From Plasmodiophora brassicae (taxonomy: Eukaryota): a stretch of DNA of 64,000 bases. The stretch is taken from assembly GCA_036867785.1 (NCBI GenBank), contig CP145418.1, positions 930,001 to 994,000 of the forward strand. Direction: 5' to 3'. Within the stretch, counting starts at the first letter, position 1; each line of letters starts with the position of its first letter. A program made the position numbers and the translations under genes. Positions 1 through 64,000 of this stretch are shown in pieces. The notes below the pieces were generated by a model. The model saw only the letters and a list, made by a program, of their open reading frames with translations, made no database searches and was not told where the DNA came from.

Positions 1-1103
1 ACGCTGAACAATGTGTCGAACACGACTGGCACAAGGTACAGGAATACCGAGGCGATCCAGAAGTCGCCCTCGACGATGCGGGTTATCAGGGAAGGTCGGC
101 GACCAGGTGTGATATCGGCGAGCTTCTTCGCCCAAAGCCTTGCGGATACCAACGAGCAATCCATACCCCATCCGGTCAGGAGCGTCGTAAAGAACCCCAC
201 GACGCTGGCTGGCAGGGTCGCGTTGCTCGAGTACCCACTGACGATCAGGAACGCACCGGCCAGCGTCGCCGTGATCGTTTCGAGGACAAGAGCGGCGTAC
301 GGCAGGTCGACAATGCTGAGGAAGAATTGCAGACGGCGACGACCGGTGCGACGGCTGGCGACGACGGCCTCGTTGTACCGATCGTTCATAATCGCAGTGT
401 GCTGCACGAGGAACGCCATGGCGAGCAGGCCGGAGACGATCAGGGTCAGCCCTGGCAGGATCCGGACAAAGATCTGATAGGGCAGTGAGGCATACATGGT
501 GCCCCATACGTTCGGGTCAGGGAAAATCGTGGCATTCAAATGTGGCGCCATTGCAAGCGCCGCGTGGTACTCGACCTCGGTGGGCTGGATCCGCAGGCAC
601 ATCGTGTGGGAGAAGCGGGTTCGCGCCCCTCGGCTGCCGTCCTGGTAGAACATCAGCATGCCTGGAACTGCCAGCATGCCCGGTACTGAGACGCGTGGTA
701 CACACATCAGGGGCAGCCGGCCGCACATCAACGTCATCGGATTCGACCTACAGAGGATGCCGGCGGCGCCTCGCGACACCATGTTCAAGTAGATGGTCTC
801 CTGGGAGCAGGACGCGGACGTCACCGCGTCGGTGCTCGCCAGGACAATCAGGCCCGATACCATCGTCGTCGACGCTGCCCCATTCGGATCGCACAGATCG
901 TCGTTATAGACGACGACGGCGCCGGTGATCGGATCGTCACTGTCGCCGGGTTGGGGGCCGATAAACGAGGTGACCGATGGCGAGTATAGCGTCACGCCGT
1001 CGAGCACGCCCGAGTGAAAGGTCACGGTGCCGAACGCGACGCGCATCGTTATGCAGCAGCACAGGAAGCGTGTCACTGACGCGCGTGGCACCTCGCCCCT
1101 CAT
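1..1103 (-). CDS. PA-domain + 7TM receptor-like membrane protein, paralog 1 (3' end runs off the window)
   Basis: Manual minus-strand translation: MRGEVPRASVTRFLCCCITMRVAFGTVTFHSG..SFIGPQPGD..RGAAGIL / intron 751-686 / LPGMLAVPGMLMFYQDGSRGARTR..LWAKKLADITPGRRPSL. Colinear with the genes at 1924 and 3622, with the intron at the same position. Absent from the ORF track because it is open at the window edge. Confidence 0.85.
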   Translation of the reverse strand, partial: MRGEVPRASVTRFLCCCITMRVAFGTVTFHSGVLDGVTLYSPSVTSFIGPQPGDSDDPITGAVVVYNDDLCDPNGAASTTMVSGLIVLASTDAVTSASCSQETIYLNMVSRGAAGILCRSNPMTLMCGRLPLMCVPRVSVPGMLAVPGMLMFYQDGSRGARTRFSHTMCLRIQPTEVEYHAALAMAPHLNATIFPDPNVWGTMYASLPYQIFVRILPGLTLIVSGLLAMAFLVQHTAIMNDRYNEAVVASRRTGRRRLQFFLSIVDLPYAALVLETITATLAGAFLIVSGYSSNATLPASVVGFFTTLLTGWGMDCSLVSARLWAKKLADITPGRRPSLITRIVEGDFWIASVFLYLVPVVFDTLFS

Positions 1104-1319
1104 CGCGTACGATACTGGCCAGTGTGCATCCGAACTAGTACTATTGTACGTTGAGGTCCAACTGTACAGCGTACCTCGGGCGATAATATCAAAGGATCGA
1201 AACCAATGGTGAAGACGCTGCCTGCGGGGCGAAGCGGCTCGTACCGGTGCTGCTACCGCGACAGCCCTGCTGGTCACGTACAGTATCATCACGCCCTAGT
1301 CGGGTGCGCGTTGCTGTCT

Positions 1320-1760
1320 GCTGCATCCGTCGCCAGTGAGGCCGTTCATTGGCCAACCGCAGGGGCCACAGGTAACGCCGAACCGGACACCCGACATGGG
1401 GCGATCTGCAACGACGATATCTGCGACAGGAACGCAGGGACCTCAACGACGCTCCATGATCGAATCGTCCTTGCGAACGCTAACTGGTTCGCTCTCGCGT
1501 CTTGCACCTGCGAGGCCATCGTCTCGTCCCATGTACGCTCAGGGTCAGACGGCGTCGACCTGATCTTCGAAGTCAATGTGCCTGATGACCCAGCCGTCTG
1601 TACGCAGACATCAGGTCGTTTGACCTGACACGAAGTCTCAATGCCGCCACGCTCCCCAATATGAACGTATGGGCGTCATCTACTCCCCCTGACGTTGCCT
1701 TCGTCCGAATCGTAACGTGTAACGGATCTTGTGGTCGTCCGACACGATGAGCATGGCATT
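1320..1760 (+). pseudogene. Decayed fragment of the PA-7TM family
   Basis: Remnant motifs in different frames: PFIGQPQG (cf. SFIGPQPG), DRIVLANANWFALASCTCEA (cf. DHIVLANPYKFAGAPCSYES), aatatgaacgtatggg (cf. DVNVWG). No continuous ORF and no TM region. Boundaries approximate. Confidence 0.6.
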
Positions 1761-1923
1761 TGCCGTCCATCACCGAGCCATAACGAGTACGTCCGGCAGC
1801 GACCCTGGCATCGCATACCATATGAAAACCGCCCTGTCGGATATCGTGGATCGAAGTGTACTCGAGAGGTAGGCAACGCCCGCCGCACATAGACCAACCT
1901 GGGCTCGCCCGTTGCTGCTGAGG

Positions 1924-3498
1924 ATGCCGGTGCCCGTGCTGAAGCTGATAGCTCTGTCCTGGTCGGCATTGCACGTCGTCGTACGAGGATCCGTGACATT
2001 CCATTCGGGTGGCCCCCTCGGCAACCTTACGTTGTACTCTCCACCAGTCACCTCGTTTATTGGGCCGCAGCCGGAAGACAAGGTGGATCCCATCACGCGC
2101 AACGTTGTCGCCTACGCCGGTGACCTCTGCGATATGGCCATGGTGTCCGCAACGACGTTCTCGGATCACATCGTCTTGGCGAACCCCTATAAGTTCGCTG
2201 GCGCGCCGTGCTCCTACGAGTCCATGTACTTGAACTTGCAATCGCGGGGCGCCGCTGGAATCATCTGTAAGCTATACGTTGCGTGTCGCCAAACAGAGGT
2301 TATTCACAGTTGGACCGATTCAGTGCCAAGCCTAATCGACGTTCCCGGCATATCAATGTTCTCCCAAGACGGCAACAGAGGTGCGCTTACGAGATCTGTG
2401 AAAACCATGTGCCTGCAGATCCAGCCGACTGCCGATGCATACAAGACGTTGGTTGACAGGGTACCGAACCTGAGTGTCACAATGTTCCCGGATGTGAACG
2501 TATGGGGTGCAATGTATTCCTCCTGGTACTATCAGCTCTTTATTCGCGTCCTTCCATGCACGATCCTGATCGGCTCCGGCCTGCTTGCCTTTGTCTTCGT
2601 CGTCCAGCATACTGCAATCATGAACGACCGGTACAAGGAGGCCGTTGTCACGAACCGTCACACTCTTCGTCGTCGCCTTCGGTACCTTATCAGCATCGTC
2701 GACCTGCCGTACATCGCCCTGATTATCGAGTCAATAACGGCAACCCTGGCCGGTACGATGTTGGCCATCGACGGCTACCTAGGCAGCGGGTCTCTGTCAG
2801 CCGGCGTCGTCGGATTCTTCGGCACATTGCTTAACGGTTGGAGCATGGATTGCTCGCTCGTGTCTGCCCGGCTGTGGGCCAAGAAACTCACCGACATCAC
2901 ACCCGGCCGCCTCCCTTCCCTGGTAACTCGCATCATGCTGGGCGATTACTGGATCGCGACGGCCATCCTCTACTCAGCTCCCATAATCACCGACACCCTG
3001 TTTAGCATCTGTCTCGCGATCAACTATAGCTCGGCGCCTGTCATGGTGATGGGGCCTACCATTGCAGTACTGCTTCAAATCTTCATCAGCTCGAATTTAA
3101 TTATCAGTGTGGTCCGGTACCATCGTACGGTGAACGTAATCCAAGGCGCGATCGTCGATGCTGTCCCCACTGATGACGTCACCTCTGTGAGTCGCTTAAT
3201 GAAGCGGCTGAGCCGCTGTGCTCTGGGCCTGGCGATCTCGATGCTGATTAGCTGTACCGGAACGCTTATCATTGGACTGGCACCGACACTTACCTGCACT
3301 CCAAATGGGTTCGCTGTCGCAATCGCATTGTTCTACAACGGGCGCGCAATGGACAGCGCGTTTCGCGTGATCATGATGCAACCCAGACAGCGAGATTCTG
3401 TGCACAGGCCGACAGGGAAAGGACCGGGGACCTGCACGCCGCCGGTACTGGTTGCTCCGAGGCGGTTCAAGGCGACGATATTGGCCACGAATAATTAA
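1924..3498 (+). CDS. PA-domain + 7TM receptor-like membrane protein, paralog 2
   Basis: Signal peptide; PA-like motif HIVLA..C.YE....LQSRGAAGII; in-frame GT-AG intron 2267-2323 read through by the ORF track; seven hydrophobic segments. Confidence 0.85.
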   Translation: MPVPVLKLIALSWSALHVVVRGSVTFHSGGPLGNLTLYSPPVTSFIGPQPEDKVDPITRNVVAYAGDLCDMAMVSATTFSDHIVLANPYKFAGAPCSYESMYLNLQSRGAAGIICKLYVACRQTEVIHSWTDSVPSLIDVPGISMFSQDGNRGALTRSVKTMCLQIQPTADAYKTLVDRVPNLSVTMFPDVNVWGAMYSSWYYQLFIRVLPCTILIGSGLLAFVFVVQHTAIMNDRYKEAVVTNRHTLRRRLRYLISIVDLPYIALIIESITATLAGTMLAIDGYLGSGSLSAGVVGFFGTLLNGWSMDCSLVSARLWAKKLTDITPGRLPSLVTRIMLGDYWIATAILYSAPIITDTLFSICLAINYSSAPVMVMGPTIAVLLQIFISSNLIISVVRYHRTVNVIQGAIVDAVPTDDVTSVSRLMKRLSRCALGLAISMLISCTGTLIIGLAPTLTCTPNGFAVAIALFYNGRAMDSAFRVIMMQPRQRDSVHRPTGKGPGTCTPPVLVAPRRFKATILATNN

Positions 3499-3621
3499 TA
3501 TTGCACGATCAGGAAGAAGGACACCACTGGGGATGCGATCGTAGAGATCGATTTGGTATCAGTTCGGTGTACGCGACGTGGACGTCAGCGTACACTAATC
3601 GCCTGCCCCCTGGCTTAGCCG

Positions 3622-5185
3622 ATGATCGGCAGGGCGACACGACAAGCGCTTACGTGCCTGCTGTGCTGGGCAACGATGAGTTCCGTGTTCGGCACCGTAA
3701 CGTTTCATTCGGGCGCTCTCGACAGCGTTGCCTTCTACTCGCCACCGATCACTTCCTTCATTGGCCCTCAACCGGGCGACGCCACCGATTCTATCACAGG
3801 TTCTGTTGTGCTCTACAATGGCGACCCGTGCGATGCAGACGCGGCCGCGGCAATGACGTTCTCAGGCAAAATCGTGTTGGTGAACGCTGACGAGATCGCT
3901 TCCGCGTCGTGCTCGTACGAAACCGGGTTCACGAATCTGCAATCGCGAGGCGCCGCTGGTATTCTCGGTAAGGCCACCTGATACGATGTTCTGGAACGTG
4001 GCTGATTCGACTCGGCATCCAGTTCCCAACCTGCACCAAGTTCCGGGTATGACCATGTTCTCTCACGACGGGTCCAACGGTGCACGGACCCGGTCCTCCA
4101 GGACGATGTGCCTACAGATTCAGCCGACTGCAGACGAATACGAAGCAATGGTTGCCATGGCGCCCAACCTGAATGCCACCATATTCCCCGACGTGAACGT
4201 CTGGGGCGACATGTTTTCGTCCTGGCGCTACCAGGTCTTCGTACGGATCCTACCGAGCGCGATTCTGATCGGCTCGGGTCTGCTCGCCGCGGTTTTCCTT
4301 GTCCAGCACGCCGCTCTCATGCATGTGCGCTTCACTGATACCGTCGCTGCCGACCGTCGTACGTTTCGTCGTCGTCTGCGTTTCTTTCTCAGCACGGCAG
4401 ACTTGCCGTTCGTCGCTCTGCACATCGAAGCGGTTTCGGCAACACTGGCCGGTGCGATCCTGGCCATTGGAGGCTACCTGGGCAGCGCTGTGCTGACGGG
4501 CAGCGTCGTTGGATTCTTCGCCACTCTCCTAACTGGGTGGAGTCTTGTCTGCTCGTTGCTGTGTGCTAGGTTCTGGACCAACAAGCTTGCCGACATTACG
4601 CCCGGTCGTCGACCTGCCCTGATAACCCGGATCATCCAGGGCGATTACTGGAGCGCGACCGTCGCCCTTTACCTTCTCCCCATCGTTTTGGACACATCGT
4701 TCAGTGTCTGCCTGGCGCTAAACTACGATCTCCCAGTTGTTCTACTGGGCGGACCTATTGGTACGGTCCTCGTTCAGGCCGTCATCAGCTCCAATGTCAT
4801 CGTCGGTGCAATCCGATACCATCGTACTGTGCAGGGCATCCATGGGGCGGTTGGCGCGGCTGTCCATCCCGATACTGCTGTTGACAGCTTGATGAAACGA
4901 CTGAATCGCTGTGCCGTGGGTCTGGCGGTATCGATGATGGTGAGCTCTTCCGGGACAGTTCTTCTGGGACTTTTGCCTTCGTTCGCGTATACACCTGATG
5001 GGTTTACTCTCGCGATTGCCCTGTTCTACAATGGGCGCGCCATGGACAGCGCGTTTCGCGTTCTTATGTTGCAACCAAGGCGTCGCGATTCTGTGGCCGA
5101 TCCTCGATCAGGAGAACGATGGTTCAAGCAAACGATTCTTGTCCAATTGGCACCCAAGTCGACTACATTAACGAGTCCAAGTTGA
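3622..5185 (+). CDS. PA-domain + 7TM receptor-like membrane protein, paralog 3
   Basis: Exons 3622-3967 and 4023-5185 joined by intron gtaagg..catccag give GKIVLV..CSYE..LQSRGAAGILVPNLHQVPGM; seven hydrophobic segments. Confidence 0.87.
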
Positions 5186-5693
5186 CCGAATGAGGCTACT
5201 AGTCGAGTTCGAGTGTATATGATAAACGACCTGTGTACTTATGGTAAGACGGATCAGATGCCGTGTTGTTGTTATGGAGCTCGTCAACAACGTGCATGCC
5301 TGCGCACGTGCTGTAAGGCAAGAATGCCACATTGACAGCACCTTCGGATCATCATAAGATCGTGCCGAATACCTCTGGGGAGGACCGGGGATCGTCGACG
5401 GTGATCACGTTAATACAGTTCAACAGGGACGAATGTCTTGGCTGCCCCCCGACAATCATGATCGTATCAGCACGAAAGAAGACTTTGGTCTCGCCCCATG
5501 ACTTCAGGACCCAGCTCGCAATAACGTCACATTATTGGGTCCCGCAATTGTCCCTTGGCAGCCACACGTACTGCTGCGCCAGCAGTCGGCGAGAACTGCA
5601 GGCTGCCGACGGATGATCGACATGACTGGCACTCCGCGGGCGACCCGCGAGCCATTTGGGCATTTTGCGGGGGCCGACGCGCGGGTGTCCGCC

Positions 5694-6861
5694 ATGGCGA
5701 CCAGCATGCCGGGGCCGGCCGTCCCGCACCTGAAGGCGCTGTTCCCTGTCAGCCGCCTGCGGCACTGGAACGGTAACGCAGCGTCACCGCGGGTGCGGAT
5801 TCAGGCGCGTGCGGCTGATCACGTCGTAGATAACTGTGTTATTATTGTGTCCGGGGCCAGCTCCGGTATCGGCAAACAGGTGGCGTTGCTCTACGCGACA
5901 CGCTGCTGCAGGTATGTGTGCGGTCAAGCAGCAAGGTTCGCGATCGTGTCGGGTGATCCCATTGCTTGCGACAGGTTAGTGTTGACCGCGCGGCGGCAGA
6001 CGCAGCTGGAGGAGACAGCGAGGAGTTGCCGGGCGCTGGGCAGTCAGGCCATTGCAATTCCATGTGACATTGCCGATGAGTCGCAGTGTCGTGATCTGGT
6101 CGCAAAAGTTATTGAATCGTATGGCAGGATTGACACACTCGTGGGCACGAGCTTGGCGACCGTGCACACACCCTGCGCTCTAACACCCCTGCGTGCACAG
6201 GTCCTCTGCGCCGGCGTCGGTTGCCATCACGTGTTTCGTGATAACGACAGCGACGAAATCTACCGCCGACTCATGAATGTAAACTTTTTCGGGTATCTCC
6301 ACCTAATGAGAGCGGCGTTCAAGTATTTGACGCAACATCAAGACGGGACGCGCGGCCTTGTCGTCGTCGTTTCCGCTCTCAGTGGAGAGCTAGGTATATC
6401 TGCCATGTGTCTACGACCTGTTTGAATATTCAGATACGGTCGTCACAGGATTGCCGTTCAGGACAGCGTTGTGTGCGTCCCGGTTCGCTGTTACAGGCTT
6501 CTTCGAATCCCTCCGATCCGAACTCGACGAAAAAGACAACCTGGATATCTGTATCGTGTGTCCACCTGCCGTAAACACCGATTTCCGCAAGAACAGGTAA
6601 GCCACCTTGCGTACCTCTATTGAATACTCGCACACTGAGTTCTGCAGCCTGAAAGATGAAAGTGCACACATAGAGCTGAGCCGACAGTCGCCTGAACCAG
6701 AGGCTATATCCGCCTTCTCGTGCGCTCAGGTCATCGTCGATGCGGCTGACCGGCGCCTGCGGAAAGTCTACTTTCCGCTCAGGAACTACATTGGCGTCTA
6801 CATGCGGCCGTTCTGCCCCGATCTGGTCGACAAGCACATCAAGAGGAACGCGAAACTGTAA
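5694..6861 (+). CDS. Short-chain dehydrogenase/reductase (multi-exon), atypical active site
   Basis: SGASSGIG Rossmann motif, CDIAD, GRID, VNFFG, GFFESLRSEL; several GT-AG introns; the YxxxK position reads LCASR. Confidence 0.85.
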
Positions 6862-7008
6862 TACACTGCAGGACGTTTGTTTACCCGCTGGCCGGTTGTT
6901 CTGAGGCAAGGGTATGAACGCTTGCTGCAATGAGCAGATGTGATACGTTGGCGCATTCAGCGCGCTATTCTTCCTTGTTGCACGGGTGTCGTTGCAAGGT
7001 ACCTTCTT

Positions 7009-8091
7009 TCACGTGTATTTCCATGTCATATCGGCATGTTGGCAGTGCAGGTCGACGAACTTCGTATACGCCCTCATCTGTTTCGCTATGTACGCGTCTG
7101 TCTCTGCACAGACCGGTGCATCACGACAGGCGCTCTCGATATGCAGTCGGTGTCGCAGCGCCATGTACTCGCAAGCAACACGCTGGAGCGCGGGATGGTA
7201 CGCCTTCTGGCCGGAACTCAGACACACAGATAACGTTGCCCGTCACGTTCAAACCTGTTTGTTGTTGGCGAGCATGGAGAATGTCACCCATTTCATGGCG
7301 GAGTACTCGGCGGCGTCAAGTTGGATCCCCTGGATCTGTTGTCGATCGAGGCGCACAGCGACGAGAATGGAGGTATCCGCTGTACCATTCTCCTTCGGCG
7401 GTTGTTCACGTCGGTCCCACAGGAATGTGAAGTGCGTTATGGTGCAGAATCGCTGCTGGGGCACGCCTGTGATCGACAGCTCCCGCTTCAGCAACCGCAA
7501 TGCAGCGTTGACGACCGATTCGCCAGCGAGCGCGCGACCGCCGCACCCGACCCACCAGTCCTTGTGTGGAAACACGCGTCGTTTCCCCAACAGGACCAGG
7601 TCCGTCTCGTCGTCGATGACCAGCAGGTCGACGCAGGTCTTCACAATGGAATCCAGGGCGCGCCCGTATTCGTCATCAGGAACGCGGCGTGCCCTTGATA
7701 CGTAATCCCCGCTGGTAAACCGGGATGTCAGCGGCAGCGGCGAACGCGCCCAAATGTAACCCGGTGATCGCCACAGCGACCGTCGCAGGAGCTCCTCGCG
7801 AACCGAGCCGAATTTCCGGTCGACAAGAACGATATCCCGTCGGTCGTCAGCGCTGATGAATGCACTGACATGGACACGATCCGGAACGTGGTCGACGACG
7901 TCGTCGAACCCGAGATCGGGATCGGCATCGGCCAGCAGAAGCGTCCGCACGCCGACATGCCTGACGCCGTCCAGCACGGCCAGCGCCTCGGCACTGACCT
8001 GCCCATCGGCATCACGTAGAAACGATCGGTCGACGACCACAGCACGATCACCGTGGACGCCCAACGCCGGCGTCGGCAACGCGATCCACAT
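7009..8091 (-). CDS. Nudix hydrolase, GDP-mannose mannosyl hydrolase-like
   Basis: VKTCVDLL..LLGKRRVFP..WW..GGRALAGESVVNAALRLLKRELSI (variant Nudix box lacking REUXEE). Probable last exon KAYHPALQRVACEY after an intron near 7210-7255. Start codon uncertain. Confidence 0.7.
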
Positions 8092-8160
8092 GCGCACGGC
8101 GGCAATGCGGCATCGGGACGCGTCGATGTCGCCCACGCCGACGGCACCACGGAGACACGT

Positions 8161-8310
8161 TGCAGCTCGCAGTGTAGAAGATGCAGCAGCTGCAGCAGCT
8201 CGCAGTGTAGAAGCTGCAGCAGCTTCAGCAGCTCGCAGTGTAGAAGCTGCAGCAGCTGCAGCAGCAGCTCGCAGTGTAGAAGCTGCAGCACCTGCAGCAG
8301 CTGCTCGCAG
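8161..8310. repeat. CAG-rich minisatellite, 4 units of 33-36 bp
   Basis: Core agtgtagaag at 8171, 8204, 8237 and 8273, embedded in (gca)n/ctcgc units. Confidence 0.9.
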
Positions 8311-8325
8311 GCCCAGTCACAGGGC

Positions 8326-10503
8326 ATGCCGCAGTGCCACTGGATCATCGTCATCATCGCCCTTGCTGGCAGGTCGTCGAGCGGGTCGGCGGCGGGCGAT
8401 GCGTCGAGGTTGCTGCGGGCGAGCGTGCTGATGGTGCAGTCGGTCGGCCAGTTCCAGTCGGGCGACGTACCGGGTGCCCTGTCGGGTTTCTCGGCCATGA
8501 TCGACGAGTACCCGGACGTCGTCGAGGGGTACGTCAACGCGGGCGCAGTGCTGGAATCCATCGGCAAGCGGGCCCAGGCTCGTGCCGTCTACGAGATGGC
8601 GCTGAAACGCGCTCCTAATACGACCATCGTGGAGGTGGCGACCTGCGGCCGTTTCGAAACGCTCCTCTGTCGCTTCCTGATGGTCGACAAGCAGCAGCGT
8701 AAGGTAGCGAACCCGCTGCACCACATGCGGGAAGACATCATGTCGCACCACGAAGGTCTGCAGAAGTGGGGCATCCGCAGCCCCATAACGGACATCGGCG
8801 CCATGATCGCCGCCCTGCACGACCCGCATCCCGACAACGCCATCATGGTGGACATGTGCACCAGGGCGGCGACCGCCGCTGACGACACTGGCTGGTCCGC
8901 CCTTGTCGACCTCGGCAAGATGCAGATCCTGATCAACGATTACGAGAGCGCCATCTCATCCCTGTCTAAAGCGAAATTCATACTTCGCCAGCAGAACGAC
9001 CCGAATCTGGCGTCCAAGGTCAACGAGATCACGGTGCTGCTAGACGAACTGTATCGCTCGCAGTACAGGCTGAACACCTACCGGGCGGAAGACGCCGACA
9101 GAGCACTTCGGTGCCAACGTGCGGCCGCCAGCAACCTGCCCGTTGCACGAAACATCCAGAACGTCGGCACCATCATGCTTTATTCGCGACCGCTAGACCC
9201 ACGCGCCCGAACGTACATCGACAAAGCCGGGCGCGTTCGCGTCGGCGAGGTCAACAAGGCGTTGCCGCAGTCCCAACGGCGCCGACACGTGCACCGATGG
9301 GAGGACATCGCCGATGATGTCGCTGTCCTGGCGACGGCACCGGAATTCGGTATTGCACCTGGCCAGGTGTACCGTGTTCGCGGGACGTCCGACGACCAGG
9401 AGTACATCGCGCTGTCGTACGGGGATCGAATCCCGGTCGCGTTCACCGAGCGTCAGCTGATCGTCGTGACGGTGACGAACGTGACGATGGAGGCGTCGAC
9501 CGGCGTTCTGTACAACGACGATGTCGTGTTCTTCGGGGCACACGCCCACATGGTCACCGACTACACGGGCGGGACACTGCCCCATCAGAAGGTCGTCGAC
9601 GTGCCCGGCACCGTCGTCTCGATCGACCCGTCCAACAAGCTCAACTACTACCACTGGACAACGGAGGGCCTGGCGGGCATTGCCCTGACGCTGCATTACT
9701 ACCCTGACGCGAGGATCATGCTGCCTGATAACGTGTTCGCGCGTGAAGCGCTCGACTTGTTCGATATCGACCCGGGCCGCGTGGTCTGGTACGACCCGAA
9801 GGCGCCAACGCGGGAGTCGCCGGGCGCTCAGCGGTACCGAATCGAGGCGCTGATGCGGGTGGACTGGAGGGATGTACCCGGTGGGCATGTGGTCGGCCCC
9901 GTCGACGACCCATGGCGCATTCACCAGCCGGCGGCCGCTGGCATCCGCCTGGCACGTCGCCATCTGCTGTCCAAGGTGCGGCACGAGGCGGGGCCGAAGG
10001 TCATCTACGTTTCCAGGGCCGATGCTGGATACATTCGGGTCGTGCAGGACGAGGAACGGTTGCTGAGGGCGTTACGGGCGATCGTCGGCCCCGGCTGCCT
10101 GCACGTGTTCGTCGCCGAACCCGGCAAGAAGCCGGGCGTCGACGCGCACGAGTCGAAGACGCTGCTGGAGCAGGTGGCGCTGTTCGCTTCCGCTGAGCTG
10201 GTGATCGGGCCGCACGGCGCCGGGCTGTCCAACATCATGTTCGCCAGGGACGGCTGTGACCTCGTGTACTTCCCGACGAACCCGATGGTGGACAATTGTT
10301 TCGCGCACCTGGCCGCCGCCGTGAACGCCCGCCTGCACCCGGTCGATGCCGTCACCGCCTACTACTTCGGCCCGTACCACCTGGACGACGCCAAGATCCA
10401 GGCCGTCGTCGACACGGTCACGCGCGTCATCCAATCCAGGGGATGGACCATTGGCAGCGTCTGCCCGACTAACGATGATGACGACGATATAAAAGACATA
10501 TAG
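8326..10503 (+). CDS. TPR-containing glycosyltransferase family 61 (DUF563) protein, copy 1
   Basis: Signal-like N-terminus MPQCHWIIVIIALAG; TPR-like helix YVNAGAVLESIGKRAQARAVYEMAL; GT61 motifs NYYHW, VIYVSR, EQVALFASAELVIGPHGAGLSNIMF. Single long ORF. Confidence 0.88.
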   Translation: MPQCHWIIVIIALAGRSSSGSAAGDASRLLRASVLMVQSVGQFQSGDVPGALSGFSAMIDEYPDVVEGYVNAGAVLESIGKRAQARAVYEMALKRAPNTTIVEVATCGRFETLLCRFLMVDKQQRKVANPLHHMREDIMSHHEGLQKWGIRSPITDIGAMIAALHDPHPDNAIMVDMCTRAATAADDTGWSALVDLGKMQILINDYESAISSLSKAKFILRQQNDPNLASKVNEITVLLDELYRSQYRLNTYRAEDADRALRCQRAAASNLPVARNIQNVGTIMLYSRPLDPRARTYIDKAGRVRVGEVNKALPQSQRRRHVHRWEDIADDVAVLATAPEFGIAPGQVYRVRGTSDDQEYIALSYGDRIPVAFTERQLIVVTVTNVTMEASTGVLYNDDVVFFGAHAHMVTDYTGGTLPHQKVVDVPGTVVSIDPSNKLNYYHWTTEGLAGIALTLHYYPDARIMLPDNVFAREALDLFDIDPGRVVWYDPKAPTRESPGAQRYRIEALMRVDWRDVPGGHVVGPVDDPWRIHQPAAAGIRLARRHLLSKVRHEAGPKVIYVSRADAGYIRVVQDEERLLRALRAIVGPGCLHVFVAEPGKKPGVDAHESKTLLEQVALFASAELVIGPHGAGLSNIMFARDGCDLVYFPTNPMVDNCFAHLAAAVNARLHPVDAVTAYYFGPYHLDDAKIQAVVDTVTRVIQSRGWTIGSVCPTNDDDDDIKDI

Positions 10504-10538
10504 TAATGCATTAAGCGTATAAGCTCATAAGGGGAGTA

Positions 10539-12169
10539 CTATAAAGCCTGGAAGGCAGACGTCTGTGTCAGCATTTCGTCGATCTGGTTAGCAGCGTAGC
10601 CGAGTTCAGCGAGAATCTCGCGGGTGTGCTGCCCAAGGCGAGGGGGTGGATATCGGGCGATCGTAGGCGTTGCCGACAGAGTAACAGGTGTACGCACCAT
10701 GCTTAGGCCCTGGATCAGTTGCACCATATCTGAACGAAGGGTCGCCTGTTCAGTGGCCTACCCAAGCAAGACGGACGCCTACCTAAATGACGGACCTGTT
10801 CGTCGTCGAACACTTCATCGATGCGGTTCACGGGCCCGCATGGGCATCCGGTGCCGGACAGCTTCGTTTCCACCTGAAGACACCCATGAACATCCACTTG
10901 CCTGGCGGCCGTATCAACCGTCGAATGACCTGAGTCGCAGTCATTGACCTCACAGCGTTTGAGATGCGGGATACGACATCGGAGCGATTAGCAACGCGAT
11001 CCGCGTTCGTGGGATGGCATTTGGCCAAATCGCTACCCGGGGGACTGTGTGTCAGCACAGAGGGCTGTGACGCGGATGCAGAACGTGTACCTTAAACCAA
11101 GGGCGTCGCAGAGGGCGCTGAATTGGACATCATTGCCGGCTCCAATCACAATCCATCGTCCATCAGCTGTGGGGAACGCCTGTCACATGCACAGGCTTAG
11201 GTCAGGCGGGAACTCGCGTATGCGCCCGGATGGACCTGGTAGGGAACGATGGATGCGTGCGCCGACCCAAGCGGCTCGGCAACTGCCCCTGCATTCAGGA
11301 ACGCGGTCGCAAGGTTGATCATGGAAGCGACCTGGACTTCCAGCAAAGACGTGGTGATGCGCTGTCCCTTTCCAGTTGACGACCGCGATATCAGCGCTGA
11401 TAGAATGGCGCCTTGTAGGATCCAGCCCGTACACAGATCGGTAACTGCCACGGCCACCTTCACAGGCGGACGGTCCCGGGCCTCGCCTGTCGCACCTGGC
11501 AAGTCCAACGGTAAGATCACGGTGGGTGAAGTGCGCCCTAGGCATCTCGCGTCCTACCCATGAGGCCGCCAGCGGCGGAAAGCACGACGTCGTACCCAGG
11601 AAGATGTGCCTTCGGTCCCGATTCCCCGTACCCGCTAATCGAAGCGTACACGAGTTTGGGATTCGTTTTCGACAAAGCGTCGTAGCCGAGCCCCATGCGG
11701 TCTACAGGCGTCGATCAGAGCTCGCTCGGACCCGTCTGGTCACACAGGGGACGCCGATCTACCGAGGACGCCAGGTAGGAAATTCTCCACTAGCACATCG
11801 CTGCGATTCGCCAAGCGCAGCACCGCGTCTCGGCCCGCATCCGTCTTCAGGTCCAGCACGATCGAGCGCTTGTTCCGGTTGGCGCACAGGAAGTACGTAC
11901 TGAACCGGTGGCCGGCATCATCGTCCACGAACGGCGGCCCCCATTCTACACGACACGCGAGGTCACGATCCGCCCTGCACCAATGCCATCGCCCGTCCGC
12001 GCTGACGTCGCGTGTCGTCGCCGGCGCCAGGCCGCTCGACCTTGACGACGTCGGCGCCGAAATCGCCCAGCGACTGCGTGCATATCGGCCCGGCCAGGAC
12101 GCGGCTCAGGTCGAGGACCCGAAGGCCGGCAAGCGCCCCCGTCGTCGAACTCCGTCGCTGCAATCCCAT
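10539..12169 (-). CDS. CoA-transferase family III (CaiB/BaiF; SUGCT-like), multi-exon
   Basis: [81 protein letters not shown]. Confidence 0.92.
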
Positions 12170-12245
12170 GTCGACTGCGACAGGGGCCGGTCCCCGTCGT
12201 CGAACTCCGTCGCTGCAATCGCATGTCGACTGCGACAGGGGCCGC
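12137..12245. repeat. 55-bp tandem duplication containing the CoA-transferase start codon
   Basis: gtcgtcgaactccgtcgctgcaatc(c/g)catgtcgactgcgacaggggccg starts at both 12141 and 12196. Confidence 0.92.
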
Positions 12246-12316
12246 CGCCCCCCACGACGTGCTCCAAGCGCTGATGCCTTCACGCGGCAGGTTCGGGCAT
12301 GGGGAATCGGTCGTGT

Positions 12317-14105
12317 TTAGAACCCAGATCCGGGCTGCGGGTTGAACACCAATCGGTCGACGTCATGGGCGCTGAGACGGCGGACGGGTCGGTGCTGCTG
12401 GGGAGTTTCGGCGTCAGGCGACGGCTGGGCGTCGTCGACCGGGCGGCCGTGATGGTCGAATGCGTCGACGGCCAGCCGGTCGACCTGTCGGATGGCGTCT
12501 TCGGGGGACGATTTAAATTGTAGGAGGTGGCCTTGCAGGGTGGCCATGCTGAACGGCGTCGGCGCCATTGCCAATCTATCGGCGAACTCAGTGGGCAGAG
12601 GTGAGTCGGCCGGCAGGTTCGGGTAAAACGTCGCGAATAACCGCCTGGCTTGCGCCTTCGTCCCGGATCCGATCAGCTGAACGAAATCGACACGTCCTGC
12701 AGATGCGATTTAAGCATGTCGCGTATAGCTTTCATGACGACACAAGCGCACCTGGCCGCATCAGTGCGGGGTCGAGACGTTCGATGAAGTTGGTTGTCAT
12801 GAAGATCAGGCGCTCCTCAGATGAGGACACGCCATCAAGCGTGTTCAGAAGGCCGCTGAACGTGACCAGGCTTCGGCTGTCATGCGCCGCCGATCGCTTC
12901 ACGAAGGCGGCGTCGATATCTGTTGGGCGGAAGTAAGCGTCAACGGCGACGGTGCACACGCAGGTGGATACCTTCAAGTAGAACAATGCACCGCTGAGGG
13001 ACGTTGCTCAAGGCCAGCGCAAGACGGTCATCGGTCATGTCGCGATCGGACACGCTCAGGATGCAGATGTCGTAGTTCAAGTACCCAGCAAGCGCAAAGA
13101 TGAACGATGTCTTGCCGCCACCAGGCGGGCCGTGCAGAAGGTAGCCGCGTCGATACGGGATACCGCGCTCATAATACCAGGACGCAGACTGACGCCATTC
13201 TTCCACATCGCCGACGATTCGCTCGGCAATGCCGTCGTCGAGGATCACAGAGCCCAGCGGCCGCTTCGATCGAGCTAGAAACCGTTCGAATCAGTGCGAA
13301 CCCTCAGTCTGGATCGGCAGCGCCTACCGTGCCCGAATGGCCTCCATTCCGTCCCCCAGCTAGTATATATGACTGTCCGACCTTCGTCCTTAGCCAACGC
13401 TTGCGCCCTTGCATTTTCCAGCAAACGATCGAACACGTTCGTGTCCCTGTGCAAACGGCATTACGCTCCAACGCCTGCCCGGGTAACTCGGCACTGGACC
13501 TTCCCAAGCAGGTCAGCACGACCTTCTCCCAGGGCGCACCATTGTCCAGGGCGACGGATCCATGATGGCGCTCGCGTTCAACCCATATCCATCTGCCATC
13601 GTCAAAGAAGATGTGCCGCCCGGGACCGGGGACCTGGCGGAACGTTCAGCAATTGAACATGTACACACAGGGCCGACCCCGGCTTACCTTCTCGAACCGT
13701 GTGACAGTGCTTCCATCGTTACGCTTGTCGCGAACGGTGCAGACCGTTAAGTGCTGTGTGCGGCGACCTCGACTGCTTAACCAGTTCAGCACCTGCAGAC
13801 CGTTCATCGTATTCAGACGCATGGACGCGATCGAAAGCGGATCGGTATTCACCCAAGGGTAGCTGGCATCCTTGGACGTAACTTCCAGCGACATCAGCAA
13901 ATGTCGCCTGGCCAGCGCGGCGCCGACCGTCAACCCCCGCCGACCCAATGCCTACACACACACACACGCATGCACACAGTCAGCAGAGGAGCGCTGCCAG
14001 CGACCCGCCGGACAGCGATTGTACAGCCAGGGTGCCGACGAGCGCCAGGCCCATGCCGCCCTGGAAGACGGGCGTGTCGGCGACATTGACCAAGTCCCAG
14101 CCCAT
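12317..14105 (-). CDS. BCS1: Mitochondrial chaperone BCS1 (AAA ATPase), multi-exon
   Basis: [84 protein letters not shown]. Confidence 0.95.
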
Positions 14106-14464
14106 CGGCTCAGCCGCACTCCGGCGCCCCGTAATACGACCGAAATGGACGTTGACGACCACGTTCTCTGTCCCGCGCTCGCTACCTGTCGCTACGCCGC
14201 CCCATCCCGCCGACACGAACCATTCATTCGCTTCAGGTAAACGCGGGAATCCACAGACCTCGTCATAGATGCCTCCCAGACGATGACGTGGTGAACGCGT
14301 CGGCGACGTTGCTGGCGGATCGGGAAGTGAAAGGTTATCGGACGCGTCGGCCGGCGCGTACCCGGCAAAACCATGAAACAGGTCGGAGTCGGGACGACGT
14401 GCAATTCGCAATGACCGGTCGGGAAGGCGGGCGACAGGGCGAGGGCAGTGGGCGCCCGTTGCCC

Positions 14465-14914
14465 ATGACGCAGCTGAGGAGGGACCCGACGTTCCTGCAG
14501 CCCATGCTCGAGAAGGTCGTCAAGAACGTGGACAGGAAGCACGGGTACGGGTATGGTCGCAGCAACGACGACACCGTGCTTCGCGATACGTTTGGCAACA
14601 GGGTTTATGTCGGCCATACGGAGACGGAATGCTGGCGCTCGGAGGTCCTTGATCTTCTGAAACGCCAGCAGGAGGATTCGGTCGAGATCGACGACATCGA
14701 TAAGGGCCGGCTGTTCTACACCCTGCAGAAGGTGGACGGCGTCTGGATCCTGATCCAGACCTGCATCGACTTGCACGGCGACGCCGGCTTCTTCACTGAC
14801 TACATCGTCGTCGACGATTTCGACAAGCTGCACGACCATATCAAGGACCTCGACATTGACGATGATTCGACGTCGGAAGACGGCGACGATCAGCCAGGCA
14901 GCGAACACGACTGA
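14465..14914 (+). CDS. Hypothetical protein with acidic C-terminus
   Basis: Coding-like codon usage; divergently oriented from BCS1; no recognised domain; start uncertain (14465 or 14504). Confidence 0.6.
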   Translation: MTQLRRDPTFLQPMLEKVVKNVDRKHGYGYGRSNDDTVLRDTFGNRVYVGHTETECWRSEVLDLLKRQQEDSVEIDDIDKGRLFYTLQKVDGVWILIQTCIDLHGDAGFFTDYIVVDDFDKLHDHIKDLDIDDDSTSEDGDDQPGSEHD

Positions 14915-15079
14915 GCCACAGGGGCGGGCTCCCACTCGAGACCAGGTCGAAACGATAGCGCGTCCAACAAGGCGGCGACGTCTCACCCGAAGCGCCTCAA
15001 ACAGGGCAGTCGTTTGCTATTTACAGACGTCGACAGCACTCTAAATTCGGGTTATGCCACCACCGTCCCAATTCGTCAA

Positions 15080-15799
15080 ATGGTGAAGATCGCGTTAGCG
15101 CTGGTCGCCGTACCGCTAGTGCTGCTCATCAGCAGGGCTCATTCAGCAGACGGCCGTGAACCTGCACCCGATGCCAACGAAGCGCCCTCCAGAGGAATAC
15201 ATCAACGACGAGCCCAACTCCTGGTGTACGCAGCAGCAACGATGCTGAGCCCATCTGCCATGGTCACCGCCGCATCGGCGTACCTGAACGACCACCCGTA
15301 CTACTACGATGCTGGCACGCTGAACCCAATTCTGGGGCCACTGCGACTCTACAGGTCCTGCATCGCCTTCTACAGGCGCCGGTACGAGTCCGCCAACGAA
15401 GGCATCTGGATCGGACGACGAGTACTGAACATGGACTACCCGGCAGGCGTCAGCCTGCTGGCCGGGGCCGATGTCTACCACTGGGAGATTGCATTCAACG
15501 GCGTCATGTACAATTTCGTGGACGGACGTAACCACGTTGCACACGTACGTGTCCATGCAGTCGACGATGAGCAAGGGCGGCAGTTTGAATTCCATAAGAT
15601 CACCGGGCATCCGATCGTTCGTAGCGCTGGGGAGATCGAGCAGTACGCGCACACGTACGCCGGACGATGCGGCCCATTTCACATTCTGACCAACAACTGC
15701 CAGCGCCTCGTCCTCGCCATGTACCAGTTCGCCACCGGCTTGCCGCGAACACGATCTGACGCACACGTTCGCATGTCCATGCCGAACCTTCTCTTCTGA
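15080..15799 (+). CDS. Secreted permuted papain-like (PPPDE/LRAT-type NlpC/P60) protein
   Basis: Signal peptide MVKIALALVAVPLVLLISRAHSA; HWEIAFNG (catalytic His candidate) upstream of FHILTNNCQ (catalytic Cys candidate). Confidence 0.7.
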   Translation: MVKIALALVAVPLVLLISRAHSADGREPAPDANEAPSRGIHQRRAQLLVYAAATMLSPSAMVTAASAYLNDHPYYYDAGTLNPILGPLRLYRSCIAFYRRRYESANEGIWIGRRVLNMDYPAGVSLLAGADVYHWEIAFNGVMYNFVDGRNHVAHVRVHAVDDEQGRQFEFHKITGHPIVRSAGEIEQYAHTYAGRCGPFHILTNNCQRLVLAMYQFATGLPRTRSDAHVRMSMPNLLF

Positions 15800-15904
15800 C
15801 GCCCTTCATACCCAGAAATGAATCTTGCTTCGGCATGTGGGACCGGCGACCGGTTCCGTCCTCCGACCCCGCCTCCGACAGCCCATTCATTTCGACCAGC
15901 GACC

Positions 15905-18900
15905 ATGTCGAGCGGCAAGTCGTACGCATCCGTTATCGGCATCGGCACGTCTCGTGGATTGCATCGGGTCGTATGCCAGACTGCTGACGCGGCCACGTTG
16001 CAGATTTCGGTACCGGAGGCTATGCTGTCGCCATAGCGTTCAAGAAATCGACCGGCAACATATGCGTCCTGGAAAGCGAGCCAAAGAACGGCCAGCCAGT
16101 TCGTAAGAACAGGTGTCTGGTGATTGTATTCCATGGGTGACGCAGGGACGTCTGATCGCATGGATCGAACACAGCTGCGCTGTGCTGGCCAGACGTGATA
16201 GTTCAGGGGCCATGTCGCTGGTGAGCATTGGATACGACGCCCTGTCCGAATTCGCAGAGATGGAGGACGACGACAGGAGCAGTGTGCTGCTGTTTCCAAG
16301 CGTGAAGATGGACCTGTACAAGGGCGACGACACGGCGGCGACTTCTGCTGTTAACGGCGAACGCGTCCCGGCGTCCGATGTCGTAGAGATGGCTTTGAGT
16401 GAGATTCGTCGCCAGGCCATGGTCTTTTTCAGGAAGGTGTCTGGAACGGAAACAGCGAGCATCCTGTGGGTGCTTACTGTTCCAGCGATTTGGTACGAGT
16501 CCTGGCTTCGCCCGTTCAGCGTCGACTTATAGCACGATGCATGTCAGGACGGACGCGTCCAAGCAGGTCATGAGGCAGGCGGCTATCAAAGGTGATCATT
16601 CTGTGATGGAGTCGGTTTCGTTGACTGACCTTGCATTTGTGCAGCCGGAATCCCTGATGCGAACCTGATTCTCGCTCTGGAACCCGAAGCGGCATCGATG
16701 TTCTGCCAAAAGGGCGCGAGCCCCGACGCCATTCCTTCTCCCATGAATCCGGACGATTCGTACATGGTGGTCGATGCCGGAACGGGAACAGTTGACATCA
16801 CTGTCCACCAGCTCAACAATTGTGGAAAGCTCCAGGATATCGTGTAGGCAGAAATGATTGCATTCCAGATTGTCGCCACCCGCTTATGGGCTCGTTGCAG
16901 TGTTCCGCAAGGTGGACCGTGGGGATCTCGCGAAATCGACAAAGAGTTCGTTGCGCTGCTTGAAGAAGTGTTTGGCGAATCAACGATCCGAGGATTTATG
17001 GAAGAGGCGCCGGCCGATTATCTCGAGCTGTTAAAGCACTTTGAGAGCGTGAAGATTCGGGCGGATCTGGGAACGAAAAAGTCAACGACGATCAACATGG
17101 GACGGAAACTGCTCTTCTTCGCCACCGAGGGCGATGACGACATCGCTAACGCCAATGATCGAAAGCTCCCCGATGGGGTCGGTATTGATGAGCGTTTTGG
17201 ATACCTAATCCTGTCTGAGGAGAAGCTCCGGGATCTGTACAAACCCGCCATCACGAACATTTGCAATCTCATAGCAAGGTTAACCGATGAGGTTGCTGAG
17301 CCGAACCTGTGCTGATTTCCCAACACAGCATTTTAAATGAAGAGCAGGTTCGAGAGACCTGCCGGACGCTGTACCTCGTTGGAGGATTTGGTGCGTCGCC
17401 GTTCCTGGAGGAAGCGATTCGGGACGTCGTCAGCGAAAGCAGACTCAACATCAACATCCTGAGGCCCGTCGACCCTTGCAGTATGAAATACGTGATCTGC
17501 GACGTGTTCCCAGGCTGACCCCAGTGCGGTGTAGCGGCTGTGGTCAAAGGCGCTGTCCTGTACGGCCAGTTCCCCGAGGCGCTATCATCGCGTCTTTGCC
17601 AGAACAACATTGGCATCTGCGTCACAGTGCCATACGATGATGCATTGCACGACAAGGATCACGCATCCAACACTACCATTGGCGGTACGCGCTGGTGCAC
17701 TGCCGCCCTCGACATGCTGGTACGATGCGGTCAACGGGTCCGCGCCAACCAGGTGCTGTTGCCATTGAGGTATTCAAACGGCACCGTCTGATCGTCGGTG
17801 TTGCAGGCGATGGTCTTTCAGTACAAGCGCGTGTCGGAAGACCAGAACGTGTCCGTCGTCCGGCTGTATCAGTCCGATGGCCCAGACGCCAAGTTCATAA
17901 CGGACGTCGGCGTTCGCCCCATCGGGGAACTCCTGGTCGTCACGCCGCAGTCTGCGACAACGGACACGATCCAGGTCCAGCTCCAGTTCGGCTCGACCGA
18001 GATCCAGGCGACCGCAGCAACAGGTGACGGCAAGCCTGTCAAATGCTCCTTGGACTTCGGCAAAGTTGGCTTGTCTCATCGCCCGCATTTGTCGCAATCC
18101 TTCGTTCCAGTTGGTATGACAGCACCTAACAATTTGTATAATGAACCCGGCGTAACGACCGTTGGTTAGACGTCTGCTTCGTCATGGATTGCACAGGGTC
18201 CATGGCAGAGTGGATCGACGCGGCCAAGAACCAGCTGTTCGGCATCGCTGACAGAGTCATGAAGAACCTGGCGCAGCGCGATGAGATTTGCCTGTTCAGG
18301 TGCGCATTCGTCGCCTATCGGGATTTCTGTGACGGACCCGCCGATCGCCTCGACCACATCGATTTCAGCTCGAACATCGACGAGGTGCGGGACTTCATCA
18401 CTCAGCAGCGAGCCTTTGGAGGTGGTGATGGGTAAGACGGTTGCACTTGTTGGAAATGCCTCTCTCTTATCGTGAAGAACAACAGACCAGAAGACCTTTT
18501 GGGAGGATTGGACAGGGCGTCGACTTTGAACTGGATGGCCAACCACAACCGGTTCCTGGTTCTGGTGGCTGATGCCCCTTGTCATGGAACGGATTATTCA
18601 GGGACGGATAGCGGTGACTCGTTCCCTGCGGTAACAAATCGGGAGCGGTCTGTTAGTCACTCGTCGACACTGAATCGTTTCAGGGCAACCCGGACGGGTT
18701 GACGCCCGAGTCTGTATTCGACGCCCTGCGTCACCTCAACCTGCAGATCATCTTTACGAAGATCACGAACCACACGGACCTGATGATCTCGATGTTCAAG
18801 ACGACGCACCCGATTCGGGAGGTCCACATGGACGAGACGAACTGCGTCTCCCAGTTCGGCCGCACGCTGTCCAGCGAGATCGTCGGGCACATCCGGCGAC

Positions 18901-18911
18901 GGGAAAACTGA
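15905..18911 (+). CDS. HSPA12-like Hsp70-family protein fused to a C-terminal vWA domain (multi-exon)
   Basis: VIGIDFGT, WVLTVPAIW, ALEPEAAS, MVVDAGTGTVDIT, GGPWGSREID, LYLVGGFGASPFL, VVKGAVLYG. Intron 18114-18169 joins in frame to DVCFVMDCTGSM..FVAYRD..GGGD..EDL.GGL..LVADAPCHG (vWA). Confidence 0.8.
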
Positions 18912-19086
18912 CCGGTCGTGCGCGCTGCACGGAACTGGGCAGCATGTGTGTGTGTGTGTGTACAAGCCGCATAACGTGATCGTGGGCATGACCCCATCCC
19001 ATTCGACGGTTAGGTAGTATACTCGGGATAAGTACTTAAGTAGGTAGCTGCAGCGGTGCCACGGAGTTGCGCACGTAGCTCGCCAC

Positions 19087-21240
19087 ATGTCCTCGTCTGA
19101 CGACGTGGATGACGATGGGCGACGCGGCGGCCTGGGGCGGCAGCACCGCCGCGATCGAGCCATCTATGGCGTTTTCGGGTCCGACGACGACGACGAGGAA
19201 GCCCGGGCGCGGTTTGCGAATCGGAGTACCGGGCAGCCGGTAGCGCGGGCGCCCGTCACGTTCGTCGCCAGCGGCGGCCCCGCCCCACCGCCCCCTGCGA
19301 CAAGCGATGCCGCCGCCCCGCCTCGTCGTCCAGCGAATCCCACCGTCAAACCCGCGTTTGAGAAACACACGAAAGGGTTCGGCAGCAAGTACTTGGAGAA
19401 GTTCGGGTTCGTCGATCGCCTGGGCAAATCTGGAACGGGGTTGGCCGCCCCGATCGAAGCGAAGCAACGCCCAACGAACATGGGCCTGGGGTTCGACGGT
19501 GTCGATGCGAAGCCGGTCCCGAAGCCGAAACCGCCTCCGAAACCGAAGCCGGCGCGCACGCCCGTTCAGCAATGGCGTCGCGACCTGAAACAACAGCAGG
19601 AGGTCGTGTACAAGACGTCGAGTCAGATGCTGGAGGAGCGCTTCGACGTGCGAGCCTCTGCTGTGATCGACATGACGGGGCCGGGTGGCGCGCGAACAAC
19701 GACCTTCGATCGTTTGCAGGAAGAGGAAACGGCCGCGGAGCCGACCCTTCTTCCGGAATTGCACCACAACCTGAAGTTGCTCGTGGAGATGACCGAAGGC
19801 GATATTGAGAAGCTGGAACGACGACGGCAGATGATGGATCACGAGATGGCGAACCTGCGCTCCAAGCAGGAGGTCATGCAGGCGCGTGCAACGACCAACA
19901 GGTTGGCCGTTGAGCGCCTGGAGAAGGTGCAGGCGATTGTGACGCAGCTTGCCATTCAGCTCGACTCGTCGTCACCCGACCGCATCACGGTGGACGCGGC
20001 CGCCGACACCTTCGACCTTCTGAGGAGCCGGTACGCGGCCGAGTACCGCGAGTTCCACCTCGAGGACCTGATCCATTGCCACGTCGTTCCGATCCTCCGC
20101 GATAGTGACGAACCGGCCGCGTTCAAGCGCTGGCGAACCGTCATGGCCGCGGACGCGTACGATGCCCTGTGCGAACAGGTCGTCATCCCCCGTCTTCGAC
20201 AAGCGATTGCCGGCCGCGATTTGATCGTGGACTCCAGCGTGGTCGCGTCACATTTCGAGTCGTGGTCCGCCGCCCTGTCGCCCTCGACGACCGCCGCCTT
20301 GTACGACTCGATCGTCATCCCGCGTCTGGCGCAGATCGCAGCGTCGTGCGACCCGCTGGCGACGCCGCCTCATCTGTGGGCGCACCCATGGCTCCCTGTT
20401 CTCGGGCAAACCCGTCTGCAAGGCGTTCACGACGCGATCTTCGCCCGAGTATCGCGAGCGTTGTCGTCGTGGAAGCCAGGCGATCCTCGCGGGCATGCCG
20501 CGGTCGCCCCCTGGCGAACCGTGTTTTCGAACCGGCAACTCCACCGGCTGATGACCGCGTCCGTCGTCCCAGCGCTTCGTGGCACCGCAAGGAAGCAGGG
20601 CATCGGCGCTGGCGATGCGAACTTCGATGCCACCTGCCTGATGAACGTGCTGGAATGGGCCGATCTGCTGCCGGTGCCGGCGCTGCTGGACATCCTGGAG
20701 ACGTCGATCTGGCCGCGATGGCTGACGGGCATTGCCAGGTGGATGGGGACGCGTCCCGACTACGCCGTCGCGTTGTCGTGGTTCACCAGATGGTGCGACA
20801 GCCTCCCGAGCGCGATCTCGCGAACCGCCAGCGTCCAGTCCGTCATCCGGTACGGGCTCCTGCTGCTTAACGCGGCCGTCACGGGCACGGGCGACCTTCA
20901 ACTGATTGTCCAACGGGCTCTGCAGCGAATGCAGTCGGATCGCCTGCTGCGTCAGCAACCAGCGCGACCGCAGGCGACGTCAGCGGCGGCCGTACCAGAG
21001 CCGGCGTCCGAACTCGGCTCGCTGCGCGACCTGGTGTCCAAGTACGCCGAGGCGAACGACGTCGCGTTCATCCCGAACGTGCGCCTCGGCCTGCACCACG
21101 GCAAGCAGATCTTCAAGTTCGGCACCGCCAACATCTACATCGACCACGACTGCGTCTACCACCTGCCCAGAGGATCCACCGACCGCGACGCCTGGCGACC
21201 CGTCACCCTATCCAGCCTCGTCCAAATCGCCCGCTCATAA
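19087..21240 (+). CDS. TFIP11: Tuftelin-interacting protein 11 / Ntr1 (G-patch spliceosome disassembly factor)
   Basis: AIYGVF N-terminal motif; G-patch FEKHTKGFGSKYLEKFGF..LGKSGTGL..PI..GLGF; PELHHNLKLLV; HLWAHPWLP; GKQIFKFG. Confidence 0.92.
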   Translation: MSSSDDVDDDGRRGGLGRQHRRDRAIYGVFGSDDDDEEARARFANRSTGQPVARAPVTFVASGGPAPPPPATSDAAAPPRRPANPTVKPAFEKHTKGFGSKYLEKFGFVDRLGKSGTGLAAPIEAKQRPTNMGLGFDGVDAKPVPKPKPPPKPKPARTPVQQWRRDLKQQQEVVYKTSSQMLEERFDVRASAVIDMTGPGGARTTTFDRLQEEETAAEPTLLPELHHNLKLLVEMTEGDIEKLERRRQMMDHEMANLRSKQEVMQARATTNRLAVERLEKVQAIVTQLAIQLDSSSPDRITVDAAADTFDLLRSRYAAEYREFHLEDLIHCHVVPILRDSDEPAAFKRWRTVMAADAYDALCEQVVIPRLRQAIAGRDLIVDSSVVASHFESWSAALSPSTTAALYDSIVIPRLAQIAASCDPLATPPHLWAHPWLPVLGQTRLQGVHDAIFARVSRALSSWKPGDPRGHAAVAPWRTVFSNRQLHRLMTASVVPALRGTARKQGIGAGDANFDATCLMNVLEWADLLPVPALLDILETSIWPRWLTGIARWMGTRPDYAVALSWFTRWCDSLPSAISRTASVQSVIRYGLLLLNAAVTGTGDLQLIVQRALQRMQSDRLLRQQPARPQATSAAAVPEPASELGSLRDLVSKYAEANDVAFIPNVRLGLHHGKQIFKFGTANIYIDHDCVYHLPRGSTDRDAWRPVTLSSLVQIARS

Positions 21241-22424
21241 TATTACACGCCCGATCACTGGTCACGTTTGCTGATTTCGTGCCAAACGGAGGACCGCCTG
21301 GCCGGACCGAACCTGCCCAACCGACGCTACCTTCCTGGACAGGCGCCGTGGATCGCCCAGGAACGATACGCGGGCGTGTGTACCCGGGAACCGCCCGCTT
21401 GGTGCACATGCTGAGGGCCTGCCCGCCGATCTGCACCCGCGCTATGTACCCCCATGGTCGAATGGGCGCCAGGACAGCCGACACCAGTCAGCACGTAGAG
21501 ACCCCCTTACTCAATACAATAGTGGCCCATGGGACCCACGTCAGTTGAGCGATACACGACGGCGCGCGGGTGCCCTCGCTCCAGCGGCAACGGGCGGCGC
21601 TGTTGCAACGATCACGGGCGACTTGGCCGACATCGCTTAACTAGACAACCGAGTTGTATAACGGATCGAATCTTGGGACCGGACGTGATGTGAGTGCCAG
21701 AGTCGCCCTGGATCCCATCGGGGTGAAATTTACCGATGCGCCCGATAGCCTTCGTTTGATTGTGCAAACCAGGGGCGTCTGTCAAACGGTGTGGCGGGGC
21801 CGATGCATGCCTTCAAACCCAAGGGTACGACACATCCTGCGGGTTCTACACAGGTCTGTCGGGTTCACCCGGTATCAGCAGATGGGGTTGTATTCGTTTC
21901 GGGCAAGCCACAGGTGTTTCCGACCTCCGCCTGATCTGCTGTAGTTGATGTCGAACGGGAACAGTTTGAACGGGGTATCTTTTGCGATCAGAGCGCCGAC
22001 GTCGGAGGTGCAAAGTACTTCAAACTCTCCATGCGACATACTCTCCGCTGTAGCGCGACGACATCTTCGTAACTAGCGTCCATATCGAGAATAACATTAG
22101 GCGCGTCCACCCCGGGCAACTTTACCGGAACACCAGTGGCCGGATGGAAACGGCAGGGAAGGAGGCCACGTTGACCTGCCGTAACGGCTGTGCTGAACCC
22201 TCCACGTTTACCGCGACGACGGGTCCCTTCCGCGTTTCGATGCGCTTCCGCGATCGACAGCAGCTGGCTGGCTCACTGGACAATCAGGAGAATGCAGGCC
22301 AGATGCCCGGTCGCAGATGACGCAGGCTGCTGGCATCGCAGAAGCGGTAATGGCCGGGAGACGCCGCCGCACGGACGCGGACGATGTTCCTGCAGGAACA
22401 GATGCTTTCCATTCGACGTGCACC

Positions 22425-24584
22425 TCATAATTCTTTAACGTCAACATCGCTATTCGCGCAGACGCCGCCGATGGTCCATCCCCTGGATTGGATGACGCGC
22501 GTGACCGTGTCGACGACGGCCTGGATCTTGGCGTCGTCCAGGTGGTACGGGCCGAAGTAGTAGGCGGTGACGGCATCGACCGGGTGCAGGCGGGCGTTCA
22601 CGGCGGCGGCCAGGTGCGCGAAACAATTGTCGACCATCGGGTTCGTCGGGAAGTATACGAGGTCGCAGCCGTCCCTGGCGAACACGATGTTGGACAGCCC
22701 GGCGCCGTGTGGCCCGATCACCAGCTCAGCGGAAGCGAACAGCGCCACCTGTTCCAGCAGCGTCTTCGATTCGTGCGTGTCGACGCCCGGCTTCTTGCCG
22801 GGTTCGGCGACGAACACGTGCAGGCAGTCGGGGCCGACGACCGCCCGTAACGCCCTCAGCAACCGCTCCTCGTCCTGCACGACCCGAATGTACCCGGCAT
22901 CGGCCCTGGACACGTAGATGACCTTTGGCCGCGCCTCGTGCCGCACCTTGGACAGCAGATGGCGGCGTGCCAGGCGGATGCCAGCGGCCGCCGGCTGGAT
23001 AATGCGCCATGGGTCGTCGACGGGGCCGACCACATGGCCACCGGGTACATCCCTCCAGTCCACCCGCATCAGCGTCTCGATTCGGTACCGCTGGGCGCCC
23101 GGCGACTCCCGGTTGGGCGCCTTCGGGTCGTACCAGACGACGCGGCCCGGGTCGATATCGAACAAGTCGAGCGCTTCACGCGCGAACACGTTATCAGGCA
23201 GCATGATCCTCGCGTCAGGGTAGTAATGCAGTGTCAGGGCGATGCCCGCCAGGCCCTCCGTCGTCCAGTGGTAGTAGTTGAGCTTGTTGGACGGGTCGAT
23301 CGAGACTACGGCGCCGGGCACGTCGACGACCTGCTGATCGGGCAGTGTCCCGCCCGTGTAGTCACTCGTCGAGTGAGCGTGTGCCCCGAAGAACACAGCA
23401 TCGTCGTTATACAGAACACCTGTCGACGCCTCCATCGTCACGTTCGTCAACGTCGCGACGATCAGCTGACGCTCGGTGAACGCGACCGGGATTCGATCCC
23501 CGTACGACAGCGCCATGTACTCCTGGTCGTCGGACGTCCCGCGAACACGGTACACCTGGCCAGGTGCAATCCCGAATTCAGGTGCGGTCGCAAGGACAGC
23601 GACATCATCGGCGATGTCCTCCCATCGGTGCACGTGTCGGCGCCGTTGGGACTGCGGCAACGCCTTGTTGACCTCGTCGACGCGAACGCGCCCGGCTTTG
23701 TCGATGTACGTTCGGGCGCGTGCGTCTAGCGGTCGCGAATAAAGCATGATGGTGCCGACGTTCTGGATGTTTCGTGCAACGGGCAGGTTTCTGGCGGCGG
23801 CACGTTGATATCGAAGTGCTCTATCGGCGTCTTCCGCCCGGTAGGTGTTCAGCCTATACTGCGAGCGGAACAGGTCATCCAGCAGCATGGTCACTTCCTT
23901 GACCCTGGCAGACAGGGCCGGGTCGTTCTGCTTACGAAGTAGGGATTTCGCCCTGCTCAACGATGTGATGGCGTCGGCGTAGTCGTCCACGAGGATCTGC
24001 ATCTTGCCGAGGTCGACAAAGGAGGACCAGTCGGCGTCGTTGGTGGCCGTAGCCCTGTTGCACATGTCGGCCATGACGGCATCGTCAGGATGCGGATCTC
24101 GCAGGGCCGCCATCATAACGTCGATGTCTTTCACCGGGCTGCGAATGCCCCACTTCTGCAGGCCTTCGTTATGCTTCGTCAACTCTTCCCTGGCGTGATG
24201 CAACGGGTTCGCTAGCTTTCGTTTCTGCTTGTCGACCATCAGGAAGCGACAGAGGAGCGTTTCGAAGCGGGCGCCGGTCGGTGCTTCCACCAGGGTGACG
24301 GTGGGCGCACGCGTCAGCCCGAGTTCGTAGACGGCCCGAGCCTGGTCGCGTTTGCCAACGGACTCCAGGACGGCGCCCAAGTTGACGTACCCTTCGACGA
24401 CGTCCGGGTGCTCGTCGACCAGTTTGGAGAAGCCGGCGACGGCGCCCGGTACATCGCCCGCATCGACCTTGCCGATGGCCTGCACCAGGAGGGCCTTTGC
24501 CCGCGTCCCGTCGTCGGCCCCAGACGTCCACGCCGCCACAACGCTGCTGGTGACGATCAGCGCCCAGCAGCAACAGGATGACAT
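22425..24584 (-). CDS. TPR-containing glycosyltransferase family 61 protein, copy 2
   Basis: 719-aa ORF; inverted paralog of 8326-10503 with the same GT61 motifs; signal peptide; ends DVKEL. Confidence 0.88.
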   Translation of the reverse strand: MSSCCCWALIVTSSVVAAWTSGADDGTRAKALLVQAIGKVDAGDVPGAVAGFSKLVDEHPDVVEGYVNLGAVLESVGKRDQARAVYELGLTRAPTVTLVEAPTGARFETLLCRFLMVDKQKRKLANPLHHAREELTKHNEGLQKWGIRSPVKDIDVMMAALRDPHPDDAVMADMCNRATATNDADWSSFVDLGKMQILVDDYADAITSLSRAKSLLRKQNDPALSARVKEVTMLLDDLFRSQYRLNTYRAEDADRALRYQRAAARNLPVARNIQNVGTIMLYSRPLDARARTYIDKAGRVRVDEVNKALPQSQRRRHVHRWEDIADDVAVLATAPEFGIAPGQVYRVRGTSDDQEYMALSYGDRIPVAFTERQLIVATLTNVTMEASTGVLYNDDAVFFGAHAHSTSDYTGGTLPDQQVVDVPGAVVSIDPSNKLNYYHWTTEGLAGIALTLHYYPDARIMLPDNVFAREALDLFDIDPGRVVWYDPKAPNRESPGAQRYRIETLMRVDWRDVPGGHVVGPVDDPWRIIQPAAAGIRLARRHLLSKVRHEARPKVIYVSRADAGYIRVVQDEERLLRALRAVVGPDCLHVFVAEPGKKPGVDTHESKTLLEQVALFASAELVIGPHGAGLSNIVFARDGCDLVYFPTNPMVDNCFAHLAAAVNARLHPVDAVTAYYFGPYHLDDAKIQAVVDTVTRVIQSRGWTIGGVCANSDVDVKEL

Positions 24585-24932
24585 GCCAGGCAGCAGCAGC
24601 AGCAGGCAGAGGCGGCCTGAAGCACAGGGCGCCCGCAGTTTTCTCCAGGGACATGCGCGTCGGGCCCAGGAGACACGTTGGAACAGTCACAGGGGGGCTG
24701 TGTCGCCCGCGTCGGATGCGCCTCCGCCGACCCCAGGTTCCCTGGGCGGCATCGCTCGCTCGCTGTACAGCGTGATCCTGCGCCGAATGAATCTCACAGT
24801 CGGTGGCGTTGGGCTGCTGTTGGCCCTCCCTGGCAGCGTGCGAGCTGTCCGCTGTCGGCAGCGGATCGCGGACGACGGCCCATGTTGCATTCGATTTTCG
24901 GGTGCGCTCCCGAGCCGCACATTGGACGGCAG

Positions 24933-25919
24933 ATGTCCGCGCCCGACGGCAACGAGATGGCGGTGACGGTGAAGGTCGGCGACGGGGCGCCCGTGCAGGA
25001 GGCAACGGTGTCGGGGGAGGAGCGCGCGCCCGTGACCTTCACGTCGCATCTGCAGGCGAACGTGAAATTCTGGACCGTGTACCTCCCGGCGGTGTTCGCG
25101 AGGAACCTCTATCGTGGCGCGCCGACGACGTCGCGTTGCAGAGACCTGCCGGCACGCGACCCCGATCTGCAACCGGACGCGCACGACCATCTGATTGTAC
25201 TTCTGCATGGGCTGTTGTCGCGCCCGGCGTCGTTGGAGCTGTTCGCCAACGAGCTGTCGAGCGCGCACCCGACGGCGACGATCTGGGCGCCCCGTATCCT
25301 GAACCGAGGGCTGGCGACGCTTGACGACACCGTCCAACATCTGTGGGAACGCCTCGACCAGTCGCCCTGGGGCGATCGATGGCCAACGACCCCGATCACG
25401 ATTGTTGGCGTCAGCAACGGCAGTCGCCTGGCGTGCGCGTTCGACGCCCTGCTCCGCCAGAAGCATCATCGCTCCACGCGGCACCTGCATCTGGTCGCCC
25501 CGGCCGTCGTTGGCAGCTCTGTCGCAGGGCTGGTGGCCGCTTCACCACTCGCACGGTTCATTCCCGGTCGAGTCGCCAATGTCGTCGGCGAGTTTGCCCC
25601 CAGCAGGTACGCGCCGTGGTAACGCGCGCCGGCAGCGAACGGTCGTGCTGAGCAGGCTGGCAGCGCGGTGATCCAGGGCGCGAACAGGGCGTTCTGGGAG
25701 ACGGCGTCCGCTGGTTCGCCCACCGAAGTGTTCGTGTACCATGCGACCCACGACCTGATCGTGCAGCCCGTCGGCCTCGTCGACGAATGGGTCGCGCAGT
25801 CCAACGACAACGTTGTCGTCGTCAGCCGCCGCGACTTCCACGACCACAACCACTGGAGCCTGGTGCTCGACGGCGAAATCGTGGGCAACATCGTCGCCAG
25901 CGTGTCCCGCCCAAGATAG
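24933..25919 (+). CDS. Alpha/beta hydrolase-fold protein
   Basis: IVLLHGL oxyanion motif; GVSNG nucleophile elbow; ATHDLIV (Asp) and HNHW (His) in exon 2 after an intron near 25607-25655. Confidence 0.75.
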
Positions 25920-25959
25920 ACGCAACGCGTGCCGGCACGTTCGATAAACCCTTTACTGT

Positions 25960-26488
25960 TTACGAGCCTGTGGACGCGTTTCGCTTCCTGAGCGTTGGCC
26001 GGGACGTGGCGCCAGGGCCCCGGCCGGCGACATGGACGCTGTCCGACGCGTCGACCTTCGCGTATTCATGAAACGGGGCCGCTTCCGAATCGCGACCCAG
26101 CGAGGCGCCGGTCATCAGGGCGCCGACTCGAGACAGCAACGCGGCCGTGATGCTGCGCCAACGTGCCTGCGCGTCCTCCGCGTCCTTCAGCTGGCGTAGC
26201 TGGTGCAGCAATGCGCCCCGGTGCCTCTGGTACAGCATCTTCTTCGTCTTCAGGTACGCGAGCTCCTCCAGGATCGGCTGCTGCCCTTCCTGCGACGCAC
26301 ACTGCTGCAGGCGCGACTCCATTGCCCGCGCCTGATCGACGATGGTGTCCAGCTTCCTCTCCACTGGGCAGACCTCACTGTGTCAGCGTCGCGATAACCA
26401 TCGCCGGTACTGCCACTGCATTGAAGCGCTCACCACGGTGCAAGGCTTGGAACGCGGCCGACTGCGGCGATTCGACACCAGCATCCAT
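25960..26488 (-). CDS. Hypothetical coiled-coil protein
   Basis: Helical heptad-like ORF 25960-26364 plus a probable first exon MDAGVESPQSAAFQALH; exon structure uncertain. Confidence 0.5.
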
Positions 26489-26620
26489 TGCGGGATTCGA
26501 TGATGTTCACAGATTCAATGGGGGGAGCGCGCGCGCGCTCTCTCAATCAGTGATCCGATCCCAAATCTGGGCCGTTGCCTCTCCGAGTGCCTTTCGTAAA
26601 GGTCAAGCGCTTGGCATATA

Positions 26621-29600
26621 TTACGTGTCGAGTGCTGAACCTCGATGTGCACTGAACGTCCTGACTGGCATCGCCGACCCAAAGTAACAATCGACTGCAC
26701 GTCGGAAGCGTTGCATGTAGTCGACGGGAGCGATGACGGTAGGCAGAGGCCGACCGGCCAGCATGCCGAGGCTCTTGACCTGGCTCTCCAGGCGGGCGTC
26801 CAGTGTGTACACGCGGAGGTAGTCGATGATGCCGACCGAGATGGTGCGGCCTATCTCGTCGACGCCGATGAGGATGGAGTAGTCGACGACCGACCTGCCC
26901 GACAGGAACTCGGTGTCGTTCTGGACGGACAGGCGAAGGTCGGCGAGGGAATTCCCAGTCAGGGATATCGGGACGCCTTTCGTGTACTGAAGCAGGTCAC
27001 CGTCTAGCAGCGTCTTTGGGTCTTCCATCGGCGGCTGAACATGATCGGGCGGCTCGGGATGATCGGCCCGATTGGACCGGATGGACCCTTTCAGGTCGAA
27101 CACACGGGATACGTTCGGTTTGCCAAACAGGAGATTGCTGGAGACGACCAGATACTGGGGCGATGCGTCGCGGGTGACGGTCACCCGGAACGCGCCCAGG
27201 ATGGGCACCAATATCGTAGACCGGGTCGAGGCCATATACCGGAAGTACGGGATCGCCATCTCCAGCAGCATTTGAAACTCCCGCTTCCTGACCGTCTTCA
27301 CAACGAAACGGTTGTCGTGCGACTTTCGAAACGTCCCACCCGACTTACCGCCTGATGTTGCCCAGTCGCCACATGCCGAGAGAGAAGCGGCAAAGCCATC
27401 CTCAATGGGATGGCCAGCGATCGTCCATCGACGAAACGCTGCAAACTGCTTTGGGAAGTAGATCACGCACGATGAGCCAGATTCCCCATCGGGTCGTGAG
27501 CCATTCGTCCACGTGATCGGTCTGTCATCCGTCTCGTTCAGTAGGACGGTGGCACAGTCTTCCAAGCTGCTGATTCCTGCAACGCGCCCGGCATGTTCCT
27601 CGCTGCTCAGCGCAAGCGCGATAACAACTCCTGGATCGGCATGCGATGGGAACACAGCCGACGTGTCGACAGGGATCGCGTGAGCCCGTTTCCACTTGCT
27701 GCCAACACACAAAGCGCCATTACGTAAACATCAACAGCGACAGCGCTACAGTACGCTCGGCAAACCTTAGCTGGAGGATAACCGACAGAACAACGCGATG
27801 GAACCGCGTCGGCGTCATGTGGTCTCTCCCTAGATCGTTCACCAGCTCGGCTCGTAGGAGTTCCACTTCAACCTGCAGATCGGGAGAAACGATCTCGTCC
27901 AGACGCGTCATGATCTGAACAGAGATGAGCAGCAACCCAATCAGGTAGAGTGGGGGCAAACCAACCGATTCAAGGAACGACGCAACGCGTTCGTAATCAA
28001 CTGGAGGCTCGCCAAAATCACATCCAGAGAAGGGCAACATCTTGCCAGCAGTACACATGGTGAGCGTGGCGACCGGTCGATACTGCAAGGACAGCGTTAG
28101 GGACCCGGTCGAAAAGTACCTGAGCAAGAGGACATCAGCGGATGCTGACGAACGGGTAACCCTGCTCTGTACGACCGGGTATGATGGGTGCGCATCGGGT
28201 GCTGGCATGATCGTCCCGTTGCGCCATTGGGAGTCAGGCTCATCTGCAGAAAGCGTCCAAAGGATAACTGCAGAGAATGCCGAGACAGCGGGTGAGGATT
28301 CGTCGTGTGCCCGCAAGCCGAACACTTGGAATACGTTGTCACATGGGGCGATAACCTGTGCTGAGGATCAGGTGACTGCTCCAATCCGACGCGCCACACC
28401 ATACTTTTCGCGGGCGCTCAATTCGGCAATTAGGCGCGCCTCCCCATGCTGGAATATTACTCTGTGCTGCATCGGGCCCCGTTTGCATTCGCCGCAGGCA
28501 AACAAAGACAGTAGGCACGCCTCGGACAGGAACTCGCCAAGGCTGATATCAGCTGGCGAATAAAACTCGATTCGATCGAATCCACGCTGACATGGCCTGA
28601 CAGCGGGCTCGTGAAAGGCACGCACGAAACGATCGACCTTACGTACCATCCTTCGGCAATGAGCATCCGTTCGAACAGGAGCGCTCGTGAGTATGCCGGC
28701 AACGATGGCGACAGCAGTCCGGTCTCGGGTGGGGTTTCTGCCGCATCTGATCCGTCGTATATGCCTGGACATTGCGACGACGCGCGAACGGCCAGCAATT
28801 CAGGTCTGAACGCTGTAACGGCAGAGACGTCGACGCCAGTAATAGCAACCAGGTCAGAATCTGTTGCTCAATGTTGGGCCTTGAGAAACACTCACAACCA
28901 GGATCGCGAACTGACCAGGCGCGTCCGGGTGCGAGAGACAGGTAAACTAGAGGCCACAGTTTCATTGTGTGAATCGGCGTGCGGCGAAGAGAGCGACAAA
29001 CCTGCGACAGTAAGTCCTGCTCAATCGCCGTCTCACACCTAGCGAAGGCCTGAACAATGGTTGTTATGCTGATAAAAGGCCCTGCTGACCTCGCCGTATA
29101 GGCCATTTCGATGGCCGATAGCATAATGGACGCATACAGGTCTGCCCGACTCTGAACCCCGAACAGGATAATCGTTGAGCAAGCCAACGGATTGCACCCT
29201 TCGAAAAAGGTGACAGTCTGGTTTGACAGTTGCCCTGTACGAAACAGGTCACAGGTTCCAACGGCTACCTGCCAATGCGTTATGAGCACTACGCAGGGGC
29301 AAGGGCATCTGAAACAGAGTACCATCTCCTGGTCAAGCGAAGCCAGGACTGGTGCACCCGTGCAGCGCGATACCCGCTGCAAATCGTTCATCGGGACGTT
29401 CGTTATGCAGGAAACGCCAGCGTCAACCAGCATCGTCAAGGCACGTCCAGAGATGCTTCTGTGCGAGACGACCAGCGACGGCTCGTGCGCCATAAGCTTG
29501 CACACAAGAATTTTCTGACACATCCCATAAATCAGTATGACCAACTGAGCACTTCCTGTCCCGACCAACCAGGTATTCCATCTCGGCATCAATGAGCGTG

Positions 29601-30505
29601 TTTAGCGATGACATTCGACTGGGGTTACGGTCGTACTCCAGCGGGCATAGCAGCAAGATGATTCTGGGATTGGCAATCTCGGTCCTCATTCGCTTGTGGG
29701 CGACGGTCCTGCCAATAACGCAGCCTGCTAGACGGTGGCTCTTGTCGACATCGCCATCATCAACTATGCACACCTGCGTGTAGAACCTAACGTTTCGTAC
29801 GTCGCCAAGGTCAGCCCGGATCTTCAGCATGTGCGTTGCTTGTGTAGCGAGCCGAAGGATCTGTCGAGTCCAGCCCATTGTGTCGTCGATAGCCCCAGCG
29901 CCAACAACGAGCTCAGAGATAAGCAACCGGAGTCTTTGCTTGATGATCCTTGCAATGTACTCGTCGCAAGCTTGGTCAACAGGACTGCTTCGGGTCGTCT
30001 CTGGTACGTCCGGGACGGCCCTGGTTGCCATCGACGTCACAGGCTTCGAATCGCCCAACTTCAGCGTGAGACAGTAATCGCAGACTCGAACACCCCCAAG
30101 CGTGTTCGCCGAGCAACTATCGTAATTTCAGTGACGTATCCATGACGCGCTATGGGCCTGTTCATCGGTCGACACTACCTCGAGCAGAATATTTGACCAC
30201 ACAACCGGCAATGATGTCTCCGACGCTACAAACAACGTTAAGCAATTTGGTTGAATGCGTCGTCGGGGCCGCTGCCGGCTTACAAAGAACGAGAACGATG
30301 CCTCACAGTTATAGCAGGTCTGGCAGGATTGGTCCGGCATCCAACTTGATTTCCCGCAATCCCTCATCGTCTTCGTGTCGTCTTCAGTCTTCGCTGATGG
30401 GTCGGAAGACAGCCACCTGTCGAGCGACACTCACTGCCTGCCCGCGATGGCTACGGGAACGCCCTCACCGCGAAACCGCTTCCAACGGCTCGTTAACGGC
30501 ATCAT
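26621..30505 (-). CDS. FAB1: 1-phosphatidylinositol-3-phosphate 5-kinase FAB1/PIKfyve (multi-exon)
   Basis: FYVE (WMPDQSCQTCYNC..RHHCRLCGQIFC); CCT-like (VAHKRMRTEIANPRIILL); PIPK domain (SGGKSGGTFRKSHDNRFVVK, FDLKGS, VVDYSILIG, GIIDYLRVYT, PTVIAP). Start approximate. Confidence 0.93.
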
Positions 30506-30910
30506 AGACGGCCGCCCCGAGGTCCACTGTCGTAAACGTCGACCGTCGTCGCATGGTGGGACTACGATCACGTGCGTCGCCCATGCCTGGATGCCCGGAA
30601 CAATCTGCCGTACCGCATCCCAGGTCATCGCGTCATCGCCATCGCAGTGTGGTCCCGGGCGGCCAAAACGCGCCGGCGGCGGTTGCCAGGGCGCGCTTTT
30701 GGGCGTTCCAGATTCTTCGAGTGCCCCTCCAGCCCCGCCTGCCCCTCCCCGAGCCTGTCTGATGGAAGAGTGCACAACCAACGTCACGGTGCGATACACA
30801 TGACAGGCGCATCGTGCGTTTGGTTGTACGTATCGACTGGGGGTACGGGTGCCGATACTGCGGATCGACGTACGTCGCGTCGACTCCACCATTGTGCCGG
30901 GGGGCAGCAG

Positions 30911-32587
30911 ATGGCGCCCATGTTGCAGGTTGCTGCGCTGGCGATGGTTGCTGTCGTTGCCGGCGCGAATGCCGGTGCGGTACGTCGAGTCGACTGGAAC
31001 AGCCTAGGTGCGGCGATGCGTTGCTTCCGCGTGGCACTCGTGTACTGACGTACCTGGGCCGAACAAGGTCTCCATCCTCGTCAGCTGGCGTCGACGTTCG
31101 CTAAGTACTCGGAACCGGTCGTCATTGACAACGGGCCGCTTTCCGCATCGGGCGCATTGTCGAAGTGGACGCCCCGGTACTGGGTCGAGAACGCCGCCCC
31201 GGATCGCGACGTTGTCGTCAAGAACGCGTCGCGCCGCGTCTTCTCCTGGGGATGCTGCCCCCAGTACCGAAGTTCGCCCGCCCTTTGCAGAACGACGTCC
31301 AGGCAGCAATTTCTAACGCGACCGCCCCCCGTAGTGAGCATCCCCAAGCTGTTCGAGCGCGCCAGCCGTGCCGATCTCTACAGCGGCGATGACGACGACG
31401 ACCGAAGAGAGTACGTCTACTTCACCGGCTCGTTGGAGGTTGGGTAACGGCAACGGGTTTCCTTCGACTGGATCGTAACGTCCGAGAAGGAATGCGGGGC
31501 GCCGTTCAAGAACGATTTCATGACGAGTCTGTTCGAGGTGAACGAGGTGTCTGGCGGTGACCGCGACGACTCGCAGCGCATGCACATGACGAACGTCTGG
31601 GTCGGCTCCAGGGGCGCTACGGTAGGGCGTCCTGTTGCACGATGCCCTCGCGTGCCTCGTGATACCGTTTCCGTCCAGACGCCTCTGCATCACGATTACT
31701 TACACAACTTCTTCGTGCAAATCAATGGCGTCAAGCGTTTCACCATGTTCTCGCCTGCCGATTTCCATTCGCTCTGTACTTCGGCAATCGTGCCCCATCA
31801 CTTGACAGGAACCTGACACACGGGTTCACGTAGATCTGTTCCCGAAGTACCATTTCCTGCATCGCAACGTCCAGCTAGACATCGACAACGCCACGGTCGA
31901 CGACTTCCCGTTGTCAGTGAGCGCGCGCGACAGGCGGGTTGTCGACCTGCACCCTGGCCAGATCCTCTACCTGGTAAGCGGATGACTGGATCGGGCTGAC
32001 GGCTGGTCTGACCCCCGAGGAAGCCACCCCTGTGGTTTCATCAAGTGGAAGCCGCATCCGCGTCGATCTCGTTGAACGTCTGGAGTCAGTCCAAGGCCAT
32101 CAACCGCCTCAACAAGGTCTTCAGCATCGGGATTCCACTGGAAAGGTGGCGCCGTCCGGGATGGTGAGCACCCCCGTCACTGAAGATCGTTTCATAGACA
32201 ATGGGATTCGGCAACGGCGTCGCTCCGCATAGGGCACCTGCTGTCCCTGATTCTTCGACGAGTGATCGGCGAGACGCACGCGATCCGTTTCCTGTTGAAC
32301 AATATCGAGTCGCGTTACCGTCGTCTGCACGAGGGCATGGATTCGGCACAGTACTATTCCAGCAGCGCCGAGCGGATCCAGTTCGACAAGATCGAACGTC
32401 AGATCGATGCCGTACGAGGCCGTCATGCCAAACTCGGCAGACTGCCTATCGTATGACGTACCGTCGTGTAGGAGTCGCCGCCGTTCCTGCCCAAAGGAGA
32501 ACCCGGCGACTTGCGAGCCGCGTGCGGGCCAGAATCGAGCCCGCTACCGGCGACCGTCAACGAACGCCTACAGTTCACATCATCTGA
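30911..32587 (+). CDS. JmjC/cupin-like Fe(II)/2-oxoglutarate oxygenase with signal peptide (multi-exon)
   Basis: KWTPRY; NVWVGSRGAT / TPLHHDYLHNFFVQINGVKRFTMFSP; LHPGQILYL / PPLWFHQV (HxD...H triad). 3' end approximate. Confidence 0.85.
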
Positions 32588-33086
32588 AATCGCGAACGCC
32601 ATCTTTGACGCGGGAGCACCTGCCGATGTAACCTAAGTCGCTGCCTGTGTCACGCTGCCGACGTGGGTGAACGTGATATGGCAGGTGGTGCCCGTGTTCC
32701 TGTCGAACTACGTTGAGGACGTCGCAGCCCAGCTGGTCGGACCCGACCGTGTCTTTGACCTTCTGTACCATTGCGTCCTGCCTCGCTTGGTGGGCGCGGG
32801 TGCATCCGATCGTACCGAATTGTGATTTCGGGCAACCAGAAACGCACTGTCGCCCAATATATAATGAGACACGTCGAGTGATGGCCTGCAATGGAACCCT
32901 CGGACTAGGCCGCCTCTATCGTCCCGTATGGATCGAGCACAGCCGCAACCGAGCCGAGGCGCAGCACCTAACGGGGACGGTGGCGCTCATTACAACGTCG
33001 CTAATGACGTCACCAGGCAGTACGTCACGCCGGGCCACGTCATGGGCGAATGTTCGTATCCGACGATCGCAGATACCGAAACGCCC

Positions 33087-33299
33087 ATGCGCATCGCTCA
33101 GTTCGCCCTCGTCGCACTGGCGCTTCTCTTCGCCGACCTACACGCGATGTGGCACGGTAGCCCGGTGTTCCTACGATTGCATAACCTGTCCGTCCACGCG
33201 CGTCGTTCGCACGGGACGCCCCCCGTTGTCACAGCGCCTCCGGGTGCGCCTGCGCCCACATCGCCTCCTGCACCCGCTCAGGTCCAGGTATCCCACTGA
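33087..33299 (+). CDS. Possible small secreted Pro-rich peptide
   Basis: MRIAQFALVALALLFA signal-like start followed by a Pro/Ala-rich tail; no homology recognised. Confidence 0.3.
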   Translation: MRIAQFALVALALLFADLHAMWHGSPVFLRLHNLSVHARRSHGTPPVVTAPPGAPAPTSPPAPAQVQVSH

Positions 33300-33392
33300 C
33301 TACACGAATCATGCTCGGAATACACAAGTACTGAATAAGGTTTCGCGTTGTGTGTACTGGCCGTGCAGCGAGCGAACGGCCATCGCATCTCA

Positions 33393-34628
33393 TCAGCACT
33401 GCATGATCGGGTGGCGATCGGCGGTGACGCCCAGCAATTGCATGCGCAGGTGATGGTTGAAGATCGTGTTGGGCGGCAGCAGGTCCAACAGGATGCGATC
33501 GCTATCGCTCTGTCGGGTCGCGTTGCTGTCCGCCCAGCGGCGCAGCGCCAGGAGCATGTCACCTGCGTCCGCATTGATCCTGACGCGCATACGACATCAG
33601 TTGAACCCTGAGCAGAGCGCTGTCGTGCTGGCCACTTACATGCCCGCGTTCAGAGTCCCCTTGACCTGGTCCGCGCGAAGCGTCAGGAAGCCGGGGGACG
33701 AGGCGCATTCGATGAAGTGGTCCTGGATGAACGCCTGGCACCGCTCGGCGAGGTACTCGCTGCACTCGACAGTGGACCAGATCGTGCAGACCGTGTTAGC
33801 ACTGATGAACCGGGTGACGATCACGTGCTCGATCCAGGACAGCAACGAGTGGGCACCGAGAACAGTCGCCCAGCGATGCGCCTCCAGGGCGGCGTCGACG
33901 TTGGCGAACGTGTCCTCGGGGCCCTCCATTCGCAGGAAGCGAAGCACCCGGGCCATCTGCTCGATCGGGAACGCGGACGCGTCCACAACGGCGTCGGGCG
34001 CATCGATGCGGTCGGCGAACCAGGTCGAACGAGAAGCCAGCAGAATCGCGCACTGTCGTCGGAACCGATAAGGTCCCACGACAACCGTCACTTTGCCGTC
34101 GAACCGAGACGCGTCCAGGAACTTGGTCAGCGAATGGTGTCGAGGTCGATGGAAGACAGCTGGCCCTTCAGCAGCGGGCCGGCGCCGGCGTTCCGGGGAC
34201 GAACGCTCGCAGCGTTCGTCGCCCTCGTCGTCCTCGTCGCTGGACGGTGCGATGACTTGATCGTGAAAGCGCAGGCCGAGGTTAACGACGAGATCGTGAA
34301 GTTGGAGGTGACGCGCCAGGCGCAACAATTCAGTGACGTGGGCGATGGAGTCGACTTCCGGGAAGCGCGCCGTGTAGACGAACTTGAGGAGGTGGGCGAC
34401 CACGGTCGGGTCGGTGTCGATCTCGAGGACGGCGTCGTCGTTGGAGCGGAACAGGTCGTGCAGGACGGCGCACCGGGCGCGCAGGACGTCTTTGTGGGCG
34501 AAGAACGACGTGTCGTTGCACAGAACGACAACGTCGTGCAGGTGCGGGTTGTTGATGAACCTGCCGAGGTCCAGCGCCAGGTCGCTGTGGAAATGGCACG
34601 ACGTCGCCGTGCTCGTCGGCGTCGCCAT
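33393..34628 (-). CDS. BTB/POZ domain protein (tandem BTB plus BACK-like)
   Basis: HDVVVLC...FFAHKDVLRARC..LLKFVYT; second BTB AILLASRSTWF; NTVCTIW..LAERCQAFIQDHF; intron near 33590-33640. Confidence 0.85.
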
Positions 34629-34934
34629 GCGCGCACAGGCAGATTCGCGATCGCCCAAGCGTACCTAGCCTGGTCCTGGGTTCTGGAACAGTAGTAGAGG
34701 GCACGCGCCACCCAGCAGTGGTGTCCCGCAAACGAGAGCGCACGTTCCAGTTCCACAATGAGGCAGAGAGGCCGGCAACCTGTAAACCTGGACCGGTCAG
34801 TCGCCGGGCGGAACCCACTCGCGTGACGCTGTCCAGCACTGGCAACGACACGCGTCTGTTCACGTTACTGGGTAGCATGGCAACGCGGCGCACCTGGTCC
34901 CGGTTAGCAATATAAACGGCAACGTGTAATACAA

Positions 34935-35654
34935 TTATGGTTTGAACGACCGCTTCAGACGCATCTCCTGGATCCTGGCCTTATCCGCTTCGAACTGTCG
35001 GCGGACGTGTGCGATCTCCTCGTACTTCTGCGCCTTGGCGTTTGCCTTGGCGTAGAACGTGCTGTTGACGAGGACCTTGGGCAGTTTGGCGGGAACGGGG
35101 GCAACGACTTTAGGCAGGATACGTTTCTTCTGATTGCGCCGTGCGACAACCTTCTGGAAGCCGTCATCGTCGGCAACGACCTGACCCTTCGATTTGCGCT
35201 TATCGTCCTGGTCGGCGTCGAACGCATTCATGAATGCGTTGATCTTGCCCATGAGCGCGGCCGCGTCTGGAATGGTGTCTCTGTACGCTTTGCGCCATTT
35301 GTCCAGTCCAGTGACACCCTCGCCGCGAGTGAACGGCTGAACGTTCTTCTCAGTGGCAAACTCCATTGCGTGTTGCACGCTATTCGGCGAGGTGTATGTG
35401 ACAACGCATTGCCGAGGAACGAGTGACGTTGCCGACGACGACACACAGCACTGCACTTCGCCGAAACAGCGAAACACCTCGGCAACGTCAGCGTCCGTGA
35501 AGAAACACGGCACATTATCGACGACTAAATCATTTGACGACGCGCCAACCCGATACGGCAAGTATCGTCGCCCTGCAGACGACGCCTCCTGATCGTCATC
35601 AGCAAGCGAGACCGCTAGGAACTTGACCGTTGCCTTCTGTTGAACAGCAACCAT
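34935..35654 (-). CDS. RRP7: Ribosomal RNA-processing protein 7
   Basis: RRM-like LVVDNVP..VFRCFGEV; C-terminal DDDGFQKV..FY..RRQFEADKARIQEMRLKRSFKP typical of Rrp7. Confidence 0.85.
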   Translation of the reverse strand: MVAVQQKATVKFLAVSLADDDQEASSAGRRYLPYRVGASSNDLVVDNVPCFFTDADVAEVFRCFGEVQCCVSSSATSLVPRQCVVTYTSPNSVQHAMEFATEKNVQPFTRGEGVTGLDKWRKAYRDTIPDAAALMGKINAFMNAFDADQDDKRKSKGQVVADDDGFQKVVARRNQKKRILPKVVAPVPAKLPKVLVNSTFYAKANAKAQKYEEIAHVRRQFEADKARIQEMRLKRSFKP

Positions 35655-35822
35655 CTTCGTCAAGTCCGTGACGGGGTCCGCCGCGGACTTCGTCGCGTCC
35701 AACGGTATTTATCCCATTCTGCGCCTGCCAAAGCCACATATATGCTTTCTAGGTTTCGTACCCAGGGTGCGGGTCACATCACGTACCTTAATAGTAATCG
35801 TCTAGAAGCGGTCGTAGCCACA

Positions 35823-37463
35823 ATGTCGAAGGGCGGTGCTCGTGACCTTCAGCGTATCATCGCGGCGTCGTCGCCCGCGAATGCGTCGTCGTGCACCAGC
35901 GAGAGTCTAGCACTGGTTCGCGCCAAGTTCGAGCAGATGGCATCGTTATCCCAGAACGATCGGCATATCATCGCTGCAATTCAGCAGCGCATGCTCGAGC
36001 AGCGCCACGAGCTTACCAAACGCCAGGCGACAACGCGGGCTCTGCAGGATCGTTTCGAGGCGCTCGCCGCGGTATCTCGCGCCGACCGCGAAGCCGCCGA
36101 AGCGCTCCGCGCCACTGCCCAGCACCAATCCGACGAGATCGACAAGATCCGCGCGGAAAAGTCCACGTTGGCATCGTTAAACGAAGCGCTGCGCCAGGAG
36201 CTGAACGCCAAGCGCGAAGCGTACGCGGCGGCCGTCTCCCGGTGCAATGATGCTGAAGGCGCTCTCCAGGCCAAATCGAGACAGGTTCGAGCACTACAGG
36301 ACGCCGTCGCCAGGTACGACGCCGATCAGGCCGGGTGCGCACACGAGAATCGACGCCTTTCAGATGCGAACCGTGCGCAAGAGGCGCAGGCCCGCGACCT
36401 GCAGGACCGCCTGCACCTCCTTGAACAGAAACTCGCCGACGCTGACAAACGCGCTGACGCCGCTGAACAACGCACCCGTGATACGGAGGCGGTACTTGCC
36501 ACGCGCGGACAAGACGTCGATCGACTCAAGAGCGAGCTGGAGGCAGTGCGTCGCGATGAGTGCCAGGTGCGCGATCAGCTACGACGCGAGCAGCAGAGCG
36601 TTGCGGATCGCGACGTCCTGATCGAGCAACTCGACGGGCGCTTGCGACAGAACGACGTGAAGATGCAGGAGCTGGTCGCCGAAGGCGAAGCGCGGGATCG
36701 GGACGCACAGGCCGGCGCCGGGGAGCTACGCGCGCAGCTGAATGCCGCACGCACCGAGATCGCCGACCTGACCACGCGCCAAGCCGCCAGCGCGGCCGAG
36801 CTTCGCGACCTGCACAGCCGGTGCGATGCTGAGCGTGCTCGCGCCGAGTGTCTCATTGCAGAGCGGGACGAGGTCGCGAAGGATTTGGACGCGGCACGGA
36901 AGGCGGTGGCGGAGTGCCACCGCGCGAACGTCATCCTGCAGGAGACGGACGCGAGTGCCCGGGAACGTATCCGGCAACTAGAATCGATCGTCGCGTACAA
37001 TGCGGAGCAGGCCGCGCGCGTCAAGGCGGACATCGACGAGCTCCGGTCGCAGGTCGAGGCGCGCGATCGGGACGTGGAGCGCCTGGCGCACGAGAAGGAC
37101 GCGCGGCAGCGGGAGTCGGACGCCCGCGTTGCCAGGTTAACGGCCACGGAAACGGAGGTGCGGATCGCGGTCGCCAAGCTGCTGAACGCGCAAGAGGCGA
37201 TGGAAGGGTCGTTCACGTGCCTGTCGTGCATGACGCTGCTCACCGAGGCGAAGACGTGCGTGCCGTGCGGGCACGTCGTCTGCGGCACGTGCTGCACGGA
37301 CGGCGGTGCGTGCAGCGAGTGCGCACGCCCCGTCACGGGCGTCGTCCCCAACAGGAACATGAGCGCCCTGAGCGGGAAGTTCACCTACATCCGGCAAGTC
37401 CTGGGACGACTGAAGGACGACCTGACGACGTCCCCGCTGTTTGCTGACATCCCCGGCCAGTAA
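35823..37463 (+). CDS. Long coiled-coil protein with C-terminal RING finger
   Basis: Extended heptad region followed by FTCLSC..PCGHVVCGTC..CSEC. Confidence 0.85.
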   Translation: MSKGGARDLQRIIAASSPANASSCTSESLALVRAKFEQMASLSQNDRHIIAAIQQRMLEQRHELTKRQATTRALQDRFEALAAVSRADREAAEALRATAQHQSDEIDKIRAEKSTLASLNEALRQELNAKREAYAAAVSRCNDAEGALQAKSRQVRALQDAVARYDADQAGCAHENRRLSDANRAQEAQARDLQDRLHLLEQKLADADKRADAAEQRTRDTEAVLATRGQDVDRLKSELEAVRRDECQVRDQLRREQQSVADRDVLIEQLDGRLRQNDVKMQELVAEGEARDRDAQAGAGELRAQLNAARTEIADLTTRQAASAAELRDLHSRCDAERARAECLIAERDEVAKDLDAARKAVAECHRANVILQETDASARERIRQLESIVAYNAEQAARVKADIDELRSQVEARDRDVERLAHEKDARQRESDARVARLTATETEVRIAVAKLLNAQEAMEGSFTCLSCMTLLTEAKTCVPCGHVVCGTCCTDGGACSECARPVTGVVPNRNMSALSGKFTYIRQVLGRLKDDLTTSPLFADIPGQ

Positions 37464-37481
37464 ACGCGATGCGCGTTCCGT

Positions 37482-38348
37482 TTATCGGAAGAGGGTTGCG
37501 TCGACGGAGGAGACTTGACAGGCGCCGTCGGTGAGGCGGCAGATGGCACCCTGGGCGAACCTGGCGCAGTACGCGTCCGGGTCGGGCGCGTATCGACAGA
37601 TATCCAGCGCGTATGTCCCAGCCAACATCTTCGCGTACTCGTACACGCCCTCGTCCTGTTCCGATTTGAAGTCGGGGCCGCACGCGCCCTTCGTGCCGCA
37701 GTACAACCCGTCGGGGCACCTGAATCCATCGCCTGCATCAGATACCACCGGCGACGAGCTTTGCCGAGTCGCGTATACCCTTTCATATCAAAGAACGGGC
37801 CGCACCTCAGTGGGGCGTCCTGCCCTCCTGTTCCAGGCTCGGCCGTACCCGGCACCGTCGCGGGATCGGCCGGCGGCGACGACGTATCCTCAGACATGTC
37901 CGCTGTTTCCGGTGCATCGGTGGGAGGCGGCGGCGGCACGTACCCGGTCAACGACTCGGGAAGGATACCGGCGACTTCGCACAGGAGCGTCTCACGGTTG
38001 CAGGTGGCCGCTGGGAATATCAGCGCGCAGGCCCGGTCGGGGTCGTCGTGATCGGCACATGGGGTGTCCGTGTCCGCGTACACGTAGCGGCCAGCGGCCT
38101 GCGCCCGCGCGAACGACGTTCCGCAGTACCCGTCGGCGCTGCAGTATCGCTGGATGCCGTCCACCGGTGCACACCTATCAGATAGCATTGGCACCGGCGG
38201 AATCGGATGTCAGTTGCCTCGATACGACGACCTACGCCGCGTTGTCAAAGAAAGGGCCACAGCGGGGAGGTTCGACGGCGTTGTCCGTGCCGAACGCGCC
38301 GCTGACCGTGACGACCAGTATAGCAATGATCCGACCGCCGGGCACCAT
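37482..38348 (-). CDS. Secreted cysteine-rich protein with two hevein/CBM18-like repeats
   Basis: Signal peptide. Repeat 1 RCGPFFDNAACAPVDGIQRYCSADGYCG and repeat 2 RCGPFFDMKGCPDGLYCGTKGACG, each interrupted by an intron just before the second Cys. Pro/Thr/acidic linker. Confidence 0.7.
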
Positions 38349-38917
38349 CTTCGCAGAGTGAGAGGGTCCCAACGCCGCTGACGGGACTGGGAGGACACGG
38401 TCCGATCTCGCTGAACGTTCTCGAAGCAGGCGGCGCCGACTCGCTGGACGGTCAGTGCCAGTGGGCGTGAAGATTCCACCTCCACCCTTACAGTCTGTGA
38501 CGACCCTGCACACGTCTGCGATCAATCTGAATGACCTGCTCCGCCTGGCAGCGCCCGACACGACGTCCTGGTGGCGTGCAGAGCGGGTATGTCCCTCGAA
38601 ACACGAACTCGACTACGTAGAAGCGTTGTTCCCGCCCTGCACAGGACGACGTCCCGTTCGGCGCTTCTGAGCCCCGGGCGGCGCTGCGACAGGGGATGCC
38701 GCAGAACATGAGGATACTGCCAGGTGTATCGGGCTGGATATGCATCCTGTGACTGTGCCACAGCGGGCACACACACGTTGCAGGGACACGTCGTCGTTCT
38801 CGTCTAAGATCGCGAACGTTCTCGGGTGTCCACAAAGTAGTTCTCGCTCTGGAATACGTCCCAGACGTCCTGGAACCGCCGGCGCTAGCCGCCGAAACAG
38901 TCTGCTATCGGCCGTCG

Positions 38918-41374
38918 ATGCCGTCCGATGATCGGATGACGTCGTCGAGCTCGGGGCAGACGCGCCATCGTCGTTCGAGGTCGCGATCCGATGCGGCGCT
39001 CTCGCAGACGGACACGTCGTCGGGGTCCGGCGATCGCCTATCGCGACGCCATCTTCATCGTCCGCCCCTCCCTCCGCCATCGCTCCGCAGCGATATGGCG
39101 GCGGTCGCCGAGCGCCTATCCCAGACGAACTGGTCGTCGGCAACCTGTTCCCGCCCACCTAGGCACGTTGGTGACGGCGCCGAGCAACGGTACCATGCCA
39201 GCATCCCGTATCGACGACGTATTGTCGACGACCCGAAGGACGACGACGACGACGACGACCGCGTCATCGTCGAGGAGATCACCAAACCCGACGCCTCGGA
39301 TCGGCAGGAGCGAGCCGCAGAACCGGATGCCCTGCCGGAACGTCATGATCCCGACCCTGATGTGCAGACGCCGAGGCCGACCGGCGGCAGCGAGATGGAA
39401 GGTGGCCCTGTCGAGCAACCGCCCCGGCACGTGGGCTATCGTCGGTCGTTGACGGAAATGCCGTTCACGAATAAGTCGATGAAGTGGATGGACGCGCTGG
39501 AAGACGCGCGACGAACAATCGGTGGGGCCGCGTTCGACCCGGAAACGGCATCCCCTGGTCACGACGCGTTGTCGCCGAGCGACGTGGCCAGCCGACAACG
39601 ATCGTTGCATCATACGCGGGTCGACAGAACGACGCAGAGCCGGTTCCGGTCGCAGGCGGCTCTCATGGAGCGCAACGTGGCGCTGATCGTGGCGGTGCAC
39701 ATCGCGGCCCATGAACCAGTTCGAGACACGTTAACGAGCGTGGCGATCTCCGTCGACAACCTGTTGGCGTCGGCGACATGCTCGTTGACCTGGGAGCAGG
39801 TCGTCCTTGTTATTGAGTGCCAGACGACGGCCGCGCCAGACACCTTGTGGTTCCTGGAGAACGTTGGGCTCCTGCAACCGACGTGCTTCGACAAAGGCGG
39901 GACGACGACGCCCGTGATAGCGCACGTGTTCGAGATCACGCTCGACCTGCACCGTGTCGCCCGGGTGATCCCACATCGCCAGATGTCTGTCGCCCTGATC
40001 GTCCGGTGCCGGCCGGATGCGCTTGACCCTATTGCTTGGTTCAAGCGCGACCTGTCGCCGGCTTGGGTCGTCCACATCCCTGCGACAATGGTCGTCTCGC
40101 CCGCGTGCATCCAGGCGCTCGTCGACGACATGGACGGCGGCGACCTGGACGCTGTCACGGTGACGCCCCGGCCGCAGTCGATGCTGGTCGCCTGGTTCCT
40201 ATCGCCCATCATCGCGTCTAACGCATTCGGGTGGGTCGCCGAAGCGTCCCTGGAACAGGTGAAATGTGCCAGGCATGCGCGCCCACATCGCTCCCGACTC
40301 TGTATCGTTCGCGGGTCGGGTGACACGTCGTCCTGGGTCACCAGGTCGGCGTCCAGGACGGGCCTGGCACGCTGTCGTGGCCCGGAAACGGTCGAGGCCG
40401 TGTTCAGCAGCGAACGCAACGACAAGGCCCGGCAATGGATTCACCTGTTGCAACAGTGGCGCTGGGCGACCCCCATCCAGGCCTTGCGCCTCGTTATGTC
40501 CTCATGCGACGCCCTGCTCTGGTTGCTCAACGTCGCCATCCTCTGGTCGTTCGTCGTTGTGGTCGGTGGCGATCAGACCGAGCTGGAACGGCTGCTCTTC
40601 AAAGTTGTCTTCACGATCGTCGTTGCCATGCAGGTGCCGCTGGTCACCGCAGGACGCCCACGTCGTCTGCGAGGCATCGCGCTGCGATTATCGCTGTGGA
40701 TTATGCCGCTACTGATGCTGGCCGCGACGATCCACTACGCGATCATACGAGGCGTGCCTGCGTTCCACGCCGCGGTCGCGTTCATTGCCGATGGGCGGCC
40801 GCTGGAGTCGTTCATCGACGCGGTCCTGGACGGGCACCTTGCCGATGCGGCCATCGCCGTGTCGCTGCTCTGGTACATTGCCGCGATGCTCATCGCCGGC
40901 CTCATGCATGGGAACCTCCACAGGATGGCGATCCTGTTGCCGCACGAGCTCATATCGCTCCCGGGCAGGTACCTGTCCGCTGTCCCGTATTCCATCGGGG
41001 CGCTTCCCCCTGATCAGCGAGGATACGTCGCTGCCCTGTGGGCCACGTCCAACGCGGCAGTCGTTGTTGTCATGTCGAACCTGACGTCCGGCACTGTCCG
41101 AATAATGCTGGCGTCGGTATCCCTATTGCTCGCTGTCATCGTCACCTACAGGCTCATTCGGTCGTTGCTGCCGACGTCACTACTCAGAGCAAGGCGCCGG
41201 CGACGGGCGCCTGGTCGTCCTCTGGATACTGTCGTCGTCGAAGGCAGGGATAAGAAAATCAGACCAATGCTGGGCACATCCGATAACCCGCCGGCCGACA
41301 TCAACGCGGGCATCACAACGCCATCCGGACAGACCATAGACCTGAACAACGACAACGATGACCCGTTCCAGTAG
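38918..41374 (+). CDS. Divergent chitin-synthase-like multi-pass membrane protein
   Basis: PVIAHVFEIT (cf. PVTAHIFEYT), WF..LSPAWVVHI, SPIIASNAFGW (cf. NPLVA.QNFEY), QQWRW (cf. QRRRW), then several TM helices; disordered N-terminus. Confidence 0.6.
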   Translation: MPSDDRMTSSSSGQTRHRRSRSRSDAALSQTDTSSGSGDRLSRRHLHRPPLPPPSLRSDMAAVAERLSQTNWSSATCSRPPRHVGDGAEQRYHASIPYRRRIVDDPKDDDDDDDRVIVEEITKPDASDRQERAAEPDALPERHDPDPDVQTPRPTGGSEMEGGPVEQPPRHVGYRRSLTEMPFTNKSMKWMDALEDARRTIGGAAFDPETASPGHDALSPSDVASRQRSLHHTRVDRTTQSRFRSQAALMERNVALIVAVHIAAHEPVRDTLTSVAISVDNLLASATCSLTWEQVVLVIECQTTAAPDTLWFLENVGLLQPTCFDKGGTTTPVIAHVFEITLDLHRVARVIPHRQMSVALIVRCRPDALDPIAWFKRDLSPAWVVHIPATMVVSPACIQALVDDMDGGDLDAVTVTPRPQSMLVAWFLSPIIASNAFGWVAEASLEQVKCARHARPHRSRLCIVRGSGDTSSWVTRSASRTGLARCRGPETVEAVFSSERNDKARQWIHLLQQWRWATPIQALRLVMSSCDALLWLLNVAILWSFVVVVGGDQTELERLLFKVVFTIVVAMQVPLVTAGRPRRLRGIALRLSLWIMPLLMLAATIHYAIIRGVPAFHAAVAFIADGRPLESFIDAVLDGHLADAAIAVSLLWYIAAMLIAGLMHGNLHRMAILLPHELISLPGRYLSAVPYSIGALPPDQRGYVAALWATSNAAVVVVMSNLTSGTVRIMLASVSLLLAVIVTYRLIRSLLPTSLLRARRRRRAPGRPLDTVVVEGRDKKIRPMLGTSDNPPADINAGITTPSGQTIDLNNDNDDPFQ

Positions 41375-41683
41375 ACATATCCACATCGGGTCCACGTTTC
41401 TTCAGCTATTGCTTATAAACATAGAGCAGGAATCATAGCGATTACCACTTGGGGGCAGTCTGTTAGGGAAGGCGGTACCGCTGCAGTAAAAGCATTGCCA
41501 CCTTACGCACCCATCCGACGATTGGAATCCAGGGCGTCGCCGCTCCTTACAATCCGCTGATGCGCGAGCGGATCGAAATTCGGGGGCGCGATGGAAAAAT
41601 TCCGTGTCGTCTCATCTCGTCGTCTCCCACTACTGACGGCGGTCTAAAATTGGATCGGAACGATCACCAATACGTCGACGTCG

Positions 41684-42994
41684 ATGCGATTGACGGTGGG
41701 TTTGGGCGAAAGGGGGTCGTGATCAGACGTGGGCTGATGACGGGGCGCGCGTAGGCGGCGGTGGAGTTGGACTGCGCCGTGCAGAATTACGACTGGGGCA
41801 AGCGCGGTCGCGCGTCGGCGGTCGCTCGCCTGCAATCGTGCCTGCACGGCATCGATGAGGCGCTGCCGTATGCCGAGCTGTGGATGGGGACGCATGTCAG
41901 CGGGCCATCCGTCATTCGACGCGACGGATCCTTGCTGAAGGACGCGCTTGATGGACGCGATCTTCCATACCTGTTCAAAGTTCTTTCCGTGAACAAGGCG
42001 TTGTCGATCCAGGCGCACCCAGATAAAGCTCTGGCGGAACGTCTCCATGCAGAGCGCCCTAATGTAGGACGTGTTGACATGATCTTGTCTACGAATGTGA
42101 ATTCAACCTGCTTAGGTGTACAAGGACGGTAACCACAAACCGGAAATGGCGGTTGCTCTGACATCGTTCGAGGCACTCTGCGGATTTCGGCCTCTAGAGG
42201 AAATTGCAATTTTCCTGGAACGTGTCCCGCAACTGAAGGCGCTGGTTGGCGATGAAAGTGTCGCCCGGTTTGTGGCTGCTGTGACGTCTCGGGACGGCAC
42301 CAAGGACGCCCTTAGATCGGTGTTTACACGTTTGATGACGTGTCCGCCTGATCTGGTGGCGAAGAGCCTTCAGGAAATGCTGTCCGATCTAGCAAACCTG
42401 GACCTGGCCATCGAGGGTTCTCACTCGACGATGGACCTTCGTGAGCTCATCAAGCGACTTGCTGATGAGTACCCAGGAGACGTGGGCGTGTTCTGCGTCT
42501 TCTTCCTGAATGCGATGGCGCTGGCACCTGGTGAGGCGATTTTCCTGGGCGCGAACGAACCCCACGCGTACCTGCGCGGGGACTGTGTGGAGTGCATGGC
42601 CTGCTCCGATAATGTCGTTCGAGCCGGCCTCACGCCCAAGTACCGGGATGTCGATACGCTCTGCAGCATGCTGACGTACCGAGCGAACGTCCCCGAAGTC
42701 CTGAAGGCCACCGATGTGGACAGCCAGACGGTGGGCTACTGCCCGCCCGTGTCCGAGTTCTACCTGACGAAAACGGTCCTCGCGGGATCGGGGCACGATT
42801 ACCCGATGACTCCGTGTCCAGGGACGTCCATTGTTCTCTGTGCATCTGGAACGGGACAACTCGACAGCATTAACGTTTCCGCTGGAACCGTCATTGCCAT
42901 CCCGCCGAACCACGAACCCGTGATCTCATCGTCTAGCGACATGACGCTGTTTCGTTGTTCCGAGAACGTTTACTTCGGTAAGCCGTCGCCTTAG
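41684..42994 (+). CDS. MPI: Mannose-6-phosphate isomerase type I
   Basis: VQNYDWGK, YAELWMGTH, LPYLFKVLSVNKALSIQAHPDK, YKDGNHKPEM, ANEPHAYL, ECMACSDNVVRAGLTPK; introns 41696-41754 and near 42065-42116. Confidence 0.96.
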
Positions 42995-43066
42995 GTCGGC
43001 TACGACGTCGCCGAGTCGTGTGTTCCCGGACAGTCCTAACACACGAAGATGAGTAAACCGAAGAGG

Positions 43067-43447
43067 TTACCCACCTCTGTAGGCCACAAAGTCAGAACAG
43101 TGGGCCAGTCGGCGTGCAGGCACTTCTGTACCCAATGGGCGGGATGAGAGCAACCTCGTCATCCGGGCTCAACGGGCGCTGGTCTGCTAGGTCTCTGTAC
43201 TCTAGGTTGACGGCCAGCATCATGTAATCGCTCAGCTGACGCAGCTGTGGGTATTCGGCGTACACCTGCACCAGTCGTGCCATGATCAGTCGGCCCGCCC
43301 ACGCGCCTGCCTCGTTCGCACGCGCCGCACCTTGGCAATCAGGCCGTCCAGCGTGACGGGCGGCGTGACGTTGATCTCGATGGCAGGCGCCCCGCCCACC
43401 AGGTCACGCGCCATGCCGAACACCAGCAGGCGGTACGCGGTCGGCAT
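43067..43447 (-). CDS. MOCS2A: Molybdopterin synthase sulfur carrier subunit (MoaD/ThiS beta-grasp)
   Basis: LLVFGMARDLVG / intron / YPQL..MLAVNLEY..DEVALIPPI / intron / GGG-stop, giving the C-terminal di-Gly. Confidence 0.88.
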
Positions 43448-43669
43448 GCCGGCCAACCCCGTGCGTTGCCGGATCGAAGAGGCCGGGCGGTACACCTTCG
43501 CCCCGTGGCGGACGTCCTCTTTGTCGAGCAGCGTGCGCCACCGCTTGATCTGACGGTAGTCGACGCCGTACTTCTGGCTCGTTCGGTAGACCTTGCCAGG
43601 TTCGTCGTAGGCCTCGCGGGCAATGGCAATCTTCTCGCCGAGGGTGTAGCGGACAACGCCACGGCCCAT
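43448..43669 (-). mobile_element. Brinker/pogo transposase-type HTH coding segment in frame upstream of MOCS2A
   Basis: RYTLGEKIAIAREAY..GKVYRTSQKYGVDYRQIKRWR; ATG exactly 222 nt upstream of the MOCS2A ATG with no stop in between. Confidence 0.55.
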
Positions 43670-43694
43670 CAGCGAGCGACCTCGGCAAATAACA

Positions 43695-44528
43695 CCGTCG
43701 AGGTCGCCTTGGCGCGCGCGCCATCGTTCGCGCCAGAGTCCAGACCCGCCCATATAACCCCCTACATACATAGATAGACACGGGGTGATCTGCCCAGAAT
43801 TTACGGTATTGGTGAATGGTGTGCCGTTGCAGGATGCACTCGGAATGAGATACCAATAGTTGCCCATGGTGGAGGCAAGTATGCACATGGGTTAGCGACA
43901 GCCGGGTTCTGGGCACTTCCCTACCTATGTACATACGAACCGCTGCGCAGGTCTGGACGCCTTATCAAGTGGTCGTCATTACCTGCCAGTGGCGAACACA
44001 GACTGGTTCACCGATATCAGCTCCCCAGCATCAACACCGTTCTTGGACATCGGATCATCGTCATCATCGCCTGATGAGGTCAGGGATATGGTGATTCACA
44101 TTCGATAGAAGCCGCTCCTAACGCGTCTGCGAGCGGTCACGTTGATCAGCGGAAACGCGTACTATCTGTGGCCCGGTCCGGACCAACGAGCCCACACATG
44201 ACGAGGCGAACTCAGAAACATCCGTATGATGAACGAAGGATCAGTTAGGATCATGCTTCCACTTGCGGGTGACGGCACAGTAAAGCTTAAGACGTCGTCG
44301 TGGACAACCAAATGTGGGACGAAACAATGGCGAGCCGCGACATCGTTGCACCTGGATCAAGTGGCAATACAGGCATTACTGCCGAAGATCGTTGTTCCTG
44401 AACGCGTTTGTATTTTTGGCTGGACTATTGTTATACCTCTTAGGAGGTACGGGGACACATTGAATAACCGGGAAGGATATCTTCATAGGCAGGCAGCTGC
44501 CAGAGGTTGGCAGGGGCGGGAAACGGGA
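43695..44528. repeat. Intergenic spacer, diverged copy of 49431-50246 and 56465-57280
   Basis: Shared blocks, e.g. gaacacagactggttcaccgatatcagctccccagca and ggcagctgccagagg..gaaacgggatcagaattgc. Confidence 0.9.
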
Positions 44529-47500
44529 TCAGAATTGCAGAGTGAGGATAATGACAAGCAGGACGGCGACGGTTGAATGGGATGGGGACGTCATGGCGCG
44601 GGCGGCGGCTCTTACTGTTTCAAGCGCAGCCGCAGTACACTGGTCGGAGCTGGTAACCTGCCGGCCGTCCTGGCAGACGTGCATGGTCTGCACGGTCAAC
44701 GCGTCGAACGTGGCGACGCCTGGATTGTTCGGGTCCTCGAGCGTCGCCAGGACCGCCGCCTGGTCGGCCGGCGTGGACGATTTGAAGCTGATGACGAGCG
44801 TTACCGTATTTGACGGCGCATTCACCGTCGCGGTCTCGATGATGATGCGATCCTTGCCGATGCCCAGCGCCGCGCTCTCCCCGTTCTGGAACCGGTCCTT
44901 GGCCGCGTCCAGCGATTCGAATGCCAATAACGTCATCGCGAACCGAACTCGCAGCACGTACCCGACAACGCCCCGCGTGAATCCACCAGATGGCCTCGTT
45001 GTCGCCATCGCGCGTCGAACGAGACGCATCGTCTGTGACGCCTGGTAATCGGTGGCGATCGCCAACCACCAGGACGTCTGCGGTTTAGCATTCGCGAACA
45101 CGATCGTCAATGACCTGCCCGTCGACACGATGGGAACGCCAACGGCCACGGAGACCTCGACGTTCGTCGTCGCATCGTAGACGGAGATGGACGGGGTGAT
45201 CGTCCTGAACGTCAGCTGAACGGAGCGCCCAGGTGACGACGACGTCACCGTGATGGAGCAGTCGACGTTGCCGCCCCAGATCTCGAGCTGGCGACCCAGT
45301 CCTGGGCAGACGGCCGTTGCCTGAGGGCCCTGACAGAACGCGGACGTCGTCGTCTGGATGACGGTCGTCGGCAACGGGGCGGTGCTGGCAACGGCGGTCC
45401 AGTACGAGCCGGCCTGCTGGAGCGTCGAGGTGATCGTCACTGAATGCCCCGTCAGCGCGTCGCTCATCCACACGGGGTACGTGCTGGCGCCAACGATGGC
45501 GACGGCCGAGTCGCGACCCCACATGCTGTACGACTGGAACGCCATTCGTACGATGCACTGAGGCGCGGCCGTGATCACCAACGTACAATTCGTCAGGGTG
45601 AACGACGAGATGGGAACCGGCGGCCCCGAACACGGCAGGTTCAGGTTCATCGCGCCCGTGCAGAGCGTCGGCCGAGGCACGTCGATGGCGACGATGGTCC
45701 ACGACGAGTGCGATCCGGTGACGAGCGACGAGATCGTCAGCGAACCGCCGTATGAGGTGAACGTGGGATCCCGCGACTGAAGCGGGTTGTGGGTGCGGAC
45801 CCCGTCGTCGACGTTGAGCGCGTCGCCCATTTCGTACATGCTGATCGAGGCGAACACGAGTTTCACCGAGCGCCCGGGCGTCGCCCTCACCACCACGCTG
45901 CAGTTGGTCGCCATGTAGGCGACCGATATGGTCACGTTCTGGCCGGGTCCTGCGATGGCGACGTGCTGATTTCCCGTGCAGAACGTCGGCATGGGCGGAC
46001 TGGGAACGTCAAAGGCAACGACGGTCCAGGATGACGACGACCCCAGGGTGCGCGACGAGATCGTCAGCGATCGTCCGTACGACGTGAACGATGGATAGTT
46101 CCAGTACGTCGCCACGGCGCTGTACGTGTGGTACCCGTCGCCGACGGTCAGGTAATCGCCAGACTGCCACACTTCGACGGACGAGAACAGGAGGCGGAGG
46201 GCTCGACCGGGCGTCGCGGTCACAACCAGCGTGCAATTCGGCGTGCTCGTCGACACAATCGTCGCGTTCTGCCCGGGCGCCGTCATTGCCAGGTTCATCG
46301 CGCCCGTGCAGAGCGTCGGCATCGGCGGCCTGGGGACGTCAAAGGCGGTCGCCTGCCAGGTCGAGTACGACCCCGTGATGTGCGATGCGATCGTCACCGA
46401 CGGACCGTACGACGTGAACGCCGTGTAGGACCCGGCCTGGGTCTTGTACCCGTCGGTGACGGTCAGGGTGTCCGACAACCACATACCGACGGACGAGAAT
46501 ACGACCCGGACGGCGCGCCCGGCGGTCGCCTTCACCGTCAAGGCGCAGTCGGCGGGGACGTACGCCGACGATATCGTCACGTTCTGGCCGACGCCGGCAA
46601 TGTTGAGCTCCTGGGCGCCGCTCGTGCAGAACGCTGTCGGGCGAACCGCCGCCGAAACGGATACGGCGCCGCCGGTGGTGTACAGACCAGGGCCAGCGGC
46701 GACGAACGCGATGGTCAACGTGTTGCCGGACGAGACGTACTGGCGTCCTGTCCACGACAATGACAAGGGGGCGCTGCTGCCGACGTCGTAAGCCAGAAGC
46801 CGGACGCGCTGATCGTAGTAGGTGGTCGTCGGCGTGACGGCGACGGACTGGCCCGCGTTCGTCGCGATCGTCATCGTGCAATTCTGGCCCGTCGCCCGCA
46901 CGGTGACTTGCTGGCCGGGCGTCGTCAGCGCCAGAATTTGCCCAGAGGCCCGCGTGCAGTACACCAGGCCGACTACAGGGGCGACGTCAGCGACCGAGAC
47001 GGCCCACCAGGAGCTCGCTTGCTGGATGCTGAACGCGATCGTCATCGAGCGCCCCGTCGACGTGATCGACCCGGACAGGGCGAGCGCGTTCCCGACCAGA
47101 ACGGCGATCACGGTGGACTTCGTCGTGTTGCCGTCGAAGATCGTCACGGCGTCGGACCCGTACAGGGACGCCTCCGACGTTGTGAACTGGACGACGCGGC
47201 CGGGCGTCGCCGTGATCGTCACCGCACAGTCCATCCCGGCCGAGTACACCCAGGTGTTGTCGTTCGGCGCCACGAGCGTCGCCTGCGACGCCAGACCGCA
47301 GTAGACGTAGGGCGGCGTGGTCGGCCCCGAAACGAGCGGGTGCTGGGCCTGCGACGCCCGTACGGTATCGTTGTAGGGCAGCGCGCAGGCGAACGAGCTC
47401 GTCGAGCAGTACATGGGCTGGAAGTAGGCACCGCACCTGACAGTGTCAACGTTCAGACGTCGAGCGGACGCGCGGCCGGCAGAACCCGGCGGGACGTACC

Positions 47501-49037
47501 AGCCGAACGTGGAGCAGCAGCGCCCTGGCGAGCACCCGCTGTTGCCGAACATGGGCCCGCACTGGTGGTCGGGTCGTTCCCCTCCCGAGCACGTCGGCAG
47601 CGTGTTCGTGGTCGGCACTGGGACGTCGTAGGCGCGCGCCGTCCAGCCAAAGTTCGCGTTGGCCGACGTGAACACGACGGTCATCGTGCGGCCCGTCGAG
47701 ATGGCCGTCGTCGACGTCGACGCCTCCAGGATGCTGGACGTGCCGTTGCCGTCGTAAACGACCAGGAAGTCGCCGTAGGTCAGGTACAGGTACGGGAACA
47801 CGAGCTGGACGACGTGCCCGACGCTGGCCGTGATCACGAACGTGCAGTCGAGGCCGGACGCGAACCGCCCCGTCGGATGGCTGGCGATCGACACCGACCC
47901 GCCCAGCCCGATCGGCACGTTCTGCGACGTGGCGCCCTGCTGGCTGCAGTAGTACGTCCCGTTCGTCGCCACGAACGACGTCGACGGGGCCGGCGTCGGG
48001 GCCGGCGTGCGCCCACCAGTCGTTGTTGCTTTCGAGGTCGATCGTGGCCTCGTGGTGATGATGCGGATGCGTTCGCCGACCTCATCGGCGACATACATGG
48101 TGCCGTCGGGGCCGAACGCGAGCCCGGCCGGATGCTGGAAGTTGGCGGTCAGCGACGGGCCGTCGGCGTACCCGCCGATACCGCCCGCGTACGTCGTCAC
48201 GTTGCCCAGCGGCGTCGTCACCTTCCGGATGCGGTTGCTGCCGTACTCGGCGACGAACAGGTTGCCGTTGGGGTCGAGGCGGATCCCATACGGGTAGTCG
48301 AACGTGGCCGCCAGGCCGACACCTTCCCGCGATCCGACCGTGCCGCTGCCAGCCAGCACCGATACCTTGCCGGCCGTGTCGACCTGCTTGATCTGGAAGT
48401 TGGACGTGTCGGAGACGTAGATCGTGCCGGACGGGGCGATGGCAACGCCCCAGGGCCGGCTGAACCCGCCGGCGACGGTGGACACCGTCCCGGTCGGCGT
48501 CACCTTGCGAACCAGGTTGTTGCCGGAATCGGCGACGTACAGGTTGTCGTGCGCGTCGATGGCGAGCCCGGCCGGGTTCCTGAACATGGCCGACGTGCCG
48601 TCACCGTTCATGGTCCCGGAGGTGCCGTTGCCGGCCCACGCCGTCACCGCCAGGTTGCTCGCGATCTTCACGATTATGTGACGGCGGATCAGGCTGACGA
48701 ACAGGTTGCCGTGCGAGTCGAAGACCAGGTCGGTCGGGCCGTCCAGCGTCAGGGTGCTCGTCAGGTTCAGCGTCGAGACGACGCCCGATTGCGTTACTCT
48801 CCGGATGGCGTTGTTGTCGCAGTCGGCCACGATGACGTTGTTCGTGGCCCAGTCGACGGCGACGCCGAACGGTGTGTCGAACGAGGCCAGCGCCCCGATG
48901 CCGTCGGCAGAGCCGACCTGCCCGGATCCGGCCAGCGTGTGCACGTACGGGTCGGCGTAACCGATGCTGTCCACAGCGACGAGCACCAGCAGCACGAGCA
49001 ACAGCAGCGACATGACCGGCGGCGACTTAGGCAGCAT
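44529..49037 (-). CDS. NHL-propeller / CUB-like / hevein(CBM18) surface protein, copy A (short form)
   Basis: Signal peptide from MLPKSPPVMSLLLL; NHL repeats (FRNPAGLAID..NLYVADSGNNLVRKV); CUB-like DCTFVITA..DFLVVYDG; hevein QCGPMFGNSGCSPGRCCSTFGW/CG with in-frame intron 47437-47499; hydrophobic C-terminal tail. Confidence 0.9.
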   Translation of the reverse strand: MLPKSPPVMSLLLLVLLVLVAVDSIGYADPYVHTLAGSGQVGSADGIGALASFDTPFGVAVDWATNNVIVADCDNNAIRRVTQSGVVSTLNLTSTLTLDGPTDLVFDSHGNLFVSLIRRHIIVKIASNLAVTAWAGNGTSGTMNGDGTSAMFRNPAGLAIDAHDNLYVADSGNNLVRKVTPTGTVSTVAGGFSRPWGVAIAPSGTIYVSDTSNFQIKQVDTAGKVSVLAGSGTVGSREGVGLAATFDYPYGIRLDPNGNLFVAEYGSNRIRKVTTPLGNVTTYAGGIGGYADGPSLTANFQHPAGLAFGPDGTMYVADEVGERIRIITTRPRSTSKATTTGGRTPAPTPAPSTSFVATNGTYYCSQQGATSQNVPIGLGGSVSIASHPTGRFASGLDCTFVITASVGHVVQLVFPYLYLTYGDFLVVYDGNGTSSILEASTSTTAISTGRTMTVVFTSANANFGWTARAYDVPVPTTNTLPTCSGGERPDHQCGPMFGNSGCSPGRCCSTFGWYVPPGSAGRASARRLNVDTVRCGAYFQPMYCSTSSFACALPYNDTVRASQAQHPLVSGPTTPPYVYCGLASQATLVAPNDNTWVYSAGMDCAVTITATPGRVVQFTTSEASLYGSDAVTIFDGNTTKSTVIAVLVGNALALSGSITSTGRSMTIAFSIQQASSWWAVSVADVAPVVGLVYCTRASGQILALTTPGQQVTVRATGQNCTMTIATNAGQSVAVTPTTTYYDQRVRLLAYDVGSSAPLSLSWTGRQYVSSGNTLTIAFVAAGPGLYTTGGAVSVSAAVRPTAFCTSGAQELNIAGVGQNVTISSAYVPADCALTVKATAGRAVRVVFSSVGMWLSDTLTVTDGYKTQAGSYTAFTSYGPSVTIASHITGSYSTWQATAFDVPRPPMPTLCTGAMNLAMTAPGQNATIVSTSTPNCTLVVTATPGRALRLLFSSVEVWQSGDYLTVGDGYHTYSAVATYWNYPSFTSYGRSLTISSRTLGSSSSWTVVAFDVPSPPMPTFCTGNQHVAIAGPGQNVTISVAYMATNCSVVVRATPGRSVKLVFASISMYEMGDALNVDDGVRTHNPLQSRDPTFTSYGGSLTISSLVTGSHSSWTIVAIDVPRPTLCTGAMNLNLPCSGPPVPISSFTLTNCTLVITAAPQCIVRMAFQSYSMWGRDSAVAIVGASTYPVWMSDALTGHSVTITSTLQQAGSYWTAVASTAPLPTTVIQTTTSAFCQGPQATAVCPGLGRQLEIWGGNVDCSITVTSSSPGRSVQLTFRTITPSISVYDATTNVEVSVAVGVPIVSTGRSLTIVFANAKPQTSWWLAIATDYQASQTMRLVRRAMATTRPSGGFTRGVVGYVLRVRFAMTLLAFESLDAAKDRFQNGESAALGIGKDRIIIETATVNAPSNTVTLVISFKSSTPADQAAVLATLEDPNNPGVATFDALTVQTMHVCQDGRQVTSSDQCTAAALETVRAAARAMTSPSHSTVAVLLVIILTLQF

Positions 49038-50246
49038 CGTGACGCGTTGTTGGACGGGAGCGCGAGCTCGTTGGTTGGGGGATATGAAAAATGAGAAGGA
49101 TGCTGCCGATGGGCGGATCTCGTCCAGCCGAGATTCGCCTGTGCTCACCCGCCCAAATATCTCTGTCGTCATCCGCGCGGCATGGCGAGGGCACGCGATC
49201 CCCCATACGATGCGTCGAGTCGATGAAGATCCAGGGGCGGCAGCCCGATGAATCTGGGACGCGAGCACGCGTATCCGTCCAGCCTGCCCTGGCCGCCCTC
49301 GGCAGGTGCCATTGGCACGCGAATCCCGCGTGCCCTCGCCCAGGACCGCGTCGTACGCGAGTGGCCACCACACATCGTGTATTGGTGTACGTTCGTCAAC
49401 GTTCGTACCGTTGGCAATGCGCGATGAGGGCCGTTGAGGTCGCCTTGTCGCTCGCTTTCGTTTCGCGCCAGACCCGCCCAAATAATCCGCTTCCAGCCAA
49501 TTGGATAGATAGGGGGTCATCTGCCCAGAATTTTCGTTATTGTTGAATTGTATGCCGTTGCAGTATGCACTCGGTCTGGGATACCAATAGATGCCCATGT
49601 TGGAGGCAAATATGCACATAGGTTAGCGACAGCCGGTTCCTGGGCAATTCTCTACCTATGCGCTTGGCCGTTTATCTACTGGTCGTCATCGCCTGCCAGA
49701 GGCGAACACAGACTGGTTCACCGATATCAGCTCCCCAGCACCAACGCCGTTCTTGGACACCGGTATCATGGTCATCATCGCCTGACGAGTTCAAGGACAT
49801 CTCGAATTATATACGATATAAGCCGCTACGGGCGTGTCCGCGCGCGATCACGTTTATCAGCGGAAATGCATACTGTCTGTGGCCCTGTCGGGACGAACGA
49901 ACCCGCACATGACGAGGCAGACTCATAAACATCGCCATCCGTATGGGTATGGTGAACGAAGGACCAGTTAGGATCACGCTTCCACTTGGTGGTGACCGCT
50001 CAGTAAAGCCTACGTCGTCGCCGTGAACAACTATCAACCTCGGGACGAAACATCGCCGAGCCGCGACATCGTTGGCACCTGGTTCAAGGGGCAACGCAGG
50101 CACTAGGTAGTACTGCCGGAGAATGTTGTTCCTGAAGGCGATTGTATTATCGCTGGATTATTGTTAGTCCTCTTATGAGGTGCGGAGACACATCGAATAA
50201 CGGGGAAGGATATCCAGTCAGGCAGCTGCCAGAGGACGAAACGGGA

Positions 50247-53200
50247 TCAGAATTGCAAAGTGAGGATAGTGACAAACAGGACGACGGCGACGGTTGAGTG
50301 GGATGGGGACGTCATGGCGCGGGCGGCCGCTCTTACTGGCTCAAGCGCAGCCGTATTACACTGGTCGGAGCTGGTAACCTGCTGGCCGTCCTGGCAGACG
50401 TACATGGTCTGCACGGTCGACGCGTCGAACGTGGCGACGCCTGGGTTGTTCGGGTCCTCGAGCGTCGCCAGGACCGCAGCCTGGTCGGCCGGCGTGGACG
50501 ATTTGAAGCTGATGACGAGCGTTACCGTATTTGACGGCGCATTCACCGTCGCGGTCTCGATGATGATGCGATCCTTGCCGATGCCCAGCGCCGCGCTCTC
50601 CCCGATCTGGAATCGGTCCTTGGCCGCGTCCAGCGATTCGGATGCCAATAACGTCATCGTGAACCGAACTCGCAGCAGGTACCCAACAACGCCCCGCGCG
50701 AATCCACCAGATGGCCTCGATGTCGCCACTGCGCGTCGAACGAGACGCAACGTCTGTGGCGCCTGGTAATCGGTGACGATCGCCAACCACCAGGCCATCT
50801 GTTGTTTAGCATTCGCAAACACGATCGTCAACGACCTGCCCGTCGACACGATGGGGACGCCGATGGCCACGGCGACCTCGGCGTTCGTCATCGCATCGTA
50901 GACAGAGATGGACGGGGCGGTCGACCTGAACGTCAGCTGAACGGAGCTCCCAGGTGACGACGACGTCACCGTGATGGAGCAGTTGACGTTGCCGCCCCAG
51001 ATCTCGAGCTGACGACCCAGTCCTGGGGAGACGGCCGTCTGATGATCGCCCTGACAGAACGCGTACGTCGTCGTCTGGATGACGGTCTTCGGCAACGGGG
51101 CGGTGCTGGCATCGGCGGTCCAGTACGAGTAGGCCCGCTGGAACGTCGAGGTGATCGTCACTGACTGCCCCGTCAGCACGTTGCCGGTCCAGGGGCGGTA
51201 CGTGCTGGCGCCGATGGTGGCGACGGCCGAGTCCCGACCCCACATGCTGTACGACGTGAACGCCAGGCGTACGGTGCACTGAGGGGCGGCCGTGATCACC
51301 AGCGTACAGTTCGCCAGGGTCAACGACGAGATGGGAACCGGCGGCCCCGAGCACGGCAAATTAAGGTGCATGACGCCCGTGCAGAACGTCGGCCGGGGCA
51401 CGTCGATGGCGACGACGGTCCATGACGAGTGCGATCCGGCGACGAGCGACGAGATCGTCCACGATCCGCCGTACGACGTGAACGTGGGATCCCACGACTG
51501 AAGCGGGTTGTGGGTGCGGAACCCGTCGTCGACGTTGAGGGTGTCGCCCATTTCATACATGCTAATCGAGGCGAACACGAGTTTCACCGAGCGCCCGGGC
51601 GTCGCGCTCACCACCATGGTGCAGTTGGTCGCCATGTACGGGACCGATATGGTCACGTTCTGGCCGGGACCTGCGATGGCGACGTGCTGGTTCCCCGTGC
51701 AGAACGTCGGCATTGGCGGGCGGGGAACGTCGATGGCAACGATGGTCCAGGACGACGACCCCAGGGTGCGCGACGAGATTGTCAGCGATCGCCCGTACGA
51801 CGTGAACGGTGGATAGTCCCAGTACGTCGCCGCGGCGCTGTACCTGTGGTAGCCGTCGTTGACGGCCAGGTAGTCGCCAGAGTGCCACACGTTGACGGAC
51901 GAGAACAGGAGGCGGAGGGCTCGACCGGGCGTCGCGGTCACCACCAGCGTGCAATTCGGCGTGCTCGTCGATACAATCGTCACGTTGTGGCCGGAGCCTT
52001 CGATGGCGACTTGCTGGTTCCCCGTACAGAACGTCGGCATTGGCGGGCGGGGGACGTCGAAGGCAACGATGGTCCAGGACGACGACGACCCCAGGATGCG
52101 CGACGAGATCGTCAGCGATCGTCCGTACGACGTGAACGATGGATAGTTCCAGTACGTCGCCGCGGCGCTGTACGTGTGGTAGCCGTCGTTGACGGCCAGG
52201 TAATCGCCAGACTGCCACACGTCGACGGACGAGAACAGGAGGCGGAGGGCTCGACCAGGCGTTGCGGTCACCACCAGCGTGCAATTCGGCGTGCTCGTCG
52301 ACGCGATCGTCACGTTCTGGCCAGGGCCTTCGATGGCGACTTGCTGGTTCCCCGTGCAGAACGTCGGCATTGGCGGGAGGGGGACGTCGAAGGCAACGAT
52401 GGTCCAGGACGATGACGACCCCAGGGTGCGCGATGAGATCGTCAGCGATCGTCCGTACGACGTGAACGATGGATAGTTCCAGTACGTCGCCGCGGCGCCG
52501 TACGTGTGGTAGCCGTCATTGACGGTCAGGTAGTCGCCAGACTGCCACACGTTGACGGACGAGAACAGGAGGTGGAGGGCTCGACCGGGCGTCGCGGTCA
52601 CCACCAGCGTGCAGTTGGTCGCCATGTACGCGGCCGTTATGGTCACGTTCTGGCCGGGGCCTTCGATGGCGACCTGCTGGTTCCCAGAGCAGAACGTCGG
52701 CATTCGCGGGCGGGGGACGTCGAAGGCAACGATGGTCCAGGACGATAACGACCCCAGGGTGCGAGATGAGATCGTCAGCGATCGTCCGTACGACGTGAAC
52801 GATGGCATAGATCCAGTACGTCGCCGCGGTGCTGTACGTGTGGTAGCCGTCGTTGACGGTCAGGTAATCGCCAGAGTGCCACAGGTCCACGGATGAAAAC
52901 ACGAGGCGGAGGGCTCGGCCGGGCGTCGCGGCCACCACCAGCGTGCAATTCGGCGTGCTCGTCGACGCAATCGTCACGTTCTGGCCGGGACCTTCGATGG
53001 CGACCTGCTGGTTCCCCGTGCAGAACGTCGGCACTGGCGGGCGGGGGACGTCGAAGGCAACGATGGTCCAGGACGACGACGACCCCAGAGTGCGCGACGA
53101 GATCGTCAGCGATCGTCCGTACGACGTGAACGGTGGATAGATCCAGTACGTCGCCGCGGCGCTGTACGTGTGGTAGCCGTCGTTGACGGTCAGGTAATCG

Positions 53201-56071
53201 CCAGACTGCCACACGTCGACGGAGGAGAACAGGAGGCGGACGGCTCGACCGGGCGTCGCGGTCACAACCAGCGTGCAATTCGGCGTGCTGGTCGACGCGA
53301 TCGTCGCGTTCTGCCCGGGCGCCGTCATTGCCAGATGCTCGGCGCCCGTGCAGAACGTCGGCATCGGCGGCCTGGGAACGTCAAAGACGGTCGCCTGCCA
53401 GGTCGAGTACGACCCCGCGATGAGCGATGTGATCGTCACCGACGGGCCGTACGACGTAAACGCTGCGTAGGACCCGGCCTTGGCCTGGTACCCGTCGGTG
53501 ACGGTCAGGGTGTCCATCCCCTGCAGGGAGACGGACGAGAACACGACCCGGACGGCGCGTCCGGCGGTCGCCTTCACCGTGAAGGTGCAGTCAGCGGGGA
53601 CGTACGCCGACGATATCGTCACGTTCTGGCCGACGCCGGCAATGTCGAGCTCCTGGACGCCGCCCGTGCAGAACGCTGTCGGGCGAACCGTTGTCGTGAC
53701 CGACACGGCGCCGGTGGTGTACAGACCGGGGCCAGCGGCGACGAACGCGATGGTCAACGTGTTGCCGGACGAGACGAATGGGCGGCCTGCCCACGACAAG
53801 GGTGCGCTGCTGCCGACGTCGTAAGCCAGGAGCCGGACGCGCGGATCGTAGTAGGTGGACATCGGCGTGACGGCGACGGACTGGCCCACGTTCGTCGTGA
53901 TCGTCATCGTGCAATTCTGCCCCGTTGCCCGGACGGTGGCTTGCTGGCCGGGCGTCGTCAGCGCCAGCGTTTGTCCAGAGGCCCGCATGCAGTACACCAG
54001 GCCGACTACCGGGGCGACGTCAGCGACCGAGACGGCCCACCAGGAGCTCGCTTGCTGGATGCTGAACGCGATCGTCATCGAGCGCCCCGTCGACGTGATC
54101 GTCCCGGACAGTGCGAGCGCGTTCCCGACCAGGACTGCGATCACGTTGGACGTCGTCGTGTTGCCGTCGAAGATCGTCACGGCGTCGGACCCGTACAGGG
54201 ACGCCTCCGTCGTTGTGAACTTGACGACCCGGCCGGGCGTCGCCGTGATCGTCACCGCACAGTCCATCCCGGCCGAGTACACCCACGTGTTGTCGTTCGG
54301 CGCCACGAGCGACGCCTGCGACGCCAGCCCGCAGTAGACGTAGGGCGGCGTAGTCGGCCCCGACCCGAGCGTGTGCTTGACCAGCGACGCCCGCACGGTA
54401 TCGTTGTAGGGCAGCGCGCAGGCGAACGTGCTCGTCGAGCAGTACAGGGGCTGGAAGTACGCACCGCACCTAACAGCGTAAACGTTCAGACGTCGAGCGG
54501 ACACGCGGCCGGCAGAACCTCGGGGAACGTACCAGCCGAACGAGGAGCAGCAGCGCCCTGGCGCGCAGCCGCTGTTGCCGAACGAGGGCCCGCACTGGTG
54601 GTCGGGCCGCTCCCCTCCCGAGCAGGTCGGCAGCGTGTTCGTGGTCGGCACGAGGACGTCGTAGACGTGCGCCGCCCAGCCAAAAGTTCGCGTTGGCCGA
54701 CGTGAACACGACGGTCATCGTGCGGCCCGTCGAGATGGCCGTCGTCGACGTCGACGCCTGCAGGATGCTGGACGTGCCTTTGCCGTCGTAGACGACCAGG
54801 AAATCGCCGTCGTCCAGGTACAGGTACGAGAACACGAGCTTGACGACGTGCCCGGCGCTGGCCGTGATCACGAACGTACAGTCGAGGCCGGACGCGAACC
54901 GTCCCGTTGGATGGCTGGCGATCGACGCCGACCCGCCCAGCCCGATCGGCACGTTCTGCGAGGTGGCGCCCTGCTGGCTGCAGTAGTACGTCCGGTTCGT
55001 CGCCAAGAACGACGTCGATGGGGCCGGCGTCGGGGCTGGCCTGCGCCCACCGGTCGTCGTTGCTTTCGCGGTCGACCGTGGCCTCGTGCCGATGACGCGG
55101 ACCCGTTCGCCGACCTCATCGGCGACGTACATGGCGCCGTCAGGGCCGAACGCGAGCCCGGCCGGATGCAGGAACTTGGCGGTCAGTGACGGGCCGTCGG
55201 CGTACCCGCCGATGCCGCCCGCGTACGTCGTCACGTTGCCCAGCGGCGTCGTCACCTTCCGGATGCGGTTGCTGCCGTACTCGGCGACGAACAGGTTGCC
55301 GTTGGTGTCGAGGCGGATTCCATACGGGTAGTCGAAGGTGGCCGCCGGGCCGACGCCTTCCTGCGACCCGACCGTGCCGCTGCCCGCCAGCACCGATACC
55401 TTGCCGGCCGTGTCGACCTGCTTGATCTGGAAGTTGGACGTGTCCGAGACGTAGATCGTGCCGGACGGGGCGATGGCAACGCCCCAGGGCCGGCTGAACC
55501 CGCCGGCGACGGTGGACACCGTCCCGGTCGGCGTCACCTTGCGAACCAGGTTGTTGCCGGAATCGGCGACGTACAGGTTGTCGTGCGCGTCGATGGCGAG
55601 CCCGGCCGGGTTCCTGAACATGGCCGACGTGCCGTCACCGTTCATGGTCCCGGAGGTGCCGTTGCCGGCCCACGCCGTCACCGCCAGGTTGCTCGCGATC
55701 TTCACGATTATGTGACGGCGGATCAGGCTGACGAACAGGTTGCCGTGCGAGTCGAAGACCAGGTCGGTCGGGCCGTCCAGCGTCAGGGTGCTCGTCAGGT
55801 TCAGCGTCGAGACGACGCCCGATTGCGTTACTCTCCGGATGGCGTTGTTGTCGCAGTCGGCCACGATGACGTTGTTCGTGGCCCAGTCGACGGCGACGCC
55901 GAACGGTGTGTCGAACGAGGCCAGCGCCCCGATGCCGTCGGCAGAGCCGACCTGCCCGGATCCGGCCAGCGTGTGCACGTACGGGTCGGCGTAACCGATG
56001 CTGTCCACAGCGACGAGCACCAGCAGCACGAGCAACAGCAGCGACATGACCGGCGGCGACTTAGGCAGCAT
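50247..56071 (-). CDS. NHL/CUB-like/hevein surface protein, copy B (chimeric; two +1 frameshifts as assembled)
   Basis: Same architecture with 4 extra repeats. Extra c near 52806 (gatggcatag vs gatggatag in copy C) and extra a near 54683 (caaaag vs caaag) split the ORF into three pieces. Confidence 0.8.
51700..53370. repeat. Intragenic tandem repeats of about 330 bp (110-aa CUB-like modules); also about 58735-60400
   Basis: Recurring PP(M/V)PTFC(T/S)GNQQVAIEG..NCTLVV.ATPGRA..SFTSYGRSLTISSR units. Confidence 0.92.
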
Positions 56072-57280
56072 CGTGACGCGTTGTTGGACGGGAGCGCGAG
56101 CTCGTTGGTTGGGGGATATGAAAAATGAGAAGGATGCTGCCGATGGGCGGATCTCGTCCAGCCGAGATTCGCCTGTGCTCACCCGCCCAAATATCTCTGT
56201 CGTCATCCGCGCGGCATGGCGAGGGCACGCGATCCCCCATACGATGCGTCGAGTCGATGAAGATCCAGGGGCGGCAGCCCGATGAATCTGGGACGCGAGC
56301 ACGCGTATCCGTCCAGCCTGCCCTGGCCGCCCTCGGCAGGTGCCATTGGCACGCGAATCCCGCGTGCCCTCGCCCAGGACCGCGTCGTACGCGAGTGGCC
56401 ACCACACATCGTGTATTGGTGTACGTTCGTCAACGTTCGTACCGTTGGCAATGCGCGATGAGGGCCGTTGAGGTCGCCTTGTCGCTCGCTTTCGTTTCGC
56501 GCCAGACCCGCCCAAATAATCCGCTTCCAGCCAATTGGATAGATAGGGGGTCATCTGCCCAGAATTTTCGTTATTGTTGAATTGTATGCCGTTGCAGTAT
56601 GCACTCGGTCTGGGATACCAATAGATGCCCATGTTGGAGGCAAATATGCACATAGGTTAGCGACAGCCGGTTCCTGGGCAATTCTCTACCTATGCGCTTG
56701 GCCGTTTATCTACTGGTCGTCATCGCCTGCCAGAGGCGAACACAGACTGGTTCACCGATATCAGCTCCCCAGCACCAACGCCGTTCTTGGACACCGGTAT
56801 CATGGTCATCATCGCCTGACGAGTTCAAGGACATCTCGAATTATATACGATATAAGCCGCTACGGGCGTGTCCGCGCGCGATCACGTTTATCAGCGGAAA
56901 TGCATACTGTCTGTGGCCCTGTCGGGACGAACGAACCCGCACATGACGAGGCAGACTCATAAACATCGCCATCCGTATGGGTATGGTGAACGAAGGACCA
57001 GTTAGGATCACGCTTCCACTTGGTGGTGACCGCTCAGTAAAGCCTACGTCGTCGCCGTGAACAACTATCAACCTCGGGACGAAACATCGCCGAGCCGCGA
57101 CATCGTTGGCACCTGGTTCAAGGGGCAACGCAGGCACTAGGTAGTACTGCCGGAGAATGTTGTTCCTGAAGGCGATTGTATTATCGCTGGATTATTGTTA
57201 GTCCTCTTATGAGGTGCGGAGACACATCGAATAACGGGGAAGGATATCCAGTCAGGCAGCTGCCAGAGGACGAAACGGGA

Positions 57281-60200
57281 TCAGAATTGCAAAGTGAGGA
57301 TAGTGACAAACAGGACGACGGCGACGGTTGAGTGGGATGGGGACGTCATGGCGCGGGCGGCCGCTCTTACTGGCTCAAGCGCAGCCGTATTACACTGGTC
57401 GGAGCTGGTAACCTGCTGGCCGTCCTGGCAGACGTACATGGTCTGCACGGTCGACGCGTCGAACGTGGCGACGCCTGGGTTGTTCGGGTCCTCGAGCGTC
57501 GCCAGGACCGCAGCCTGGTCGGCCGGCGTGGACGATTTGAAGCTGATGACGAGCGTTACCGTATTTGACGGCGCATTCACCGTCGCGGTCTCGATGATGA
57601 TGCGATCCTTGCCGATGCCCAGCGCCGCGCTCTCCCCGATCTGGAATCGGTCCTTGGCCGCGTCCAGCGATTCGGATGCCAATAACGTCATCGTGAACCG
57701 AACTCGCAGCAGGTACCCAACAACGCCCCGCGCGAATCCACCAGATGGCCTCGATGTCGCCACTGCGCGTCGAACGAGACGCAACGTCTGTGGCGCCTGG
57801 TAATCGGTGACGATCGCCAACCACCAGGCCATCTGTTGTTTAGCATTCGCAAACACGATCGTCAACGACCTGCCCGTCGACACGATGGGGACGCCGATGG
57901 CCACGGCGACCTCGGCGTTCGTCATCGCATCGTAGACAGAGATGGACGGGGCGGTCGACCTGAACGTCAGCTGAACGGAGCTCCCCAGGTGACGACGACG
58001 TCACCGTGATGGAGCAGTTGACGTTGCCGCCCCAGATCTCGAGCTGACGACCCAGTCCTGGGGAGACGGCCGTCTGATGATCGCCCTGACAGAACGCGTA
58101 CGTCGTCGTCTGGATGACGGTCTTCGGCAACGGGGCGGTGCTGGCATCGGCGGTCCAGTACGAGTAGGCCCGCTGGAACGTCGAGGTGATCGTCACTGAC
58201 TGCCCCGTCAGCACGTTGCCGGTCCAGGGGCGGTACGTGCTGGCGCCGATGGTGGCGACGGCCGAGTCCCGACCCCACATGCTGTACGACGTGAACGCCA
58301 GGCGTACGGTGCACTGAGGGGCGGCCGTGATCACCAGCGTACAGTTCGCCAGGGTCAACGACGAGATGGGAACCGGCGGCCCCGAGCACGGCAAATTAAG
58401 GTGCATGACGCCCGTGCAGAACGTCGGCCGGGGCACGTCGATGGCGACGACGGTCCATGACGAGTGCGATCCGGCGACGAGCGACGAGATCGTCCACGAT
58501 CCGCCGTACGACGTGAACGTGGGATCCCACGACTGAAGCGGGTTGTGGGTGCGGAACCCGTCGTCGACGTTGAGGGTGTCGCCCATTTCATACATGCTAA
58601 TCGAGGCGAACACGAGTTTCACCGAGCGCCCGGGCGTCGCGCTCACCACCATGGTGCAGTTGGTCGCCATGTACGGGACCGATATGGTCACGTTCTGGCC
58701 GGGACCTGCGATGGCGACGTGCTGGTTCCCCGTGCAGAACGTCGGCATTGGCGGGCGGGGAACGTCGATGGCAACGATGGTCCAGGACGACGACCCCAGG
58801 GTGCGCGACGAGATTGTCAGCGATCGCCCGTACGACGTGAACGGTGGATAGTCCCAGTACGTCGCCGCGGCGCTGTACCTGTGGTAGCCGTCGTTGACGG
58901 CCAGGTAGTCGCCAGAGTGCCACACGTTGACGGACGAGAACAGGAGGCGGAGGGCTCGACCGGGCGTCGCGGTCACCACCAGCGTGCAATTCGGCGTGCT
59001 CGTCGATACAATCGTCACGTTGTGGCCGGAGCCTTCGATGGCGACTTGCTGGTTCCCCGTACAGAACGTCGGCATTGGCGGGCGGGGGACGTCGAAGGCA
59101 ACGATGGTCCAGGACGACGACGACCCCAGGATGCGCGACGAGATCGTCAGCGATCGTCCGTACGACGTGAACGATGGATAGTTCCAGTACGTCGCCGCGG
59201 CGCTGTACGTGTGGTAGCCGTCGTTGACGGCCAGGTAATCGCCAGACTGCCACACGTCGACGGACGAGAACAGGAGGCGGAGGGCTCGACCAGGCGTTGC
59301 GGTCACCGACACCAGCGTGCAATTCGGCGTGCTCGTCGACGCGATCGTCACGTTCTGGCCAGGGCCTTCGATGGCGACTTGCTGGTTCCCCGTGCAGAAC
59401 GTCGGCATTGGCGGGAGGGGGACGTCGAAGGCAACGATGGTCCAGGACGATGACGACCCCAGGGTGCGCGATGAGATCGTCAGCGATCGTCCGTACGACG
59501 TGAACGATGGATAGTTCCAGTACGTCGCCGCGGCGCCGTACGTGTGGTAGCCGTCATTGACGGTCAGGTAGTCGCCAGACTGCCACACGTTGACGGACGA
59601 GAACAGGAGGTGGAGGGCTCGACCGGGCGTCGCGGTCACCACCAGCGTGCAGTTGGTCGCCATGTACGCGGCCGTTATGGTCACGTTCTGGCCGGGGCCT
59701 TCGATGGCGACCTGCTGGTTCCCAGAGCAGAACGTCGGCATTCGCGGGCGGGGGACGTCGAAGGCAACGATGGTCCAGGACGATAACGACCCCAGGGTGC
59801 GAGATGAGATCGTCAGCGATCGTCCGTACGACGTGAACGATGGATAGATCCAGTACGTCGCCGCGGTGCTGTACGTGTGGTAGCCGTCGTTGACGGTCAG
59901 GTAATCGCCAGAGTGCCACAGGTCCACGGATGAAAACACGAGGCGGAGGGCTCGGCCGGGCGTCGCGGCCACCACCAGCGTGCAATTCGGCGTGCTCGTC
60001 GACGCAATCGTCACGTTCTGGCCGGGACCTTCGATGGCGACCTGCTGGTTCCCCGTGCAGAACGTCGGCACTGGCGGGCGGGGGACGTCGAAGGCAACGA
60101 TGGTCCAGGACGACGACGACCCCAGAGTGCGCGACGAGATCGTCAGCGATCGTCCGTACGACGTGAACGGTGGATAGATCCAGTACGTCGCCGCGGCGCT

Positions 60201-63107
60201 GTACGTGTGGTAGCCGTCGTTGACGGTCAGGTAATCGCCAGACTGCCACACGTCGACGGAGGAGAACAGGAGGCGGACGGCTCGACCGGGCGTCGCGGTC
60301 ACAACCAGCGTGCAATTCGGCGTGCTGGTCGACGCGATCGTCGCGTTCTGCCCGGGCGCCGTCATTGCCAGATGCTCGGCGCCCGTGCAGAACGTCGGCA
60401 TCGGCGGCCTGGGAACGTCAAAGACGGTCGCCTGCCAGGTCGAGTACGACCCCGCGATGAGCGATGTGATCGTCACCGACGGGCCGTACGACGTAAACGC
60501 TGCGTAGGACCCGGCCTTGGCCTGGTACCCGTCGGTGACGGTCAGGGTGTCCATCCCCTGCAGGGAGACGGACGAGAACACGACCCGGACGGCGCGTCCG
60601 GCGGTCGCCTTCACCGTGAAGGTGCAGTCAGCGGGGACGTACGCCGACGATATCGTCACGTTCTGGCCGACGCCGGCAATGTCGAGCTCCTGGACGCCGC
60701 CCGTGCAGAACGCTGTCGGGCGAACCGTTGTCGTGACCGACACGGCGCCGGTGGTGTACAGACCGGGGCCAGCGGCGACGAACGCGATGGTCAACGTGTT
60801 GCCGGACGAGACGAATGGGCGGCCTGCCCACGACAAGGGTGCGCTGCTGCCGACGTCGTAAGCCAGGAGCCGGACGCGCGGATCGTAGTAGGTGGACATC
60901 GGCGTGACGGCGACGGACTGGCCCACGTTCGTCGTGATCGTCATCGTGCAATTCTGCCCCGTTGCCCGGACGGTGGCTTGCTGGCCGGGCGTCGTCAGCG
61001 CCAGCGTTTGTCCAGAGGCCCGCATGCAGTACACCAGGCCGACTACCGGGGCGACGTCAGCGACCGAGACGGCCCACCAGGAGCTCGCTTGCTGGATGCT
61101 GAACGCGATCGTCATCGAGCGCCCCGTCGACGTGATCGTCCCGGACAGTGCGAGCGCGTTCCCGACCAGGACTGCGATCACGTTGGACGTCGTCGTGTTG
61201 CCGTCGAAGATCGTCACGGCGTCGGACCCGTACAGGGACGCCTCCGTCGTTGTGAACTTGACGACCCGGCCGGGCGTCGCCGTGATCGTCACCGCACAGT
61301 CCATCCCGGCCGAGTACACCCACGTGTTGTCGTTCGGCGCCACGAGCGACGCCTGCGACGCCAGCCCGCAGTAGACGTAGGGCGGCGTAGTCGGCCCCGA
61401 CCCGAGCGTGTGCTTGACCAGCGACGCCCGCACGGTATCGTTGTAGGGCAGCGCGCAGGCGAACGTGCTCGTCGAGCAGTACAGGGGCTGGAAGTACGCA
61501 CCGCACCTAACAGCGTAAACGTTCAGACGTCGAGCGGACACGCGGCCGGCAGAACCTCGGGGAACGTACCAGCCGAACGAGGAGCAGCAGCGCCCTGGCG
61601 CGCAGCCGCTGTTGCCGAACGAGGGCCCGCACTGGTGGTCGGGCCGCTCCCCTCCCGAGCAGGTCGGCAGCGTGTTCGTGGTCGGCACGAGGACGTCGTA
61701 GACGTGCGCCGCCCAGCCAAAGTTCGCGTTGGCCGACGTGAACACGACGGTCATCGTGCGGCCCGTCGAGATGGCCGTCGTCGACGTCGACGCCTGCAGG
61801 ATGCTGGACGTGCCTTTGCCGTCGTAGACGACCAGGAAATCGCCGTCGTCCAGGTACAGGTACGAGAACACGAGCTTGACGACGTGCCCGGCGCTGGCCG
61901 TGATCACGAACGTACAGTCGAGGCCGGACGCGAACCGTCCCGTTGGATGGCTGGCGATCGACGCCGACCCGCCCAGCCCGATCGGCACGTTCTGCGAGGT
62001 GGCGCCCTGCTGGCTGCAGTAGTACGTCCGGTTCGTCGCCAAGAACGACGTCGATGGGGCCGGCGTCGGGGCTGGCCTGCGCCCACCGGTCGTCGTTGCT
62101 TTCGCGGTCGACCGTGGCCTCGTGCCGATGACGCGGACCCGTTCGCCGACCTCATCGGCGACGTACATGGCGCCGTCAGGGCCGAACGCGAGCCCGGCCG
62201 GATGCAGGAACTTGGCGGTCAGTGACGGGCCGTCGGCGTACCCGCCGATGCCGCCCGCGTACGTCGTCACGTTGCCCAGCGGCGTCGTCACCTTCCGGAT
62301 GCGGTTGCTGCCGTACTCGGCGACGAACAGGTTGCCGTTGGTGTCGAGGCGGATTCCATACGGGTAGTCGAAGGTGGCCGCCGGGCCGACGCCTTCCTGC
62401 GACCCGACCGTGCCGCTGCCCGCCAGCACCGATACCTTGCCGGCCGTGTCGACCTGCTTGATCTGGAAGTTGGACGTGTCCGAGACGTAGATCGTGCCGG
62501 ACGGGGCGACGGCAACGCCCCAGGGGCGGTTGAACCCGCTGGCGACGGTGGACACGGTCCCGGTCGGCGTCACCTTGCGAACCAGGTTGTTGCCGGAATC
62601 GGCAACGTACAGGTTGTCGTGCGCGTCGATGGTGAGCCCGGCCGGGTTTCTGAACATCGCCGACGTGCCGTTGCCGTTCATGGTCCCGGAGGTCCCGTTG
62701 CCGGCCCACGCCGTCACCGCCAGGTTGCTCGCGATCTTCACAATCATGTGCCGGCGGATCAGGCTGACGAACAGGTTGCCGTGCGAGTCGAAGACAAGGT
62801 CGGTCGGGCCGTCCAGCGTCAGGGTGCTCGTCAGGTTCAGCGTCGAGACGACGCCCGATTGCGTTACTCTCCGGATTGCGTTGTTGTCGCAGTCGGCCAC
62901 GATGACGTTGTTCGTGGCCCAGTCGACGGCGACGCCGAACGGTGTGTTGAACGTGGCCAGCGTCCCGATGCCGTCGGCAGAGCCGATCTGCCCGGATCCG
63001 GCCAGCGTTTGCACGTACGGGTCGGCGTAACCGATGCTGTCCACAGCGACGAGCACCAGCAGCACGAGCAACAGCAGCGACATGACCGGCGGCGACTTAG
63101 GCAGCAT
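57281..63107 (-). CDS. NHL/CUB-like/hevein surface protein, copy C (long form; one +1 frameshift as assembled)
   Basis: 1920-aa ORF plus a 214-aa tail ORF, separated by an extra c near 57983 (ctccccagg vs ctcccagg in copy B). Confidence 0.85.
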
Positions 63108-63263
63108 CGTGACGCGTTGTTGGACGGGAGCGCGAGCTCGTTGGTTGGGGGATATGAAAAATGAGAAGGATGCTGCCGATGGGCGGATCTCGTCCAGCCG
63201 AGATTCGCCTGTGCTCACCCGCCCAAATATCTCTGTCGTCATCCGCGCGGCATGGCGAGGGCA

Positions 63264-63287
63264 CCCCCCCCCCCCCCCCCCCCCCCC
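63264..63287. repeat. Poly-C tract (G-run on the sense strand) upstream of copy C
   Basis: Run of about 24 C, absent from the homologous position upstream of copies A and B. Confidence 0.85.
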
Positions 63288-63486
63288 GCGATATTTCACG
63301 ACACGTCGAGTTGATGAAGATCCAGGGGCGGCAACCCGATGAATCTGGGACGCGAGCACGCGTATCCGTCCAGCCTGCCCTGGCCGCCCTCGGCAGGTGC
63401 CATTGGCACGCGAATCCCGCGTCCCCTCGCCCAGGACCGCGTCGTACGCGAGTGGCCACCACACTTCGTGTATTGGTGTACGTTCG

Positions 63487-64000
63487 TCATTGGCAATGCA
63501 CGGTGAGGACTGTGAAGAGGAGGACGTAGGCGAGGGTCGCGGGTGATGGCGACACGGGGCGGGCGGCGCTGACCGTCTCTGGCTCGGCAGGGGCACCGGC
63601 ACGGCACCTGTCCGCGCTGGTGACCTGCTGGCCGTTCCGGCAGACGTACGTCGTCTGTACGGTCGACGGGTCCAGCGTGCCGACGCCCGAGCCGATCGAG
63701 AGCGCCGCCAGCAGCGCCGCCTGGTCGGCCGACGTTGTCGACGTGAAACGGACCTGGAGCGTTGCCGTGTTCGCCTGCGCGCCCATCGCTGCGTGTACGA
63801 CGCTGACCCGATCCATGGCGATGCCCAGCGCGGCGCTCTCCCCGTTCGCGAACCGGACCTGGGCGTCGCCCAACGACTCGCCGACCCGCAACGTCATCGT
63901 GAAGCTCGCTTGCAGCAGGTACGCGACGACATCGCCTGTTGAGCCACCGGGCGGCCCCGTTGTGGGACGACCCGCGATCAGCGTCCTCGTGGTCGGTGTC
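63487..64000 (-). CDS. 3' end of a fourth, more divergent family member (copy D)
   Basis: RFANGESAALGIAMDR..ADQAALLA..STVQTTYVCRNGQQVTSADRC..YVLLFTVLTVHCQ, homologous to the C-termini of copies A-C. Confidence 0.85.
   Translation of the reverse strand, partial: TPTTRTLIAGRPTTGPPGGSTGDVVAYLLQASFTMTLRVGESLGDAQVRFANGESAALGIAMDRVSVVHAAMGAQANTATLQVRFTSTTSADQAALLAALSIGSGVGTLDPSTVQTTYVCRNGQQVTSADRCRAGAPAEPETVSAARPVSPSPATLAYVLLFTVLTVHCQ

What the first reader, a model, noticed from the sequence alone, without database searches (positions are those of the whole stretch)
44529..64000. Tandem array of modular NHL-CUB-hevein surface proteins with a variable repeat stalk
Seen: at least 4 head-to-tail paralogs encoding signal peptide, NHL repeats, Pro/Thr linker, CUB-like module, one hevein-type Cys motif, many N-glycosylation-rich CUB-like modules, an RLVRRA basic site, a conserved juxtamembrane domain and a hydrophobic tail with no cytoplasmic part. 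Established: hevein/CBM18 binds chitin, NHL repeats form beta-propellers, CUB domains mediate extracellular interactions. Inference: a GPI-anchored adhesin/lectin family, possibly masking chitin or attaching to host walls, that diversifies by copy number and stalk length. I do not recognise this domain combination as a described family.
Basis: partly seen in the sequence, partly recalled or inferred. Interest (0 to 1): 0.85.

Follow-up and report, generated by a model that had tools for sequence, protein, structure and literature searches.

The report
Clubroot parasite's chitin-binding stalk protein array
The clubroot parasite Plasmodiophora brassicae carries a tandem row of four genes for very large, probably membrane-anchored surface proteins that combine a propeller-shaped binding head, one chitin-binding module and a stalk of repeated units whose number differs between copies; the design is real, expressed and undescribed, but its job is still inferred.

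Summary
Window 44.5-64 kb (minus strand) carries three full head-to-tail paralogs and the tail of a fourth. The top protein match names Plasmodiophora brassicae.

**Architecture**
- Signal peptide, then a six-repeat NHL propeller and a Pro/Thr linker.
- Four, 7 or 11 further CUB-like modules.
- An orphan domain that models as a ferredoxin-like beta-alpha-beta-beta-alpha-beta fold.
- A GPI-type hydrophobic tail.

**Expression and copy state**
- Copy 1 is intact. Contigs of 3 of 4 public runs lack the intron, and one carries a poly(A) end.
- Copies 2 and 3 are 99% alike. Each has single-base frame breaks in this assembly. An intact 1920-aa version exists in another assembly.

**Distribution and literature**
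- No relative was found outside P. brassicae.
- No paper on the architecture was found.

**Points not supported**
- N-glycosylation sequons are not enriched.
- RLVRRA is absent from copy 4.
- The CUB/hevein fold model failed; those assignments rest on sequence.

**Reading**
The best reading is a surface-anchored lectin/adhesin whose hevein module binds the parasite's own chitin. Function is inferred. It is a new variant of a known kind, of moderate interest.

The parts
44529..49037 (-). Copy 1 coding region, intact: 1502 codons as read through, 1481/1473 aa after splicing. Equals public P0127/P0004.
   Evidence: P0004 is 99% identical.
44392..44528 (-). 3' untranslated region of copy 1, ending at a poly(A) addition site near 44392.
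   Evidence: table 7: run X1 contig ends at 44392 with 24 loose T on the + strand. The X5 contig ends at 44399.
48954..49037 (-). Signal peptide (MLPKSPPVM + LLLLVLLVLVAV + DSIGYA).
   Evidence: Sequence; hydropathy (best 10-residue mean 3.92). No predictor was run.
48060..48953 (-). NHL beta-propeller, six repeats.
   Evidence: Pfam NHL E 3.7e-30. PDB sequence hits: teneurin-like 6.1e-30, SOQ1 5.6e-24, PknD sensor 5.1e-20. Four repeats match a strict pattern; two more were seen by eye.
47976..48059 (-). Pro/Thr/Ser-rich linker.
   Evidence: Sequence.
47595..47975 (-). CUB module A, before the hevein module.
   Evidence: Pfam CUB 19.5 bits alone. Family HMM E 7.5e-39.
47385..47594 (-). Hevein/CBM18 module with eight Cys, in two exons.
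   Evidence: PDB phmmer: UDA 1eis E 2.6e-8, hevein 1t0w 0.0068. Pfam Chitin_bind_1 gives 17.8 bits, below the cutoff of 27.8.
47437..47499 (-). 63-nt GT..AG intron inside the hevein module, in frame and stop-free.
   Evidence: Sequence. Public model P0004 lacks these 21 codons. Contigs of X1, X2 and X15 skip it (table 5).
45030..47309 (-). Stalk of copy 1: seven CUB-like modules B to H.
   Evidence: Profile against PDB: cubilin E 1.6e-10. Atlas features place modules E and F nearest CUB clusters at 0.92.
44973..45029 (-). Flexible linker holding RLVRRA (copies 1-3 only).
   Evidence: alignment. Model residues 1-19 have pLDDT under 50.
44673..44969 (-). Orphan membrane-proximal domain with a ferredoxin-like beta-alpha-beta-beta-alpha-beta fold (the topology recalled for SEA domains).
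   Evidence: AF2 block pLDDT 83-92. Fold searches give best Z 7.8, SEA-containing chains 6.1-6.7, all tied. No Pfam family. The only true sequence relatives are its own paralogs.
44532..44609 (-). GPI-type C-terminal signal: small residues (AAARA), a polar spacer (MTSPSHS) and a 14-residue hydrophobic end.
   Evidence: Read by eye; no GPI predictor was on hand.
50247..56071 (-). Copy 2, long form with 12 CUB-like modules. The frame is broken near 54685 and near 52806 in this assembly.
57281..63107 (-). Copy 3, long form with 12 CUB-like modules. The frame is broken near 57986 in this assembly.
51708..53358 (-). Five tandem E-type modules of copy 2, period 330-333 nt.
58743..60395 (-). Five tandem E-type modules of copy 3, period 330-333 nt. 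Copy 1 has one.
63487..64000 (-). Tail of copy 4 (short form, 5 modules, 1180/1187 aa in public models). It runs off the window.
   Evidence: 100% to P0129 residues 1018-1187.

Best explanation
The array encodes a P. brassicae-restricted family of large secreted glycoprotein-like molecules that stay on the parasite surface through a GPI-type C-terminal signal.

Each molecule is built as follows, from the membrane outwards:
- a compact ferredoxin-like domain;
- a rod of 4, 7 or 11 CUB-like beta-sandwich modules;
- one hevein/CBM18 chitin-binding module;
- one more CUB;
- a flexible Pro/Thr linker;
- a six-bladed NHL propeller of the ligand-binding type (PknD sensor or teneurin-like).

The host has no chitin. 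The hevein module therefore most likely grips the parasite's own chitin, in the resting-spore or cyst wall. This would tether membrane to wall and coat the chitin, while the propeller is shown at the outer face as a binding head. Stalk length changes by gain or loss of whole 110-residue modules, and the gene has multiplied in tandem.

Shown here: the domain content, the intron, transcription of copy 1, the module counts, and the restriction to this species in the databases searched.

Inferred: the GPI anchoring, chitin binding, the cis (own-wall) target, and the role of stalk length.
For: - Organism and gene models: P0004 'CUB domain-containing protein [Plasmodiophora brassicae]' is 99% identical.
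- NHL: Pfam E 3.7e-30. The nearest solved proteins are binding-type propellers, not enzymes.
- CUB: the whole protein passes Pfam (59.5 bits against 21.4). The 8-module profile hits cubilin at 1.6e-10, enteropeptidase at 6.9e-6 and spermadhesin PSP-II at 0.002. The first CUB disulfide pair is invariant (C10 and C44 of A1).
- Hevein: after splicing, E 2.6e-8 to nettle agglutinin. The CCS-x-aromatic-G-W-CG core and the following Tyr are aligned.
- P. brassicae CBM18 proteins PbChiB2 and PbChiB4 bind chitin and spores in vitro (bioRxiv 10.1101/2020.12.23.423615, passages read).
- Anchoring: a signal peptide, and a C-terminal 14-15-residue hydrophobic end with no residues after it. It is preceded by small residues and a polar spacer, and these features are kept in the 47%-identical copy 4.
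- Expression: the 63-nt intron is skipped in contigs of 3 of 4 runs from 3 studies; the fourth has no cover there. One contig has a 24-nt poly(A) end.
- Constraint: dN/dS is 0.31 for NHL (49 differences), 0.28 for hevein exon 1 (only 8 differences), 0.30 for CUB-B (13 differences) and 0.26 for CUB-F (23 differences).
- Stalk variation: 8, 12, 12 and 5 modules. E-type units recur at a 330-333-nt period and are 91-95% alike.
Against: - No function was tested.
- The hevein module is below Pfam's cutoff (17.8 against 27.8 bits). Its last loop is longer than in the PROSITE pattern as I recall it.
- Only 1 of 8 stalk modules passes the Pfam CUB cutoff on its own. The usual second CUB disulfide is absent.
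- The AF2 model of CUB-A + hevein + CUB-B failed (mean pLDDT 41.2), so no fold check of these modules exists.
- GPI anchoring rests on reading the tail by eye. No predictor was run, and the parasite's GPI machinery was not checked because no genome is held.
- Copy 4 has a weak signal-peptide core.
- Two of the three full copies in the window have broken frames.
- dN/dS is near 1 in modules D, G and H (0.99, 0.73, 0.85), so part of the stalk is loosely constrained.
- The life stage of expression is unknown.
Confidence: 0.55

Rival explanations
1. Host-directed adhesin. The NHL propeller and/or distal CUB modules bind a root-hair wall polymer or a host protein during zoospore attachment or inside the host cell. 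The hevein module is accessory.
For: The propeller is the outermost domain and is under purifying selection (dN/dS 0.31). Its closest solved relatives are extracellular sensor or adhesion propellers: PknD, teneurin-like. The GPI-type anchor plus a repeat stalk is the layout of fungal adhesins (recalled).
Against: No ligand is known. Nothing here links expression to zoospores. The conserved hevein module would be left without a target on the host.
Confidence: 0.2
2. Shed chitin-masking effector. The ectodomain is released, by cleavage at the dibasic RLVRRA linker or by anchor cleavage, and sequesters chitin fragments to damp chitin-triggered immunity, as reported for PbChiB2 and PbChiB4.
For: RLVRRA sits in a linker modelled as disordered (pLDDT under 50) in copies 1-3. 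CBM18 effectors of this species suppress chitin-triggered MAPK activation (passages).
Against: The basic site is missing in copy 4. There is a single CBM18 in a 1200-1900-aa protein, whereas the studied effectors are small with two modules. The conserved anchor signal argues for retention on the surface.
Confidence: 0.12
3. Mostly decaying gene array. The long copies are pseudogenes, only copy 1 (and perhaps copy 4) still works, and stalk variation is neutral repeat slippage.
For: There are three single-base frame breaks in copies 2 and 3. dN/dS is near 1 in modules D, G and H. The annotation of this assembly models only a 707-aa piece of copy 2 (P0124).
Against: An intact 1920-aa long copy is on record from another assembly (P0130). 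Two of the three breaks lie in short single-base runs, which is typical of assembly error. Copies 2 and 3 are otherwise open over about 5.8 kb.
Confidence: 0.15
4. Surface enzyme. The NHL propeller is catalytic (lactonase, lyase or PAL-like), and the CUB/hevein part only positions it on chitin.
For: Weak Pfam overlaps with Vgb_lyase (40.4 bits, below the cutoff of 50), SGL (34.2 bits) and Arylesterase.
Against: These overlaps are the usual cross-hits among six-bladed propellers. The best solved matches are non-enzymatic. No catalytic residues were identified.
Confidence: 0.05

Closest known systems
P. brassicae CBM18 proteins PbChiB1-4, PbChiBD1-6 and PbChiBT1 (bioRxiv 10.1101/2020.12.23.423615; Schwelm et al. 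2015, PMC4471660)
   Same: Same organism; secreted; carry hevein/CBM18 modules. PbChiB2 and PbChiB4 bind chitin and spores (passages read).
   Different: Those are small CBM18-only proteins or CBM18 fused to deacetylase or tyrosinase. None is described with NHL, CUB or a membrane anchor: 'NHL', 'CUB' and 'GPI' each occur 0 times in that preprint.
Urtica dioica agglutinin, hevein domain 2 (PDB 1eis, 1ehd, 1iqb)
   Same: Best sequence match of the hevein module (E 2.6e-8 to 6.7e-7). The match includes the stretch before the first Cys-Gly and the CCS..GWCG core.
   Different: UDA is an 89-residue two-hevein plant lectin. Here a single module has a loop two residues longer than UDA's in the alignment, and it sits inside a giant multidomain protein.
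Metazoan CUB-array proteins with SEA domains (cubilin 3kq4; enteropeptidase 8zj4; Gpr126 6v55)
   Same: Tandem CUB modules. A membrane-proximal alpha/beta domain of the same topology.
   Different: No sequence link to SEA. The second CUB disulfide is missing. The organism is a rhizarian parasite, the head is an NHL propeller, and the anchor is GPI-type rather than a transmembrane helix.
Fungal GPI-anchored adhesins with tandem-repeat stalks (Als, Flo, Epa; recalled, not searched)
   Same: Works alike in layout: an N-terminal binding domain, a repeat stalk of variable length, a GPI signal, and gene arrays that vary in copy and repeat number.
   Different: No homology. Fungal stalks are Ser/Thr-rich low-complexity repeats, whereas here the stalk is built of folded CUB-like modules.
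Extracellular NHL propellers (M. tuberculosis PknD sensor 1rwi; bacterial teneurin-like 9ifo)
   Same: Six NHL blades, extracellular, no known catalysis.
   Different: Those are attached to kinases or toxin-like shells, not to CUB or hevein modules.

Membership tests
NHL repeat beta-propeller (Pfam PF01436) | Repeats score above the Pfam gathering cutoff | tested here: met
   102.9 bits against a cutoff of 20, E 3.7e-30, 4 stretches.
NHL repeat beta-propeller (Pfam PF01436) | Six blades closing a propeller | tested here: inconclusive
   Six repeat units at about 45-53-residue spacing were seen by eye. Four match a strict pattern. No structure model of this part was made.
CUB domain (Pfam PF00431) | Score above the Pfam gathering cutoff | tested here: met
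   Whole protein: 59.5 bits (P0004) and 93.5 bits (P0002) against a cutoff of 21.4. Taken alone, only module B passes (28.7 bits). A scores 19.5 and F 12.9; C, D, E, G and H have no hit (1 of 8).
CUB domain (Pfam PF00431) | Profile of the repeat modules recognises solved CUB domains | tested here: met
   Cubilin E 1.6e-10, enteropeptidase 6.9e-6, PSP-II 0.002. Atlas features place E and F modules nearest CUB clusters at 0.92 (a lead only).
CUB domain (Pfam PF00431) | Two conserved disulfides (four Cys; feature recalled) | tested here: not met
   Only one Cys pair is invariant across the 8 modules (C10 and C44 of A1). Some known CUBs also have a single pair (recalled).
CUB domain (Pfam PF00431) | Beta-sandwich (jelly-roll) fold | tested here: inconclusive
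   The AF2 model of CUB-A + hevein + CUB-B has mean pLDDT 41.2. It is all-beta but unusable.
Hevein / CBM18 (Pfam PF00187) | Score above the Pfam gathering cutoff | tested here: not met
   17.8 bits (P0004) and 18.4 bits (P0005) against a cutoff of 27.8. The match covers profile positions 1-32 of 38.
Hevein / CBM18 (Pfam PF00187) | Sequence similarity to solved hevein domains, with the Cys framework and the Ser/aromatic sugar-binding positions | tested here: met
   UDA E 2.6e-8, pokeweed lectin-C 2.4e-5, hevein 0.0068. Eight Cys are present. The CCS-T-F-G-W-CG-A-Y string aligns with CCS-x-W/H-G-W-CG...Y. The roles of these positions are recalled.
Hevein / CBM18 (Pfam PF00187) | Binds chitin or chito-oligomers | not testable with these tools
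   Needs a binding assay.
SEA domain | beta-alpha-beta-beta-alpha-beta sandwich next to the membrane | tested here: met
   AF2 elements E29-41, H48-63, E70-78, E83-92, H95-106 and E115-127, block pLDDT 83-92.
SEA domain | Specific structural or sequence similarity to SEA above other ferredoxin-like folds | tested here: inconclusive
   SEA-containing chains score Z 6.1-6.7 (6v55, 9nrc, 1ivz), within 1.7 of the unrelated top rows at Z 7.8. Foldseek gives nothing at E <= 0.001. No Pfam family at E <= 1.
SEA domain | G/SVVV-type autoproteolysis motif between strands 2 and 3 (feature recalled; not universal) | tested here: not met
   The turn reads NAPSN in copies 1-3 and GAQAN in copy 4.
GPI-anchored proteins | N-terminal signal peptide plus a C-terminal hydrophobic end with no cytoplasmic residues, preceded by small residues and a polar spacer | tested here: met
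   Read: AAARA / MTSPSHS / TVAVLLVIILTLQF. Copy 4 reads SAA / RPVSPSPAT / LAYVLLFTVLTVHCQ.
GPI-anchored proteins | Accepted by a trained predictor, or released by PI-PLC | not testable with these tools
   No GPI predictor is on hand, and no genome is held to look for the transamidase.

The most novel reading that the evidence does not exclude
The family is a wall-spanning 'ruler'. GPI-anchored stalks of 4, 7 or 11 rigid CUB modules would set how far from the plasma membrane the chitin layer of the spore or cyst wall is held. They would also expose a variable propeller that host plants could learn to recognise, so copy and module number would track pathotype.

Its parts would be a rare convergence: metazoan-style CUB plus SEA-like modules in a rhizarian, joined to a hevein module that is closest to a nettle lectin and may have been captured from a plant. 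Expression may be tuned by a spliced antisense RNA seen over the stalk.
Probability: 0.1. Interest if true: 0.75.

Novelty: new variant of a known kind. Interest (0 to 1): 0.5.

Why it matters
Clubroot is a major Brassica disease, and very few surface or wall proteins of its agent are known. This family offers three things:
- a candidate membrane-to-chitin-wall tether or adhesin;
- a handle for antibodies against spores or zoospores;
- a locus whose copy and repeat number may differ between isolates. One assembly models the long form as a single intact 1920-aa protein, whereas this one holds two 99%-identical long copies.

The family was probably overlooked for two reasons. The older reference model is a 527-aa fragment that reads into the hevein intron (P0128, PBRA_007156). 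The hevein module also falls below Pfam's cutoff.

It also adds an orphan domain with a confident fold, and a rare case of tandem CUB modules outside animals.

Tried and rejected
- **Whole-genome search.** No genome is held for this window.
- **Fold model of CUB-A + hevein + CUB-B.** Built from a 3-row alignment, it gave mean pLDDT 41.2 and was not searched further.
- **C-terminal domain against fold libraries.**
  - Foldseek on PDB gave no match at E <= 0.001.
  - VIA-align, wide and second look, gave a best Z of 7.8 among many unrelated ferredoxin-like chains.
  - I therefore do not call it an SEA domain.
- **C-terminal domain against sequence resources.**
  - Pfam found 0 families.
  - The Atlas gave a best score of 0.84 to unnamed clusters.
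  - The 1.84-billion representative library gave 4 hits at E <= 0.001. Two are its own paralogs. Two (P0125, P0126) are unrelated repetitive proteins, which I dropped after reading them.
- **Relatives elsewhere.**
  - The word-based search of residues 340-1473 found only P0004 and P0005 at near length and only P0124 at shorter length.
  - Two metagenome scans, with A2 and with A3, confirmed none of 122 and 62 pattern matches.
  - These collections may lack other phytomyxids such as Spongospora and Polymyxa, so absence there is not shown.
- **RNA runs.** No listed holder is on record as RNA; all kinds were guesses. What contigs cannot show (level, strand, start) I leave open.
- **Literature.**
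  - Plasmodiophora + 'NHL repeat': 0 papers.
  - Plasmodiophora + 'CUB domain': 1 paper, which mentions it only as a keyword.
  - PBRA_007156: 0 papers. Six protein accessions: 0 papers.
  - Supplements of PMC4471660 (3 files) and PMC8595600 (1 file) hold neither the gene id nor CUB/NHL as domains.
  - bioRxiv supplements are closed. The table of CBM18 proteins in 10.1101/2020.12.23.423615 was not seen and could list these genes.
- **Plus-strand ORFs over the array.** The ORFs of 728, 672, 511 and 151 aa gave no Pfam family. The 211-aa ORF gave only a sub-threshold Magnetochrome match (20.4 bits against 30.4). I treat all five as high-GC artefacts.
- **N-glycosylation richness.** Rejected.
- **Earlier notes of this scan.** Nothing at this place, by sequence or by words.
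Full report
**What is there**

The window has about 60% G+C, and several neighbouring genes are visibly split by introns (partial Pfam matches). No prokaryote genome is held for it. The top protein match is 'CUB domain-containing protein [Plasmodiophora brassicae]' at 99% identity (P0004). Earlier notes of this scan on other pieces of the same genome also name the clubroot parasite.

tblastn of P0004 and of the longer public model P0130 maps four head-to-tail genes on the minus strand:

| Copy | Window coordinates | State in this assembly |
|---|---|---|
| 1 | 44532-49037 | one open frame |
| 2 | 50250-56071 | three frames |
| 3 | 57284-63107 | two frames |
| 4 | 63490-63999 (last 170 codons only) | runs off the window |

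The copy 4 tail is identical to the C-terminus of the public 1180/1187-aa proteins P0005 and P0129. P0005, the '64% identical paralog', is therefore simply the next gene of the array.

**Anatomy of copy 1**

- **Signal peptide.** It has a strongly hydrophobic core.
- **NHL region.**
  - Pfam E 3.7e-30, with six repeat units. Four fit a strict pattern; two more were seen by eye.
  - Its nearest solved relatives are bacterial teneurin-like proteins (6.1e-30), Arabidopsis SOQ1 (5.6e-24), the PknD sensor propeller (5.1e-20) and TRIM71. These are binding-type propellers.
- **Linker and first CUB.** A Pro/Thr/Ser linker is followed by CUB module A.
- **Hevein module.**
The intron is in frame and stop-free.
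  - The public models remove it, giving ...CCSTFGW-CGAYFQPMYC....
  - Unspliced, Pfam Chitin_bind_1 scores E 0.11. Spliced, it scores E 0.004 and 17.8 bits, still below the cutoff of 27.8.
  - A direct sequence search of solved structures is clearer: Urtica dioica agglutinin domain 2 at E 2.6e-8, pokeweed lectin-C at 2.4e-5, hevein at 0.0068 to 0.073. The CCS-x-aromatic-G-W-CG core and the stretch before the first Cys-Gly are aligned.
  - I accept it as a hevein/CBM18-type module on sequence. Pfam membership by score is not met.
- **Stalk.**
  - Seven modules of 104-114 residues follow (B to H). They share one invariant Cys pair and a G..V.L.F / D.L.V.DG / S.G.SLTI pattern.
  - Taken alone, only module B passes the Pfam CUB cutoff (1 of 8).
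  - A profile of the eight modules finds cubilin (1.6e-10), enteropeptidase (6.9e-6) and spermadhesin PSP-II (0.002).
  - The protein-language-model atlas puts modules E and F nearest CUB clusters (0.92, all ten best named hits CUB, a lead only).
  - The second disulfide usual in CUB domains (recalled) is absent.
  - The attempt to model CUB-A + hevein + CUB-B failed (mean pLDDT 41.2). The CUB and hevein assignments therefore rest on sequence, not on a fold.
- **Membrane-proximal part.**
  - After the last CUB comes a linker that models as disordered and holds RLVRRA in copies 1-3 but not in copy 4.
  - A roughly 100-residue domain follows that has no Pfam family.
  - Its only true relatives among 1.84 billion representatives are its own paralogs. 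Of 4 hits at E <= 0.001, two were unrelated repetitive proteins that I dropped after reading them.
  - From a 5-row alignment it models with block pLDDT 83-92 as beta-alpha-beta-beta-alpha-beta.
  - Fold searches give only the generic ferredoxin-like sandwich: Foldseek has nothing at E <= 0.001, and the best VIA Z is 7.8.
  - SEA-containing chains (Gpr126, TMPRSS6, MUC16-like) appear at Z 6.1-6.7, tied with many unrelated folds.
  - The topology and the position next to the membrane match what I recall of SEA domains. Membership is inconclusive, and the recalled autoproteolysis motif is not there.
- **C-terminal end.**
  - A conserved two-Cys loop and a helix follow.
  - The tail reads small residues (AAARA), a polar spacer (MTSPSHS) and 14 hydrophobic residues ending the protein.
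  - Copy 4 keeps this layout with a different sequence.
  - That is the layout of a GPI attachment signal. No predictor was available.

**The array and its variation**

A family HMM counts 8 CUB-like modules in copy 1, 12 in each of copies 2 and 3, and 5 in copy 4. This comes from 34 hits, of which two modules are each split in two by a frame break. The difference between copy 1 and the long copies is four extra 'E-type' modules. These form a tandem run of 330-333-nt units that are 91-95% alike.

Copies 2 and 3 are 99.07% identical over 6338 nt, flanks included, with 34 mismatches in 6322 aligned columns. They differ in length by single bases at three places inside the coding region: near 54685 and 52806 in copy 2, and near 57986 in copy 3. 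Two of these lie in short single-base runs, and they break the frames.

An intact 1920-aa long form with 12 modules is on record from another assembly (P0130). It is 97-100% identical to the pieces of copies 2 and 3. Whether the breaks are assembly errors or real in this isolate cannot be told here.

The older reference annotation holds only a 527-aa fragment of copy 4 that reads into the hevein intron (P0128, PBRA_007156). The annotation of this assembly models only a 707-aa piece of copy 2 (P0124).

**Selection**

Nei-Gojobori estimates are given below. The counts are small.

| Region | Comparison | dN/dS |
|---|---|---|
| NHL | copy 1 vs 3 | 0.31 (26 synonymous, 23 non-synonymous differences) |
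| Hevein exon 1 | copy 1 vs 3 | 0.28 |
| CUB-B | copy 1 vs 3 | 0.30 |
| CUB-C | copy 1 vs 3 | 0.39 |
| CUB-A | copy 1 vs 3 | 0.68 |
| CUB-D | copy 1 vs 3 | 0.99 |
| CUB-F | copy 1 vs 2 | 0.26 |
| CUB-G | copy 1 vs 2 | 0.73 |
| CUB-H | copy 1 vs 2 | 0.85 |
| C-terminal fold | copy 1 vs 2 | 0.59 |

The head and the hevein module are constrained and parts of the stalk only loosely. Nothing shows positive selection.

**Expression**

Twenty public runs from nine studies hold most of copy 1. Their kind is only guessed. I laid contigs of four runs from four studies.

- Contigs of X1, X2 and X15 join 47434 to 47498, skipping exactly the 63-nt intron with GT..AG on the gene strand. X5 has no cover there.
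- An X1 contig ends at 44392 with 24 loose T on the plus strand. This is a poly(A) tail 137 nt after the stop codon.
- I take this as transcription, splicing and polyadenylation of copy 1. Level, strand and life stage cannot be read from contigs.

**Distribution and literature**

Of the 120 hits listed, only P0004 and P0005 cover more than the propeller. The other 118 cover 15-26% of the query and come mostly from bacterial genomes or from unnamed metagenome records.

Searches with residues 340-1473 found only P0004 and P0005 at near length and P0124 at shorter length. Two metagenome scans found nothing. These collections may not hold other phytomyxids.

Papers on P. brassicae CBM18 proteins describe small CBM18-only, deacetylase-fused and tyrosinase-fused proteins (passages of bioRxiv 10.1101/2020.12.23.423615 and PMC4471660). 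A 2026 annotation paper mentions 'spermadhesin CUB domain' only as a keyword (passages). Searches for NHL repeat, the gene id and six accessions returned no paper. bioRxiv supplements are closed, so the preprint's protein table was not seen.

**How it most likely works**

The shown parts add up to a secreted molecule held at the cell surface by its C-terminus. A folded-module rod carries a chitin-binding module and a propeller at its far end.

Brassica has no chitin, whereas P. brassicae resting-spore walls do (stated). The hevein module's natural partner is therefore the parasite's own wall chitin. I favour a membrane-to-wall tether or chitin coat that also displays the propeller as a binding head (confidence about 0.55).

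The rivals are:
- a host-directed adhesin (0.2);
- a shed chitin-masking effector, cut at the dibasic linker (0.12);
- a largely decaying array (0.15, for the long copies);
- a surface enzyme (0.05).

**Verdict**

The finding is real and largely as described. The intron, the module counts, the non-enriched sequons and the non-conserved basic site are corrections. Each domain type is known and the overall logic (head, repeat stalk, anchor) is that of known adhesins. The combination, the orphan membrane-proximal domain and the CUB stalk in a rhizarian are undescribed. It is a new variant of a known kind, of moderate interest.

Noticed in passing
window 45930-45980 (+): Contigs of 3 of 4 runs (X1, X5, X15) skip these 51 nt with GT..AG on the plus strand, antisense to copy 1. 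There is a CTGAT branch-like motif and a pyrimidine run before the AG. X2 holds the unskipped form. It looks like a spliced antisense transcript over the CUB-E/F boundary. In the gene's sense it would instead remove 17 codons, including the first Cys of module F.
   Followed up: partly
window 38918-41374 (+): An 818-aa protein with a hydrophobic C-terminal half that looks multi-pass by eye. Its only Pfam hit is Chitin_synth_1, below cutoff (E 0.0057, 17.1 against 25 bits). It holds a QQWRW string resembling the QxxRW of processive GT2 enzymes (motif recalled). There is no PDB sequence hit. It is possibly a divergent chitin-synthase-like gene, about 3 kb from the array.
   Followed up: partly
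window 8415-10483 (+) and 22439-24504 (-): Inverted duplication (76-93% complementary arms) of a gene for a TPR + glycosyltransferase family 61 protein of 725 and 719 aa.
   Followed up: no
window 47385-47594 (-): The hevein module is much closer to nettle agglutinin domain 2, including the residues before the first Cys-Gly, than to hevein itself (E 2.6e-8 against 0.007-0.07). A plant-like affinity is worth a phylogeny.
   Followed up: no
window 63280-63300 (-), upstream of copy 3: The 5' flank of copy 3 has a run of about 25 G where copy 2 has none, a 21-nt length difference between otherwise 99%-identical units.
   Followed up: no
window 42146-42994 (+), 28639-29589 (-), 5613-6425 (+): Partial Pfam matches (phosphomannose isomerase helical insert, Cpn60_TCP1 positions 244-344, adh_short from profile position 27) show neighbouring genes split by introns. 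This agrees with a eukaryote that has short introns.
   Followed up: no
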